The notes beneath the pieces are model-generated. The model ran no database searches. It had not been told where the DNA came from and saw only the letters and a list, made by a program, of their open reading frames with translations. From the NCBI GenBank assembly GCA_002633005.1, contig NMRA01000343.1:1-64000 (forward strand): a stretch of 64,000 nt of DNA, given 5' to 3'. The translations under genes were made by a program, and so were the position numbers. The stretch comes from Phoronis australis (taxonomy: Eukaryota; Animalia; Phoronida). This document shows, piece after piece, positions 1-64,000 of the stretch (the first letter of the stretch is position 1; each line of letters starts with the position of its first letter).

Positions 1-156
1 GAATGTTCAAATTTTTCTAACATCACATCTCGGAAATGCCTAATCGGATTCATGTGAAACTTACAGATGCCATTCTATTTTGCACTAATTGTAGCTCATT
101 TTCCAAAATGTTACTGTTAGTGTTATAGGTTGCAGAGGTATTCCCGACCGCACCAC

Positions 157-787
157 CACAGCCGTCCTCAGCTTCTGATCGTCCCCAATACACTACATAT
201 AATACCACAAGCCCTCCATAGCTAACATATAACTCAATAAATTTACACAAAACAAGGTTTCAACAAACCATTGTCAATTGCTCTTTCTTCCAATACCATT
301 CACGGTGTCCTGTTCTGGTGACTTCGTAAGAAATTCACAGTCAAAGAACAAAAATGTTCACAAAAAACCCAAACACACTTCCATCTTGGACGGCTCGAGG
401 TCAAGGATGGTACGGAAATTACCGATGAATTACGGATGGACGGCGTTATCGACATCGTGACTTTACACGACAACCTGGCAATTTCCGTACCATCCTTGAC
501 CTCGAGCCGTCCAAGATGGAAGTGTGTTTGGGCTTTTTGTGAACATTTTTGTTCTTTGACTGCGAATTTCTTACGAAGTCGCCGGAACAGGACACCGTGA
601 ATGGTATTGGAAAAAAGAACAATTGCCAATGGTTTGTTGAAACCTTGTTTTGTGTAAATTTATTGAGTTTTATTTTAGCTATGGAGGGCTGAAGTGAAGC
701 ACCCGTGGAATTTCTAGTCGGGAGTGTCATACCTTTTAGTATTATATGTAGTGTATTGGGGACGATCAGAAGCTGAGGACGCCTGTG
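157..787. mobile_element. Foldback/MITE-like element copy 1 with ~260-300 bp terminal inverted repeats
   Basis: 157-~420 is the reverse complement of ~479-787 (left arm carries an internal deletion); termini CACAG(C/G)CGTCCTCAGCTTCTGATCGTCCCC; no coding capacity. Confidence 0.8.
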
Positions 788-792
788 GACCG

Positions 793-1498
793 CACGGACG
801 TCCTCAGCTTCTGATCGTCCCCAATACACTATATATACTACAAGGTATGACACTTTGGACTAGAAATTCCACGGGTGCTTCACTTCAACCGTCCATAGCA
901 AACACAAAATTCTTTAAATTTATATAAAATGCGTTCAACAAACCATGAGGAATTGTTCTTTCTGCCAATACCATTTACAGTGTCCTGCTCCACCGAGTTC
1001 GCAACAAATTCGTGGTCAAAGCACAAAAATCTTCTCAAAAAATCGCTGCACACTAGCAATATGCTTCACGCCGTTCAGGTCAAGTAGGGTATGGAATAAT
1101 ACGATGAGTTACGAATCGACGGCAATTGCCGGTTTACCACGGAAAGTTACAAAATGGTGTGACTAAGTGGAGTTATTGATGTTGTGACCTTCCATGACAA
1201 ACATAGTTTCCATGTAGCATATGGCTGGTGTGCAGCGACTTTTTGAGAAGATTTTTATGCTTTGACCGCGAATTTGTTGAGAACTCAGTGTCCAGAGCTG
1301 GACACTGTAAATGGTATTGGGAGAAAGAACAATTCCTCATGGTTTGTTGAACCTCTGTTTTTTGAAAATTTATTGAGTTTTGTGTTTACTATGGACGGCT
1401 GAAGTGAAGCACCTGTGGAATTTCTAGTCCGGAGTGTCATACCTTGTAGTATTATTATATAGTGTACTGGGGATGATCAGAAGCTGTGGACGCCTGTG
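793..1498. mobile_element. Foldback/MITE-like element copy 2 (same family, diverged)
   Basis: 793-~1060 pairs with ~1235-1498; same termini and a homologous central spacer (ACGATGAGTTACG vs ACCGATGAATTACG) in the same orientation as copy 1. Confidence 0.8.
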
Positions 1499-2139
1499 TT
1501 CCTAACTAGGTTTAAACCTGTCCTGGGCCCAAAATGTGCTCTTTTGCCTTTGTCTTTGGGCTCACCTGATGATAAAAAGTGTGGCTGTTTTCAAAAAGTT
1601 GTGCCCATCAGACTTAATGTTATTAAAGTGGTAACGTATGAAGCAGAAACCCTGACCTCTGTCGGAGGATAATTGAATGTCAAGGTCGCTGCTGGAGCCG
1701 AGCGCTAACAGCGTGCAGTAAACAGGAACGGCAATTTACGATCAAATATTGGAAAACCTAAATAGCCTGTTAACTTGATCTCATTTTAATGAAATCTGCA
1801 ACCTATATATTAACAGACTGGCTGTAACTTGGTTGGAATCTTGCATTTTTGTGGAGTGTTCATTTTAAAAAAAGAGCCCGGGGAGAGGAGAGCACACTGC
1901 TGTAACTTGTGCCTTTTTATTTTTTATGCACTAATGGCACAAAGGCGCGTCCAGGAATTTCTCTCCTTTTAGGATTTGTTAAATATACAATTATATTCTG
2001 ATACCTGCACAACAGAGACCAAAAACTGCCTTAGTAGCTGAAGTATTGAAATGAAAAGTTGCAAATCCACGACTTCTCAATCAATAACATAATTTTGCCT
2101 TGATCGATTTGGCCTATTATTAATTCTCACTTTTTAGTA

Positions 2140-2960
2140 TGTAAAGGGGCACCAATATCTGCACGACTGTCTCGAACGTTACAAACTAGCAGTTTTGACT
2201 AGTTTCCTCAAGAGGGCACACCAGATATCTTAAGATTTGCCAGCATTCAGTGTTGGAAGTTCAACGTATAAAACAAGTTCTAGTACTAGTGCCACTAAGA
2301 ACGTGTATTATAAGAACTGTATGTCTAATGATTATCTGAGTGAGGAACATGTGCTTAAGAAGATTGTAAGGGATAACATTGAGGTGGTCAAACCTGGTTA
2401 TGAATTGAATGTAGTTATGTATTATCAGAATATAAAGTCACGTCACCTTGTCATGAAAAACAACCCCAGTCGTCAAAGATTACAAGTGGCCAATTTGTTG
2501 TTTATCAATTCACGCATGTCTTCGTCCTCATTCTCGTGAATAGCGTTACATTGGACACACAGTGTGTTCCGTCTCCCGACGGTTCTCCATGCACTTGCAG
2601 GGCGGGTCTACTCAAGATCATTTTTACACCAACTTGGCGGAAAAATAACTCTAGGCAAGAAATATTAGGCAATACCATTACTCGCTATCTTAATTGAAAG
2701 AGACACATTTCAGTTAAAGATTTTGGAATCCCTACTGTATTGATCAGTCACAAGAAAACTGCTGAACGAGCAGCTCACAGGTGTGTACCGCACGCTGGCT
2801 CTGTTTTGTTAGATTTGTGGGCTTCTTTCCATGTTTTACATTCGCATTCTCTGCTTGTATGCCCCTCTTCCTGTTGTCACGTGTATTTCATTGTTTATTT
2901 CCCTTCGTATAAGTTATGTTCATTCCGCTCATTGCCTGATAATGGCATGCGGTCTTGAAA
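2140..2960 (+). mobile_element. Decayed Penelope-like retroelement 3' fragment (RT thumb, linker, GIY-YIG endonuclease)
   Basis: Frameshifted/stop-containing translation: CLERYKLAVLTSFLKRAHQIS* / EVQRIKQVLV; VMYYQNIKSRHLVMKNNP; RYIGHTVCSVSRRFSMHLQGG; LKILESLL. Order and motifs are typical of Penelope-like ORFs. Confidence 0.75.
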
Positions 2961-3279
2961 TATAGCTAGTGTTTTAATTTGTGTGTTTGCTATGTCTCTC
3001 AGTGTTTTGCTACATTCTTTAGCTACACGCCTGAAGAAAGGAGATTGTTTCGACACCACGAGCGAGTCTGTATTAAGCTGTCAAACAAAAAGTCCAGTTG
3101 TGTTTTCAAGGAAGTTTGTGTCAACTAAGGCCTACTACTGAACTATACTGTTATGTCACGTAACATTAAAAAATTCATATTTTTGTGGAACATAAAGTAC
3201 TGAAACTTTCAAATGACAAACTCCACTGTTCTTGTTTTGGCTCTTGCAATTGAACTATCTAATTGTATCTTCTAGAACA

Positions 3280-3553
3280 ATGGCTGATAATCTGGATGTG
3301 AATGATGAGGGTGAGAAAGCCAAGTCGAGAGCCGGGAGTTCACGGGCCTCCAAGAGGGCGGGCTCAGGAAGGAAAAGCCCTGGCAGCAAATCACCCTCCC
3401 CTAAAGCTGGCTCCAGGAAAACGTCTGGAAAAGCCTCTGCTAAGGGTGGCTCGGCAAAACGGTCGAAGACGCCCAAATCTGGAAGGGATGGAAGGGAGTC
3501 CGCTTCCATTCCAGTAGAGACAGTTGCGGAAGCCCCCCAAGATCCTCTAGAAG
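3280..3553 (+). CDS. DNAH2: DNAH2 coding exon 1 (MADNLDV..QDPLE; basic low-complexity N-terminus)
   Basis: Acceptor TTCTAG at 3275, ATG 3280 in ACAATGG context, donor G/GTAAGT; phase 1. Confidence 0.7.
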
Positions 3554-6500
3554 GTAAGTATCATAATAAAGTAAATAACCTTGAATTAACATGAGTTTCA
3601 GTAAATAAAACTGTAAGTTAAATGTGTCCTGTTGTTGGCAAAACTATGCAAAACAATACACTATTGAGAAACATTTTTAAGCAGATTTTCATTCCTGGGT
3701 TTACTCACATACTCACAATATTAAACTTGCATAGCTGGGTCTTTTGATTTCGAACACCTGGAAAATCTTAGGTTGCTTTTGTGCAGACATAATTTACATA
3801 GTGGCAGTTTTAATAGCTATAGCCGCTAAACCGTGTTTCCCAAAAGTTCAATGGTTATTAATTAGGTACTAAGCTTAATGGTGTGGATCTCTGGACAAAT
3901 TACAGAATCACTTACAAATGGAGATGCCGGCCCTGAAGATGACGGACAACATGTAACCACAGTCACAGAACAAGATGGAGTGGTAAGCTATAAACAAATC
4001 AGTAGAAGATGGTTCTCTTCCGCTTTTCTGTTTCTTAAATTACTAGCTTATGTTTAATTTAGTACTTGTTCTCGAAAAATGTGCTTTTAAATTTCTTTAT
4101 GCGAGTGCATGCTGTATTCTTGTAAAAATGTGTCAAATAGCTAATACTCTCCACCATTTGTACAAAGTGCAAGTGGCAATAAACTTTTATAGAATAAAAA
4201 AACGAAAAGCTGATATGCATCCAACCTTTTTGATTTTACGTTTAGTAAAAAATCCTGGTTATTCTGTAGAGACATTTTTTCGTGTTCATTGTTTTTCGCT
4301 TACGTTGTAATTGTGTGTACTATCCATTGAACAGTAGACATTGACGCAAGCGGCCCAGCTAGGGATCTACATCTTGGTTCTGCATTAACTTCCATTGAGA
4401 AATAACAAATAACCTGCACAGACAGTGTTTAATAGGGAGTAGGACATTATGCTTCCTCTATGGAAGTGAATGCAGAGCCATTAAGATCTCTTTCTACTTT
4501 CTCATTGATAGTAAGGGGGAAAGGTAATGTGGAAAAATGTATTTCCAAGATAACCAGGATACTTTTTACTAAAACGTAATGTCAAAAACAGCTTCGTTCC
4601 CCATTAAAAGTATTGGTTGCTGTGGGTAGTATGTGATCAGTGTTTGTGTTGGTGGTGTGGTAGTAGTGATGGTGGGGCCAGTGGTGATATATAGACTACA
4701 GTCTGGTGCAGACTTTTTTACTTGACTTTGTGATACTTAGAATACATGGTGTAGTGTAAATTCAGCCTGATCAACTTATAGGTAACTAAGCCAGCACAAA
4801 ATATGTTTTTAAAGATACCTTTTTAATTGAAATTGTGTAATTGTAATGTTTTATCAAACCATTTTCTGTCTAGCACATTCTCTGTGAGTGAAAACAAATC
4901 TTGACTTGCAGTTCATTTCTGACGCCTTGTCACATAAAACTTCAAACGGTGATCCAATGAGTTTGTGGCAGAAAATTGCCATATTGGCTGATTGTTGGAA
5001 GATTATTTGAGTGTCGACTGGATGTCAGCATCAAAATCACAAACCAGTGCTGTTGATCTGATAAAAAATCACCCGATCTAGCTAGCGTCAGCCATTATGT
5101 TACCACAGCATAAGCAAGGATTTATGTCCGCGTACGTGACTTTACCTCATTTTAAACTTTAATACTAAGAAGTGCAATAAAAAGGAATGCTTACGCATGT
5201 GCACAAGACTATAAAACATTGTTTATTTTTCGAATATTAGGAGCAAAGTTGAGGAGAAATTCATATTATCCTCTCTGAATTTTTGCTTGGTTTGCAGAGG
5301 CAGCTATTACGGGATAGAATCACACTCTGTGATTTCCAAGGGGACATGATTAAAGAACAACACTGGGCCATAATCGACCGCTTTATCAACGAGGATTCTG
5401 TCCGCCTTATGGTGGCATTCATGGACTCGATAAATGGTTTCACAGTTGACTTGGCTGTTCCATGCGTGCCCATCGAGGAGATAACGTATATGATCAAAAT
5501 GAAGAATGTAACTGCAGTCACAACAGACAACTTCAAGAAGTCAGTGCAGTATGGGACAATACGTACCAGTCACATCGAGAGTCTACTGAGGCTCATGGGA
5601 GGTGTCTACTCTCCGATTTTCTTCGAGAACACGTCGTGGCCTGACAGTATCCTTTCGAACAGCTAACTGGCTCATTGTTTTGTTGGTTTTAACCATTTAA
5701 AATATTACATAATTTAAAAGTGGTTCCTTTTTTAAATTTCTGAAAATTGAACTTATTATTTATTCAACTGATGAATAACGTTGTGTGCTGCGTGCAATAT
5801 GTAAATGTCGTAGTGACAGTTTTCTGTTCATCAGTTTCCTTTACTCATAATTCATGGAATGTACTTTACCAGAATTAAGTAACTTGGATGGTTGATGATA
5901 ATTATTATTAGTATAAATTACGGTTGGTATTTTTCTCTACTATTTTATTATTACGTTTATTAAACAAGAGCACCCATAACCAAGTAACATTTGTTTCCTC
6001 TCTTGGCCAAATCGCATTTCCAATCCTTGACTCTTGCGCCAGGCATTAAAAATGACTTCTCCGCCCAACTGCACAAGTTCCTGGCCAGTCTGACGGACAC
6101 GCGGTGGAAGATGGACGGTAAGACAGTGCTGTATATCCCCAATGAAGGTCTCAAGGCTGAAGCGGAGGTGTCCAGTAAGAACAAGGAGTTGGTCCAGAGA
6201 CTGGAGAGTAAGTATGGCATACTCGGCCTCCTTCTTCACCAATCTTGGCACTCTGCTGTTAGTTAAGTACAATTTGGTGAACAGGTTTCATCAGAATAGC
6301 TGCAGATGTCGCCACCAATCACCGTGATCAGTTCCTTCATTGGCTCCTTATTCCTAAGGTTATTTCTGCAAAATGGTCTCTGTGTTCTCATTGCAATTGT
6401 GGATGAGAAAGGTTTTATCAACATTTCAATAAGCTGCTTGATCGTGATTGCCTGCTTTAACTTTTTTATTCTCTACTTTTTCCATGCAACATGATAATGA

Positions 6501-9500
6501 TGGCTATAGTCATATTTATATTAGCTATATAACCATATTTTAGACCACTTATCTTGCTGTGCTTTTGTGATTTTTGCTGCTTTATCCTTTTAAGGTATTA
6601 CATTTTCTAACTGTTAGATATAAGTCCCATTTATGAATACCAGTCATGTTGACTTTCTTAGTATCGCTAACTATTAGATATAAGTCTCATTTCTAACTGC
6701 CAGTCATGTTGACTTTCTCAGTATCGTTCCTTGCCCTCTTGTAGCCGCCATGATCCACTGGACTCGGCAGATCAAAGAAGTGTTAAGCTCGCAGGATGGC
6801 TTTGAGACGGCGGAGAACTCTGGCCCGCTTGAGGAGATTGAGTTCTGGAAGAATCGCTGCGCTGACCTGTCCGGCATCAGTCAACAGTTGGACAAGCCGG
6901 GTGTGAAGAAAATCACGTATATCTTGGAACTAGCCAAGTCGTCGTATGTGGGACCCTTTCTAAAGCTGTCTGGACAAATTAAGGTAAGTACTGTTGTGCT
7001 AAAAGCGTCTAGTTGGTTCTGGTCTCTATTTGGACTCATTTCGAGACCTGCACTCATCGTAAGCAAATAAAATGTCTGCTTGCATCAGTTTCAGCCAAGG
7101 TCTAGTGTTTTTTGAAAAGCTGTCGTGATTTTCTAAGCCGTGAGAAAAAACAAATCCTTTATCCATCCATCACGGTGCTTAGTTAGAACAAGGGTAGGTG
7201 CGATTTTTAGAAATAGTCGGGTAGGGATTGAATAGCGCACAGAAACTTTTGCGTGTAATTGACTTGTGCGTTCTTCTCTGGTTTGGAAATATCATTCCCT
7301 CTCTAATTCCAGGAGGGATCGCGGCAGGCGGAAAGTAATCTTAAGTTCCTCTCAGTGCTCAAGGACCCATGTCATGATCTGACAGAAGCACAGGCGACTG
7401 ATATCCCCAAACTGCTACCCAAGATCCTCAACTTGATCCGAATGATTTGGGTCAACTCTGATTTCTTCAACACGAGGGAGAGACTGACAGGACTCCTAAG
7501 GAAGGTGAGTTTGTTGATGTAGATTTTGTTGATATAGCTTTGCATTGTATTTAGGTGCGTATAATAATTCTCCATTTTTGACGCTGATGTAAAGCTGATA
7601 TGCCGACATTCAGTTGGCAGTGTTTGCCCAATGGGCACACAAAATTGTTGAAGCTTTTTCTGTTGCCTTCTCATTATTTTAGACAGATTTTTGCAGTGCA
7701 TTTAGGTTTGTGCAGCAGTTTTCAAACGATGTCGATTTTGAATCAAGATTCCGTTTTTGATGCAGATGCAGAGTTGATATTTGAACATGTTGGTGGATCA
7801 ACAGAACAATTTTATAGTGACAGGTGCAAAGTTTACACTGAGCATGTGCCAAATGTGCTGACAATGTTATTAAAGGTCTTCTCAGTGCCCTACTGTTCTG
7901 GTAAATAAAAAAAACAAGGGCTCTGGAACTGGTCTTCAAACTCTGACTCGACTTGAACTCAGTCTCATACCTTAACCAATCACACAAGAGGATTTCAATA
8001 CAAAAGATCTCTCTAAGTGTGCCATTCAATTGGTCAATTGTCGAGTTGAGTTTGGAGTACAGAGATTACACGACAGAGCACAGAATTTTATGATTACCCC
8101 ACTTGGCTACGCCAATGTGCAGCTAAAACAATGTTTAAAGTTGTCAGTTTTCATGAAAAGTAGTCTTGCAAAGGAATTGGACATTTCTTCCTTCGCGGTT
8201 GCTAAATTCTTCTGCTGGATGCACATTTTTCTGTTTGTTGGAGTCACCGGGTGCATGATTTGAGCAACAAAAATTGAAATCTTCAGTCTGGATGCACTTT
8301 CACGTTAACAAGTACTGGATTGTGTTTAATCCTATTTGAATGTCTATTTCAGCTCAGCAATGAAATCATCAAACTATGCTGCCATGAGATTTCACTGGAC
8401 AAGATTTTTGACGGCTACGTAGAGTCCAGCCTTAAGACGCTTAATTCTTGCATCGAGTGTTGCGAACAGTGGAAGGAGATATACAGCCATGTATGTAAAC
8501 TAAACACGTCTAATAAATATTCTGTCTTAATTGAAAGTCATCAAATATGAATGCCCAGGAATATGAGTGCAATCGCCAAAACAAATGCCAATAAGATTTA
8601 ATATGGAACATTCTGTTTTTTTACTACAGACGGCCGAATATATCGGGAATTACTAAATGTAATTATCAGTTCCACGCATTAGTTTACTATATAAATACCT
8701 GTCTCCAACTTGTCTTCACTATCTGTTCACTGAAGCATTATCTCACTTTTTTTCTCCCAGATGGCTAAGTTACACCACAAGTATTCACAAACCCCATGGC
8801 TTCTAGACAAGAGCAGCATCTTTGCTCAGGTCGATGCATTTGTGCAGCGCTGCAAGGACCTGATCGAGGTCTGCGAGTGTCAGTCGTACTTCAAGCGCAT
8901 GGAGGATGGTGCGCAGAAAGAAATGCCTCACTTTGGAGGCCAGCGTGGCCCCGAGATCTCTCGTGGTTTGCTCGAGATTGAGGCTTCGTTTGACCGCAGC
9001 CTGACTATCCTGAAGAACGTTCGCCGGACTATATTGGATGTTAAGGTGTGTAATAGTGTGTGTGTTTTATACTGCTTGTGGTATACAGTATTGGATGATT
9101 TTTTAATTCTGTAGTATGGTGCTAGCCTTAAAGTCTTCTCATCTCTCTATTGTTTGTCTTTAGGAACAAACTTTCATTTTGATAATTTTGAACTTACGGT
9201 AATGTACATTCATTGAACGGTAAAAATCTCAACGGCTATAATTTTTGACTTGCCTTTTGGAAAGCAAGTTTTTAAATTTTTATCTGCAGAGTCAATAATT
9301 ATGAGTAGGCAGTTTCTTGAACATTTCTAACATAAGGTCAAGGCTTTATATTATTCTTTTATGCTCCACTCTGTACTTCATCCAGAAAGTTCTATTTGAG
9401 AATGTCTTCTAATTATTTGCTGTCAGTGATGTTTGTCTACAAATTGTTCTATCCAAAAGATGTTCTGGTATGATGTTCATAGCAGCAACATTTTGTAAAA

Positions 9501-12500
9501 CCTTCGTATTTGTTATCCTCCATACTTACTCTCTGCAGGCGACGTCATGGCATGATGACTACAACCGGTTCCGTACAGGTATGAAAGACCTGGAGGTGAT
9601 GATGCAAAACGTCATCAACTCGGCGTTTGAGACTGTGACGACGGTGGAACAAGGGGTGGAGCTGTTGGACGTTTTTATGCACCTGCAGAGTAGGGAGGTG
9701 AGTGCTGAGTCTGCTCAGTGGGCTCATGGCTCAAATAAGGAGGGGAGAGCTATGCCTGATCATTGGGCTCGTACAAATAGAGAGTAGGGTGCAGGTAATG
9801 CTTAGTGGACTCCTGGTTCGAGTAGAGGTGAGTACTGATGCTGCTCAGTGAGCTTGTAGTTCAAATAGAAAGGTGAGGACTGAGACGGCTCAGTGGGCTC
9901 ATGACTCAAGTAGAGAAGTGATTGCTGAGACTGCTCAGTGGCCTTGTAGTTCAAGAAGGAAGGTGAAGGCTGAGACTGCTCAGTAGGCATGTGTCCTCGT
10001 TTTAAACTTATTTGCAGAATTCTACAGTCTCCATGTTGATTCTGTCTTTTGTATTCATTGTAGCTCCCTGAAAAGTATAAATTGTTTGTCGTTAAAAAAA
10101 TAATGTTTGCTTAGCCAACTTGTCAATGCCTTGAAAAATCTTTGAACTTGTGGTTGGAATGCCCTTGAGAAGTCCTTGAAAATTGTAGTAACATCTGTAA
10201 ACATTGTTAGTAAGACTGTTGGCAAATTTCTGTAAAAGCTATGCCTCCATCTATAGGCCATCCGGAGAACTGTGGACAAGAAGACTGTGGAGGTGTACCA
10301 GATGATGAATGAGGAGATGAACGCTGTGAAGAAGGAACTGACCATCAAGGCATCTGCGCTGACCCCTCAGCACCCCAAGTATGCGGGCACCGGGCATTGG
10401 GCCCGCATGTTGAAGAAGAGGATTGAACGAGGCATGATGGTCAGTTGGCTTTCTCACGACACTTCATTTTGAAAATGTTTATGTCCCTTGTTGGAATAAT
10501 GTATATTACTGAGGAGAATGCAATGGCAGTGGATTTTCTAGTTAATATGAAATTGTAACCTTCATTTTGTTATCAATTCCTATCCATTTTTTGTCATTTT
10601 CAACTTGCTTTGTTGGACTAAAGGACTAGGCCCACTTTTCTGCTAGTCATTGCTTGGCAGCTTTGAAAAGTGAAAAGTGTACTAAGATAAGTGGTAAAGA
10701 CAGTTCTATAGCATCTTAAGTTTAAAAACTTGTGACTGTTACAAGAACTTGCTCTCAGCTTGGTTCTTCTAAATGGTTCAGAACTTTTCTTAATAAATCA
10801 CAAGCCATTTCAAGTTTTACTTTGTTCGAACTCGCGTTACAATCTTGAAACTTCTTTGTCTCTGATTTGAAACTTGGGCCTCATTGTCGTCGCCAGATTC
10901 TGGACCGCGCCCACTTCCTGCCCCCAGTTGGTGTGGGTGAAGAGACCAGAAGTCAGTACCAACAGCTGTGCCAGGCCCTGGACGACTACATACGCAAGAC
11001 GTTCCATGAGTGGACTATGACTGTTGACAGGGTATGTACTAAAGCCTTGTCTAAGACCCATGCATGCATGATTGAGACGCCTGGGTGCCTTATTTGAAAC
11101 TACTTACAGTTAAATTTGCCTTGTCACTTTTATAAAATCAAATATAAGACCCTGCTGAACTGCCATGATCATTACTGAAACAGAAGTTTTCAAAAGGTTG
11201 TTGAATTTCATGAGAATTCGTTTGGCTTTGTCAAATTTGTAGCAAAAAACCTTGAAGGGAATTAGATGAAATCTGAGTGCTTAATCATATAAAACTGAGG
11301 CAAAAAGTTTTGCTTTGAAATTTGTCCAATTATCGACAAGATGAGATTTTGTTAACTTTTTTGAAAACTGTACTTTGCACATCTCAAAATTCTTGTGTAG
11401 TCACAAGAATTACTTTGGTCAAGTTCTTTTTCATATTTTATTTCATGAGTTTAAGGTAAATACACTGCTGCCCAGAAAGTGAATTAACTTTTATTTCTTG
11501 GCAACAGAGTTTTAATTAAATTTTGTTGTGAAGCAGATGGCATTTCCGTTTTAGTACAGTCACGTGTTAGCCTGCTTCTCATCAATGGCAACCAGCCATG
11601 GGTAGTGTACCTTTGGTGCGTTCCGTGAGGCTAGTATCTTTGCGAGTTGGAGGAGATCACCCAAGTCTTATGGAATATCATCGTGCTTTATAGGCAAAGC
11701 TTGTGATCTAATCATTATTCACTTGCAAGTCACTAGTGTTACTGTACGCTCTTAAGTTTTGGTTCAGCAATGACTCCCCCAGTAGCGAGTTCTGTCCGAA
11801 TCACAGAATAGAACCTTATGTCGGTCAGAAGAACCATTTCTTAGACTGGTTCCTCTACTAAAAAATTTTGATTGGAATATGGTCATCTCAGATCTCAGTA
11901 GTTTGTACGAGTTTGCATAAGCTGTGATTAAGTAAATAATTTCCCAATTGACTGTGCTGTGTTGTGGCGCTTAAGCAAAGCAAATGCCGATGACGAATTT
12001 GAGAGTGTCTCATGCAGGATGTAGACTGCTTGATGTGTTATTTGATGTTAGTAGTGTTAACTATAACGTGTTCATTTTTTCATGGTTAGAATTTTAGAAC
12101 AACAGTAAGTCTCCCTCTTAAATTATCATCATTTCATTTTTTAATAGATTTTATCCTTCTTTTGTCCTGGAATTGGCAAATGTGTTATTGTTTCCTATTC
12201 TATTTTGTATTATTTACATGTGCCCTGGTGCTCATTTTTTGACTTTCGTATTCGGGACATTATGTTGACAAAACCTTGTTTTGGATCCTACATTACGGTC
12301 TCCAAAAATGCCTTTAATAAGACAAGTGCGTCAGGAATTTTGTCCCGAATTCTAAGTCTCCTGCCCATTTTTGCCTGCACATTTAACCAGAGTGTGTATT
12401 TTCCTTATGAGTGGTTTGCACTAACCCCATGATTCCTATAGGCTCTGCAGCCTCTGCAAGTGTGGAGTGTAAGTAGACTAGATAGTGTGGGCTGGTGTGT

Positions 12501-15500
12501 GGTCTTTGCTTGGCTTTTGGCTCTCCAGTAGTTAGCCAATGGTTATACGCAGTCTGATGAGTGTAGAAAATGCAGAACGTTGTGTGCGTTTTTGTTATGG
12601 ATCAGAAAAAAAATTTCAGCATTTCTGTGTGGCAGATACAGAAACTTGCAAGAGTTAGAAAAACAGAAGCCAGTGTAGTATCTTTCTGGAGTGTGCATTC
12701 CGATTTTTCTGCAAATCCGATCATGATATGAGCTATCAAATAGCCATAAATTAGGAAAATTTCAACTTCGGCAGTAGCTTTGTGGTTAAGCAGTTACGAG
12801 ATTGTATTTGGAAAATATTGTTGGAATTTTAATGCACAAGTCACCTACTCAAAACACAAGAATTATTCTTAAATCAAGTGAACATTGCAGTTTTTTTCGT
12901 GGATTTTCATGTCACGATATGTGCTTTTGTGTAGAGCTTTATATTAAATCCTTGTTTTACATTGACTCATATTTAGGCAATTAGAGTAATGTAATCTCAT
13001 TCTTGGCTTGCGGTAGATAAATTTTGTTTCCTTATTGTAGTTTTAAAGCATTTTACTGTTTACAGTATGTTCTAATCAGTACCTCACAATCTGTAGTAAC
13101 CCTTAGTTAATAAATAAGTGAATTATTAACTCATCATCATACACTGGTTTTGCTCACATATATGTTGATGAGTCAGTCTGCTTAGGGTCGAAACACTCAA
13201 TTATTAACTGACAGTGTTACTGAGCTCAAGCCAATACTTACTCTCAGTGCTGATCTATTGATGATCAACTGGACTGTTTGAACGTCTTCATCTCAATACA
13301 TAATAAACGTGTGTGTGATTAACTTGAAATTAACGCCATCTGTGTCACATTTTAACTGTCACTAGCTAGTTGTAATATTATCCACTGTAGGAACCTGCCA
13401 AGTTGCTTGAGATTCCTTTGATGTGCCGAAGTGAGGAGAGACGACCCATGTTAGACTCCAACTTTAATAAGTGAGTGGACTACTAACTACTGGGAATTAT
13501 GTGGAGTGTTTTCATACAAACCCATTCCTCTGTCATGTTTGTTGTAGTCCACTGAATACAGTCATGGGTAAACCTGTTCTTGTTAGAGGAAAATAATGAG
13601 TTCTTCAACAATTAGTAATGGTAAACAGTCCAAAGTTTCGAACAGTGATTGATGTTAAATTGGCTACTAGACCAAGGTTTTGTGGTAGACTTCGTTCCAT
13701 TGGTCATTCAGTCTAAAGACTTTAATTCATAGCTGTGAGCAAGGTTATGCAGTCACCAGACGTAGTGTTGCTAGCACTTACAGTTTGTCCTTCACTTATT
13801 AGTAGGTACAGCAACTTTTCGTAAAGACTGCTGACGCCTGGACGTCGCTGAATTAACAGCCCCATTATTTGAGCTTTGCTGTGCCAAATAATGCAACAGA
13901 ATGTGTTTACCAAGTGCGACTTTGGAGAAAGTCAAAATTAAGTTTTTGTCAATCATGTACTTTGTGGCGTTCATAGTGAATACTGTCACCATTTCAGAAC
14001 ATTGCTCAAATTGTTCCAAGAGATCCATTATTGGGAAAGACTGATGTTCGAGATTCCTCACTATGCCGCCGATGCTTATACCAAGCAAGAAGAACTGAGG
14101 TGTTCACGGGAACACGTCCTGTTGGTGGTCAGAGACTATAACAGGTGGGTTATAGGGCGTGTTGCTGTTTGTTAGGGTCTATTGATGTTGTTAGGGTCTA
14201 TTGATGGGTCAGTAAAACCAAGTGGAATTTGCTTCTTTCAGTCAGTCAAATTATTTTGTGGTGGCAACTGGTACTTAAGCAAAGATGGAAAAGGCCAAAA
14301 TAATCTATTTTGAAATAGGCAATTTTTTTAATCTGTTTTGTTAGAACCGTCATTATTTTATGACTGTACCTGCGTCATCTTATGTTGGACATGCAATGTC
14401 CTCCACTATTTCTTTTCAGAATCGTTGCCTCATGTTATGTTAGATATACGATGTCCTCCACTATAACTTTGTAGAATCATTTTGTCATGTTATGTTAGAT
14501 ATACAATGTCCTCCACTATAACTTTGTAGAATCATTGCGTCATGTTATGTTAAATATACAATGTCCTCCACTATAACTTTGTAGAATCATTGCTGCACTT
14601 TCACAAGAGGAACTGAGTCTGTTTCGGGAACGGATTAAATTCCTGGACAAGAAGATTCACCCAGGGCTCACCAAACTCACCTGGGCGTCTAAAGGCATAT
14701 CCGACTATTTCATCGTGGAGTGCCGCATGCATGCCAGCAAGGTATTATTGTGTAAAGGGCTTTAATCATATTAAGTCAATGTTTTTGGAAATTAATCTTT
14801 TGTTGCCAACTGTGTCATATTTGTATCAATGAAAAATAAAAAATAAAATATTAGGGTGGACTGAGAGCTTAAAATATGAGGTGCACCAGATTGTCACAGG
14901 CCACATGGGTGGCCCATTGTACAGACCACCATTAAGTTCTTGTAAGTATCCTCTCTTTCATCAGGTTTTTCACGAGAGAAGTTTTCAAGTCTGCAAATTT
15001 TTGCATGAAATCATTCCTTGATGTAATGTTTAGAGTGGATCAAATATTGTGTCCACTGACATGCTGCGTATGATTTATGAGGATATTTTAGGTTACTTGG
15101 TATCAATGAAGGAACATATTAATAGTAAATACGCAGATAACATTTTACAAAACTAGAAAATACAAATTGGTAAGAATAATTCATTTCTTGAGGGTTTGAA
15201 TATTAATGTTAAATATAAAATTACTGTAACCATCATAAGATAAACTGGAAAAGTGGAAAACATAATTGATAAAATAAATAAAGTTATTGATTGTTTTATT
15301 TTAGATCCAAGTGATTGTGGACGACTACAAGGGTGCCAACGTCAACATCTCGGTGTCGTGCAAGAAGATCGCGGAACTCCTCCTGGTGAGAATCGATGGC
15401 AAGAAGATCTACGAGAACCTGGAGTTTGATGACGACCAGGAGAATCACCGAGAGAATGTGAAAAAGAAATTACAGCAAACGCACCACGACATCGTGGCAA

Positions 15501-18500
15501 CAATGAGGGGAACATTTGAGGTGTTCAAACACGATGGCAATGAGGTGAGGGGGGGGGGGGGGGNTGGTGGATATGCAGATTTGTAACATCTGATAAGGTG
15601 ACGTACAGATTTTTTAGAATGCTTGGAGTGAAAAATTACTGAGAAATAATCATATTTTGTAATTATTATAAGTGCCTTTTGGGTAACAGCTGGATTTGTT
15701 GTATGAAAGGGGTCTTCAACTTTGAAAGAAAGTTCAAGACTGAATCTATTATCAAAATAACCCGATAGTAAGACGTTTTTCTGGTTTTTCTCAATGTTAG
15801 AAAATCTAAATGATGTAAAACTTTTCTGGTTTTGCAATTATTTAAAGTGAGTAGAATACTGTCTTGGAACTGAGTTTTTCGAATTTATTCTAAAATGCTT
15901 GGTATTGGTTGATGGCAATAACTATGCATTATACTTGTTGATGTTTGACAGCAATACATTCACTTAGAAGTCAAGAGTCTTTGTAGAGCTTAATAACATC
16001 CGATTGACATTAGGTTTTCAATATAACTCACGACAGTCAGTGTATGTTTCTATTGTCTAGTTATTGTTTCAAATCTTTGCTGCACAGGTCCAACAACAAT
16101 GGGTCCGCTACACAGAGAAGATGGACCGCATGGTTGAAGAAGCATTCCGTGTCAACGTTAAGAACTCTCTTCACGAGCTGTCACGTGCCATAAATGGTGA
16201 CGGCAAGTCGACACCCAATCCGCTGTTCCGAGTCAAGGTCGTTCTGGAGGGTACCAAGGTCGAGTTTTCTCCCACACTCAAACAGCTTGCTCAGAGTGTT
16301 GGCAGCATAGCGTCTCACTTGACCACCGCCATCAATGAGTTCAGACGGCTGCCTGATCTGCTGACCAGGAAGAAATCCAACAAAATGGTAAGAGTGAGAC
16401 TGAAATGTATTGTTCATATAGTTTTTGCATAGAAAATGTTCACTTGAGAATTGTGAACAAAGGTTCTTGAGAAGATTTCTCGTGGAATCAATTTATGATT
16501 ACTTTAAACTATTTTATCGTTCTTTTGTTTATGCTTTTTGGCAGATCCCTTATGAGTTATGTACATTGTCTAATTTTTATAAGACTGAGTTGACTTTTAA
16601 TTGAACAGTTGGAGTTTAATACCTCACTGTATTGTCACTTCACATCAATATCATCAGAATGGTTAATTCCAGCAAACATTCCCGAGTTGTTTACTTTGTG
16701 TGCACACCATTAGTAGTATGTATTTCTTTACTGTGTTTCATCAGTCATTGAGGTAATTGCCTGAGAAAGGAAAAGGTCAAAAGTGACTCACTTGACAGTG
16801 CTGGCAGACGTAGTAGTCTCTCATGTAATAAAATTTCATGAAACCCCCATTAAGTACACCTGTGATAATTTGTAATTATTTCGGTTTATTACAGCCAATC
16901 CACGAGCTGATTGCCAAAGATGAGGAGGTGAAGAAGATTCAGACAACTGTGAATAATGGCATGCAAGCCAACGCCAGTAACCTTCAGACGTACTTGATGA
17001 CCTGGGACAACTACCGGGAGATCTGGGAGATACACAAGGACTCGTTTATACGACGCTACAAGAAGGTCAACCCGGCAGTCACCTCGTTTGATGCCGACAT
17101 CTCGAGGTATTGCACTTGAGAAAGGATTCTTGCACTGAGACGTTTTGGAATTGGATTGTATATGAACTAAATGTAGGCAACTGTGGTCAGGATTTAGGAT
17201 TTCTGAGATCTAAATATCTTATTTCTTCATGACTGCTTAATTCGAATTCTTTCCTTCACTTTGAATTATTATTTATGCATGTTGTGTCACAATTTCAAAA
17301 TATGTTGGGCTTTGTTCTTTGTGGGCATGTAGATCAAATGATGAAAATCCGGTCTTAGCTAGGAGGGTCATACCTTTGATTTAAATTTACGCAAAGTTCA
17401 ATAACATGGCTCGTGAAGACAGTCATTAAGTTTACTTTACATCAGTTATAATGGTTTCTCCCTTAAGAGACGCAGTGTTGCCTTTGCAACAACATGCCTG
17501 TGACCATCTTAGCTGCGACGAGACGTCTGACCTTTGATATAATGGACAACAACTTTTATCTCTCATTGCCTATCAATAGTCTGACCTCATGTTGTTTTAC
17601 TTCATTTTAAAAGATTAATATTTTTAATGTTTTTATCTAACTTTGGTGTACATTAATTTTCTTTGTCGCCCAGATACACCGAGGTCGCCAACAACGTGCA
17701 AACCCAGGAGACGATACTCAACATCCAATTCGTCCTACTTGACTGCTCACCGCTCAAGTACGCCATCTTGAGTCACTGCCAGGAGTGGCAGAACAAGTTC
17801 TCCACCCTCCTCAGTGAAATGGCCATCAGTGGACTGAAGGAGCTCAATGAATTCTTGAACACTAACGCCACCAAGTGAGAGTTTAATTTGATGGTTTTCT
17901 TTTGAACTTCCCTGTGCTGATTTTGATATTGAAACGTCATGAGAATTAACTAAAAAAAATTTTTTTTTTGGTTCTTGATGTGTTGCAATTCTCAAAGATG
18001 CATCTTAATTCAATAGTTTTCATTGCCCAGCTAACTGCGTATTTGTGTTTTAAATTACTAGATTTTGCTATTTCTTGTTTTATTCCAAATTCCTTGCTCG
18101 AGGGGTGGAAATGTGCTATGGAATTGCGATGTGCAAGATAAGTTTTAGATAATCTTATTTTTACCTGAGCTGAATTTATGTAACTGTAAACCCCAACTTA
18201 CTATTTGGGAAATAATATAATATACTGTTATTGCATTTCTTGCCCTGCTGTTGAAATGTAATATATTGACCAATTTTAAAGCTCAGCACACTCTTTCTGA
18301 CACGTGGTGTTTGTTGCATATTTCACATGCCCAAAGTAAACCACCAGCCATGTTCCCTTGCAGTGTCAGTCGTCCCCCACAGACCTTAGATGAGCTGGGT
18401 GAGAGCCTGACACTTTGGGAGACTCTGAACACAGACCTGCCCAAGACTGAAGAGAAGTTTGCTCCTCTTTACGACCAGTTCAACATCCTAGAGAAATATG

Positions 18501-21500
18501 AAGTGGCCATACCTGAGGATGTGAGTGATCATTGTTCAGAAATTTCAAGTATGCCACTGTGTGGGCTACAATGCTTAAGAATATGTAGGACCCTTGAAAA
18601 AGGTCCAAATTTGGCTAATGTAGGAACTCAGTGTCTCAGAAATGGCTGATCAGATAAAAATGAAACTTTTATGTACTGTGCTTTATGCACTATTCTCCAA
18701 AATTCTGTTAGGAATTGTTTTAAAATCTTCCAGTTGCAAAAAATGAAAACGGAATTGTATTTTAGAAAACTGTCAGTGTCTTTGAGGTCTCATCTTGGAA
18801 ATTTATATCAAATGAAATTTGATCATGTTATTGATAGCATTGCTCTGCTATCAATGTACCTTTCTTTTTTGCTAAATTTTATTAAAAAGACATATTAGTC
18901 ACATGACTCAATTACTGGCAAATGAGGAAAAAGTCAAACATCAAATTCTATAGGATTTCTTCTTTCATAAAATACATACTTTAGCGGGATTAAAATCTAT
19001 AGATTTTTAGATATTGGCAAAATACACAGACTGGTTAATAAGGTCTTACATAACCTTGATATTATATTTGTCATATATGGAAAGTTTTCTGATCATTGAT
19101 CTTTGTTTCATTGCTTTACACTAGATGTCTCTTGTGTCCTTTCTGTTGTTGTTTTAGAATCTTGTTACTATTAAGTGGATCGCTTCTTGTTCTTTTATCA
19201 CCAAAAATATCTAGTGGACAAATGGTCATTTTATTTTATTTTAATTTACATTAATTGAAGTAGTTTCTGAATTATGCTGTGGGGAAAGGAATACTTTCAA
19301 ATATGGTGATTTGAAAGTAAAGCACACCATTGGCGTCATCTTGGTTTTTGTTGAATAAATCTGAAATTGTGTTTACTTCCTGAAAATGCACATTTTTGTA
19401 CCCATTTCCCAGACAGTGCATTTATCCATTATTTTTATTAACTTTTTTCTTCATAGTAACTGGTTATTGCTGGACGGTGACTGCATTTGTCATGTGACCT
19501 GCATCGAAATGGAAGCCATGAAATGTTTGCTAAGATCATAATTTACCTATCTATACCATTTCCATTAACCTGAAATGACTGTGGTTAAGTTCTGTCAGAG
19601 AAATTGAAATGTCCGTTCTCTAGGTGATGGTGATGCTGAACGAACTCAATGGTGTTTGGGAGAGCTTCAAGCAGACCCTAGTCGACTCTGACTTGATGCT
19701 TAAAAAACACAAGGAGAAGTTCAAGACCAGTTTGCTGGCTCAGTCTGAGGAGTTTAAGAAACAAGTCAACCAGCTGGTGACAGACTTCCACAAGAACGGG
19801 CCATTTGCCGCCTCCATCAGCACGGCAGATGCTCTGGAGCACATTGCCAAAGTCCAGGAAAACGTGGCTAGTCTGAAGGCCCAGGAGGCGACGCTTCGTC
19901 GAGGACTGGGTATTTTCAAGATTGACCAGCCACCGTCGAAAGAGATTGCTGTTCTGGACAAAGTAAGTAGTCTCATAACATCTAAATTTGAATTTTTACT
20001 GTCAAAGATAAAATCAGTTACATTGGTCAAAAAAGGGCATCGCTATATTTGATGACATCTGTGTATGTTGGTAGCAAACATTCTGACTTTTGCTGATTCT
20101 GACTTCTTTCAGAGTCCTCGCATAAGCTTGGAATAACACACACTCTTGTGTTGGTACACTGAGAAAGCTAAAATCTGCAGAAGCCATAGTGTTCTGATCT
20201 ATTAGCACCTGCAGTGTACTATATTGGGAGCGACTGTTATTTGTGAGGGCTGAAGGAGTAGTCAACGTCCTGGGGTTTATCATATCATAGGGTGGCCACT
20301 GTGGCTAAACAAGGCTGTTGTGTATTTGATTTTTACTGGCACATAGCCCATAAACGTTGTTTTATGAAGATTGTTGTTAAGTTCACGTACATAGCCCAGC
20401 CAGAATGTGCGTCACTTGCAATGCTTTGCTCTTGACTTATGAAGGTGCTGCATAAGGTTCACCTACGGCCATCTTATCAGTGACTAGGCATTACTAAGCC
20501 CGACCTTAGGTGTTATTAAGTACCAGACTTCAGCTTTGCAAGCTTGGTTCTGCCAGAAAGTGAATCGTACACAGCCAGATTTTGAGGATGTTAGGGGACC
20601 AAGCCCCCTTTCAAACACGGCACGTACCTATTTTTAGGGGTGTCGTAAATGCTTGCGGCTCAGAAATTGCTGTTGAGCCCTTGTTGCGGCATCCTGTGGT
20701 GACAGTACCTGAGAGATAATGATAATGATATTGGCAGGACCTGGAAATGATTGAGACTGTGTGGTCCATCACCAAGGAGTGGGAAGAAAACTGGGATAAT
20801 TGGAAGTGTGGCAAGTTCCTTGATCTACAGACGACAGACATGGAGAATGTAGCTGTTGGACTCTCCAAGAGACTCAACAAACTGAGCCGAGAGCTCAAGG
20901 TGAGTCGATGTTTATCGTATCTTTTAGCAAACCCCTGAAAGTCAATTCCACGTACATCCACTTACTGTTAAGGTTCAGGTCATTTAGTACAATTTTTGTA
21001 CTGTTTGACTAGGATTTTAAAACATGAGTTTTCCAAATAGGTGTCTAAGGCTCAAAATTCTGAGCTCTGATGTCTTTGACTGGGGTCTCTGGTTTTGATC
21101 CTGTTCATAGTTTTGATCAGGTTCTGAATGATATCGACTACTTATGGTACATTGCTTGTCATGGACGTCTATTACCATGAATATTGTTTGTGGATAAATC
21201 TAGCATAGGAAGACTTACATTAAGAAATTTAATGCAAAAAGGCATGATTGTGTATGATGTAATTAATTGTTTGCATTATGTCTGACTGTCTTTTTTGAAA
21301 TTCGTGTAATAATTTATGACTGTGTATTTTTGCTGTCCATTCTTACATTGACCTACTTTGTGCCCCGTGCAGATGAGACAGGAGGAACAGAAAACTAAGG
21401 GTCAAGTATGTACTCGCACTGCCCCCTGGTGTCACGTGTGCCAACCTGCCATTCCATTTGTGAAACAATTATTATTTTGAGTGACTGACATGCACATTAT

Positions 21501-24500
21501 TTTGTTTAATCTGATGTGGAGTGGTATGGCATAATAAGTGCGTGAAGTGCTTTGCCATGTTCAATAACACTGATCAAAAATAGAACTGATCAAGCTACTT
21601 TGCCTGTAACCCATTGACTGCACAATTTGAAACAAACGTAGAAATTGCCAGATGGTGATATTACCACAATCTGTTTTTAATGTGGAAATTGATTTTCATA
21701 ATGACTGATATGTAATTTAAGATAAATAATGAATTATCTAGCCATGAACTCTGAAAAATTCAAAATTCTAAAATTTAGCTTGACCTTGTTTGATGAAAGT
21801 GAATTCACTTTGAAATTAGGATGGTGGATGATAATTCTAGAAAAACAAGTCATACAGGAAAAACATTGCAGTGTTTTTACCAAAATCACCTGTAATAGTT
21901 TATAAGATGTTTGATGAGTGATTTTAAACTCTAACCACCCAACACATTGCTTTATACTAACAGTAGCAATTAATATTTAAAGGCTGTAGTCAGATTGAAA
22001 CTAAAATATTTAGTCACAGACTTTGATATCCTATTGAATAAGAATTTAATATTTGCATTTAATGTTCTTTGTTCATTGTAAGGTAACAAAACAGTAGACA
22101 CAGCTTGGTTATTCTCTAAAGAAAAGTATTTTACTAAATGCTACCATGGTAATTTTTCCTGCAGGACAAACAGTGGGAGATTGTGGAGGTTAGTAAGGGC
22201 AAAGTCGATCAGTTCAAGCGAACAATGCCACTGATCACTGACCTCAAGAACCCGGCCATGCGAGGGCGCCACTGGACAGAGATCAAGAACAATGTGGTTC
22301 ACAAGGCATTTGACCAAGACTCAGCTGATTTCACCTTGGAGAAGATCATCGAGTACGGGTTTGACCAGTATGGGGAAAATATCAATGACATCTCTGGAGC
22401 AGCCACCAAAGAACTGGCCATTGAACAGGTAGAACTTCGCACCTTAATTGCTTGGATACCAATATTTAAAACTGGGATTGTTCAAACTGGACATGGATCA
22501 AATAGTCTCTGAAATTTCTTGGGATGTATAAACTATGGGCTCACTGTTTTCGTTATTAGAGGTGCTGCATAAAACTTTGACGTGACAAGAGGTTTTTCAA
22601 GTTAGTGAATTCCTAATTTTCTTGTGAACAGTATTTTGATTCCATAGCAATAAGAAATAATTCAATCGTTTTGCAACTGTTGAGAAGGCGAGAACCTATT
22701 CATGCGTGTCTTTTCGTCATAATTTTTCCAGAATTTTCCTAACATTTTTTAATCGAGTGAAAACACATTGTGAAATTTTAAGATTCTAGAAAAAAATTTA
22801 AAAAAAAAGATTTGCATGAATAGACCTCATATGAAGTTGCGTCAGTGTTAAAAAAATCCATTTGTGTGGCTTTTCATGATGCAGTAATCTGTTCCAACTC
22901 TTTAATCTTGATATACATCTATTTCCTCATCACAGTCGCTGAAAAATATCAGTAACACGTGGGAGTCCATCGAGTTGGACATCGGACCCTACAAAGAGAA
23001 AGGTCACTTTAAGATTCGCAGCACAGACGACGTGTTCACCGCACTGGAGGACAACCAGGTGCAACTGTCCACCATGAAGGCGTCACGCTTTGTCAAGGCT
23101 TTTGAGCAGGACGTGGACCACTGGGAAAGAACGTTGTCACACATCCTGGAGGTGGTGGAGATGCTGTTGACGGTGCAGAGGCAGTGGATGTATTTGGAGG
23201 TAAGTTGGGAGAAGATGCAAGAGGGGAGAAGTGGATGGAGGTAGGAGGGAGGGAGGGAGAGGTGAAAGAGGAACGAAAGGATGGACAGGAAGAATCCTGG
23301 AAGTAGTACTTAGAGGTGAGTTGGGAGAGGATGTAGGTCGAGGGAAGAAATGGATGAAAGGACATGGTAGGTCAGAAGGGATGCATCTTGGAGGTGGTAG
23401 AGATGCTATTGTTGGTAGAGATGCAGTGGATGTACTTGGAAGAGGCTGGCAGGAACGCAGGGAGAAGTAAGAGAAGGATGGACTCGTCCTGGAGGTGGTG
23501 GAGATGCTGAGAATGGTGTATGTCCTGGGGGATGTGTTGGGAGAGAACGTGAAATGGGAAGGGATGAAAAGAGAATGTAAGAGAGAACACACTGGAGTTA
23601 TCTGAGATGCAGTTGACACCATGTGCATATATAAAGGTCACTGGAGCAGAGGAGACAGATAGGAGAGGGTATAATTTGAAGAGTGTATGGGAAAAGAGTA
23701 GTATGGTTCAAAAGATGTCTGTAGATGTAGGTGACAGAGACAAGGGAGCTAGGGATGTCATAGATGAAGGAATGGGCAAGGAAGAGAGAAAGGTAAGGGG
23801 AAGTAGAGAAAGGGATGGGGAAGAGGACATGGGAAATGAAGATGCATCTGGAAGTCTTAGAGAGAGTTTTGCACATTACGGGTTTGTTGATATTTTTGCA
23901 TCGGGCTCTGCTTCCATAGGGTAGTAAAGAATTCTTAAAATTCTTGACATGTGCTGGGTATATACTGTTCAGTATGAAAGTTGTGTCACTTTCCCTCTTG
24001 CAGAACATCTTCCTTGGTGAAGACATTCGTAAGCAGCTGCCTCGTGAGTCAGCAGAGTTTGACAACATCAACGTTAACTGGAAAGTTATCATGACGAGGC
24101 TGAATAAGGACAAGAACGCTCTGAGGGGAACACATCACAAGGGTATGTACAAATGCTCTGAGGGGAACACATCACAAGGGTATGTACAAGTGCTCTGAGG
24201 GGAACACATCACAAGGGTATGTACAAATGCTCTGAGGGGAACACATCACAAGGGTATGTACAAATGCTCTGAGGGGAACACATCACAAGGGTACGTACAA
24301 ATGCTCTGAGGGGAACACATCACAAGGGTTCGTACAAAATAACAAATAGCTGGATGGAAATATTCAATACTCATCTTTTTTGGCAAAGCTGTGCTGCACT
24401 GGTGACAATGAGAATACGGAGCAAACTAAAATTTAAAAGTTTAAAAAACCAGTGGCTTGTTATGGTAATGGGTTTTATCAACAAGTACCTGTAGTGTGTG

Positions 24501-27500
24501 AAAGTCTGTTGAATTCATTCGGTGTTTTTCTGCTTGGAGTGTCAAAAGGTAGAACGTTTTTTATTTGGTACATTGTTGAATGATAGTCATCAAGGCAGAA
24601 ATGTTTTTTATTACCTTCCTGACTTATTGCTGCCTTGGTGACCCATTGAAGTTGAATTATTTGCTCTCAGACTAGCAGTCATTCCTTCATCTATTGGCTT
24701 GTATTTGTAAGTGATAATTTAAATGATGTGATATGACAAAGGTATAATATGGAGTGGTAATATGACAAGACAAAGGAATAATATTGCTGTGTCACTGTCG
24801 TCATCACAGCAGCCACTGTCGTCATGGTGATTATGTGAAAACAAACAATATAAATCAAGAACATTATGTAAGAGTCAAGGAACTTAATCACCATTATTCC
24901 TACCCTGGCTGTAACAGGTCTACTTGAACAACTCAATGACATGAACACTAAGTTGGAAGAGATCCAGAAGTCTCTGGACATGTACCTGGAGACGAAGCGA
25001 CAGATCTTCCCTCGATTCTATTTCCTGTCCAACGACGACCTGCTGGAGATCCTCGGCCAGTCGAAGAATCCTGAGGCTGTGCAACCTCACCTGAAGAAAT
25101 GCTTTGACAACATTGTGAAACTGAAGATGGCTAAGGTGTGTTGTCTGAAACGTTTTTGTCAAATGTAGTTTATTCAATTGTTTGAAAGTGCAGTGTCGTT
25201 CTTTGAATACTGCACTTGACGTCTGGTTAGTGTTGATAATGTTGTAATTTCCTCTACCGTTTGTCTATGTTGACCTTAATTGAAATCTTTAGAGTAAAAA
25301 GTAAATTTTTTCTACCCTCCTAGACGTTACATAGACATGATTGAAAATTTGAGCTTAGACATTAGTGGAATGACCGTGACTGACATAGCGTAATTTTATT
25401 TTATTTCCTTTTAAGGCGGGTATTACTCAGAAGTATGAAGCCAGTGCCATGATTTCAGCTGATGGTGAAGTTATTGACTTTGGTCACCCTGTGATGTTGG
25501 AAGGTCCAGTAGAGGTAAGTCTACTTTGTTCTTCGACAGTCTTACATTTCATTGTCAAACGATGTTTTTGAATTAATGTTCGATCAAAGATCATGTAAAA
25601 CTACCAGAGGATAAAGAAATAAGTGAAGTTGTCAACTTTTGACTTTTAATGATTGATCTTGAATCAAACTCAATGTACATAATCATTTAATTTTCAAAAA
25701 AGCGGACGACTTTCTTCTTGTAAAAAATCTCCAAAATCTCAAAAAAAAGATTTCCGGCTAATTTACAGTCAATTTGTATGGAAATTTTCATCCATTTTTC
25801 TCATCCGATTCTTGGTTTTTGACATAGCTAATAAAACTTTGACAAAACATGTCAGCTTTTTTTGAACACCACACTTAGTTTAACATTTTGAAGTGTATTG
25901 CTTTAGTAAAGTGTTGATAATTAAAAGTGACAACATGTGACTTATTGACTTTGGTTTGTCTCCTTTCAACCTAATGTGTCCTCCATCAGGCATGGTTGTG
26001 TGACATTGAGCGCACCATGAGGTGGACGCTGAAAGATCAGCTTAAGAACTGTCGAGTGGCTCTGAAGAAGAACCTGAACAAGAGAGACAAGTGGATCAAG
26101 GAGTGGCCAGGACAGGTAAGCAGGGCACAGGGGCTGGAGAAGGGGCACAGGGGCAGGAGGAGGGGCACGTTTCTTCACTTGGTGTATTCTTTTCGACTTC
26201 TTTAGAATTTAATAACCAGTCTCAAGTTGGTATTGATTGCTTGTTCATGGTTGTTCAAAAACATGAAAGATTGTGGCACATAACATGTTCAGCATTTTGG
26301 CCAATAGTGTTATGCAATAATACTAATTATTATTAATAGTTGAGTCGAGGCAAAGTCGCTGGATTCAATCACAAGTTAGTGAACTTTAATCAAGCTGGGG
26401 GTTCGTAGTGAATTTTGTGGCTGAAGCAGCCAATAGAATCCTCTCGATCCATAGTGTTGTTGTGTAAAATTAACTGAAACTAAAAATGAATTAAATTAAT
26501 CCATCTTTGTCTATTTAATACGTAGATGTGCATCACAGCAAGCCAGATGCAGTGGACGGCCGATGTCACCAAGGCTCTGGCCACCACTAAGGAGCGCGGC
26601 GACAAGAAAGCTCTGAAGAGTATGAAGAAGAAGCAGATCGCCATGTTGAACAAGTTCTCCGAGGCCATCCGGTCGAATCTGACCAAGATCCAACGTCTCA
26701 AGATTGTAGGCCTGGTCACCATCGAAGTCCACGCGCGTGACATCATCGAGAAATTGATCAAGAGCGGCTGTAATGACGTTACAGCGTTTGAGTGGTTGAG
26801 TCAGCTGCGTGTCTACTGGGACAGGGAGATTGATGACTGTGTGGTGAGGCAGACTAACACACAGTTCCAGTACGGCTATGAGTATCTGGGTAACTCTGGC
26901 AGACTGGTCATTACACCACTCACCGACAGGTAGGTGGACTGGTGTCACATTACTGGTTAATGTGTGGCTTGGTTGGGGGGTGGGGGGGAGTTGGTCAACC
27001 TTAGGAGGGAATTCACAGGTTGCTGTTTGTTGATTTTCTCAAGCATATTTGACAACTTTGTAATCTTGATACAGTCAGTGACATGTTTTCGTTGCCAATA
27101 TCTTCTTGAATTTTTTAGACTTGTGGGTATTTTTCCTAATATCTGATTTTAGAGTTGATATTTTCCAATAAGGTGATTGTTTCCCAAAAAGGCTAAATTT
27201 GATGAACTTTTGTATTTGCCCCTAGAGACAAGTCGTTTGAAATTTTGTTCATGATTAAAATCTTACTTTAACCTTCACTGCTGGTGTCTGTTTCACAATC
27301 TTAGTCAATGCTTTTAATTTATGTTTGCTTATGGTGTTGACTATCATTTTTGAGTAGCGGGTCATGTACATAGATTTACTGTCCTTGCCTCTACCAGGTG
27401 CTACATGACCCTGACCACGGCACTCCACCTTCACCGTGGAGGTAGTCCCAAGGGTCCCGCTGGAACTGGCAAGACTGAGACCACAAAGGATCTTGGGAAG

Positions 27501-30500
27501 GCTCTAGGTAACTACGTCATTGTGGTCAACTGCTCCGAGGGACTTGACTATAAGTCAATGGGCAGGATGTTCTCTGGTCTGGCTCAGGTAGGTCGACTGG
27601 ACACAATCGATGCTATGGGTTTTGTTTAAGTCGTGACTGGACAAAATACGATCTTTTTACTTGTCCCACTTAGAAATGTGGTATAGACGTATTCATAGAG
27701 GATTATTAGATGCATTGCTAATAGGCCTGCACTAATTTACAGCATGGTCCTCTCTATTAGAAGCCTAACCTTTTGAAAACTAACACAACCATACAGAGTG
27801 CTTTTTTATATCTCTACAAGAGAGGAGAGTTGAATGTGAGATGGACTATTTGACTGGTTACACCTTCAACAAAACCTGTTTGACTGCTACTGAAATATAC
27901 CTTTGTGACATGTCATACATGTTTTTGTGGACTTGTGTTCTTCAGAATTCTTATTTCTAGTTGCTTTCCTTTCTCAAGGTCAAATAAAAGCCCCTAATTG
28001 CTTCTGACTGTTTGAAGCTTATGACATTTAAAACGACAGTTCAGTTTACATGCCTTTGGCTCAGTGGCACAAAGTCAATAACCCCCTCTCCATAATATTA
28101 TTAAGAATTTCACATTATTGGAATTGCCACATTTTGGCAGAATTGGAAAAGATTTACTTTCTTATTTCTTGGACAGGTTTACTTACAAGTGTCTTGGGTC
28201 ATGTTTCAACACACAGTTTTGATAAAATAAGGAAATCCATGTTTGTCATTCATGAGTTGAAACTTTGAACTGAAAATATTCATGGGTTTCAATGATCTCA
28301 TCTTACAAGTGAAACTGTCTGTTGATGACTAATCATCTAATTCTTCTCTATCCTCCATAGACTGGTGCCTGGGGGTGTTTTGATGAGTTCAACCGCATCA
28401 ACATTGAAGTGCTGTCTGTGGTAGCCCAACAGATTCTGTCCATCCTCTCTGCTCTCGCCGCTGGTACGGAGAGGTTCGTGTTCGAGGGACGCGAGATCAA
28501 CCTGGTCTGGTCATGTGGCATCTTTATCACCATGAATCCTGGTGAGTTCTCATAAAACTGTTCTCCAGGATAAAAATCTAGTGTTGATACCACCACACTC
28601 AAGCCAGAAACTCCTCTCTAAAAATGGGTCAGTCACGGCTTGATTAGAGCAAACTTCTTAAAATTTAATGTTAGATGATTGTAAATTTTTAGGTTAGTCT
28701 AATTGGTAGTTGTAGGCCCAAATCATTGAGTTTTATCCATTATTAAGTCAACATAATGTTAAGCTTTTCAACTTTTCAACAATACTGTTTTATTTAGGGT
28801 TAGACACCTTGGAAATTATAGTTTTGCAAATTCTGAACTGATTAGCTGTTGTACTGAGAATTTTTTCAGTTTTTAAATTATTAAAAGTATCTAAAATATT
28901 TCAGAATAAAGTAATTTGAAGTTGTGGCATTTTATGTCTTTAATGCTGGCTTAGCAGCAAATTTATGTTTTTGTTTTGAAAAACGGAATAGTTGATTGTG
29001 TAAAGATTGTATTTAAAGTAGTTGGTATTTAATTTGGGCATGCCTTATGTTGCTAGGCTACGCTGGTCGTACTGAACTCCCTGACAATCTCAAATCTATG
29101 TTCCGGCCCATCTCCATGGTGGTACCTGACTCCAACCTTATTGCTGAGATCATTTTGTTTGGTGAAGGATTCAACAACACAAAGGTTTGTACTTTTACAA
29201 AATTAATCGAGCTTGAATGAAAAAAAAATGTTTGAATTATTGTTCAAGTCTGGGCAAAATTTTTCTAGCTTAGCCACTATAACTCAAGCTTGGTCAATAT
29301 TACTAAACTTTTGCCAGTTTTGCATGTCGCCTTTGAAGCAAGAAGCGCAGATTGAATTGAATTAAACACTCAGTACAATAAGAGCTTTTAACTTGTTGGT
29401 TAGTAAACATTTCAAGTTTTAAAAGCTCTAACTCAGTGGTTAAATAAAACGATTTAGGCTTCCTTGATTTTGTGGCTTCTCTGTTCTAGTTGCTGGCCAA
29501 GAAGGTGTTTACCCTCTACTCACTGGCCGTTCAGCAGTTGTCCAAACAGGACCATTATGACTTTGGACTACGTGCCCTCGTGTCTGTGTTGAGATACGCG
29601 GGACGGAAGAAACGATCCAACCCCAACATGGCCGACGAAGAGGTAATTGAAAATAAGCACTTTTGTGTGATAAACAGGTCTGATTAAAGCAATAATTCAA
29701 TTGAATTGATGTGGTAAGGAAGTACCATTGTGTATTTAGGTATAATGTTGCTATGGATATTCAAAACAGTTATTGTATTAGATGAGAAGTATTAAATCGG
29801 CTATAAACTCTTGTTGCATCCCAGAAGGGAATTTTTGAGACCAGCTTCAACACATTACCTAATCTAAATCAATTTTTTTTGTGGTGAAGGGCATGTTTAC
29901 AGCCACTGTAAACTTTCAGGATTTGTAACTCTTCTTGGCAATGTGTTTAATATACTCTAGTAATTTACTTAAATTCGAGAGAACTGAGATCTATTTAGTT
30001 GATGCTGCGTCATGGTCATTCTACGGTTACATAGTATTTACTCATTGTCAATAATGTGACATTCGTTAATCTACTAGGTTCAGTAACATTTTGCTTGTGA
30101 AAGCTAATGATCCCAGGTGCTTTGTTGATAATACCTGGCAATATCCACCATAGACTTGTCTGATCTTGTTTAACTCGCTAGGTACAGTTAACAGTTTTCA
30201 AAAAGTTTATTCTCATTGAAAATTGCTGAAATTTCAAAGCACGTATTTCTGGCTAATTTCAAATGATGTTCTCGTCAGGGTTTCCGTCATAATTTTATTG
30301 CAGACGGTCGAATTTCGTGAACCCCTGGCAGTCATGCGGTGTTGGTACTAGGATTGAGGCAGCAGTGTTGGTACTAGGATTGAGCAGCTATACATGAACA
30401 TGCTTTGTTTCAGCTCCTGCTACTCTCAATGAAGGACATGAACATCGCCAAGTTGACCTCAGTGGATCTACCGCTTTTCAATGGTATTGTGTCGGATCTG

Positions 30501-33500
30501 TTCCCTGGGGTGGAGACTCCAGTCATTGACTATACTAAGGTATGTTGAGAGCTCAAGCCAAGGTGAGACCAGTGAATGAACCAGTGGCCAGTTTGACGTA
30601 TATTCTCAGCTTAACGTGAGGTGTCAGCTCAGCTATGGTTCACTTGAGACAGAGAGCTTAGCTCGTACCTATTTGTTTGCGCTGGCCCTTAGGCCTTTTC
30701 CGAGTTTTTCGTGAAATTATACTGAGCAGGTCGTGAAACGTTTTGACCAAATTTTGTGTACTAGAAAAAAATACAGACAGTGTATTTGTCTGAATCTTTT
30801 ATAAAATGGCACTTGAAAACAACTTATTTTTTTCTACAGTTAAATTTCTGTGATACTTTAGATTTCTTATTGCTTACAATCATATTCATCTGAAATTATG
30901 TGTCGTGTCAAATACTTTGACTTATTTGTCGTCTGTGTATGAATCATTTTGAACAGCGGGCAGTGAAATTTTTTTGCAGCTTTCGCGTTTCAATTTGCTC
31001 TACAAAAGCCACACAAATGGTAGATTTAATGTTTTCTGTGCAGCACTTTCATAATTTTCTGTATTTTATTGACTCATGGCCTTTGGGCGGAATTGAACAA
31101 AATGAAATGCTTTTGATCTTTGTGTGCACCATTTTGAACCCTTGGCCTAATCACGCTACTCCAAACTTCAGACTGCAATGAGACACGTGACTAATCCTAA
31201 CCATGTCTCCCGCAGATGAAGAATCAGATTGAGCTTGAACTAAAGGAGATGAAACTCCAAGCGACACCATGGGCCATCACCAAGGTGATTCAGCTGTATG
31301 AGACGAAGAACTCGCGTCACTCCACGATGATCGTGGGTAAGACTCAGTCAGCCAAGACAGTCACATGGAAGGTACTGCAGGCCAGCTTGACATCTCTAGC
31401 TAAGAGTGGAGATGTCAGTTACAACCCTGTCAAGGTGAGTTTTGCTGTTCGTTATCTGTCCAGTACAATCATGAAAGTATCGTGACATGGTGTTGGGGAA
31501 TAACACTGCATGATGCAGGCTATGTGAGCACACAAGGTACGTCATTAGTAGAAAGGTCACCAATTTGCAGAATGTTTTGTTTTCACATTTACAAGTTAAG
31601 CATAGATGATGTTCAAATAGCATTGTCATTTAGTTCATGCTATACATTAACATACTTAGTTAGGAGCATGCAATTTCATCTTTAAATTCTACTGCTTCAA
31701 TGAAAACACAAGCTAAATACTGAATCGCTCGTAGTGTCGAAACAATCCCCTTTCTTCAGGTGTGCAGCTGTGTAGCAAAACACTGAGAGACGTAACAAAC
31801 AAACAAATTAAAACACTAGCTATATTTCGAGACTGCATTTCTCATCATGTCTATTGCAGGAATACCCACTCAACCCTAAAGCGTTGTCTCTGGGTGAGCT
31901 TTATGGAGAGTTTGACCTCAACACTAATGAGTGGACGGACGGGGTACTGTCCACAGTGATGAGGGTCACTTGTGCTGGTAAGAGTTGTTCTTAAAGATTT
32001 CTTAGTCCACTTTATTTTAAATATTAATAAAAGCTTGTTTAAACTAATTTCAAGTACAAATAGACAAATTAAGTTCAATATTTTTCTCAAATAATGCTCA
32101 TTCTGTATCAAGTCAAAGGTTTTGAAAATAAAGTATTTCACAAAATAGAAATTTATGATGCAGATTGGTGCACTATAAAATTTCCAGTATAAAGTTACGT
32201 AAAATCAGTTTGACAAATGAATACTCCTCTTTAAGCGCACTATTTTATGAACTTTTCTTCTAACATTTGCATCCATTTCAACCTGTTTAATGTTGTCATT
32301 ACCTCTGTACACAGATGAGAAGCCAGATGAGAAGTGGATCCTGTTTGATGGTCCGGTGGACACACTGTGGATTGAGAGTATGAACTCTGTCATGGATGAC
32401 AACAAGGTGTTGACCCTCATCAACGGAGAACGTATCGCCATGCCTGAGCAAGTGAGTCTGACACTAGTTTGCTTGTCACTAAAAGTAAAAACGGGGTAAA
32501 AAATGGTCAGAAATTCACCGTTATGTCAACTGAGAAATAAACATTCTCCCAATTCTATGAGAGATAGCAACATGGCTTCTTAGTGATGAACAGGCTGTTA
32601 TGAAGTAAAATTTGGATATTCCGATTGATTGGAATATGATAGTTGCACATTCCAATCAGTTGATGTTGAGAAATGCAAAGCCATCTAATTACCTAGTGTC
32701 TTTGTGGCTTGCGGTTGCTGCAACCACTAAAACAGAATAAACACAGACTGATTCCAGACAAGTTCAGATGACTGTTTTGACACATTTAAGATTACAAGGT
32801 GTCCGACAAAAATTATCATTCATTTAGTACGTTTCCAGCTCATTTTCCTACCATATTTATACTGTATTGCACAGCAACAACGTAATGACCATTAAGAGAA
32901 TTTATTTGTGACTATTTTCTGTAAGTTTCTCTTTTTTGACTTACCGTGTCAGTCCTGCTATTTAACTCTTACTCCCAGGTGTCGCTACTGTTCGAAGTAG
33001 AAGATCTTGCCGTAGCGTCCCCAGCCACTGTGTCTCGTTGTGGAATGGTCTATAATGACTATGTAGACTTGGGATGGAAGCCGTACGTCGACTCCTGGCT
33101 GGAACTCAAGAAAAACAAGGTATACACACTGTTATGGAATTCCGTAGTGTGTTTCTGTAAAATGTGTGATTGCAGAAATTATTTTTAGTGTGACAAATTA
33201 TTGTTGGACTTAGGTTGGTGGATTTTTTTTTCCAAAGTAGTATTTTCTGAGTGTTAACTAGTGATTAGTTGTGTTGTGCGCTTCTATTAACAACCACACA
33301 GTTTTTTGAAACCAGTAGAGGTCACCTTATTTTGGCTGAACATCTTTAAGAGCACTGCTAGTACTAATGCATTCAATTCAAAAAGTCAAATCTTTACTGG
33401 ATTTGAACTAATTTGCTTTTAAAATTTTAATTATTAATTGTATTTGAGACATGTTGTAAGCTTAGGTATTTCAATAAATTTTTAGTGAATTCAGTTTTCT

Positions 33501-36500
33501 TTGAATTTGGTTTGTGCGTGTGATTTGCTCTATTCATGTTTTGATCATCTGTAGTGTGGTGTGTTTCTTACATTTAAGTGTGCGTGTAGTCTTGAACTTG
33601 TCACTGTTTCATTGTTAATAGTATGACAACCAGCCCGGACAGCCAATCAAGGTAATTGACCACAAGTATTTCAACCAATGAGGGACTGCTTTGTTTCGTT
33701 CTGCTGAATGTGTTTTTGTTCTTTTGCTATTGGTTGCTTGCTGGCTGATGTCTTCTGCTTTTGCTATATTTCTTTGTCTTCTTGATGTGAACTATGAGTC
33801 TTTACATAAATGCAAAAAGAAGTCTGGATAAGTATGTATTCAACTAAGTAATCAATCAATGTCACTTGTTTTCTTCTTACTGTCTGTCAATCTTGGTTGA
33901 AATTTGCTGGGAAATGGGAGATTTTTTAACNGGTTGGTGAATTTTTTTCCAAAGTAGTATTTTCTGAGTGTTAACTAGTGATTAGTTGTGTTGTGTGCTT
34001 CTATTAACAACCACACAGTTTTTTGAAACCAGTAGAGGTCAGCTTATTTTGACTGAACATCTTTAAGAGCACTGCTAGTACTAATGCATTCAATTCAAAA
34101 AGTCGAATCTTTACTGGATTTGAACTAATTTGCTTTTAAAATTTTAATTATTAATTGTATTTGAGACATGTTGTAAGCTTAGGTATTTCAATAAATTTTT
34201 AGTGAATTCAGTTTTCTTTGAATTTGGTTTATGCGTGTGATTTGCTCTATTCATGTTTTGATCATCTGTAGTGTCGTGTGTTTCTTACATTTAAGTGTGC
34301 GTGTAGTCTTGAACTTGTCACTGTTTCATTGTTAATAGTATGACAACCAGCCCGGACAGCCAATCAAGGTAATTGACCACAAGTATTTCAACCAATGAGG
34401 GACTGCTTTGTTTCGTTCTGCTGAATGTGTTTTTGTTCTTTTGCTATTGGTTGCTTGCTGGCTGATATCTTCTGCTTTTGCTATATTTCTTTGTCTTCTT
34501 GATATGAACTATGAGTCTTTACATAAATGAAAAAGAAGTCTGGATAAGTATGTATTCAACTAAGTAATCAATCAATGTCACTTGTTTTCTTCTTACTGCC
34601 TGTCAATCTTGGTTGAAATTTGCTGGGAAATGGGAGATTTTTTAACCACATAATGTTCGAATTTTCACTCATAACAACGGCACTTACATTTTTATGCACA
34701 TGATTGTTAACTTTAGGAAAGAAATTTGTGTTAAAGCTCTGATCTGAAAAAAGTAATCAGAAAGGCTTAACTTGTAACACTCAATTAATCAAATGTTCTA
34801 AGTCTCTGAAACTAATTTCATTAACATGAAATTTTTATAACTTTGTTTCATTCCTTTTTGGAATGTAAACCTGATCTTGTTTGGGAAAGAAACACGGGGT
34901 TACCGATCAAGCCACATTACTGTAGATGCTTTTAAGAAAAGAAAACACTCTGCTTTGTCTGAACTACATGTCGATTTGTTTCTATTCACAACAAGTTGAG
35001 GTAAACAATTATGCAGGGCCATCTTTCAAACTCTGATTGTTATTGTTTCATGTTTTGGGGTGGAACCCTGATTTTTATTCCAACTTTTAATAGGGTGAGT
35101 TATCACTTAATTACACTCTGTAGATAAAACCATTGACCGAATGGAGTTCCTTGATTACTTTTAGATTAGAATCGCTGCACCTACTGACTCGGTTTATTTG
35201 AGACTCAAACATGGTTTACTGTGCAATGTACATCGAATGCTGCAATCTTCACCCTAGACTTGATTCATACCATTCTGTCGCCCAGATGTAGTGCTTTATA
35301 GTGCTTTCTGGGCATAACTCAAGTTACTGCACATTATAGTTCACCGTTGGTGATTTTGACTTAACCTGTAATTTTATGTGACTTTAAGAATCTGATCATT
35401 GATACTTAAAAGGCGTCTTTCTCTGTTGCGTATGAATGCGCTCCTTGAATTAGCCAGGTGCTGTATGCCACGCCTACTTCCTTGTTCCTGTAGATGCTAG
35501 CAGACACACAAATATAGTAGAGCATCAGTTATAGTGCATAGTGCAGCTTTCCTTTTATACTCGAGGTTGCTATAGAGACATGGTATGGCAATCTGTGTTG
35601 CATAAAATAAGTGCAGGTGGTCCTTGAAAAGGCCAGTCAGGTGGGCTCAGTGCACTGATCACTTGCAACCATGGTTATGCTTTAAATTCTTAATATCAAT
35701 AGTCGTAACCGAGCTGAGGAGCTAGAGACCTGACTCAAGGGTCTAGCGGTCTGCCCTAGTGGGACTTGAACCCACGACCTTGAGTAAAGGAAGCATGCAT
35801 TATCCCTCTAGGCCACACTGCCTCCACTTTCAGATTTATTCTTGATAGCTACAATTTTCATGGTATCGTGTCGTCAGACAGTTGTAACATAACAAATAGG
35901 GCCTGTTGTATCCAGGGTTGTAGGTCTCGACATAGCTAACATGGTTGTGGGCATAATTTTGCGAAGACAAGACTATACTTTTTGTTAGAACGGAACATTC
36001 AACCGTCTAATGCACGAATCGACTTATAGCCTTTCGTAAAATTGAACCCTGGTAAACAATGATGTTGACATTATGCCAACAACATGCTATGTTAAGTCTG
36101 AGCATTAAATTTAATTTTCATCAAATACAGTCCAGGTGAACGCAGACTGATGTAGGTTTCATTACCAAACGGTTGTCAATTGTCATCTTTTCCCCCCAGC
36201 TTTTCAGGGTTGCCAGTGTAGTCTTTAGAAAGTGTGCTGATGATTTGCGAGAGCATGATACTTCGAGTGGCATTCTAGATTAGAAATGTCGCTTCTTGAG
36301 AACATAATGTAAACAGTGTGTGGATATCGAAGTGAATAGTAACTGGCGAATGTTTTCTTTTGATTTTAGTCAGTATTGATCTGGGCTAATACTAAGTGGG
36401 AATTCTTTAAAAGTGTACACGCCCAACCTGCATTGAAGTGTGTTCACATTCTGTATTCGTGGCTCACTACGATTCATAAGTACATCGTCAGAGAAAACTC

Positions 36501-39500
36501 ATCACTCCATTTTTACTAATTCATTTTGCAATGATACTCATGGTCAGTTGTGCATTGATAGTCATGGTGTGCATTCTTTCCTAGGTTCTGGTTGATGAGC
36601 TAAAGAGACTGTTTGATAAGTATCTGCTGAAGATCTACGACTTCCGACGTCAGTTTTGCAACGAACTCATTCCCATCGCTGAGCTTAACGGAGTCTCCTC
36701 TCTGTGCAAACTGTTCGACACACTAGCAACGCCAGAGAACGGAGTAAGCACACTCTTATTACTTACATCCAGCAAGTGTTCTAATTCCTAATATTTTAAA
36801 ATTCCATCAATTGATTCTGGTTAGAAGATTTTATTTTGTCTTGCCACGCTGTATGTATGAAGTATGATCTAAACAATAATCATGGTTTCTTCTTGTCACT
36901 AGGTGGACTCAAACGACGGGGAGAACTACATGCGCATGATTGAACTATGGTTCCAGTTCTGCATGATCTGGTCCATCTGCGCCTCAGTGGACGAGGAGGG
37001 GCGTAAGAAGCTGGACAACTACATCCGCGAGATGGAGGGCACCTTCCCCAACAAGGACTCCATTTATGAGTACGTGGTGGACCCCAAGACCAAGAGCTGG
37101 GTCCACTGGGAGGAGCGACTGCGGCAGGGCTGGAAATATGACAGCAAGTGAGTAGACATAACATAAGATTACCGCAGACGACTATCATCCTTGACAGCAA
37201 GTTTGTGGACATTACACAACAACTATAGCCTCTAGAGTGTAGTGAGCCATGAAGATACTTATAAAAATTCAGTAAAGCTGGGTGAACTGTTCACAGCCAG
37301 ACAGTCTGCTTGTGTCAACTGGGCCATTGTATTACAGGGTACTAGCTGATGTTTTTGGACATGGCCCTAAGTTGATTACATAAACTGATTATCACTACCC
37401 CCCCCCTCTGTAAATGGGGGATAGGACAGGGTGTAAGGGAAAGTGTTTGGTATATTGGTAAGTTCCTGCCACTGTTCAGCTGACCTGTCACACAGGTTTC
37501 ATCAGTTCATACTTATTCAGAATAATAGGATGCAGGATCAAAGCAGTCGTGATAAGTCTGTAATTGACAGAAATGAAAAGTTCTAGTAGCTAGGCATTCG
37601 AACAACTACATTATGAAATACATATCTACATTTTTCATCTTCTTCTTTTTAACCTATCACAGATTTGAGTCAGAGAACTAATTGAGATAACTACGAGTTG
37701 TATTTGAAACTGCGCGAGACCGTCATATTATCGCAGTGTTTTTCTTGCAGAATGCCATTCTACCGCATCATTGTGCCCACTGTGGACACAGTGCGATACA
37801 ACTTCCTGGTCTCCAACCTCCTGGAGTCTCTCAACCCTGTACTGCTGGTGGGACCCGTTGGTACTGGCAAGACGTCCGTTATCAATAATGTACTGAGCGG
37901 TATGAACTCAAAGGTCTACAGTGTGTTGACGGTCAACATGTCCGCTCAGGTGAGTAACGGAGTATTTGTGTTTGTAATTAACAGTAATTTTAAAAGATGA
38001 CCAATTTTACTGTAGTTTGTTCAGTTTTGTTGATTTGGTGAAGTTTTGTCAAAAAATTGTCAAAGAAACCAGAAGAAATTTGATTGTTAAAAATAACTCA
38101 AAAACGCTCTGAAGTGTCAGTTTTCAAGATTTCATCATGATACCTTTTAAATTGTTGACTCAAATACTTAGTAACTGTTGATGGTCATCTGAATTTAAAT
38201 GTTTCGACTAATGAATCATTTTACCTGTTTTTTCGCCTCATGGTTAAACCTTAAAAAATTTCCCAAATTTTACAAGTAATGAATTGCAAAATCTCAACCA
38301 ATTTGAATTTTTAACCTTTTACCTGACAAATTGGTACCATTCCAGTAAGAGGAATTTTTCATGTGTTAGTTGCATGTTTGATACTCCTGGATGTATATTT
38401 AGATTTGAACTTTTGTCTCGAAAATGCCATCTGCCATATAGGTGCCCGAACTTGTTTATGGTGATTTCCTGTTTGTGTCATTCTGGTAAACTTTACTTCA
38501 ACCATATTCACCTCTGTCACCAGAGTCGGTTTTGTGTGTTTGCAACACATTCCTGTGTTTCAGACCTCGTCGAACAATGTCCAAGACATCATCGAGAGCC
38601 GGGTGGAGAAACGTACAAAGGGCGTCTACGTCCCTCTGGGGGGCAAGAAACTGCTGACCTTCATGGATGACTTCAACATGCCCGCCAAGGACACGTTTGG
38701 GTCACAGCCCCCTCTGGAGTTGATTAAGCTGTGGCTAGACTATGGCTTCTGGTACGTGGAATGTGTCTAATGAGCAAGACGACGTGAAATTAGAATATAA
38801 AATAGCTTCACGTGCTTTTGGTAAAGCATATTTTGCTTAAGATAACATGGCACCCAGTCATAGTGAACTTGAAAAATGACATATATCAAGTCCATGCAAA
38901 GAAAGTGGAAAGAGAAGATACCTGTGGACATTTGTCAACAGGTAAACAAACTGTTGACACATGTTCATGGTCTTGGGTATGGTTGTTTGTAATTATCAGC
39001 AAGGCATTGCATAACTTTATGTCTATTTTTTGGGAAAATCACTTTTAGTGTGCAAAATAAGAATATTAAGTGAAGAAAACATAGCATGTTTCCAGATCTT
39101 GCCCAAGCCTGCTGTTACAACAAATATGGCTAACTTGATGTTAGCGGTTAATGCTCTGAGTACTTGGTATTCCTTGAAGCTTGTTTCTAAATTTCACCTG
39201 TCCAGTCAGTGAAACATATTTTGCTGTGTCCGTATACTGAATAGATAGCAAGTGAGAAAGTTTTGTGGTGTATTCTTCTCGTTTTTCCTCAGGTATGACC
39301 GACAGAAGCAGACGACCAAGTTCATCCGTGACATGTTCCTGCTGGCTGCCATGGGTCCCCCTGGTGGTGGTCGTACACACATCTCTCGCCGTCTCCAGAG
39401 TCGGTTCAACTTGATTAACATGACCTTTCCACAGGTAAATTACTTCCAATTAAAGCAACCCGGTACACTCCATTTGTTGGTTAAATGGTTCGGGGTCAAA

Positions 39501-42500
39501 TTTTCTTTAAAATTTGAGCCGAGATTGGATTTTGCTCTGCTGCAAACATGATGTTAATTTTCTATTCATAAAACTTTATTTTGTTATTAAATTGTAACTT
39601 GTGTACTCTCTAGACCATTTTACCTGGTGAGTGCGAAGAAGATGTACACTGCCTTGTCTGTGTCCAAAGTGGTGTAACATGTTTCAGACATGAAAATCTA
39701 TTGTGCGGCCCTGAGTCTCTCCATAGTGAGCGTCCACTGTTTGAGACAGGTGGCCATGCTGGATTATTATGTAATAAATCTCAATATTTATTGTTGAGGG
39801 CATATAATTTATATTTTTCTCAGTTTTGACATGATGTTAAGGCTTGTCTATGTTCAAGTTCTGTCTATAGGTATCTCCCCATATTGTTTTGAAAAGCTGT
39901 GAGCACTCACAAGTGTTAGATACTTGACTTCATAATTTGTCAGTTTTAGCAAAATCGTTTTTGTCAAAAGGTGGTGACATTTTACTATATCTGACTGTGC
40001 ACATGTGTTTTCAGGACTCCCAAATCAAGCGCATATTTGGCACGATGATCAACCAGAAACTACAGGACTTTGAAGAGGAGGTCAAGCCCATCGGCGATGT
40101 GGTCACCCAAGCAACCATCGAGCTGTACCAAGGGGTGGTAACCAAGTTCCTGCCAACGCCCACCAAGATCCACTATCTGTTTAACCTACGGGACATCTCC
40201 AAGATCTTCCAGGGGCTTCTTCGCGCTCACAAGGACTACCACGACACCAAGCTGGCTATGACACGCCTGTGGATCCACGAGTGCTTCAGGTGTGATATCA
40301 AAAGGACGCTTGACCCCGTGTAATCACTTGCTGGGGTTCTCGTCTGTGTAATGAGGGTTGGCGCTTCTGCTCATTCAAATGCAATTGGGAAGTCAAGACA
40401 ATGATAAAACAATAATCATCAGCTCATTGTCACTTGCACTTGCCTCCCGCAAGCACCGCTTTTCCTTTTTTACCAATGATACACTTGACGACACCGGTGA
40501 TACCACGAATCCAAAACATTCACTCAGGATGATTCTGGAGAGAGTTAAGATACCCTCCTATTGATTAAGTGATGCATTCTCACTGCTGTGAACACCTGAT
40601 ATTGCATCAGTATTGACACCAACCATCTGTGAACACCTGATATTGCATCAGTAGTGACTCCGGCCATTCTCGTGGAAAAATTTGAATGTTTTAACCTCAT
40701 TTTGACAAAGTGGTTTCTGTGGTTCAATGCAACAGCCTTATCCTGCCTTTGCTAATAGACTCACTTCATAACGAGTTTTATAACTTGCTCCTAACTCAAA
40801 CACAATTGATTAGACTAGCCTGAGAATACTTTATAAGTAGACAGGACTAAACGCTTAGCAACATATTTGCCTTGTTTAGAGTCTTATCTTATATTAAGTC
40901 TACTGCATAATTCTTGAAAAGCTATGACACGAATACTGAGACTGGCATTTCCTGCCATTTCAGAGTGTTCTCTGACCGCCTAGTTGATGACAAGGACAGA
41001 GAGGCATTCATAGGTATTCTTAGTGACAAGCTGGGGTCACTATTTGACCAGACGTTCCACGGCATCTGTCCAAACAAGCAGCCTCCTGTTTTTGGTAAGA
41101 GTGCCATTTATACCTTTCGGTGCATAACTAGCTATTTTCCGACTAGAAATTTGTATTTGAATTGTATGAAAATATTTACTTGTGGGTATTGAAATTATGT
41201 TTTACTAATCATTGCTGTATCCCTCTGCATCACTACTTTTTATCCGTTTCTGTTGTCTTTGAAAAAACGTTAATTGGACATAACCTGTACATTAATTTTA
41301 TTGTTTGTGAAAGTTATTGAGAATAATGTGTTTATATGAAAATAAGTGATCAAGCACATGTGATGTCAAAGATTTGAAAGAAGTCATTGTACAGTGTTGT
41401 CCACTGTGATTTTCATCATCCTTATCGAGGAATATTTACTGTACGTCTACCATTTTGAGTGACTGGACTTGACAGCCATGACAGCTTTAAGTGAAATGTT
41501 TCGCCTGTTCCCCACGTATCTCAGTGGTCATGGTGCCAAGCTAGGTTCGGGAGATCCTGGCTTTGATTCCTTGGTTGAAACGTGAGTTTTTCAAAGCTGC
41601 GACTAAAGCCTAAGAATTGTGCAAAAAACTAACGGTGCTTCCAGAAGGTGTTGAGAGCTATCTTGTATCATTTGTATCACTTCATTTTCTCCCAGGTGAC
41701 TACATCAACCCTGACGAGGTGTACGAAGACATCCAGGACCAGGCAGTGTTAAAGAAACACATGATGGAAGTACTGACAGAGTACAATGAGACACCTGGTG
41801 TTGTCAGTATGGACCTGGTCCTCTTTAAGGACGCCATTGAGCACAGTATGTACTGCCAGTCTGTGCAGAGCTGCCATCTTGTGGAAATACCTCAGTCTGA
41901 AATTAAGTCAATAGGAAACACAGGAATGTGATTGATGGCTCCATCTGTTGGAATTTTGTGTTCTGAATGGAGCCATGAAGGCAGATAATGTGAAATGTAA
42001 TTTCTGGTGGTATGCTAATATTTTAAAAATACATATAAATGATGCCAAAAAGCTCCTGGAGTTAGCTTATTGGGGTCTGTACTCAGAATAGGGAAGACAC
42101 AGTGTTCACACAAAGCTTACATCAGAGGTATATCTCAGATGGGCTTCTGCATTCAGATGGTATACAATGATAATGGTATAGGCAAAATACTGTTTTGTTG
42201 TACAAGAGAAGTAAGTTCCATTTCACCGTTGGCAACACTAATCTGGTTGGTACTAATCTGGTTGGTGAAATAAATTCAAGTGAATCTGCAGAAAACTTTA
42301 AATTCCTTAGTCGAACAATTTTTTGTAAATGAGATAGCTGAACTAGGAGTTGTAGTCATGGGATTGTTGAAAATTGTTGAGTGGCTTGAACAGTCTGTCA
42401 ATTGTTATTACCTGTGACTGACAGTAGTTACAAAACTGGGTGTGAGTTAAAAGGAATCATTGAATTTAATGGATGAACTTGTCTTGTGTTTGTTTCCAGT

Positions 42501-45500
42501 CTCCAAAGTGGTGAGAGTGATCCGTCAACCTCGTGGCAACATGCTGCTGGTGGGTATCGGTGGCTCTGGCCGTCAGAGTCTGAGCCGCCTGGCCTCTCAT
42601 ATTTGTGACTACACCACATTCCAGATTGAGGTGTCTAAACACTACAGGAAGTCCGAGTTCAGAGATGGTGAGGAACAGACTAGTCTTTCATTCACAGCCT
42701 TGTTACATAAAAGTCATGCGCTGGATAGCAGCAGTGACGCCGCATCTTATTGCCGTTATTGTAGATTGTTTTGGATTCCATGCAACAATTAAAATGTATC
42801 CGTCGGTCGTTTCTGGTGTTGCATTGCACATTAATGAAAAATTGTTTAATGTTGCAGCCTTCAAATATCTTTAATGTCACAAACACTCACCTAACTTTAG
42901 AGAAAGATCACTTACTGCTGCTATAAAATCGAATTCCAGTTGTGCCTTACTCAAATTATTGAAATTACATGTGGAGCTATTGTGCTGTTGTAGACTGTAC
43001 TTACCGGCCAGTTTTCCATGCGCCCAAAATAGACTAACAGTTAAATACTAAGAAGATGGAGTTAACTTTCTTTTTAAATTGATGGCTTTAAGTGCTGTTG
43101 GGTGCATAGCAACAGTTACGGTTATGCTATAATACTAGTTACTGTAATTAGAATAAACAATATTTTCTTGTTGAACATGTGATGAACATATTTCATGATT
43201 TCTCACACGCTCACTGTGAAGCTATACCTTAGCTAGTTTACAGTGAAACAATTAACACATGAGAATGAGATAAAGGGTCATACAAATTATGACAAACTAA
43301 CAGATATCAGTATATACAAAATTTATATGTTTAACTGTAAAGGTGGTTGACAATCTACCACAGATCTCCACTGTGTCACACAACACTGTTGATGTGCGAC
43401 ACTCCGTCATTTTGCATTGCTGCAATTGCCATCTGTGATTTCAGACCTGAAGAGACTCTACTGGACAGCTGGTGTTGACAACAAGGCCTCTGTGTTCCTG
43501 TTCAACGATACCCAAGTGGTTGAGGAGTCCTTCTTGGAGGACATTAATAATATCCTGAGTAGTGGTGAGGTGCCCAACTTATACAAACCTGAGGAGTTTG
43601 AAGAGGTACGGATCCCATTTATCATTTTCTACTAGTGAGCACAATTCCATAAGGCAAGAGGAAATTGAAGGATGTTAATTATCTCCAGAGGTCGCAACTT
43701 TTTCTACCTCCTGAAAAGGGAGAGAAACTTGTTTTGGTGCCTTTTTCTGCAGTCTGTGTGGTAAAATCTTTGGTAAAATTTGTTTTGGTCTTAACTTGTA
43801 GAAAACGATTTATTGAGAATTTAAACTTCATGCAGGAAGTGAAACTAATTTGGAAAATTTTTCATATTTTTTGTGTCGCACTAGGACATGTTCACTTTTT
43901 GACATCACCATAATTCCTGTAGTGTGTTATTCTTTTACATTTTAATGGGACAATTCTCAGGAGTTTTCATGTAATATATCACTCTGCTAAAAGGGTAACC
44001 AACCCACACCTTTTGACAAAAACAATAATATTTTTAATTAGCCCACATAAACAAAATTGGACTCGTCTTCTTCCTTAGTCATATTAGAATGATATTCATG
44101 TTTAAGAAGAACCGTTGCTTCATACCAAGCTCGTGCAGTTTGCTTGTCCCAAAAGATTAGTTTCAGCTGCCTTAGCAGTATGGTTGCCAGGGGGATTCCA
44201 GACATTTTATAACAGTTACAGCCAATTTCACTTCAAGCAAAGGATTAGAACATGGTGACATCGCTTAGGAGACTGTGTGAAGAAAGTCGTTTTTAACAAT
44301 AGAACATGGTTAATAGTGTTGTCAACGAATTGCAGCCATTAAAACATGTTTTTAATGTTTAGTGACTCAACTTTGTCCATGTTGAGCCTCTTGCATTGTG
44401 CTATCTACACTTTTTGATCACTGTTGTCTAGGTGAAGAATGCATTGGCTGATGCAGCCAAGAAGGAAGGCATAGACGACACTGCTCAGAGCATATTCGCC
44501 TTCTTAATTGACAGAGTGCGCTCTAACCTCCACGTGGCTCTCTGCATGAGCCCTGTTGGAGAGCCTTTCAGGTACGTGTTGAACATTGTAATGGCTGGTG
44601 TGGTCTGGATGTGTGAAGTTTGTTGATTTTATTATAAAGTCCTAGCCTGTATATTGTAACAAATGAAAAACTCCAAGAAAGATATCTTAACTTTGATTTA
44701 AGTTTTTGGCTCAGTTTGTCTTAATTTTGACTATCCCACCAGATGTGGAAGTTTCAAAGTTGGGAAGTTAAGATAAGTCTTAGACGTAAGTCAAAAATGA
44801 ACTTAATGTAAGTTTATTAGTTTCTTGGAACGGTCCCCTGGTCAGTACAGCTCAGTACACTATAGTTCGATGTAGCACTTTGTTCATCTCTGTGTTATCA
44901 GGTCGTAATAAGCTGTTCTCTTTGAAGGAATCGCATCCGCCAGTACCCTGCCTTTGTCAACTGCACAACCATAGACTGGTTCTCAGAGTGGCCACTAGAT
45001 GCTCTTCTGGAGGTGTCCGACAAGTATTTGGAGACAATAGTTCTTGCCAATGAAGAGGAGGTCAGTGGTGTATAACATGCAACAATGGCAGATTTTGCCT
45101 TTTTTCTCACCTTGTATTTTACAAGTTTTTCTGTAATTTTAATAAGTCTTCATAATGGGAGCTAGAATGATGGTTAATCACACTTCTACAGTCTGTTGAC
45201 GGATGTTACAAGTTAAAGGCCATAGACTTTGAAGGGTACCGCATTCTTCTGCTTAGTAGTGGTGGTCACACTTTGTTTATGACCGTGTGTCCCTCACACC
45301 AACATGTCGTGAACACATCCACTAAAACAAGAAACTGTAGGAACACCGCATTTATCCACCTTCACTCTCATCAGGCTTCTATTGTGAGTCAGCATGCGTG
45401 AATAATTGGCTGATAAGCCACCTCTGGAACTACTTTGGGCTGAATGGATGACCAGGCCATAAAATGATAATTAGCCAAGACCAGTTACTATAATGCAACA

Positions 45501-48500
45501 AAGAACAAATAATAATGTCTTGCATCACCTAGCCTTGGTGGAAAGCTGTATACTGTATTGGCTCAAACAAACGCTTAGAAAAATTCATTTCACGGGGAGG
45601 GGACGCTTATTGTAGTGAGCCTACGGCAGTTGAAACCCGGTTTCCCAAACGGGTAAAATCGGAAGCTAGGATTCATCAAATTTACGCTCTGTGACGTATT
45701 TGTAGCCTATGACAGCCTTTCTACAAAATTGTGGTGCATTGCTATCAACTTCCGTTGTTAAATTACGATAATTTTNAGTGGTTGAGGAGTCCTTCTTGGA
45801 GGACATTAACAATATCCTGAGTAGTGGTGAGGTGCCCAACTTATACAAACCTGAGGAGTTTGAGGAGGTACGGATACCATTTATCATTTTCTACTAGTGA
45901 GTGCAATTCCATAAGGCAAGAGGAAATTGAAGGATGTTAATTATTTCCAACTTTTTCTACCTCCTGAAAAGGGAGAGAAAGTTGTTTTGGTGCCTTGTTC
46001 TGCAGTCTGTGTGGTAAAATCTTTGGTAAAATTTTTGTCTTAATTTGTAGAAAACAATTTATTGAGAATTTAAAGTATCATGCAGGAAGTGAAACAAATT
46101 TGGAAAATTTTTCATATTTTTTGCGTCGCACTAGGACATGTTCACGTTTTGACATCACCATAATGCCTGTAGAGTGTTTTCTTTTACATTTTAATGGGAC
46201 AATTCTCAGGAGTTTTCATGTAATATATCCCTCTGCTAAAAGGGTAACCAACCCACGCCTTTTGACAAAAACAATGATATTTTTAATTAGCCCACATAAA
46301 CAAAATTGGACTCGTCTTGTTCCTTAGTCATATTAGTATGATATTCAGGTTTAAGAAGAACCGTTGCTTCATAACAAGCTCGTGCAGTTTGCTTGTCCCA
46401 AAAGATTAGTTTCAGCTACCTTAGCAATATGGTTGCCAGGGGGATTCCAGACATTTTATAACAGTTACAGCCAATTTCTCTTCAAGCAAAGGATTAGAAC
46501 GTGGTGACATCGCTTAGGAGACTGTGTGAAGAACATGGTTAATAGTGTTGTCAACGAATTGCAGTCGGTAAAACATGTTCTTAATGTTTAGTGACTCAGC
46601 TTTGTCTTCATTGAGCCTTTTGCATTGTGCTATCTACATCCTTTGATCACCGTTGTTTAGGTGAAGAATGCATTGGCTGATGCAGCCAAGAAGGAAGGCA
46701 TAGACGACACTGCTCAGAGCATATTCGCCTTCTTAATTGACAGAGTGCGCTCTAACCTCCACGTGGCTCTGTGCATGAGCCCTGTTGGAGAGCCTTTCAG
46801 GTACGTGTTGAACATTGTAATGGCTGGTGTGGTCTGGATGTGTGAAGTTTGTCGATTTTATTATAAAGTCCTAGCCTGTATATTGTAATAAATGAAAAAC
46901 TCCAAGAAAGATATCTTAACTTTGATTTAAGTTTTTGGCTCAGTTTGTCTTAATTTTGACTATCCCACCAGATGTGGAAGTTTCAAAGTTGGGAAGTTAA
47001 GAAAAGTCTTAGACGTAAGTCAAAAATGAACTTAATGTAAGTTTATTAGTTTCTTGGTACGGTCCCCTGGTCAGTACAGCTCAGTACACTATAGTTCGAT
47101 GTAGCACTTTGTTCATCTCTGTGTTATCACGTCGTAATAAGCTGTTCTCTTTGAAGGAATCGCATCCGCCAGTACCCAGCCTTTGTCAACTGCACAACCA
47201 TAGACTGGTTCTCAGAGTGGCCACTAGATGCTCTTCTGGAGGTGTCCGACAAGTATTTGGAGACAATAGTTCTTGCCAATGAAGAGGAGGTCAGTGGTGT
47301 ATAACATGCAACAATGGCAGATTTTGCATTTTTTCTCACCTTGTATTTTACAAGTTTTTCTGTAATTTTAATAAGTCTTCATAATGGGAGCTAGAATGAT
47401 GGTTAATCACACTTCTACAGCCTGTTGACGGATGTTACAAATTAAAGGCCATAGACTTCGAAGGGTACCACATTCTTCTGCTTAGTAGTGGTGGTCACAT
47501 TTTGTTGATGACCGTGTGTCCCTCACACCGAGGATTAAACTTCCTTCCGCTTTTCATAGTTGACGCAGCCGTCGATTTTGGGTAAATTTTCCCTAGGATC
47601 TTCAACTCTTGCCTTTTGCATTTGTGAAACAGGTCTTACTTTCTATTGTACTCTGACTCTTTCTTTTCAGAGATGATGGTGCTTGTGTCTATTTAATTAC
47701 GTGCGTGTGTCATATTTTGCAATCCAAGAGGCCTGAATAAAATGGTTGCCTGTTGTTTGTTTACAGGAGAAGCTAAAGCCTGACCTGGCCAAGATCTTCT
47801 CTATTATGCACAAGTCAGTGTCAGACATGTCTCGTAAAATGTTGGAGGAGCTGAGACGACATAACTATGTGACACCTACCAATTATCTGGAGCTGGTCTC
47901 CGGCTATCAGAGGTAAATACAAGTGTCTGCGCTAGGGAAGTCTTATTTAAATAGTGTCAAATCCGCCTGACTGTGCGACGCGGAGTCACTAGAGGTTAAG
48001 GTTTTCGGCTCTCTCTCTCTTGAGTCTATTTGAGCATAGTGTGACAAAGTTAATTCTGCATGCTTTTGTTTCAAGGGACGTAATTGCATTCCACATTTTG
48101 TCCTGCAGGTTGTTGTATGAGAAGAGGAAGGAGCTGGGCGACTCTGCCGACAAGTTGAAGAACGGTCTGAGCAAGATTGACGAGACACGTAGCAAGGTGG
48201 AGGCCATGTCGGTGGAGCTGGAGGACGCCAAGACTAAAGTGGCTCAGTTCCAGAAGCAGTGCGAAGAATACCTAGTGATTATTGTACAGCAGAAGAGAGA
48301 TGCTGACGAACAACAGAAGGTAAAGTGAAAAGTCTTATGTACTGCAGTTTCAAAAACAGTTTGGTCAGCTTTGACGAAATCCCAGAAAGAAATTGAGTGT
48401 GAAATAACGCTGAATCTTGTAGAAATTCAGTCAAAATCTAGTCCATTTTAATGTTGGGTAATTATCCTCACGATATTTTGGGACAAATGATGCTTTAGTA

Positions 48501-51500
48501 TATGAAGTAGTCTTCTGGGTTAATTATTTTTGTTGAGGTAATTGGCCTTTTTATGTTAACTTTTGTAATGTACTGTACAGTGTCACATGCTCTGTTTTCA
48601 TTGGTGGGTTTCGTTCTGCTGTGGATGTCTTCCAATAGAATGTGAAAAATCTGTCTATCGTCAAAAAATTCAATTAAATCATTCTACTTTTCTGCAGCAG
48701 TGAACTAAATTTATGAAATTTTACTGTTCATTAGTTATTGGTTTCTGGACTAAACCACAGGAATTGAAAGGAAATTAAAAATTATAAGACAGATTTTTGA
48801 TTGACTGACTTCGAGTTAAAATCAAGTCATTTTGGCCTTGTTTCGCCACCTCATTATATCTGTTAGTAGTAAATGACAATGTGGGATATCTCGTGCAGGC
48901 TGTGTCACAGAAGAGTGAGAAGATTGGTGAAGAGGAGGTGAAGTGTAAGGCCATGGCAGAACTGGCACAGGCTGATCTGAATGAGGCGCTGCCAGCACTA
49001 GAGGAGGCCATGAAGGTGGGTGTGTGGGGCATGGGGGGGGGAGTGAACGGGGTCTGTGGGCCTGGCAGTGTTTGTGAGGTTTGACAGGAGACTTGCAGGT
49101 CTTGGGCATTGTTACGTCTGACATACAACTGTTTAGTGTTGTGACACCTTGAAAGAGCATTTTGCATGACACAATTCAAATTCAGTATGGACTGAGTTGA
49201 CAAAGATGAAATGGAATTTCTTTCATTGACTGGCATATAGCTATGAACGTTTTTTGTGGTTTGTTTGAATATCCCACTGTACAACAAATGAATGGTAATT
49301 TGACGTCATGATGATATAAAAAATGTGAAATTCCATCACCTATTAAGTGTTCATCCAAATCACAGGTGTGATCAAGGTGGTGTTGAACATTATCCTTCAA
49401 GCACTTGGTCACCGCTAAACGATAAAGCTAAATTATGACATTATCTCGCAGCTATAATGGACAACATTCTTGAAGGCTGATTCTGATTTGCTAAGTAATT
49501 CAATCACTCTTGTTATCAATGGTTGTGGAATTGGTAGATTACTAATTTCAACCAGTGGACAATGGGAATAGCCAAAATTGTAACTTAGTGTTTAGAACAC
49601 TACGTTGCCATAAATATAGTGTTTTGCGTTCTACCCATAAGGCCTTGGAGTCCCTGAACAAGAAAGATATGACTGAGATCAAGAGTTACGCCAAACCCCC
49701 AGCCTTGGTCGAGAAGGTGATGGAGGCAGTCATGATCCTGAGAGGGAGTGAGCCAAACTGGGCAGAAGCAAAGAGACAACTGGGTAAGACTGATGATTGA
49801 GTTGGGGTTTAGTGTAATTAGCCTTGTGGAGGAGTGTGATTCACAAGACAGTGTGATTCACAAGACAGTGCGATTCAGAAATTTGGCAGTAGCTACTGAC
49901 AGAGGGTCCGACAACGTGTTGCTCTCTGATGAGTATGTTGAATATAACTATTTCCAAATCTTGTTTTGCTTACCTGTCTGTGTTTTCTGGCTCTCAATCT
50001 AAGTGGCTGAAAATATAAAATGCTGAGTATATTTTATTTTTTGTCATTTATATTGTCAATTTGCTTGTAGCTTTTCATTGAAAATTTGGCTTCAAATTAT
50101 AGATCAGCTTCACTCGTTCACACAGGCAAGCTCAACTTTGCATACTTGAGTAGAATATAAAATTAACAAGGTTCTGAGTAACTTTATAAAGATGTCAACT
50201 TTTCACCAAACCACATCCTCAAAACGCGTCTTGTTGCATGAGTCCCTTTAACTGTTTTTATGTCTTCACAAGTACATGTCTGTAATTCTTGGAAACGTGA
50301 TTTGCAGGTGATCAGAACTTCATCAAGCAGCTTGTGAACTTCGACAAAGACAACATCAGTGACAGGGTCCTGAAAAAGATTGGACAATACTGCTCGCAGG
50401 CCGACTTCCAACCAGAGATCATCGGTCGCGTGTCGGCTGCTGCTAAGTCGCTGTGCATGTGGGTCCGCGCAATGGAAGTGTACGGCAGGATATATCGTGT
50501 GGTTGAGCCCAAGAAGCAGCGACTGAACGCTGCCACAATACAGCTGAAGGAGAAACAGGACGCTCTGGCGGACGCAAAGGCAAAATTGGCTGAGGTACAA
50601 CCCCATTTTGGTTGATGTGAATTTATATCAGGTTGATGATAAATTATCATTCATAGCAATTGTTAAGTATGAATTCTAATCCACCATTCACATCATACTG
50701 TACCATGAGTTAATAGTCGGGAATATTTTTTATGTGATACATTAAAACATATCGTGTCATTACATTGTCTTAGTAGCAAAAATTAAATTATCTCCAGAAT
50801 AGTTGTGGTTGTAGGACCTGCCTACTTTTGTCATTTGAAAGTTTGTTTTGTCAATTAGAAATCGTTGCATTGTTGAAAAAATTGAAATTTTGTTAAAACT
50901 TGTAAAACCATTTTCTAGTTTCCATTCAGAGCTCATCATAAATGGTTAAAACAAGAATTCTACAACTTTAATTTATCGAACTAAATTCAAATCAGGTATT
51001 TATCAGTTGTCCTAATTTGATTGACAGGTGGAGGCAAAAATGAATCAGCTGAAGCAGGAGTATGATGACAAACTGGCCCAAAAGGAGGAGCTACGGCGCA
51101 AGGCGGAGCAGACGGAGCTGATGTTGGATCGGGCAGCCAAGCTGGTGTCCGGATTGGCCGGGGAGAAGATACGATGGGAAGCTACTGTGGAGGTATGAGG
51201 GCAATACTCTGTTTTTGTTTCAGATTAGTGTCTGGGACCTGTTTAACTAGTAGACAGAGCCTAATGCCAAAACTTAGAGGGTTTTTAATCTAATAGTCTC
51301 TTTGTAGAAAAATGTCATAATGTTACGAAATTTTCGTGAAACTGGACCATGCTTTCTTCAGCATAAGTTGTCTAAAATGACAATTTAATAAATTGTGTCA
51401 TTCAATTCATGTGATAAATGTTCTGGACAATAGTTATAAGGACAAATCTGTAAACTGGGTGTTACTTCTGGCATCCAGTACTGAACCTCTATAAGGCTTG

Positions 51501-54500
51501 AGGCCATGTTATTGATCTAACTCAAGTGTGCACTTATGTTCTCTAGGAATTGGAGGAGAAGATGGGGTATCTTGTGGGTGACTGTATGGTGGCTGCTGGG
51601 TTCTTGTCCTACATGGGACCATTCTTGTCTGAGTACAGGGACCAGCTGGTGCAGAAATGGATTGGAGAGGTAGGCTGGAAAGAAAAGCATTATTCTGTTC
51701 TTGTGTAATGTAGCTGATGGAACAGTATTCAAACATTGATTTTGTTGTCCAGATGTTAGAATTTTTGCATTCGTTTTTCGAATGTTTTTAGATTGTGTGA
51801 TCAGATATTGCAGTCACAGTAATTGTATTACATTCAAATCATCTGTTTTGTGACACTGTCAACATGGATGTTCTATAAAAAGTAGGTTATCTTGCTCGCA
51901 GCCAGAATGCAATCTCTTTTTGATTAACCAAACTTTGAATCCAATTTAGTAGCTCACAGTGCACTTTGAACTGTTGATCACATTTGAGATATTGAGTGAT
52001 TTGCTATTGATGTGTACCATTTGACATTACATTCACTGAATTTTAGTAGGTACACCCNCAAATTTTAATTCTGTGCTTTCATTCCAGTTGCGTAATCTGT
52101 CCGTGCCTGCTACACCATCGTTCAACTTTTGCGAGTTCATGGTCAAGCCTACACAAGTGCGTGACTGGAACCTGCAGGGTCTACCTAGCGATGGCTTCTC
52201 CACAGAGAATGGTGTCATTGTCACCAGGGGGAGTCGTTGGCCTCTTATGGTTGACCCCCAGGGCCAGGCCATCAAATGGATCAAGAACATGGAAATGGCA
52301 AACGTACGTCCTGTATCATTTAGACAACCTATGATTTGTATGGAATCCTTTGCCTTTTGCTAACCAGTGTGTATTCTATTAAATCATGTTTCAAACAATA
52401 TTATCTGAAAGTTTAGTGTGAAACATTGCACTTAAATTCTGTACCAAGCTATGGATCATGTGACATCACACAAGGTGGTGAAAAATGGCTGTTTATAAAA
52501 ACATAGTTTTCGAAAAGTTGTTGATTTCCAATGGAATTTGCCTCACTATGTCGAAGTGATGACACAACCGCAGATGTAAGTCAAGAGGAAAAACACTTAT
52601 AATTAGGAAATTAAACTGCAAATGGTTAATTTAAAAGCAGGATGAACCGAATAGACATTTAATGGTAGCCCTTGCACCATGTCTGATTAAACAACAGCTC
52701 ATAATCCATCTACCTCCTCGTACAGGGCCTGAAGGTGATAGATCTTCAGCAGCATGACTTCATGCGTACTCTGGAGACAGCAATCCAGTACGGTATGCCT
52801 GTCTTGCTACAAAACGTTCAAGAGAAACTGGACCCCTCGCTGGATCCCATACTGACTAAAGCCATCAAGAAGATGGGTGGGTATTACCTCACGTTTTGCA
52901 GATTTATAGACAAGTGTTAAAATTCGCTTAATTTGGTCATAGTGAGCACCTAACCAGTAGCCAGTGTAAGAACGTAGAGCTCTTCAGTGTAGTGAGAGCA
53001 CAAAACCAAGTTCTTTTTTATGCAAATAACTTTGTCAGTTTTTGATTGACGAGAGAGTTCAGTTGACAAAGATGAAAGATAGTAAATTCTTGTTCCATTT
53101 GGTATTTTGCGTTTGTTGGCTTTTTTGCATGGAACATTCTACAGCACAGCACGCTTTGTAGCCTGACATCTTGATGACTGCACAGAGTTAAATAAATAAG
53201 GTATTGATATGTCTTTTAATCAATTAAAAGAGAATTCTTGTAAGCAATTGCCAATTTTTTCCGATACTAGGTGAGAGTTTGTTAATTTTTTCATCAGCTA
53301 TTTATTGGTTCTTGTATGTTCCACCAGGTGGTGCCTGGATGATCCGTCTGGGCGACAAGGAGGTGGAGTATAACTTTGACTTCCGTTTCTACATCACAAC
53401 CAAACTGAGCAACCCCCACTACCCCCCGGAGATCTCGACCAAGACCACCATCACGAACTTTGCGGTCAAGGAGCAAGGTATGGGCAGGTCCACCACAAGG
53501 TCCACCAGCCTTTTGTGTGGTAGTGGCTTATCTAGATTTTGGTGCAAATGCCTTTGTGTGAAAACTTCTTAATTGAAAATGCAGATCATGCGTTTTAGGG
53601 CATTCGGTATCTCTATTACTTGCAGTTATTGAACCCTCACTTTTAATTAAAATTTGTGTCATTCTTTGTCGTCGGACTGATTTTTATTTAAAACTTTTAT
53701 CCTTGCTATGATTCATGGGAGGTCATTGTAGTTGAAAAGACTTTAAAGTTGGAGTGTATATTTAGCAATAATATGTAATTTGTGCTGATTTTTTCTAAAA
53801 TTATTTTTTCATCTGTAGATCATTGATTTTGTTCTGTAGTGTTTATGATACGACTATCACTTTAACTTTTGCCCATTTTCTCTCTTTCATGTTTGTTAAA
53901 CAGCATATCAATCTTGGTTACTACATTTAACTCTTGCTATAATTGTTCTTTTGAAATGTCTTCAACTTCATTCAGTTCTGTCAGTACACGTTTTAATTTG
54001 ATCTTTAGTCTCTAACAGCGAGTTTCAAGGCCGATGCTGTGGTAATTATAAATTATACTAATAAGACATTTTCATGCATGTATTATGCGTCCTACTTGCT
54101 TCTTTACAAAGTGTTAACAGCACTTAAAAAGGTGGGGATAGGGCTTTCCTGAAGTCAGTTCTGCTTTTCATAATTGCTTGCTTGCTGACTTTATATGTTA
54201 CGCATTTCAAGCTTGTCAGATAATTGTCATGTAACTCAACGTTCATTGCTGCTTGAATGTTAACACTCACAGACAATATATGAATATGAAAGTCTTAAAC
54301 CGGTGTGGACACATAGATCGCAAAAATTTTTAAGTCACGTGATTTCTGTGATGTGGCCTACAGGTGGCATGCAGGCCATCTGCCAAGAAGTAGAAGTGAC
54401 AATTTTTGCAATTGTTCTTAATATGCAAAATAATTGAGGAAATTACAATCTGCTTCATTTCGCTATTGAAATGTTGCGACTATTACCTTGTTGGGACATC

Positions 54501-57500
54501 CCATTTCACACTATGTGGAGGGCCAATTGTTTTTCTTTAACTTAGCAATGTGTTACAAAAATCCAAATCATGAAATAAGACAATTCGATACTTCTTGGTT
54601 TCTATACTGTTGTCAAAACTGAGCTGATAGATAGTATTTTGTGTTTAAAGTTTCACCCTTATTTCATCTTACTTTGAACTTGGCAATTTTGACATGCCAA
54701 TGCAGTACTTGATACAGCTGTAGGTGTTTCTGTTTTACTACACATTTCAATCTGTGTAAGTGGCTGCAGATTCAGGTCTGAAGGCACACAACACTTCTGT
54801 AAGACAACACACCATTTCAAACTGTAACTGACTGGTATGTATTCAGGTCTGCAAGGCACACAACACTTCTGTATGACAACACATCATTTCAAACTGTAAC
54901 TGACTGGTATGTATTCAGGTCTGGAGGCCCAACTGCTAGGTATCGTGGTGCGTAAAGAGAGACCAGAGTTGGAGGAGCAGAAAGACACACTGGTGTTGAA
55001 TATAGCGGAGGGCAAGAAGAAACTGGTGGAACTGGAGGATAAGATCTTGAAGTGAGTCTAGTGACCCTCTGTCTGCACTTTGTAGTTGAAGTGAATCATT
55101 TTGAGACTACACTAGGCAAAGTTAGTAGCAGTCTGGGCTCTTCTCCTGGGGTCTGTTACGAAAAGTGACTTAAGACTGTTCGAAGTGTTGGAAGAACTAA
55201 TTCTGGATCAAGTTTATAATTATTATATTAATTGCAAACGCTTTTATAACTTTATTGTTAACAGTTTAAGTTTTCTTGCAAATAGCTAGACAGGAAAGTA
55301 CAATGTCTTGATTTAACGGTATTGAACATAAATCCCATACTTTCCTCGCAGACTGCTGAACGAGGCCCAGGGGTCATTACTTGATGACGAACAGTTGGTC
55401 AACACGCTGCAGACGTCCAAGACAACCTCCCAGGAGGTGTCCGAATCACTGCAGGTGGCGGAACAGACTGAGATTAAGATTGACGCTGCCCGAGAGGTAG
55501 GTTTGTTGCTGAGAATTAAATAGTTGGAGTTTCCTGCTCACTAGGTGGCACCAGTGAAATAATGGTTCTGTGATTGGATCTGAAAAATGTATGCATTCAT
55601 GTAGTCACGCGGAACACTTAGCTCATGGATGCCAGCCTGCACACAAGAAAACAACTTTTACTTTGTGTTTTCACTCCATTCACAGAATATGGAGTGTTGA
55701 TTTTTATTTGCACCTCATCAGAGAATCTCAAATTTATTCTGGACGTCTTGTCCTGTCATCTTGTAAAGTCTGTGCCATTTTTCTCAGTATCAAAAAGTTT
55801 ACTATATATTTCTTAGTCATTTCTTTGTGAAGCTGGACTTGAGGCTATTTGAAAGCCAAACCTTGCCAGGGCTATTTGAAAGCCAACCCCTGGGATATTT
55901 GAAAGGTAACCCTTGGGCTATTTGAAAGGTAACCCTTGGGCTATTTGAAAGCTAACCCTTTGGCTATTTGAAAGCTAACCCTTGGGCTATTTGAAATCCA
56001 ATTATCATTGTCTAGACAGGAATTTAGTGGCTCTGTTGATGTCCTGACATGACAAGGTATTAGTTTTCAAAAGCTATCTGTACAAAAATTTATTACATGA
56101 ATAAATAAATATTCTCAGACATCTGCTTCATTCATTTGGTCGTTAACTCTTTTATTCTTACATCTCACAGGGCTATCGTCCATGCGCCCAGAGAGCCTCC
56201 ATTTTGTTTTTCGTACTGAATGACATGGGTCGTATTGATCCTATGTATCAGTTCTCTTTGGACTCGTACATCGAGCTGTTCAACCTGTCCATTGATAAGA
56301 GTCAGCGAAGTTCGAAGACGGAGGAGAGAATACCAAACATTAACGATTACCACACCTACGCTGTGTACAGGTATGTCAAACTGCGATAAATAAACATTTT
56401 GTGTTGTAACAGCCAACCAAAACATAGTGTCGGTGTAAGGCAAAGTCCAAGTCATTTGATTGGAAGGGAACTATTCAAACTAGAATGTACAACGAGTTTT
56501 GCTGTATGTAATGATAATTCTCACTGTATGGCTTAGATACAATTATTTATACGTTTAATTTTCTTATGCTCATAGGCCCTTTAAACAATTTGAAGGTAGC
56601 ACATTTCAATTTTAGGAGAGGTTGCAAACGTGTTGGAGTGATAACATTGCTTGGACAAAATCAGTTTAAGGGCTGAAAAACCAGTTTTGTGGTATTGTTG
56701 CATGACTTTTACCAGAGCTTTAAAACAACAGAATTTGTCATGTTTTTGTGATTTTATTACAAATCGCCAATTTTAGACGTTGTTGGCTGGACATTTCCTG
56801 AAATCTAGGTCGGTGATTTCTTCAATTAAAATGTGCTTAAATGGTCTACTGTAAAAATTACAGAGTGGAGTTTAAATCTACTTACAAAGCGTTGGATTGC
56901 AACTGTTGAGGTTGTGAGCTCAAATTTGTATTGAGACTGATCTTAAAGAAACACTTTTCTTGGCAGTCATGTTACTTTAACAGAGTAATTAGTGTGTCGT
57001 TAAGAGTTTTATTTCAAAAAGTCATGCATTTGCTGTCATGGCGATGAGAAAGCTTTGGTTACTAAGTTTGTTAATTATTTTATTGCATTTTTTGTTTAAT
57101 AGTCCTGTATCTAGACAACATCATAGAATTCCACCATAACCATGTCGCTTTAAATTAAACACCAGGAAATGTTTCATCTACATTGAATTGCCTTGAAAGT
57201 TGTCAACACTTATGTTGTTTATTTTGTAGTGCTGATTTTAAGTTGCCACATTCTTAGAAATGAAATGATTGTGGCTTTCTGAAATCCTGCATTGGAATCA
57301 GATTGCACGATTAAGATTGACCCCATGAACTCTGACCTATAGGTACACGTGCCGAGGCCTGTTTGAGAAGCACAAGCTGTTGTTCTCCTTCCAAATGTGT
57401 GCCAAGATCCTGCAGGCAGCCGGAAAGCTCAATATGGATGAGTACAACTTCTTCCTCAGGGGTGGAATTGTAAGTAGGGTGAAGCACTGTTGGTGGATAT

Positions 57501-60500
57501 TGCACAGCTGTTGCTGGTAGTTTTGTTTTTCAGCGCATTTAGTAAAACCTCGAAAAATGATTTTAAGGTCCCATGATATCATTTTATACAATAATTTTAT
57601 GATCAACAATGTTGTGCTCTTGCGGAAGCAAACTTTTTTAATGTCCCATTATCTCAAGTTTCTGGCTGACCCACGAACTGAAACTACCCTCATGTTAAAT
57701 GGTTGCAAATCTCTTAACCTGCTGATGAGTACTTGATTTAATTTTGAAAATTTCAACAGGGAATTTTTAGGTCGAATCCTACTGACTATGATCCTGAGGA
57801 GATGTCTGAGGATGTAAGAATTATTGTGTCCACTGAAATACGTGTGGCTAGCATTGGTCACTCAGTGATTGTTGTTGGTTTTAGACTAGTTATTATTATT
57901 TTATCATTAATTACAGGGAATACTCCCCAGTCAAAATACAGTCTAGTGTTAGGTGTTAGGTAGTCAGGCACCTGAGTTTCATTGTGCATCTGTATTCTAC
58001 ACACAGTTTAGAACTGAAGGTTCACACATTCTGGTCAGCACTGTATACCACGTTAGTCTAGTTGGTTCAATGCCTCATACAAATGCCTAAGAACTCCGTG
58101 CAATGTCATTTCAGAGGTCAAATTCTAACTCTGCAGTGGAGTATTTGATAATGAAAATATTTGATAAACTCTATTTAATTCATTGAACAAACTGTTTTAA
58201 AATTTGTGGAGATAACTTGCCTTTACTAAAAAGACAAGAAGACAATAGTGACTTACAGTGGTCCCTGATTTCGAGAACCAGTTTGATGCACATTTTTCAG
58301 TGGAGAAAACTGTCTGGTTCTTAGAATGCAGGACCCATGCAAGTGACTATTGTGCAAAAAAGGGTTCCACCTGATAACAAACTGGTGTCACTTTACCAAA
58401 GTACGCTGAAATACTGCTTTTTCTTAATCAGTAAGGAATGTTCTTTCACATACAACTCACAAGCGTAGTTAGTAGGCTACACATTGTTATTCTGGTCACA
58501 GACACCAAAAATAACAAAAAAGGATGTGACGTGAGGCTTTAAGTTTAGTCAAATTTTCCAGCTTTAAAAAAGTGTTTTGGCCTCAAATGTTGCCTCAAAT
58601 GCAAACAGTGAACTTCGCTTTGCTCATTGCATAGTCATGTAAGCTATGAAAAAAATCTGTTGTAGTTCAGTTGCAGGTGGCACTGTACTTGACTTTAAAG
58701 CTCACCTGTAGAATACAAATATAAGCAATTTTAAGTAGTTGGACGTCTTCACTGTTGGTGTGGATCTAAGGCACGTATTTATTTAAAGACAATTTCAGGT
58801 TAAATAATTTATAGCTTGATAGATGGCTACACAATAGTCATTCTAACTTGAGTCAATCTTCCCTGTTTGGTAAACAGTACAAAGAAATATATGACATTTA
58901 GTTACAAGTCAGAGCAGAGTAAATGGTGTGAAGTACTTGACGTGAAGACATGACTCATGTGTTGCTGGTTCCAGGTGCTAGATAGAGACAACCAGATGGA
59001 CAACCCGTGTCCTGCATGGCTGAGCGATGACTCGTGGGATAATGTCACCGAGTTGGAAAAACTCGCCAACTTCCACGGCATACAGACCGCCTTTGAGCAG
59101 TACCCCCGGGACTGGCATGTCTGGTATACATCGTCTGAGCCAGAGACCACGTCTCTGCCAGGTAGGTATTGTTGGCGTGTAGTGGGTGATGAAGTTGTTA
59201 TCTAATATTGTGGGTGGTTTTTGACATGATTGTCTTTCTTTTTATTGTGGACTTACTGATCTGCTAAAGAAGTTACATGTTTTATATCCCTTTTGGAAGG
59301 GAATAATTGCTTCATTGTTTTACTTGTTTTGTATTTTGTTGATCATGCCACAGATTTGGTTACTTTAATTTGGTCCTTTTATATTTTTGTGAGTCAGTTT
59401 GAATTGTCCATTAAATTTGTAGGCAGTTATAATGATTTTATTCTGTACTTTTATAAGCAAGAAAAATGACTTAGATATGTTGGCTAATGTCTTTCATATA
59501 TATTGCAAATAAGTTTTTGCCAATTAAGGTATTCTGAAACTTTTCAAAATAATTCCATAAATTATGTGCAGAATCAATCTTCTTAATACTTAAAGTTAGG
59601 TGGCCCAGTTTCGATCATGTCTGCCACTAGATAAGTGTACATCATTGTCAGTATTTCTTAGTCACGGGTCTTGTCCGTCTTTCTCAGGTGAATGGGACAA
59701 CGCCTGTAATGAGCTGCAGAGAATGTTGATCCTGCGCTCCCTTCGACCTGATCGTGTCTCATTCTGTGCCACGTCATTCATCATCAACAACCTGGGGTCA
59801 AAGTTTGTTGAGCCTCCGGTCCTTGACATGAACCAAGTAGTGGAGGACTCCACCACAAGAACGCCACTTATCTTTGTCTTGTCACCGGGCGTAGTAAGTT
59901 TTCTTGCCTTTTATTCAATTTTGTATAAACACTCCCTAAGTTGATTTGACTGAAAAATTGTCTTTGATTGTTGTACAGTTTCTAGGGTGCATTCCATAAT
60001 ACATTACTTGCAAGATACAAGCCATGAGATATCTTGGCTTATGCGGTGAATGTGGTAGGCATTTTGGATCTTTGCATTAGAATTTTCTCCATTTCAACAC
60101 TTCAAGTAAGAATCCTATCACCTATGCTCAGTGGTGGTCACTTTGCTGGTGTTTGGCTGCATTAAGGTTGGCCGCTACTTTGCAAGACACTATCTTGATG
60201 CTTTGCCTGACAGAAAAATAATTTTGCGCGATTTTGTCAAATTCTTAGGACATTTTAGTTTTAATGAAATCGACAAAGATTTTTCTTGAAATTAGACTGG
60301 TGGCTATTTTATTTTGTGTATTCTTGCCTACAGGACCCCACCAGCGGATTACTGACCCTGGCTGAGAGCCGTAACATGGCACACAGGTTCCACGCTTTGT
60401 CCCTGGGGCAGGGCCAGGCCCCCATTGCCACAAGAATGATCAAAGAGGGAGTACGAGAGGTCAGTAGAGTCCTTAGAGGCTCGACAATGAGAAGTTATTT

Positions 60501-63500
60501 CTTTTCCAATATTACTTGGCAAGTGTCCCACTAAGAAAAACCATCTGTTCTCTAATTCTACTCGAATGAGAAAGGGTGATGAATTGGAAGAAATCTCCAT
60601 GTTTATGGTAAAGTTGCACCTGATGTGTATGTCATCAGTTGACCTTATATAACAGTATCTCAAACTTTTAAAGTTACTGGACCCAAGTTTGGCAAGTAAG
60701 ATCACCAAAATTCAAATTAAACCAGATTTTTTGCATGATGTAGATCAAAACGAATCATGATATTTCATATTGGTACAAAAAGTACCCAAAATCGTGTTTC
60801 TGTTGCTTCCTCGAACAATAATCGTAGAAAATTTTAATCAGAATCCCCAGAAAAATTTGATCTTCAATTTTTGTAAGACAATGCAAGGACATGTAGCTTT
60901 GACAACTTTCTGTACCCAAGTCAATGGTTACGGTTCATTTCTATGTATATCATGCAGACAATTCTGTTCAATTTATTAATTTAAAAAAGTTCATTCATCT
61001 TATTCGCCAAACTCAGGTCCAGCATCTTGTCTTGAAAAAGATCATGATAAGCAATGCAAATTTTATCTAAGCAAGCAGCTTGCTCTTTGTTCCCTCACCA
61101 AAAAGATACTAACTTGGGTATTTGATTAATACCCTCTGTAACTGATTGGTGTGTTGCCCATGTGATTGTGAAATACTGTCCTTTGCAGGGTAACTGGGTG
61201 TTCTTGGCCAACTGCCATCTGTCTCTCAGCTGGATGCCCCAGCTGGATAAGCTGGTTGAACAGCTGCAAATTGAGGAGCCCCACCCTGAGTTCAGGCTGT
61301 GGCTCAGCAGCAGTCCCCACCCCGAGTTTCCAATATCCATCCTGCAGGCAGGCATCAAGATGACCACAGAACCACCCAAGGTGAGTCCATGCTGGGTGTA
61401 GCAGGTGTCAGGCCAACTGTGCAGAATGTGGCCGCATGGTGAGGTAACTCCAGCTGTACACAGCATGTGGACACAGTTGGAAACAAATGTGTCTCTTTTC
61501 TGCTACACTTCTCTGTTTTAGGAAGTTAAATACATCTCAAGTGTATATCTAGGAATTCTTGGCTTTTTATTGATTGATAACAAAATACAGTAGATGGCAA
61601 ATTTTCGTTTTGTGTTGCATTTCACTCAGAAACTCTTCTATTTCACTGGTTCGTAAACTATTCATGTATCTCTGTTCAAATCAGGGCCTCAAAGCTAACA
61701 TGAAGCGCCTGTACCACCTGGTGTCCGAGCAACAGTTCAGTCGGTGCAAGCGGCCAGACAAGTATAAGAAGTTACTGTTTGCTCTCTGTTTTTTCCACTC
61801 TGTCCTCATTGAGCGAAGGAAGTTCTTGATGTTGGGTTGGAACATCAAGTATGAGTTCAACGACTCCGACTTTGAGGTAAATTATTCTGTAAAAGTTGCC
61901 AAAAGCCATTACAATGCAGTCTCTAAACCCCAATCTTTTGTTGTAAGCCAGTGTTCAGCACAATATTTTGACTTTTGGTAGTGTGTGAATTGCAAGATAG
62001 TATTAACCCCTTGAGGTTTAGATAGTCTTAGAATATTAAGTTCTTAAATTTCAGAAACATTCTGAAAATTTTTCTTCGAATTCGAGGGGCACACGCCTTC
62101 GGTTAAAATTTTTCCACAAGGAAAACATTTTTCTGATCATTCAAATCAGAATTTCTCAAAAAAAAAGTTCATTTTCCAATTGGCATACATTTGGGATTCA
62201 AATTCTTGATATTAAGTATTGAGATTTGAGCATGGAATCTAAACTAAATGGATTTGTTTTATGAACAATAGACTTCTTGCAGTTCAAAAAATATTACAAA
62301 TTTAATTATAAGTTAGGTAAGTTAAATGTCACTATTGCCTTGCTCCACTATAACTGCGTAACTCATTCCACTCCACCCTAGGTGTCTGAGAACTTGCTAA
62401 GTATCTATCTGGATGAGTATGAAGAAACCCCCTGGGATGCCTTGAAATACTTGATTGCTGGTATCAACTACGGGGGTCACGTGACCGATGACTACGATCG
62501 TCGACTGCTGATGACTTACATATCTGAGATGTTCTGTGAGGAGACCATTGCAGCACCATTCTTTAAGTAGGTTCCTTTCTTGGCAAAGTTCTGTGCCTTG
62601 TAGTTTACTTAATTAATAGTTTCTTTGTTGAAATAATTCTTTGGAATATAGACAGTATTTATTAAAAATTAAGTGGCATTTTGTCCAAGCAGGCACGTGT
62701 TATGAGTGTTTCCAAAGATCTGGCCCCTCCCTTCCCAGTCATTTTTCCTTGACTGTAATGGAGGGTCCCTCTTTTAATGGTCCTCTGGGCCATGATCCAG
62801 AATGAAAAAATAATGTCAAAACTAGGCCTAATTCTAACGAATTCATTAAACTCGACAACTGTTGATCAATCATTATTGAATAACAATCTCTTCAACAATT
62901 TTTTTATTCAGACTGTCGTCTCTACCCACGTATTACGTGCCAAAGGATGGACCACTCAACTCCTACAAAGAGTATGTTAGTATGCTACCCAACATTGATC
63001 ACCCCGAGGCTTTCGGCCAACACCCCAACGCTGATATCGCCTCGCAGATTGCCGAGACCAGGATGTTGTTCGAGACCCTGCTCTCGCTTCAGCCGCAGGT
63101 GTCCTCAGGAGGTGGAGAAAGCCGTGAAGATAAGGTGAGTTTGGCCGCAGTATTACTGTGTCATGTTGGAGAACATTACATTTTGGTTTGGTCGATAAAT
63201 CAGTGTTTAAATATCCAATTTACTCCAAAAAAATTAGAATTCCAAGACTGACAACTAGGTATTACAAATTTCTTCTGCTCAGTTTACAAAATGGAGGATG
63301 CACTGACATTTGGAACATGAATGATCATCACAGACTTGGGTACTGTGTGTGCACGAGAACAGTACATAGCACAACTGGTGGTCCCGATGGCTGGGTGGAC
63401 TTGAAGCTGTCCCCGGATTACTGAAGGTCATAGGGTTCAAGCAGAAATCTTTTTGGACTTTATAATCAGGTCAGATAATGTGACCATGTATGTGGGTATC

Positions 63501-63754
63501 TGCGGTATACATTTACATAATATGCAGTCATTCTAGTTGCGTGTTAAAATATGTGGTCAAGTCATTTTAAAAATGAAAAAGTTAGTGTTAATTAATTAAG
63601 ATTTGTCTTCACAATTAAGTACTAATTAAAATTCCAGGTGTTGGATTTGGCTGCAAACATTGGCAAGCAGGTCCCAGAAAATATCGACTACGAGGGAACA
63701 GCTAAGATTCTGTCTGTTGACCCTTCACCTTTGAACGTTGTCTTACTGCAAGAG
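3280..63754 (+). CDS. DNAH2: Axonemal dynein heavy chain 2 (inner arm I1/f beta), 71 coding exons in window, 3' end beyond window
   Basis: Spliced exons give a continuous 4,310-codon ORF with dynein motifs (AAA1 [36 protein letters not shown]3 [11 protein letters not shown]4 GIGGSGRQS, stalk/MTBD, AAA5 [14 protein letters not shown]6 LANCHL). Subfamily-specific N-terminal segments ([74 protein letters not shown]) match my recollection of vertebrate DNAH2. Confidence 0.95.
3906..3982 (+). CDS. DNAH2: DNAH2 exon 2 (ESLTNGD..EQDGV)
   Basis: TACAG/..GTG/GTAAGC; phases 1-0 bridge exons 1 and 3; no homology support. Confidence 0.6.
4375..4480. repeat. 25-bp inverted repeat pair (small MITE-like relic) in intron 2
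   Basis: 4375-4399 TGGTTCTGCATTAACTTCCATTGAG vs 4456-4480 CTCTATGGAAGTGAATGCAGAGCCA: reverse-complementary with 3 mismatches. Confidence 0.7.
5298..5646 (+). CDS. DNAH2: DNAH2 exon 3 (RQLLRDR..NTSWPD)
   Basis: TTTGCAG acceptor; ends at U12 donor GTATCCTTT. Confidence 0.85.
5647..6042 (+). other. U12-type (minor spliceosome) GT-AG intron
   Basis: 5' end GTATCCTTT; branch site TCCTTGAC at 6024-6031, 12 nt from the AG; splicing restores WPD-S-IKNDF. Confidence 0.92.
6043..6207 (+). CDS. DNAH2: DNAH2 exon 4 (SIKNDFS..LVQRLE)
   Basis: AG/GT, phase 1-1, homology. Confidence 0.92.
6607..6726. repeat. 60-bp tandem duplication just upstream of exon 5 acceptor
   Basis: Two copies starting CTAACT(G/A)TTAGATATAAGTC at 6607 and 6667. 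Confidence 0.85.
6745..6983 (+). CDS. DNAH2: DNAH2 exon 5 (TAMIHWT..SGQIK)
   Basis: AG/GT, phase 1-0, DHC_N1 motif GPLEEIEFW. Confidence 0.93.
7313..7504 (+). CDS. DNAH2: DNAH2 exon 6 (EGSRQAE..GLLRK)
   Basis: AG/GT, phase 0-0. Confidence 0.92.
7920..8079. mobile_element. Degenerate MITE-like inverted-repeat element
   Basis: GCTCTG..CAGAGC ends; 7933-7952 TCTTCAAACTCTGACTCGAC pairs imperfectly with 8040-8057 GTCGAGTTGAGTTTGGAG. Confidence 0.45.
8353..8490 (+). CDS. DNAH2: DNAH2 exon 7 (LSNEIIK..EIYSH)
   Basis: AG/GT, phase 0-0. Confidence 0.92.
8761..9045 (+). CDS. DNAH2: DNAH2 exon 8 (MAKLHHK..ILDVK)
   Basis: AG/GT, phase 0-0. Confidence 0.92.
9539..9697 (+). CDS. DNAH2: DNAH2 exon 9 (ATSWHDD..LQSRE)
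   Basis: AG/GT, phase 0-0. Confidence 0.92.
9689..9987. repeat. Degenerate ~45-bp minisatellite containing the exon 9 donor
   Basis: About 7 units; donor-like GT at 9698 (true), 9828, 9873, 9918, 9963 (45-bp spacing). Confidence 0.8.
10257..10439 (+). CDS. DNAH2: DNAH2 exon 10 (AIRRTVD..ERGMM)
   Basis: AG/GT, phase 0-0. Confidence 0.9.
10897..11031 (+). CDS. DNAH2: DNAH2 exon 11 (ILDRAHF..MTVDR)
   Basis: AG/GT, phase 0-0. Confidence 0.92.
13391..13470 (+). CDS. DNAH2: DNAH2 exon 12 (EPAKLLE..DSNFN)
   Basis: AG/GT, phase 0-2; PL..ML..NF dynein motif. Confidence 0.88.
13998..14144 (+). CDS. DNAH2: DNAH2 exon 13 (KTLLKLF..VRDYN)
   Basis: AG/GT, phase 2-2. Confidence 0.92.
14371..14593. repeat. 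55-bp x4 tandem repeat containing the exon 14 acceptor
   Basis: AG/AATC junction repeated at 14419, 14474, 14529, 14584. Confidence 0.92.
14585..14741 (+). CDS. DNAH2: DNAH2 exon 14 (RIIAALS..MHASK)
   Basis: AG/GT, phase 2-0. Confidence 0.92.
15305..15544 (+). CDS. DNAH2: DNAH2 exon 15 (IQVIVDD..HDGNE)
   Basis: AG/GT, phase 0-0. Confidence 0.92.
16088..16387 (+). CDS. DNAH2: DNAH2 exon 16 (VQQQWVR..KSNKM)
   Basis: AG/GT, phase 0-0. Confidence 0.92.
16895..17106 (+). CDS. DNAH2: DNAH2 exon 17 (PIHELIA..DADIS)
   Basis: AG/GT, phase 0-2. Confidence 0.92.
17674..17874 (+). CDS. DNAH2: DNAH2 exon 18 ([12 protein letters not shown])
   Basis: AG/GT, phase 2-2. Confidence 0.92.
18364..18520 (+). 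CDS. DNAH2: DNAH2 exon 19 (NVSRPPQ..AIPED)
   Basis: AG/GT, phase 2-0. Confidence 0.92.
19624..19962 (+). CDS. DNAH2: DNAH2 exon 20 (VMVMLNE..AVLDK)
   Basis: AG/GT, phase 0-0. Confidence 0.92.
20738..20899 (+). CDS. DNAH2: DNAH2 exon 21 (DLEMIET..SRELK)
   Basis: AG/GT, phase 0-0; acceptor lacks a pyrimidine tract. Confidence 0.9.
22165..22428 (+). CDS. DNAH2: DNAH2 exon 22 (DKQWEIV..LAIEQ)
   Basis: AG/GT, phase 0-0; NPAMRGRHW linker motif. Confidence 0.93.
22936..23199 (+). CDS. DNAH2: DNAH2 exon 23 (SLKNISN..WMYLE)
   Basis: AG/GT, phase 0-0; VQRQWMYLE. Confidence 0.93.
23142..23530. repeat. Degenerate intronic copies of the exon 23 3' end in a purine-rich tract
   Basis: ATCCTGGAGGTGGTGGAGATGCTG-like copies at ~23294, 23384, 23486. 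Confidence 0.75.
24004..24142 (+). CDS. DNAH2: DNAH2 exon 24 (NIFLGED..GTHHK)
   Basis: AG/GT, phase 0-1. Confidence 0.92.
24118..24339. repeat. 37-bp x6 tandem repeat containing the exon 24 donor
   Basis: Unit GCTCTGAGGGGAACACATCACAAGG/GTATGTACAAAT at 24118, 24155, 24192, 24229, 24266, 24303. Confidence 0.95.
24918..25135 (+). CDS. DNAH2: DNAH2 exon 25 (GLLEQLN..LKMAK)
   Basis: AG/GT, phase 1-0; [16 protein letters not shown]. Confidence 0.94.
25416..25514 (+). CDS. DNAH2: DNAH2 exon 26 ([12 protein letters not shown])
   Basis: AAG acceptor/GTAAGT, phase 0-0. Confidence 0.9.
25990..26115 (+). CDS. DNAH2: DNAH2 exon 27 (AWLCDIE..EWPGQ)
   Basis: AG/GT, phase 0-0. Confidence 0.92.
26526..26929 (+). 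CDS. DNAH2: DNAH2 exon 28 (MCITASQ..TPLTD)
   Basis: AG/GT, phase 0-2; [20 protein letters not shown]. Confidence 0.94.
27398..27587 (+). CDS. DNAH2: DNAH2 exon 29 (AAA1 Walker A GPAGTGKT)
   Basis: AG/GT, phase 2-0. Confidence 0.95.
28361..28541 (+). CDS. DNAH2: DNAH2 exon 30 (AAA1 Walker [16 protein letters not shown])
   Basis: AG/GT, phase 0-1. Confidence 0.95.
29057..29184 (+). CDS. DNAH2: DNAH2 exon 31 ([14 protein letters not shown])
   Basis: AG/GT, phase 1-0. Confidence 0.94.
29490..29642 (+). CDS. DNAH2: DNAH2 exon 32 (LLAKKVF..MADEE)
   Basis: AG/GT, phase 0-0; [12 protein letters not shown]. Confidence 0.94.
30414..30539 (+). CDS. DNAH2: DNAH2 exon 33 (LLLLSMK..IDYTK)
   Basis: AG/GT, phase 0-0. 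Confidence 0.92.
31216..31434 (+). CDS. DNAH2: DNAH2 exon 34 (AAA2 P-loop GKTQSAKT)
   Basis: AG/GT, phase 0-0. Confidence 0.93.
31860..31977 (+). CDS. DNAH2: DNAH2 exon 35 (EYPLNPK..RVTCA)
   Basis: AG/GT, phase 0-1; EWTDG. Confidence 0.93.
32315..32451 (+). CDS. DNAH2: DNAH2 exon 36 (DEKPDEK..AMPEQ)
   Basis: AG/GT, phase 1-0. Confidence 0.94.
32979..33119 (+). CDS. DNAH2: DNAH2 exon 37 (VSLLFEV..LKKNK)
   Basis: AG/GT, phase 0-0; [11 protein letters not shown]. Confidence 0.93.
33213..34646. repeat. ~715-bp direct duplication either side of N at 33931 (probable haplotype overlap)
   Basis: 33213-33930 vs 33932-34646, scattered SNPs and 1-2 bp indels; junction is exactly the N. Confidence 0.85.
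35566..35579 (+). promoter_or_regulatory. RFX X-box consensus match
   Basis: GTTGCTATAGAGAC fits RYYNYY-WW-RRNRAC; function untested. Confidence 0.35.
35600..35825 (-). mobile_element. tRNA-derived SINE
   Basis: Minus strand: GGAGGCAGTG, A-box TGGCCTAGAGG (35815-35805), B-box GGTTCAAGTCC (35772-35762), then ACCCTTGAGTCAGG body; no acceptor stem/cloverleaf; 3' boundary approximate. Confidence 0.65.
36585..36743 (+). CDS. DNAH2: DNAH2 exon 38 (VLVDELK..TPENG)
   Basis: AG/GT, phase 0-0. Confidence 0.9.
36903..37147 (+). CDS. DNAH2: DNAH2 exon 39 (VDSNDGE..WKYDS)
   Basis: AG/GT, phase 0-2. Confidence 0.92.
37751..37949 (+). CDS. DNAH2: DNAH2 exon 40 (AAA3 Walker A GPVGTGKT)
   Basis: AG/GT, phase 2-0. 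Confidence 0.94.
38564..38751 (+). CDS. DNAH2: DNAH2 exon 41 (TSSNNVQ..LDYGF)
   Basis: AG/GT, phase 0-2. Confidence 0.93.
39293..39434 (+). CDS. DNAH2: DNAH2 exon 42 (WYDRQKQ..MTFPQ)
   Basis: AG/GT, phase 2-0; [10 protein letters not shown]. Confidence 0.94.
40015..40289 (+). CDS. DNAH2: DNAH2 exon 43 (DSQIKRI..IHECF)
   Basis: AG/GT, phase 0-2; HYLFNLRD. Confidence 0.94.
40588..40670. repeat. 41-bp tandem duplication
   Basis: TGTGAACACCTGATATTGCATCAGTA twice, 41 bp apart. Confidence 0.85.
40964..41094 (+). CDS. DNAH2: DNAH2 exon 44 (RVFSDRL..QPPVF)
   Basis: AG/GT, phase 2-1. Confidence 0.93.
41510..41610 (+). mobile_element. Possible highly decayed tRNA-derived SINE head
   Basis: A-box-like TATCTCAGTGG (41517) and B-box-like CTTTGATTCC (41561). 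Confidence 0.3.
41696..41845 (+). CDS. DNAH2: DNAH2 exon 45 (GDYINPD..DAIEH)
   Basis: AG/GT, phase 1-1. Confidence 0.93.
42500..42667 (+). CDS. DNAH2: DNAH2 exon 46 (AAA4 P-loop GIGGSGRQ)
   Basis: AG/GT, phase 1-1. Confidence 0.94.
43445..43605 (+). CDS. DNAH2: DNAH2 exon 47 (DLKRLYW..EEFEE)
   Basis: AG/GT, phase 1-0. Confidence 0.93.
44432..44571 (+). CDS. DNAH2: DNAH2 exon 48 (VKNALAD..VGEPF); second copy at 46661-46800
   Basis: AG/GT, phase 0-2. Confidence 0.9.
44928..45060 (+). CDS. DNAH2: DNAH2 exon 49 (RNRIRQY..ANEEE); second copy at 47157-47289
   Basis: AAG acceptor/GT, phase 2-0. Confidence 0.88.
47767..47912 (+). CDS. DNAH2: DNAH2 exon 50 (EKLKPDL..VSGYQ)
   Basis: AG/GT, phase 0-2; [11 protein letters not shown]. 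Confidence 0.93.
48109..48319 (+). CDS. DNAH2: DNAH2 exon 51 (stalk CC1, RLLYEKR..DEQQK)
   Basis: AG/GT, phase 2-0. Confidence 0.93.
48899..49015 (+). CDS. DNAH2: DNAH2 exon 52 (AVSQKSE..EEAMK)
   Basis: AG/GT, phase 0-0. Confidence 0.92.
49642..49783 (+). CDS. DNAH2: DNAH2 exon 53 (MTBD, ALESLNK..AKRQL)
   Basis: AAG acceptor/GT, phase 0-1. Confidence 0.92.
50308..50594 (+). CDS. DNAH2: DNAH2 exon 54 (GDQNFIK..AKLAE)
   Basis: AG/GT, phase 1-0. Confidence 0.93.
51028..51192 (+). CDS. DNAH2: DNAH2 exon 55 (VEAKMNQ..EATVE)
   Basis: AG/GT, phase 0-0. Confidence 0.92.
51547..51669 (+). CDS. DNAH2: DNAH2 exon 56 (ELEEKMG..KWIGE)
   Basis: AG/GT, phase 0-0. Confidence 0.92.
52088..52303 (+). CDS. 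DNAH2: DNAH2 exon 57 (AAA5, LRNLSVP..MEMAN)
   Basis: AG/GT, phase 0-0. Confidence 0.92.
52726..52876 (+). CDS. DNAH2: DNAH2 exon 58 (GLKVIDL..AIKKM)
   Basis: AG/GT, phase 0-1. Confidence 0.92.
53328..53477 (+). CDS. DNAH2: DNAH2 exon 59 (GGAWMIR..AVKEQ)
   Basis: AG/GT, phase 1-1. Confidence 0.93.
54770..54923. repeat. 71-72-bp tandem repeat containing the exon 60 acceptor
   Basis: ATTCAG/GTCTG junction at 54775, 54846, 54918. Confidence 0.9.
54919..55051 (+). CDS. DNAH2: DNAH2 exon 60 (GLEAQLL..EDKIL)
   Basis: AG/GT, phase 1-2. Confidence 0.93.
55352..55496 (+). CDS. DNAH2: DNAH2 exon 61 (KLLNEAQ..DAARE)
   Basis: AG/GT, phase 2-0. Confidence 0.93.
55843..55997. repeat. ~23-bp x7 minisatellite
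   Basis: GGCTATTTGAAAG(C/G)TAACCCTTG units. Confidence 0.9.
56171..56370 (+). CDS. DNAH2: DNAH2 exon 62 (GYRPCAQ..TYAVY)
   Basis: AG/GT, phase 0-2; IDPMYQFSL. Confidence 0.94.
57343..57469 (+). CDS. DNAH2: DNAH2 exon 63 (RYTCRGL..LRGGI)
   Basis: AG/GT, phase 2-0. Confidence 0.93.
58975..59161 (+). CDS. DNAH2: DNAH2 exon 64 (VLDRDNQ..TTSLP)
   Basis: AG/GT, phase 0-1. Confidence 0.93.
59688..59893 (+). CDS. DNAH2: DNAH2 exon 65 (GEWDNAC..LSPGV)
   Basis: AG/GT, phase 1-0. Confidence 0.93.
60334..60459 (+). CDS. DNAH2: DNAH2 exon 66 (AAA6, DPTSGLL..EGVRE)
   Basis: AG/GT, phase 0-0; SLGQGQ. Confidence 0.93.
61189..61380 (+). CDS. DNAH2: DNAH2 exon 67 (GNWVFLA..TEPPK)
   Basis: AG/GT, phase 0-0. 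Confidence 0.94.
61685..61876 (+). CDS. DNAH2: DNAH2 exon 68 (GLKANMK..DSDFE)
   Basis: AG/GT, phase 0-0. Confidence 0.94.
62382..62566 (+). CDS. DNAH2: DNAH2 exon 69 (VSENLLS..AAPFF)
   Basis: AG/GT, phase 0-2; NYGGHVTDD. Confidence 0.94.
62912..63134 (+). CDS. DNAH2: DNAH2 exon 70 (KLSSLPT..SREDK)
   Basis: AG/GT, phase 2-0; FGQHPNA. Confidence 0.93.
63380..63445 (+). mobile_element. Possible decayed tRNA-derived SINE head
   Basis: A-box-like TGGCTGGGTGG (63388) and B-box-like GGTTCAAGC (63434). Confidence 0.3.
63638..63754 (+). CDS. DNAH2: DNAH2 exon 71 (VLDLAAN..VLLQE), last exon in window
   Basis: AG/GT, phase 0-0. Confidence 0.92.
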
Positions 63755-64000
63755 GTAAGAGCATGGAATACTTTTTAGAAAAAATGTAATTTATTGTCAC
63801 AAAATTCATTTTCAGTTCAAATGAGGCAGCCTCTTGAATTAACAGAAGTTTTGAGCATATTTTCCGCCTTGCAACTCACCTATATTGGTTTTGGCTGTGC
63901 GGTTTCCTGGTGCTCTGGTGTTTTTTTGTATGTTTTAAACTTACAAGACTTTGAATTTATTTTGCTTCTCATTTATTAGTTTTTCAGGATGTTGATGCTT

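What the first reader, a model, noticed from the sequence alone, without database searches (positions are those of the whole stretch)
12090..57813. Hidden programme of frame-preserving micro/cassette exons in the longest introns of an axonemal dynein
Seen: most introns here are 150-900 bp, but five of the six longest (introns 11, 21, 37, 59, 63) each hold a short AG...GT-bounded segment whose length is a multiple of 3 (15, 27, 33, 30, 33, 54 nt), whose phase matches the flanking exons, and which is stop-free in that frame. None of the peptides is in vertebrate DNAH2 as I recall it, and the flanking exons join fine without them. Two have regulator-like motifs directly downstream (TGCT cluster; TGCATG). 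Knowledge: regulated microexons tend to sit in longer introns and are controlled by SRRM3/4-eMIC, RBFOX, MBNL; they are well described for neural trafficking/cytoskeletal genes, but I know of no such set in an inner-arm dynein. Inference: tissue-specific (sperm vs ciliated epithelium vs sensory cilia) DNAH2 isoforms tuned by small loop insertions. Caveat: I found them by eye and AT-rich introns yield chance pseudo-exons.
Basis: partly seen in the sequence, partly recalled or inferred. Interest (0 to 1): 0.8.

Follow-up and report, generated by a model that had tools for sequence, protein, structure and literature searches.

The report
Small extra exons in ciliary dynein
One of six proposed mini-exons in this invertebrate's ciliary motor gene is spliced into RNA, likely into most transcripts of two samples, and would add 11 amino acids at a nearly invariant joint of the motor; four others were skipped in the RNA tested and one was not tested, so a tissue-specific programme remains only a possibility.

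Summary
The gene is a lophotrochozoan DNAH2 (inner-arm I1-beta dynein), 71 exons in the window. All six AG..GT segments exist, are in frame and stop-free, but the bare pattern is common (42 real hits against 33.7 +/- 6.8 in shuffles). RNA decides: the 33-nt segment at 54009-54041 is a real exon (60 and 75 junction reads in two runs, roughly 80% inclusion). It puts 11 residues just before the AAA5 helix leading into the buttress, where 314 of 315 orthologues have no insert, and has TGCATG 34 nt downstream. The segments in introns 11 and 21 showed only skipping; at intron 63 skipping matches the neighbouring flux; intron 37 was not tested. The intron-21 segment still has the best exon signature in the gene. 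Annotated isoforms of molluscs, a nemertean and ctenophores carry different short optional inserts at the same junctions 11, 21 and 37 (P about 0.013-0.019). Tissue specificity, coordination and regulators are untested. Intron 37 and 49 lengths are inflated by probable assembly duplications. Closest known case: the retinal microexon of dynein-2. No earlier finding of this scan on a dynein microexon was listed.

The parts
3280..63754 (+). DNAH2 (inner-arm dynein I1-beta heavy chain) gene, 71 coding exons in the window, 3' end beyond it
   Evidence: Spliced model 4310 aa with no stop; best PDB hits DNAH2 and I1-beta; 79% identical to Lineus DNAH2; many junctions read in RNA
54009..54041 (+). Confirmed 33-nt in-frame exon in intron 59 (phase 1), adds [11 protein letters not shown] between KEQ and GLEAQ in AAA5
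   Evidence: Joints 53477>54009: 44 (X1) and 16 (X2) reads; 54041>54919: 50 and 25 reads; estimated inclusion about 0.8, lower bound 0.62
54075..54080 (+). TGCATG (RBFOX-type motif) 34 nt downstream of the confirmed exon
   Evidence: the motif lies within 150 nt downstream of 5 of 69 constitutive exons; binding untested
21373..21405 (+). Candidate 33-nt exon in intron 21 ([11 protein letters not shown]); best exon signature, not included in the RNA tested
   Evidence: Rank 1 of 1264 in-frame stop-free pairs; combined score 21.3 above the best of all 40 shuffles (max 20.8); AG-free zone 129 nt, longer than all 70 constitutive acceptors; only skip reads, 12 and 10
33622..33651 (+). Candidate 30-nt exon in intron 37 ([10 protein letters not shown]); second copy at 34339-34368 from a probable assembly duplication; not tested with RNA
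   Evidence: Rank 3 of 1264 by combined score, weak acceptor; 7 YGCY downstream, reached by 0.3% of 948 intron windows; no difference between the two copies over 33559-33749 (P about 0.03)
12442..12468 (+). Candidate 27-nt exon in intron 11 (ALQPLQVWS); not included in the RNA tested
   Evidence: Rank 4 of 1264 by combined score; only skip reads, 25 and 9; unspliced sense reads peak in its bin
12090..12104 (+). Candidate 15-nt segment in intron 11 (NFRTT); weakest, probably a pseudo-exon
   Evidence: Rank 92 of 1264, codon score negative, GC 0.20; no junction and no letters between exons 11 and 12
57760..57813 (+). Candidate 54-nt exon in intron 63 ([18 protein letters not shown]); skipped in most transcripts tested
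   Evidence: Skip joint 28, 18 and 1 reads, equal to the preceding joint's flux; inclusion joints not among the 15 of 31 shown; rank 16 of 1264

Best explanation
This DNAH2 gene has one real 33-nt in-frame exon in intron 59, read in RNA and likely regulated rather than constitutive, and likely one to three further cell-type-restricted cassette exons (introns 21, 37, perhaps 11) that the sampled RNA skips or did not cover. Shown: the exon is spliced to exons 59 and 60. Estimated: it is in about four of five transcripts of two runs. Inferred: its weak splice sites are helped by a downstream TGCATG enhancer bound by an RBFOX protein; the 11 residues lengthen the link between the large and small AAA5 subdomains just ahead of the buttress helix and so shift how the ring's nucleotide state reaches the stalk, tuning the I1 motor. 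Inferred: the intron-21 segment is included only in a minority cell type, such as ciliated neurons, through an eMIC-like route. The long introns are long in part because they house such exons. The exons are lineage-specific gains at recurrent permissive junctions, not a conserved set.
For: Inclusion joints of 44+16 and 50+25 reads with GT..AG ends, sense strand. Inclusion estimate 0.83 from joint-to-depth ratios, lower bound 0.62. No insert at this site in 314 of 315 orthologues or in 35 of 35 contiguous metagenome loci, which argues for an optional form. Acceptor at the 10th and donor at the 21st percentile of this gene's sites with TGCATG at +34, the pattern described for RBFOX-enhanced micro-exons (PMC4317164, passages). 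Intron-21 segment beats all 40 shuffles and has the longest AG-free zone, a feature of fly eMIC exons (PMC8797185, passages). Introns 11 and 21 hold about 1x sense-strand unspliced depth against 0.02 in four control intron bins.
Against: No skip junction for the confirmed exon was among the joints shown, so it is not shown to be alternative. No inclusion of the intron-11 and intron-21 segments at 3 or more reads, with all 13 joints shown. The bare pattern is at chance level. Other species' inserts share no visible sequence with the window's peptides, come from automatic annotation, and some could be shifted donors or acceptors. TGCATG follows 5 of 69 ordinary exons and TGC precedes 31 of 69. 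Unspliced reads may only reflect intron length or GC content. The structure model is weak at the site (pLDDT under 50).
Confidence: 0.55

Rival explanations
1. The intron-59 exon is a lineage-specific, effectively constitutive small exon, and the other five segments are chance pseudo-exons picked from long AT-rich introns.
For: Inclusion reads match or exceed the neighbouring constitutive joints and no skip joint was shown. Four of the five tested candidates show skipping only. 42 similar segments against 33.7 expected. Best splice-site score alone is reached in 15% of shuffles.
Against: A fixed 11-residue insert would be unique among 315 orthologues. The intron-21 segment beats all shuffles on the combined score and has an exceptional AG-free zone. 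Same-junction inserts in other phyla. The joint-to-depth ratio at exon 60 (0.63 against 0.76) leaves room for some skipping.
Confidence: 0.28
2. All six segments are a coordinated, tissue-specific programme under one regulator.
For: All lie in five of the six longest introns after correction; four rank in the top 16 of 1264 by combined score; one is confirmed.
Against: In the same two runs one exon is mostly included and four are skipped, so they are not co-regulated there. Their motifs differ. The 15-nt segment scores poorly (rank 92).
Confidence: 0.1
3. Inclusion of the intron-59 exon makes a crippled or switched-off motor, so the splice acts as a brake and the working protein comes from the skipped minority or from another tissue.
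For: The site is nearly invariant in length across orthologues and other dyneins and directly precedes the helix that runs into the buttress.
Against: The included form appears to be the major one where the gene is well expressed; the frame is kept, with no stop, which a discard route would not need.
Confidence: 0.07

Closest known systems
Human DYNC2H1 retinal microexon 64 (PMC7708302, passages read; PMC9303857, passages read)
   Same: Short in-frame exon in a dynein heavy chain, inserted in the AAA5 module.
   Different: That one is 21 nt (7 aa), in cytoplasmic dynein-2, shown retina-predominant and tested with SRRM3/4. Here 33 nt (11 aa), axonemal I1-beta, invertebrate, tissue pattern unknown. 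Whether the two positions in AAA5 coincide was not mapped.
RBFOX-enhanced alternatively spliced micro-exons, 51 nt or less (PMC4317164, passages read)
   Same: Length 3n, weak splice sites, TGCATG in the downstream intron, longer flanking intron.
   Different: Described in mammalian brain with CLIP and conservation data; here skipping, binding and flank conservation are not shown.
eMIC-dependent neural exons of Drosophila and vertebrates (PMC8797185, passages read)
   Same: The intron-21 candidate has a long AG exclusion zone, TGC near the acceptor and a branch-point-like motif.
   Different: Its splice sites are strong rather than weak, it is 33 nt, and inclusion was not observed.
Automatically annotated DNAH2 isoforms of Mizuhopecten, Haliotis, Littorina, Lineus, Mnemiopsis and Bolinopsis
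   Same: Optional 2-12 residue inserts at the junctions matching introns 11, 21 and 37.
   Different: Different peptides; none at junction 59 or 63 in an isoform pair; database models, with no description found in my paper searches.

Membership tests
DNAH2 / I1-beta orthologue | Best match and tree placement with DNAH2 | tested here: met
   Top PDB hits DNAH2 and I1-beta; groups inside lophotrochozoan DNAH2 at 100 SH-aLRT in a quick tree of 24 DNAH2 rows (careful search unfinished, no paralogues in the tree)
Exon (intron-59 segment) | Spliced at both ends in RNA | tested here: met
   44+16 and 50+25 junction reads, GT..AG
Alternative cassette exon (intron-59 segment) | Both inclusion and skipping observed | tested here: inconclusive
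   Skip joint not among 15 of 31 joints shown; ratio estimate leaves about 17%
Alternative cassette exon (segments in introns 11 and 21) | Inclusion junctions in RNA | tested here: not met
   Only skip joints, all 13 joints shown, threshold 3 reads, three runs of unstated tissue
Alternative cassette exon (intron-63 segment) | Inclusion junctions in RNA | tested here: inconclusive
   Skip 28/18/1; inclusion not among joints shown, 16 hidden
Alternative cassette exon (intron-37 segment) | Inclusion junctions in RNA | not tested
   Outside both read layouts
Microexon, strict (27 nt or less) | Length | tested here: not met
   The confirmed exon is 33 nt; only the two unconfirmed intron-11 segments qualify. 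It meets the 51-nt definition of PMC4317164
RBFOX-enhanced micro-exon | Downstream TGCATG and weak splice sites | tested here: met
   TGCATG at +34; acceptor 10th, donor 21st percentile
RBFOX-enhanced micro-exon | Conserved intronic flanks | tested here: inconclusive
   No similar sequence in 9 orthologous introns from distant animals; no close relative available
RBFOX-enhanced micro-exon | Dependence on RBFOX binding | not testable with these tools
   Needs knock-down or minigene
eMIC-dependent neural exon (intron-21 segment) | Long AG exclusion zone and UGC near the acceptor | tested here: met
   129 nt against a maximum of 84 in 70 constitutive acceptors; TGC at -12; TGC alone is common (31 of 69)
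eMIC-dependent neural exon (intron-59 exon) | Long AG exclusion zone and UGC near the acceptor | tested here: not met
   22 nt, no TGC within 30 nt
eMIC-dependent neural exon | Neural-specific inclusion and eMIC dependence | not testable with these tools
   Tissue of the runs not given

The most novel reading that the evidence does not exclude
The inner-arm I1-beta dynein is tuned cell type by cell type through small exons that different animal phyla have gained independently at the same few junctions, and this lineage has added one at the AAA5 hinge that re-gears the buttress-stalk coupling in its main ciliated tissues.
Probability: 0.2. Interest if true: 0.75.

Novelty: new member of a known kind. 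Interest (0 to 1): 0.5.

Why it matters
Axonemal dyneins are usually diversified by swapping paralogues (own knowledge), not by small splice inserts. A major isoform with 11 extra residues at a nearly invariant AAA5 joint is a natural experiment on how the ring signals to the microtubule-binding stalk, and repeated optional inserts at the same junctions from ctenophores to molluscs point to places where the I1 motor can be tuned. It also shows that homology-based annotation would miss the commonest form of this transcript in the two samples.

Tried and rejected
No whole genome is held for the window, so no genome-wide background or splicing-factor search. The run search listed no indexed RNA holder; the raw-read runs came by species label. 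Run X3 has too few DNAH2 reads and X4 none on exons, so neither informs. Splice-site score alone does not pick the real exon: it ranks 139 of 8147 pairs and 33 of 1264 on the combined score. A scan for 3- and 6-nt exons like the molluscan two-residue inserts gave 320 candidates, none convincing in intron 11, and no inserted letters in reads. The first full-length homologue search returned only fishes. Metagenome loci: 9 orthologous introns at the same position, no related exon. The AAA5 model was globally poor (pTM 0.42, rmsd about 18 to solved chains); only the order of helices was used. The spliced isoform itself was not folded. Intron 49 as a long intron was rejected: one copy is 476 nt once the duplication is removed. 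Rejected: that the second copy of the intron-37 segment is a tandem exon pair; it lies in a 718-nt, 98% duplicate abutting an N. Paper searches without a description of axonemal dynein microexons: (open-licence library only); PMC8352595 passages held nothing relevant. Look-ups of earlier findings gave no dynein note.
Full report
Gene and organism. The window holds most of a DNAH2 gene on the + strand. A model of 71 exons (3280-63754) translates to 4310 residues with no stop. Exon peptides hit mammalian DNAH2 and Chlamydomonas I1-beta best. The closest named proteins are nemertean (79.2% and 78.4%) and abalone (77.3%), and a quick tree of 24 rows places it among lophotrochozoans outside molluscs (careful search unfinished).

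The observation. The six segments are real sequence features: 12090-12104, 12442-12468, 21373-21405, 33622-33651, 54009-54041 and 57760-57813, each AG..GT bounded, 3n, in phase and stop-free. Two duplications abut single Ns: 33213-33930 against 33932-34646 (98.2%) and 43515-45300 against 45777-47529 (94.9%). I read them as assembly artefacts (inference). They double the intron-37 segment and inflate introns 37 and 49.

Chance. There are 8147 AG..GT pairs of 9-60 nt in the introns, 1397 in frame and stop-free, 1264 with duplicate copies masked. A filter imitating selection by eye gives 42 hits in 25 of 70 introns, against 33.7 +/- 6.8 in 40 dinucleotide shuffles; in the five chosen introns 16 against 8.1, but these were chosen after the fact and include nested hits. 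On splice-site plus codon score the candidates rank 1 (intron 21), 3 (intron 37), 4 (27-nt, intron 11), 16 (intron 63), 33 (intron 59) and 92 (15-nt). Only the first exceeds the best score of every shuffle (21.3 against 20.8); on splice sites alone 15% of shuffles reach it.

RNA. Three stranded raw-read runs with the same species label were laid, about a fifth of each read; tissues are not given. On 39300-59299 (15 of 31 joints shown) the intron-59 segment is spliced at both ends: 44 and 16 reads upstream, 50 and 25 downstream in X1 and X2, as many as or more than the neighbouring joints (34 and 18; 19 and 21). The skip joint is not shown. If it is no stronger than the weakest joint shown, inclusion is at least 0.62; the ratio of joint reads to local depth (0.63 against 0.76 at four constitutive joints) gives about 0.83. 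Both are rough. For intron 63 the skip joint has 28, 18 and 1 reads, matching the preceding joint (19, 21, 3); inclusion joints may or may not be among the 16 hidden. On 10880-22440 (all 13 joints shown) introns 11 and 21 have skip joints only (25 and 9; 12 and 10), no letters between exons, so inclusion is under 3 reads per joint. Sense-strand unspliced depth averages 0.97 and 1.21 in intron 11 and 1.11 and 0.25 in intron 21, against 0.02 in four control bins, and the bin holding the intron-59 exon has more depth than 33 nt explains. This fits slow splicing at these introns but also length or GC bias. Intron 37 was not covered.

Other animals. Among 339 retained orthologue sequences, an insert of 2-25 residues is seen at junction 59 in 1 of 315 and at junction 63 in 1 of 309, both single models that look like annotation noise. 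In 80 metagenome loci, 55 held both flanking exons: 35 contiguous with no insert, 20 with a gap, of which 9 close orthologues have an intron at the same position and phase with no related exon. The intron is old and the exon is lineage-specific. By contrast, 21 groups of isoforms from one species or genus show optional inserts exactly on 9 of the window's 70 junctions (5, 7, 11, 16, 21, 25, 37, 49, 69), including junction 11 (Mizuhopecten 12 and 2 residues, Haliotis NH, Littorina SH and VF, Mnemiopsis 4 residues), 21 (two ctenophores, 5 residues) and 37 (Lineus, 7 residues). Inserts that begin with Val or end in Lys, Gln or Glu could be shifted splice sites; NH, SH, IS and the 12-mer could not, if the intron phase is kept (inference). 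These are automatic models and I could not see their DNA. The peptides are unlike the window's.

Where the insert falls. The confirmed exon adds [11 protein letters not shown] after the residue matching human DNAH2 Q3512, inside the Pfam AAA_9 (AAA5) domain. In a model of the Lineus region the site lies immediately before helix 159-171, which is followed by two long helices; the site itself has pLDDT under 50 and the whole model fits solved chains badly. The buttress is the elongated H5-H6 pair of the small AAA5 subdomain, with a sharp bend in H5, and is thought to pass ring changes to the stalk (PMC4047620, passages). I infer that the insert lengthens the link into H5. The other sites map to the tail (intron 11), the start of DHC_N2 (21), just before the AAA2 lid profile (37) and a predicted loop after AAA5 (63).

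Regulation. The confirmed exon has weak sites, flanking introns of 531 and 877 nt, a competing acceptor 10 nt inside that scores the same but is not the one seen in reads, and TGCATG at +34. That is the pattern of RBFOX-enhanced micro-exons (PMC4317164, passages), but 5 of 69 ordinary exons here have the motif too. The intron-21 candidate has a 129-nt AG-free zone, longer than all 70 constitutive acceptors, as in eMIC exons (PMC8797185, passages). The intron-37 candidate has a rare YGCY cluster and no difference between its two copies across 191 nt (P about 0.03). No regulator is tested.

What is known. The nearest case is the 21-nt retinal microexon in AAA5 of DYNC2H1 (PMC7708302, passages; PMC9303857, passages). 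Searches for an axonemal equivalent listed nothing that describes one; supplied background, seen as listings except for the papers named. The library lacks most subscription papers and I opened no supplements, where exon lists could include DNAH genes. The scan's earlier notes gave one unrelated octopus clathrin microexon and nothing near this place; it did not affect my reading.

Verdict. One real small exon, probably regulated, at an unusual site; one strong and two moderate unconfirmed candidates; one probable pseudo-exon; no coordinated programme shown. New member of a known kind, interest 0.5.

Noticed in passing
window 33213-34646 and 43515-47529: Two direct duplications (98.2% and 94.9%) each split by a single N; the second repeats part of exon 47 and exons 48-49, and RNA depth favours the second copy. 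Probably haplotype artefacts of the assembly.
   Followed up: partly
window 24118-24338, 14371-14593, 54770-54928: Tandem repeats (37 nt x6, 55 nt x4, 72 nt x2.2) that copy a donor site (exon 24) or acceptor sites (exons 14 and 60); in the reads the last acceptor copy is used at exons 14 and 60.
   Followed up: partly
window 23384-23520: Degenerate copies of the end of exon 23 inside intron 23 (84% over 57 nt), which score as coding-like pseudo-exons.
   Followed up: no
window 156-1498: Nested inverted and direct repeats of 500-600 nt (73-83% alike) upstream of the gene, like decayed palindromic elements.
   Followed up: no
window 53974-54640, 12424-13195, 21302-22073: Sense-strand unspliced reads concentrate beside or downstream of the candidate exons, well above control introns; could be detained introns.
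   Followed up: partly
window about 18580-18960, 45300-45775, 58270-58312: Intronic repeats with high read depth on both strands in all three runs; multicopy elements transcribed elsewhere.
   Followed up: no
database proteins P0395-P0410, P0414, P0290, P0399, P0303, P0524: Further optional inserts in other animals at junctions 5, 7, 16, 25, 49 and 69, for which the window has no proposed candidate; junction 49 recurs in several bivalves.
   Followed up: partly
window 3983-5297: Intron 2 is the one long intron with no candidate under the by-eye filter; homologues vary in length at this junction.
   Followed up: no
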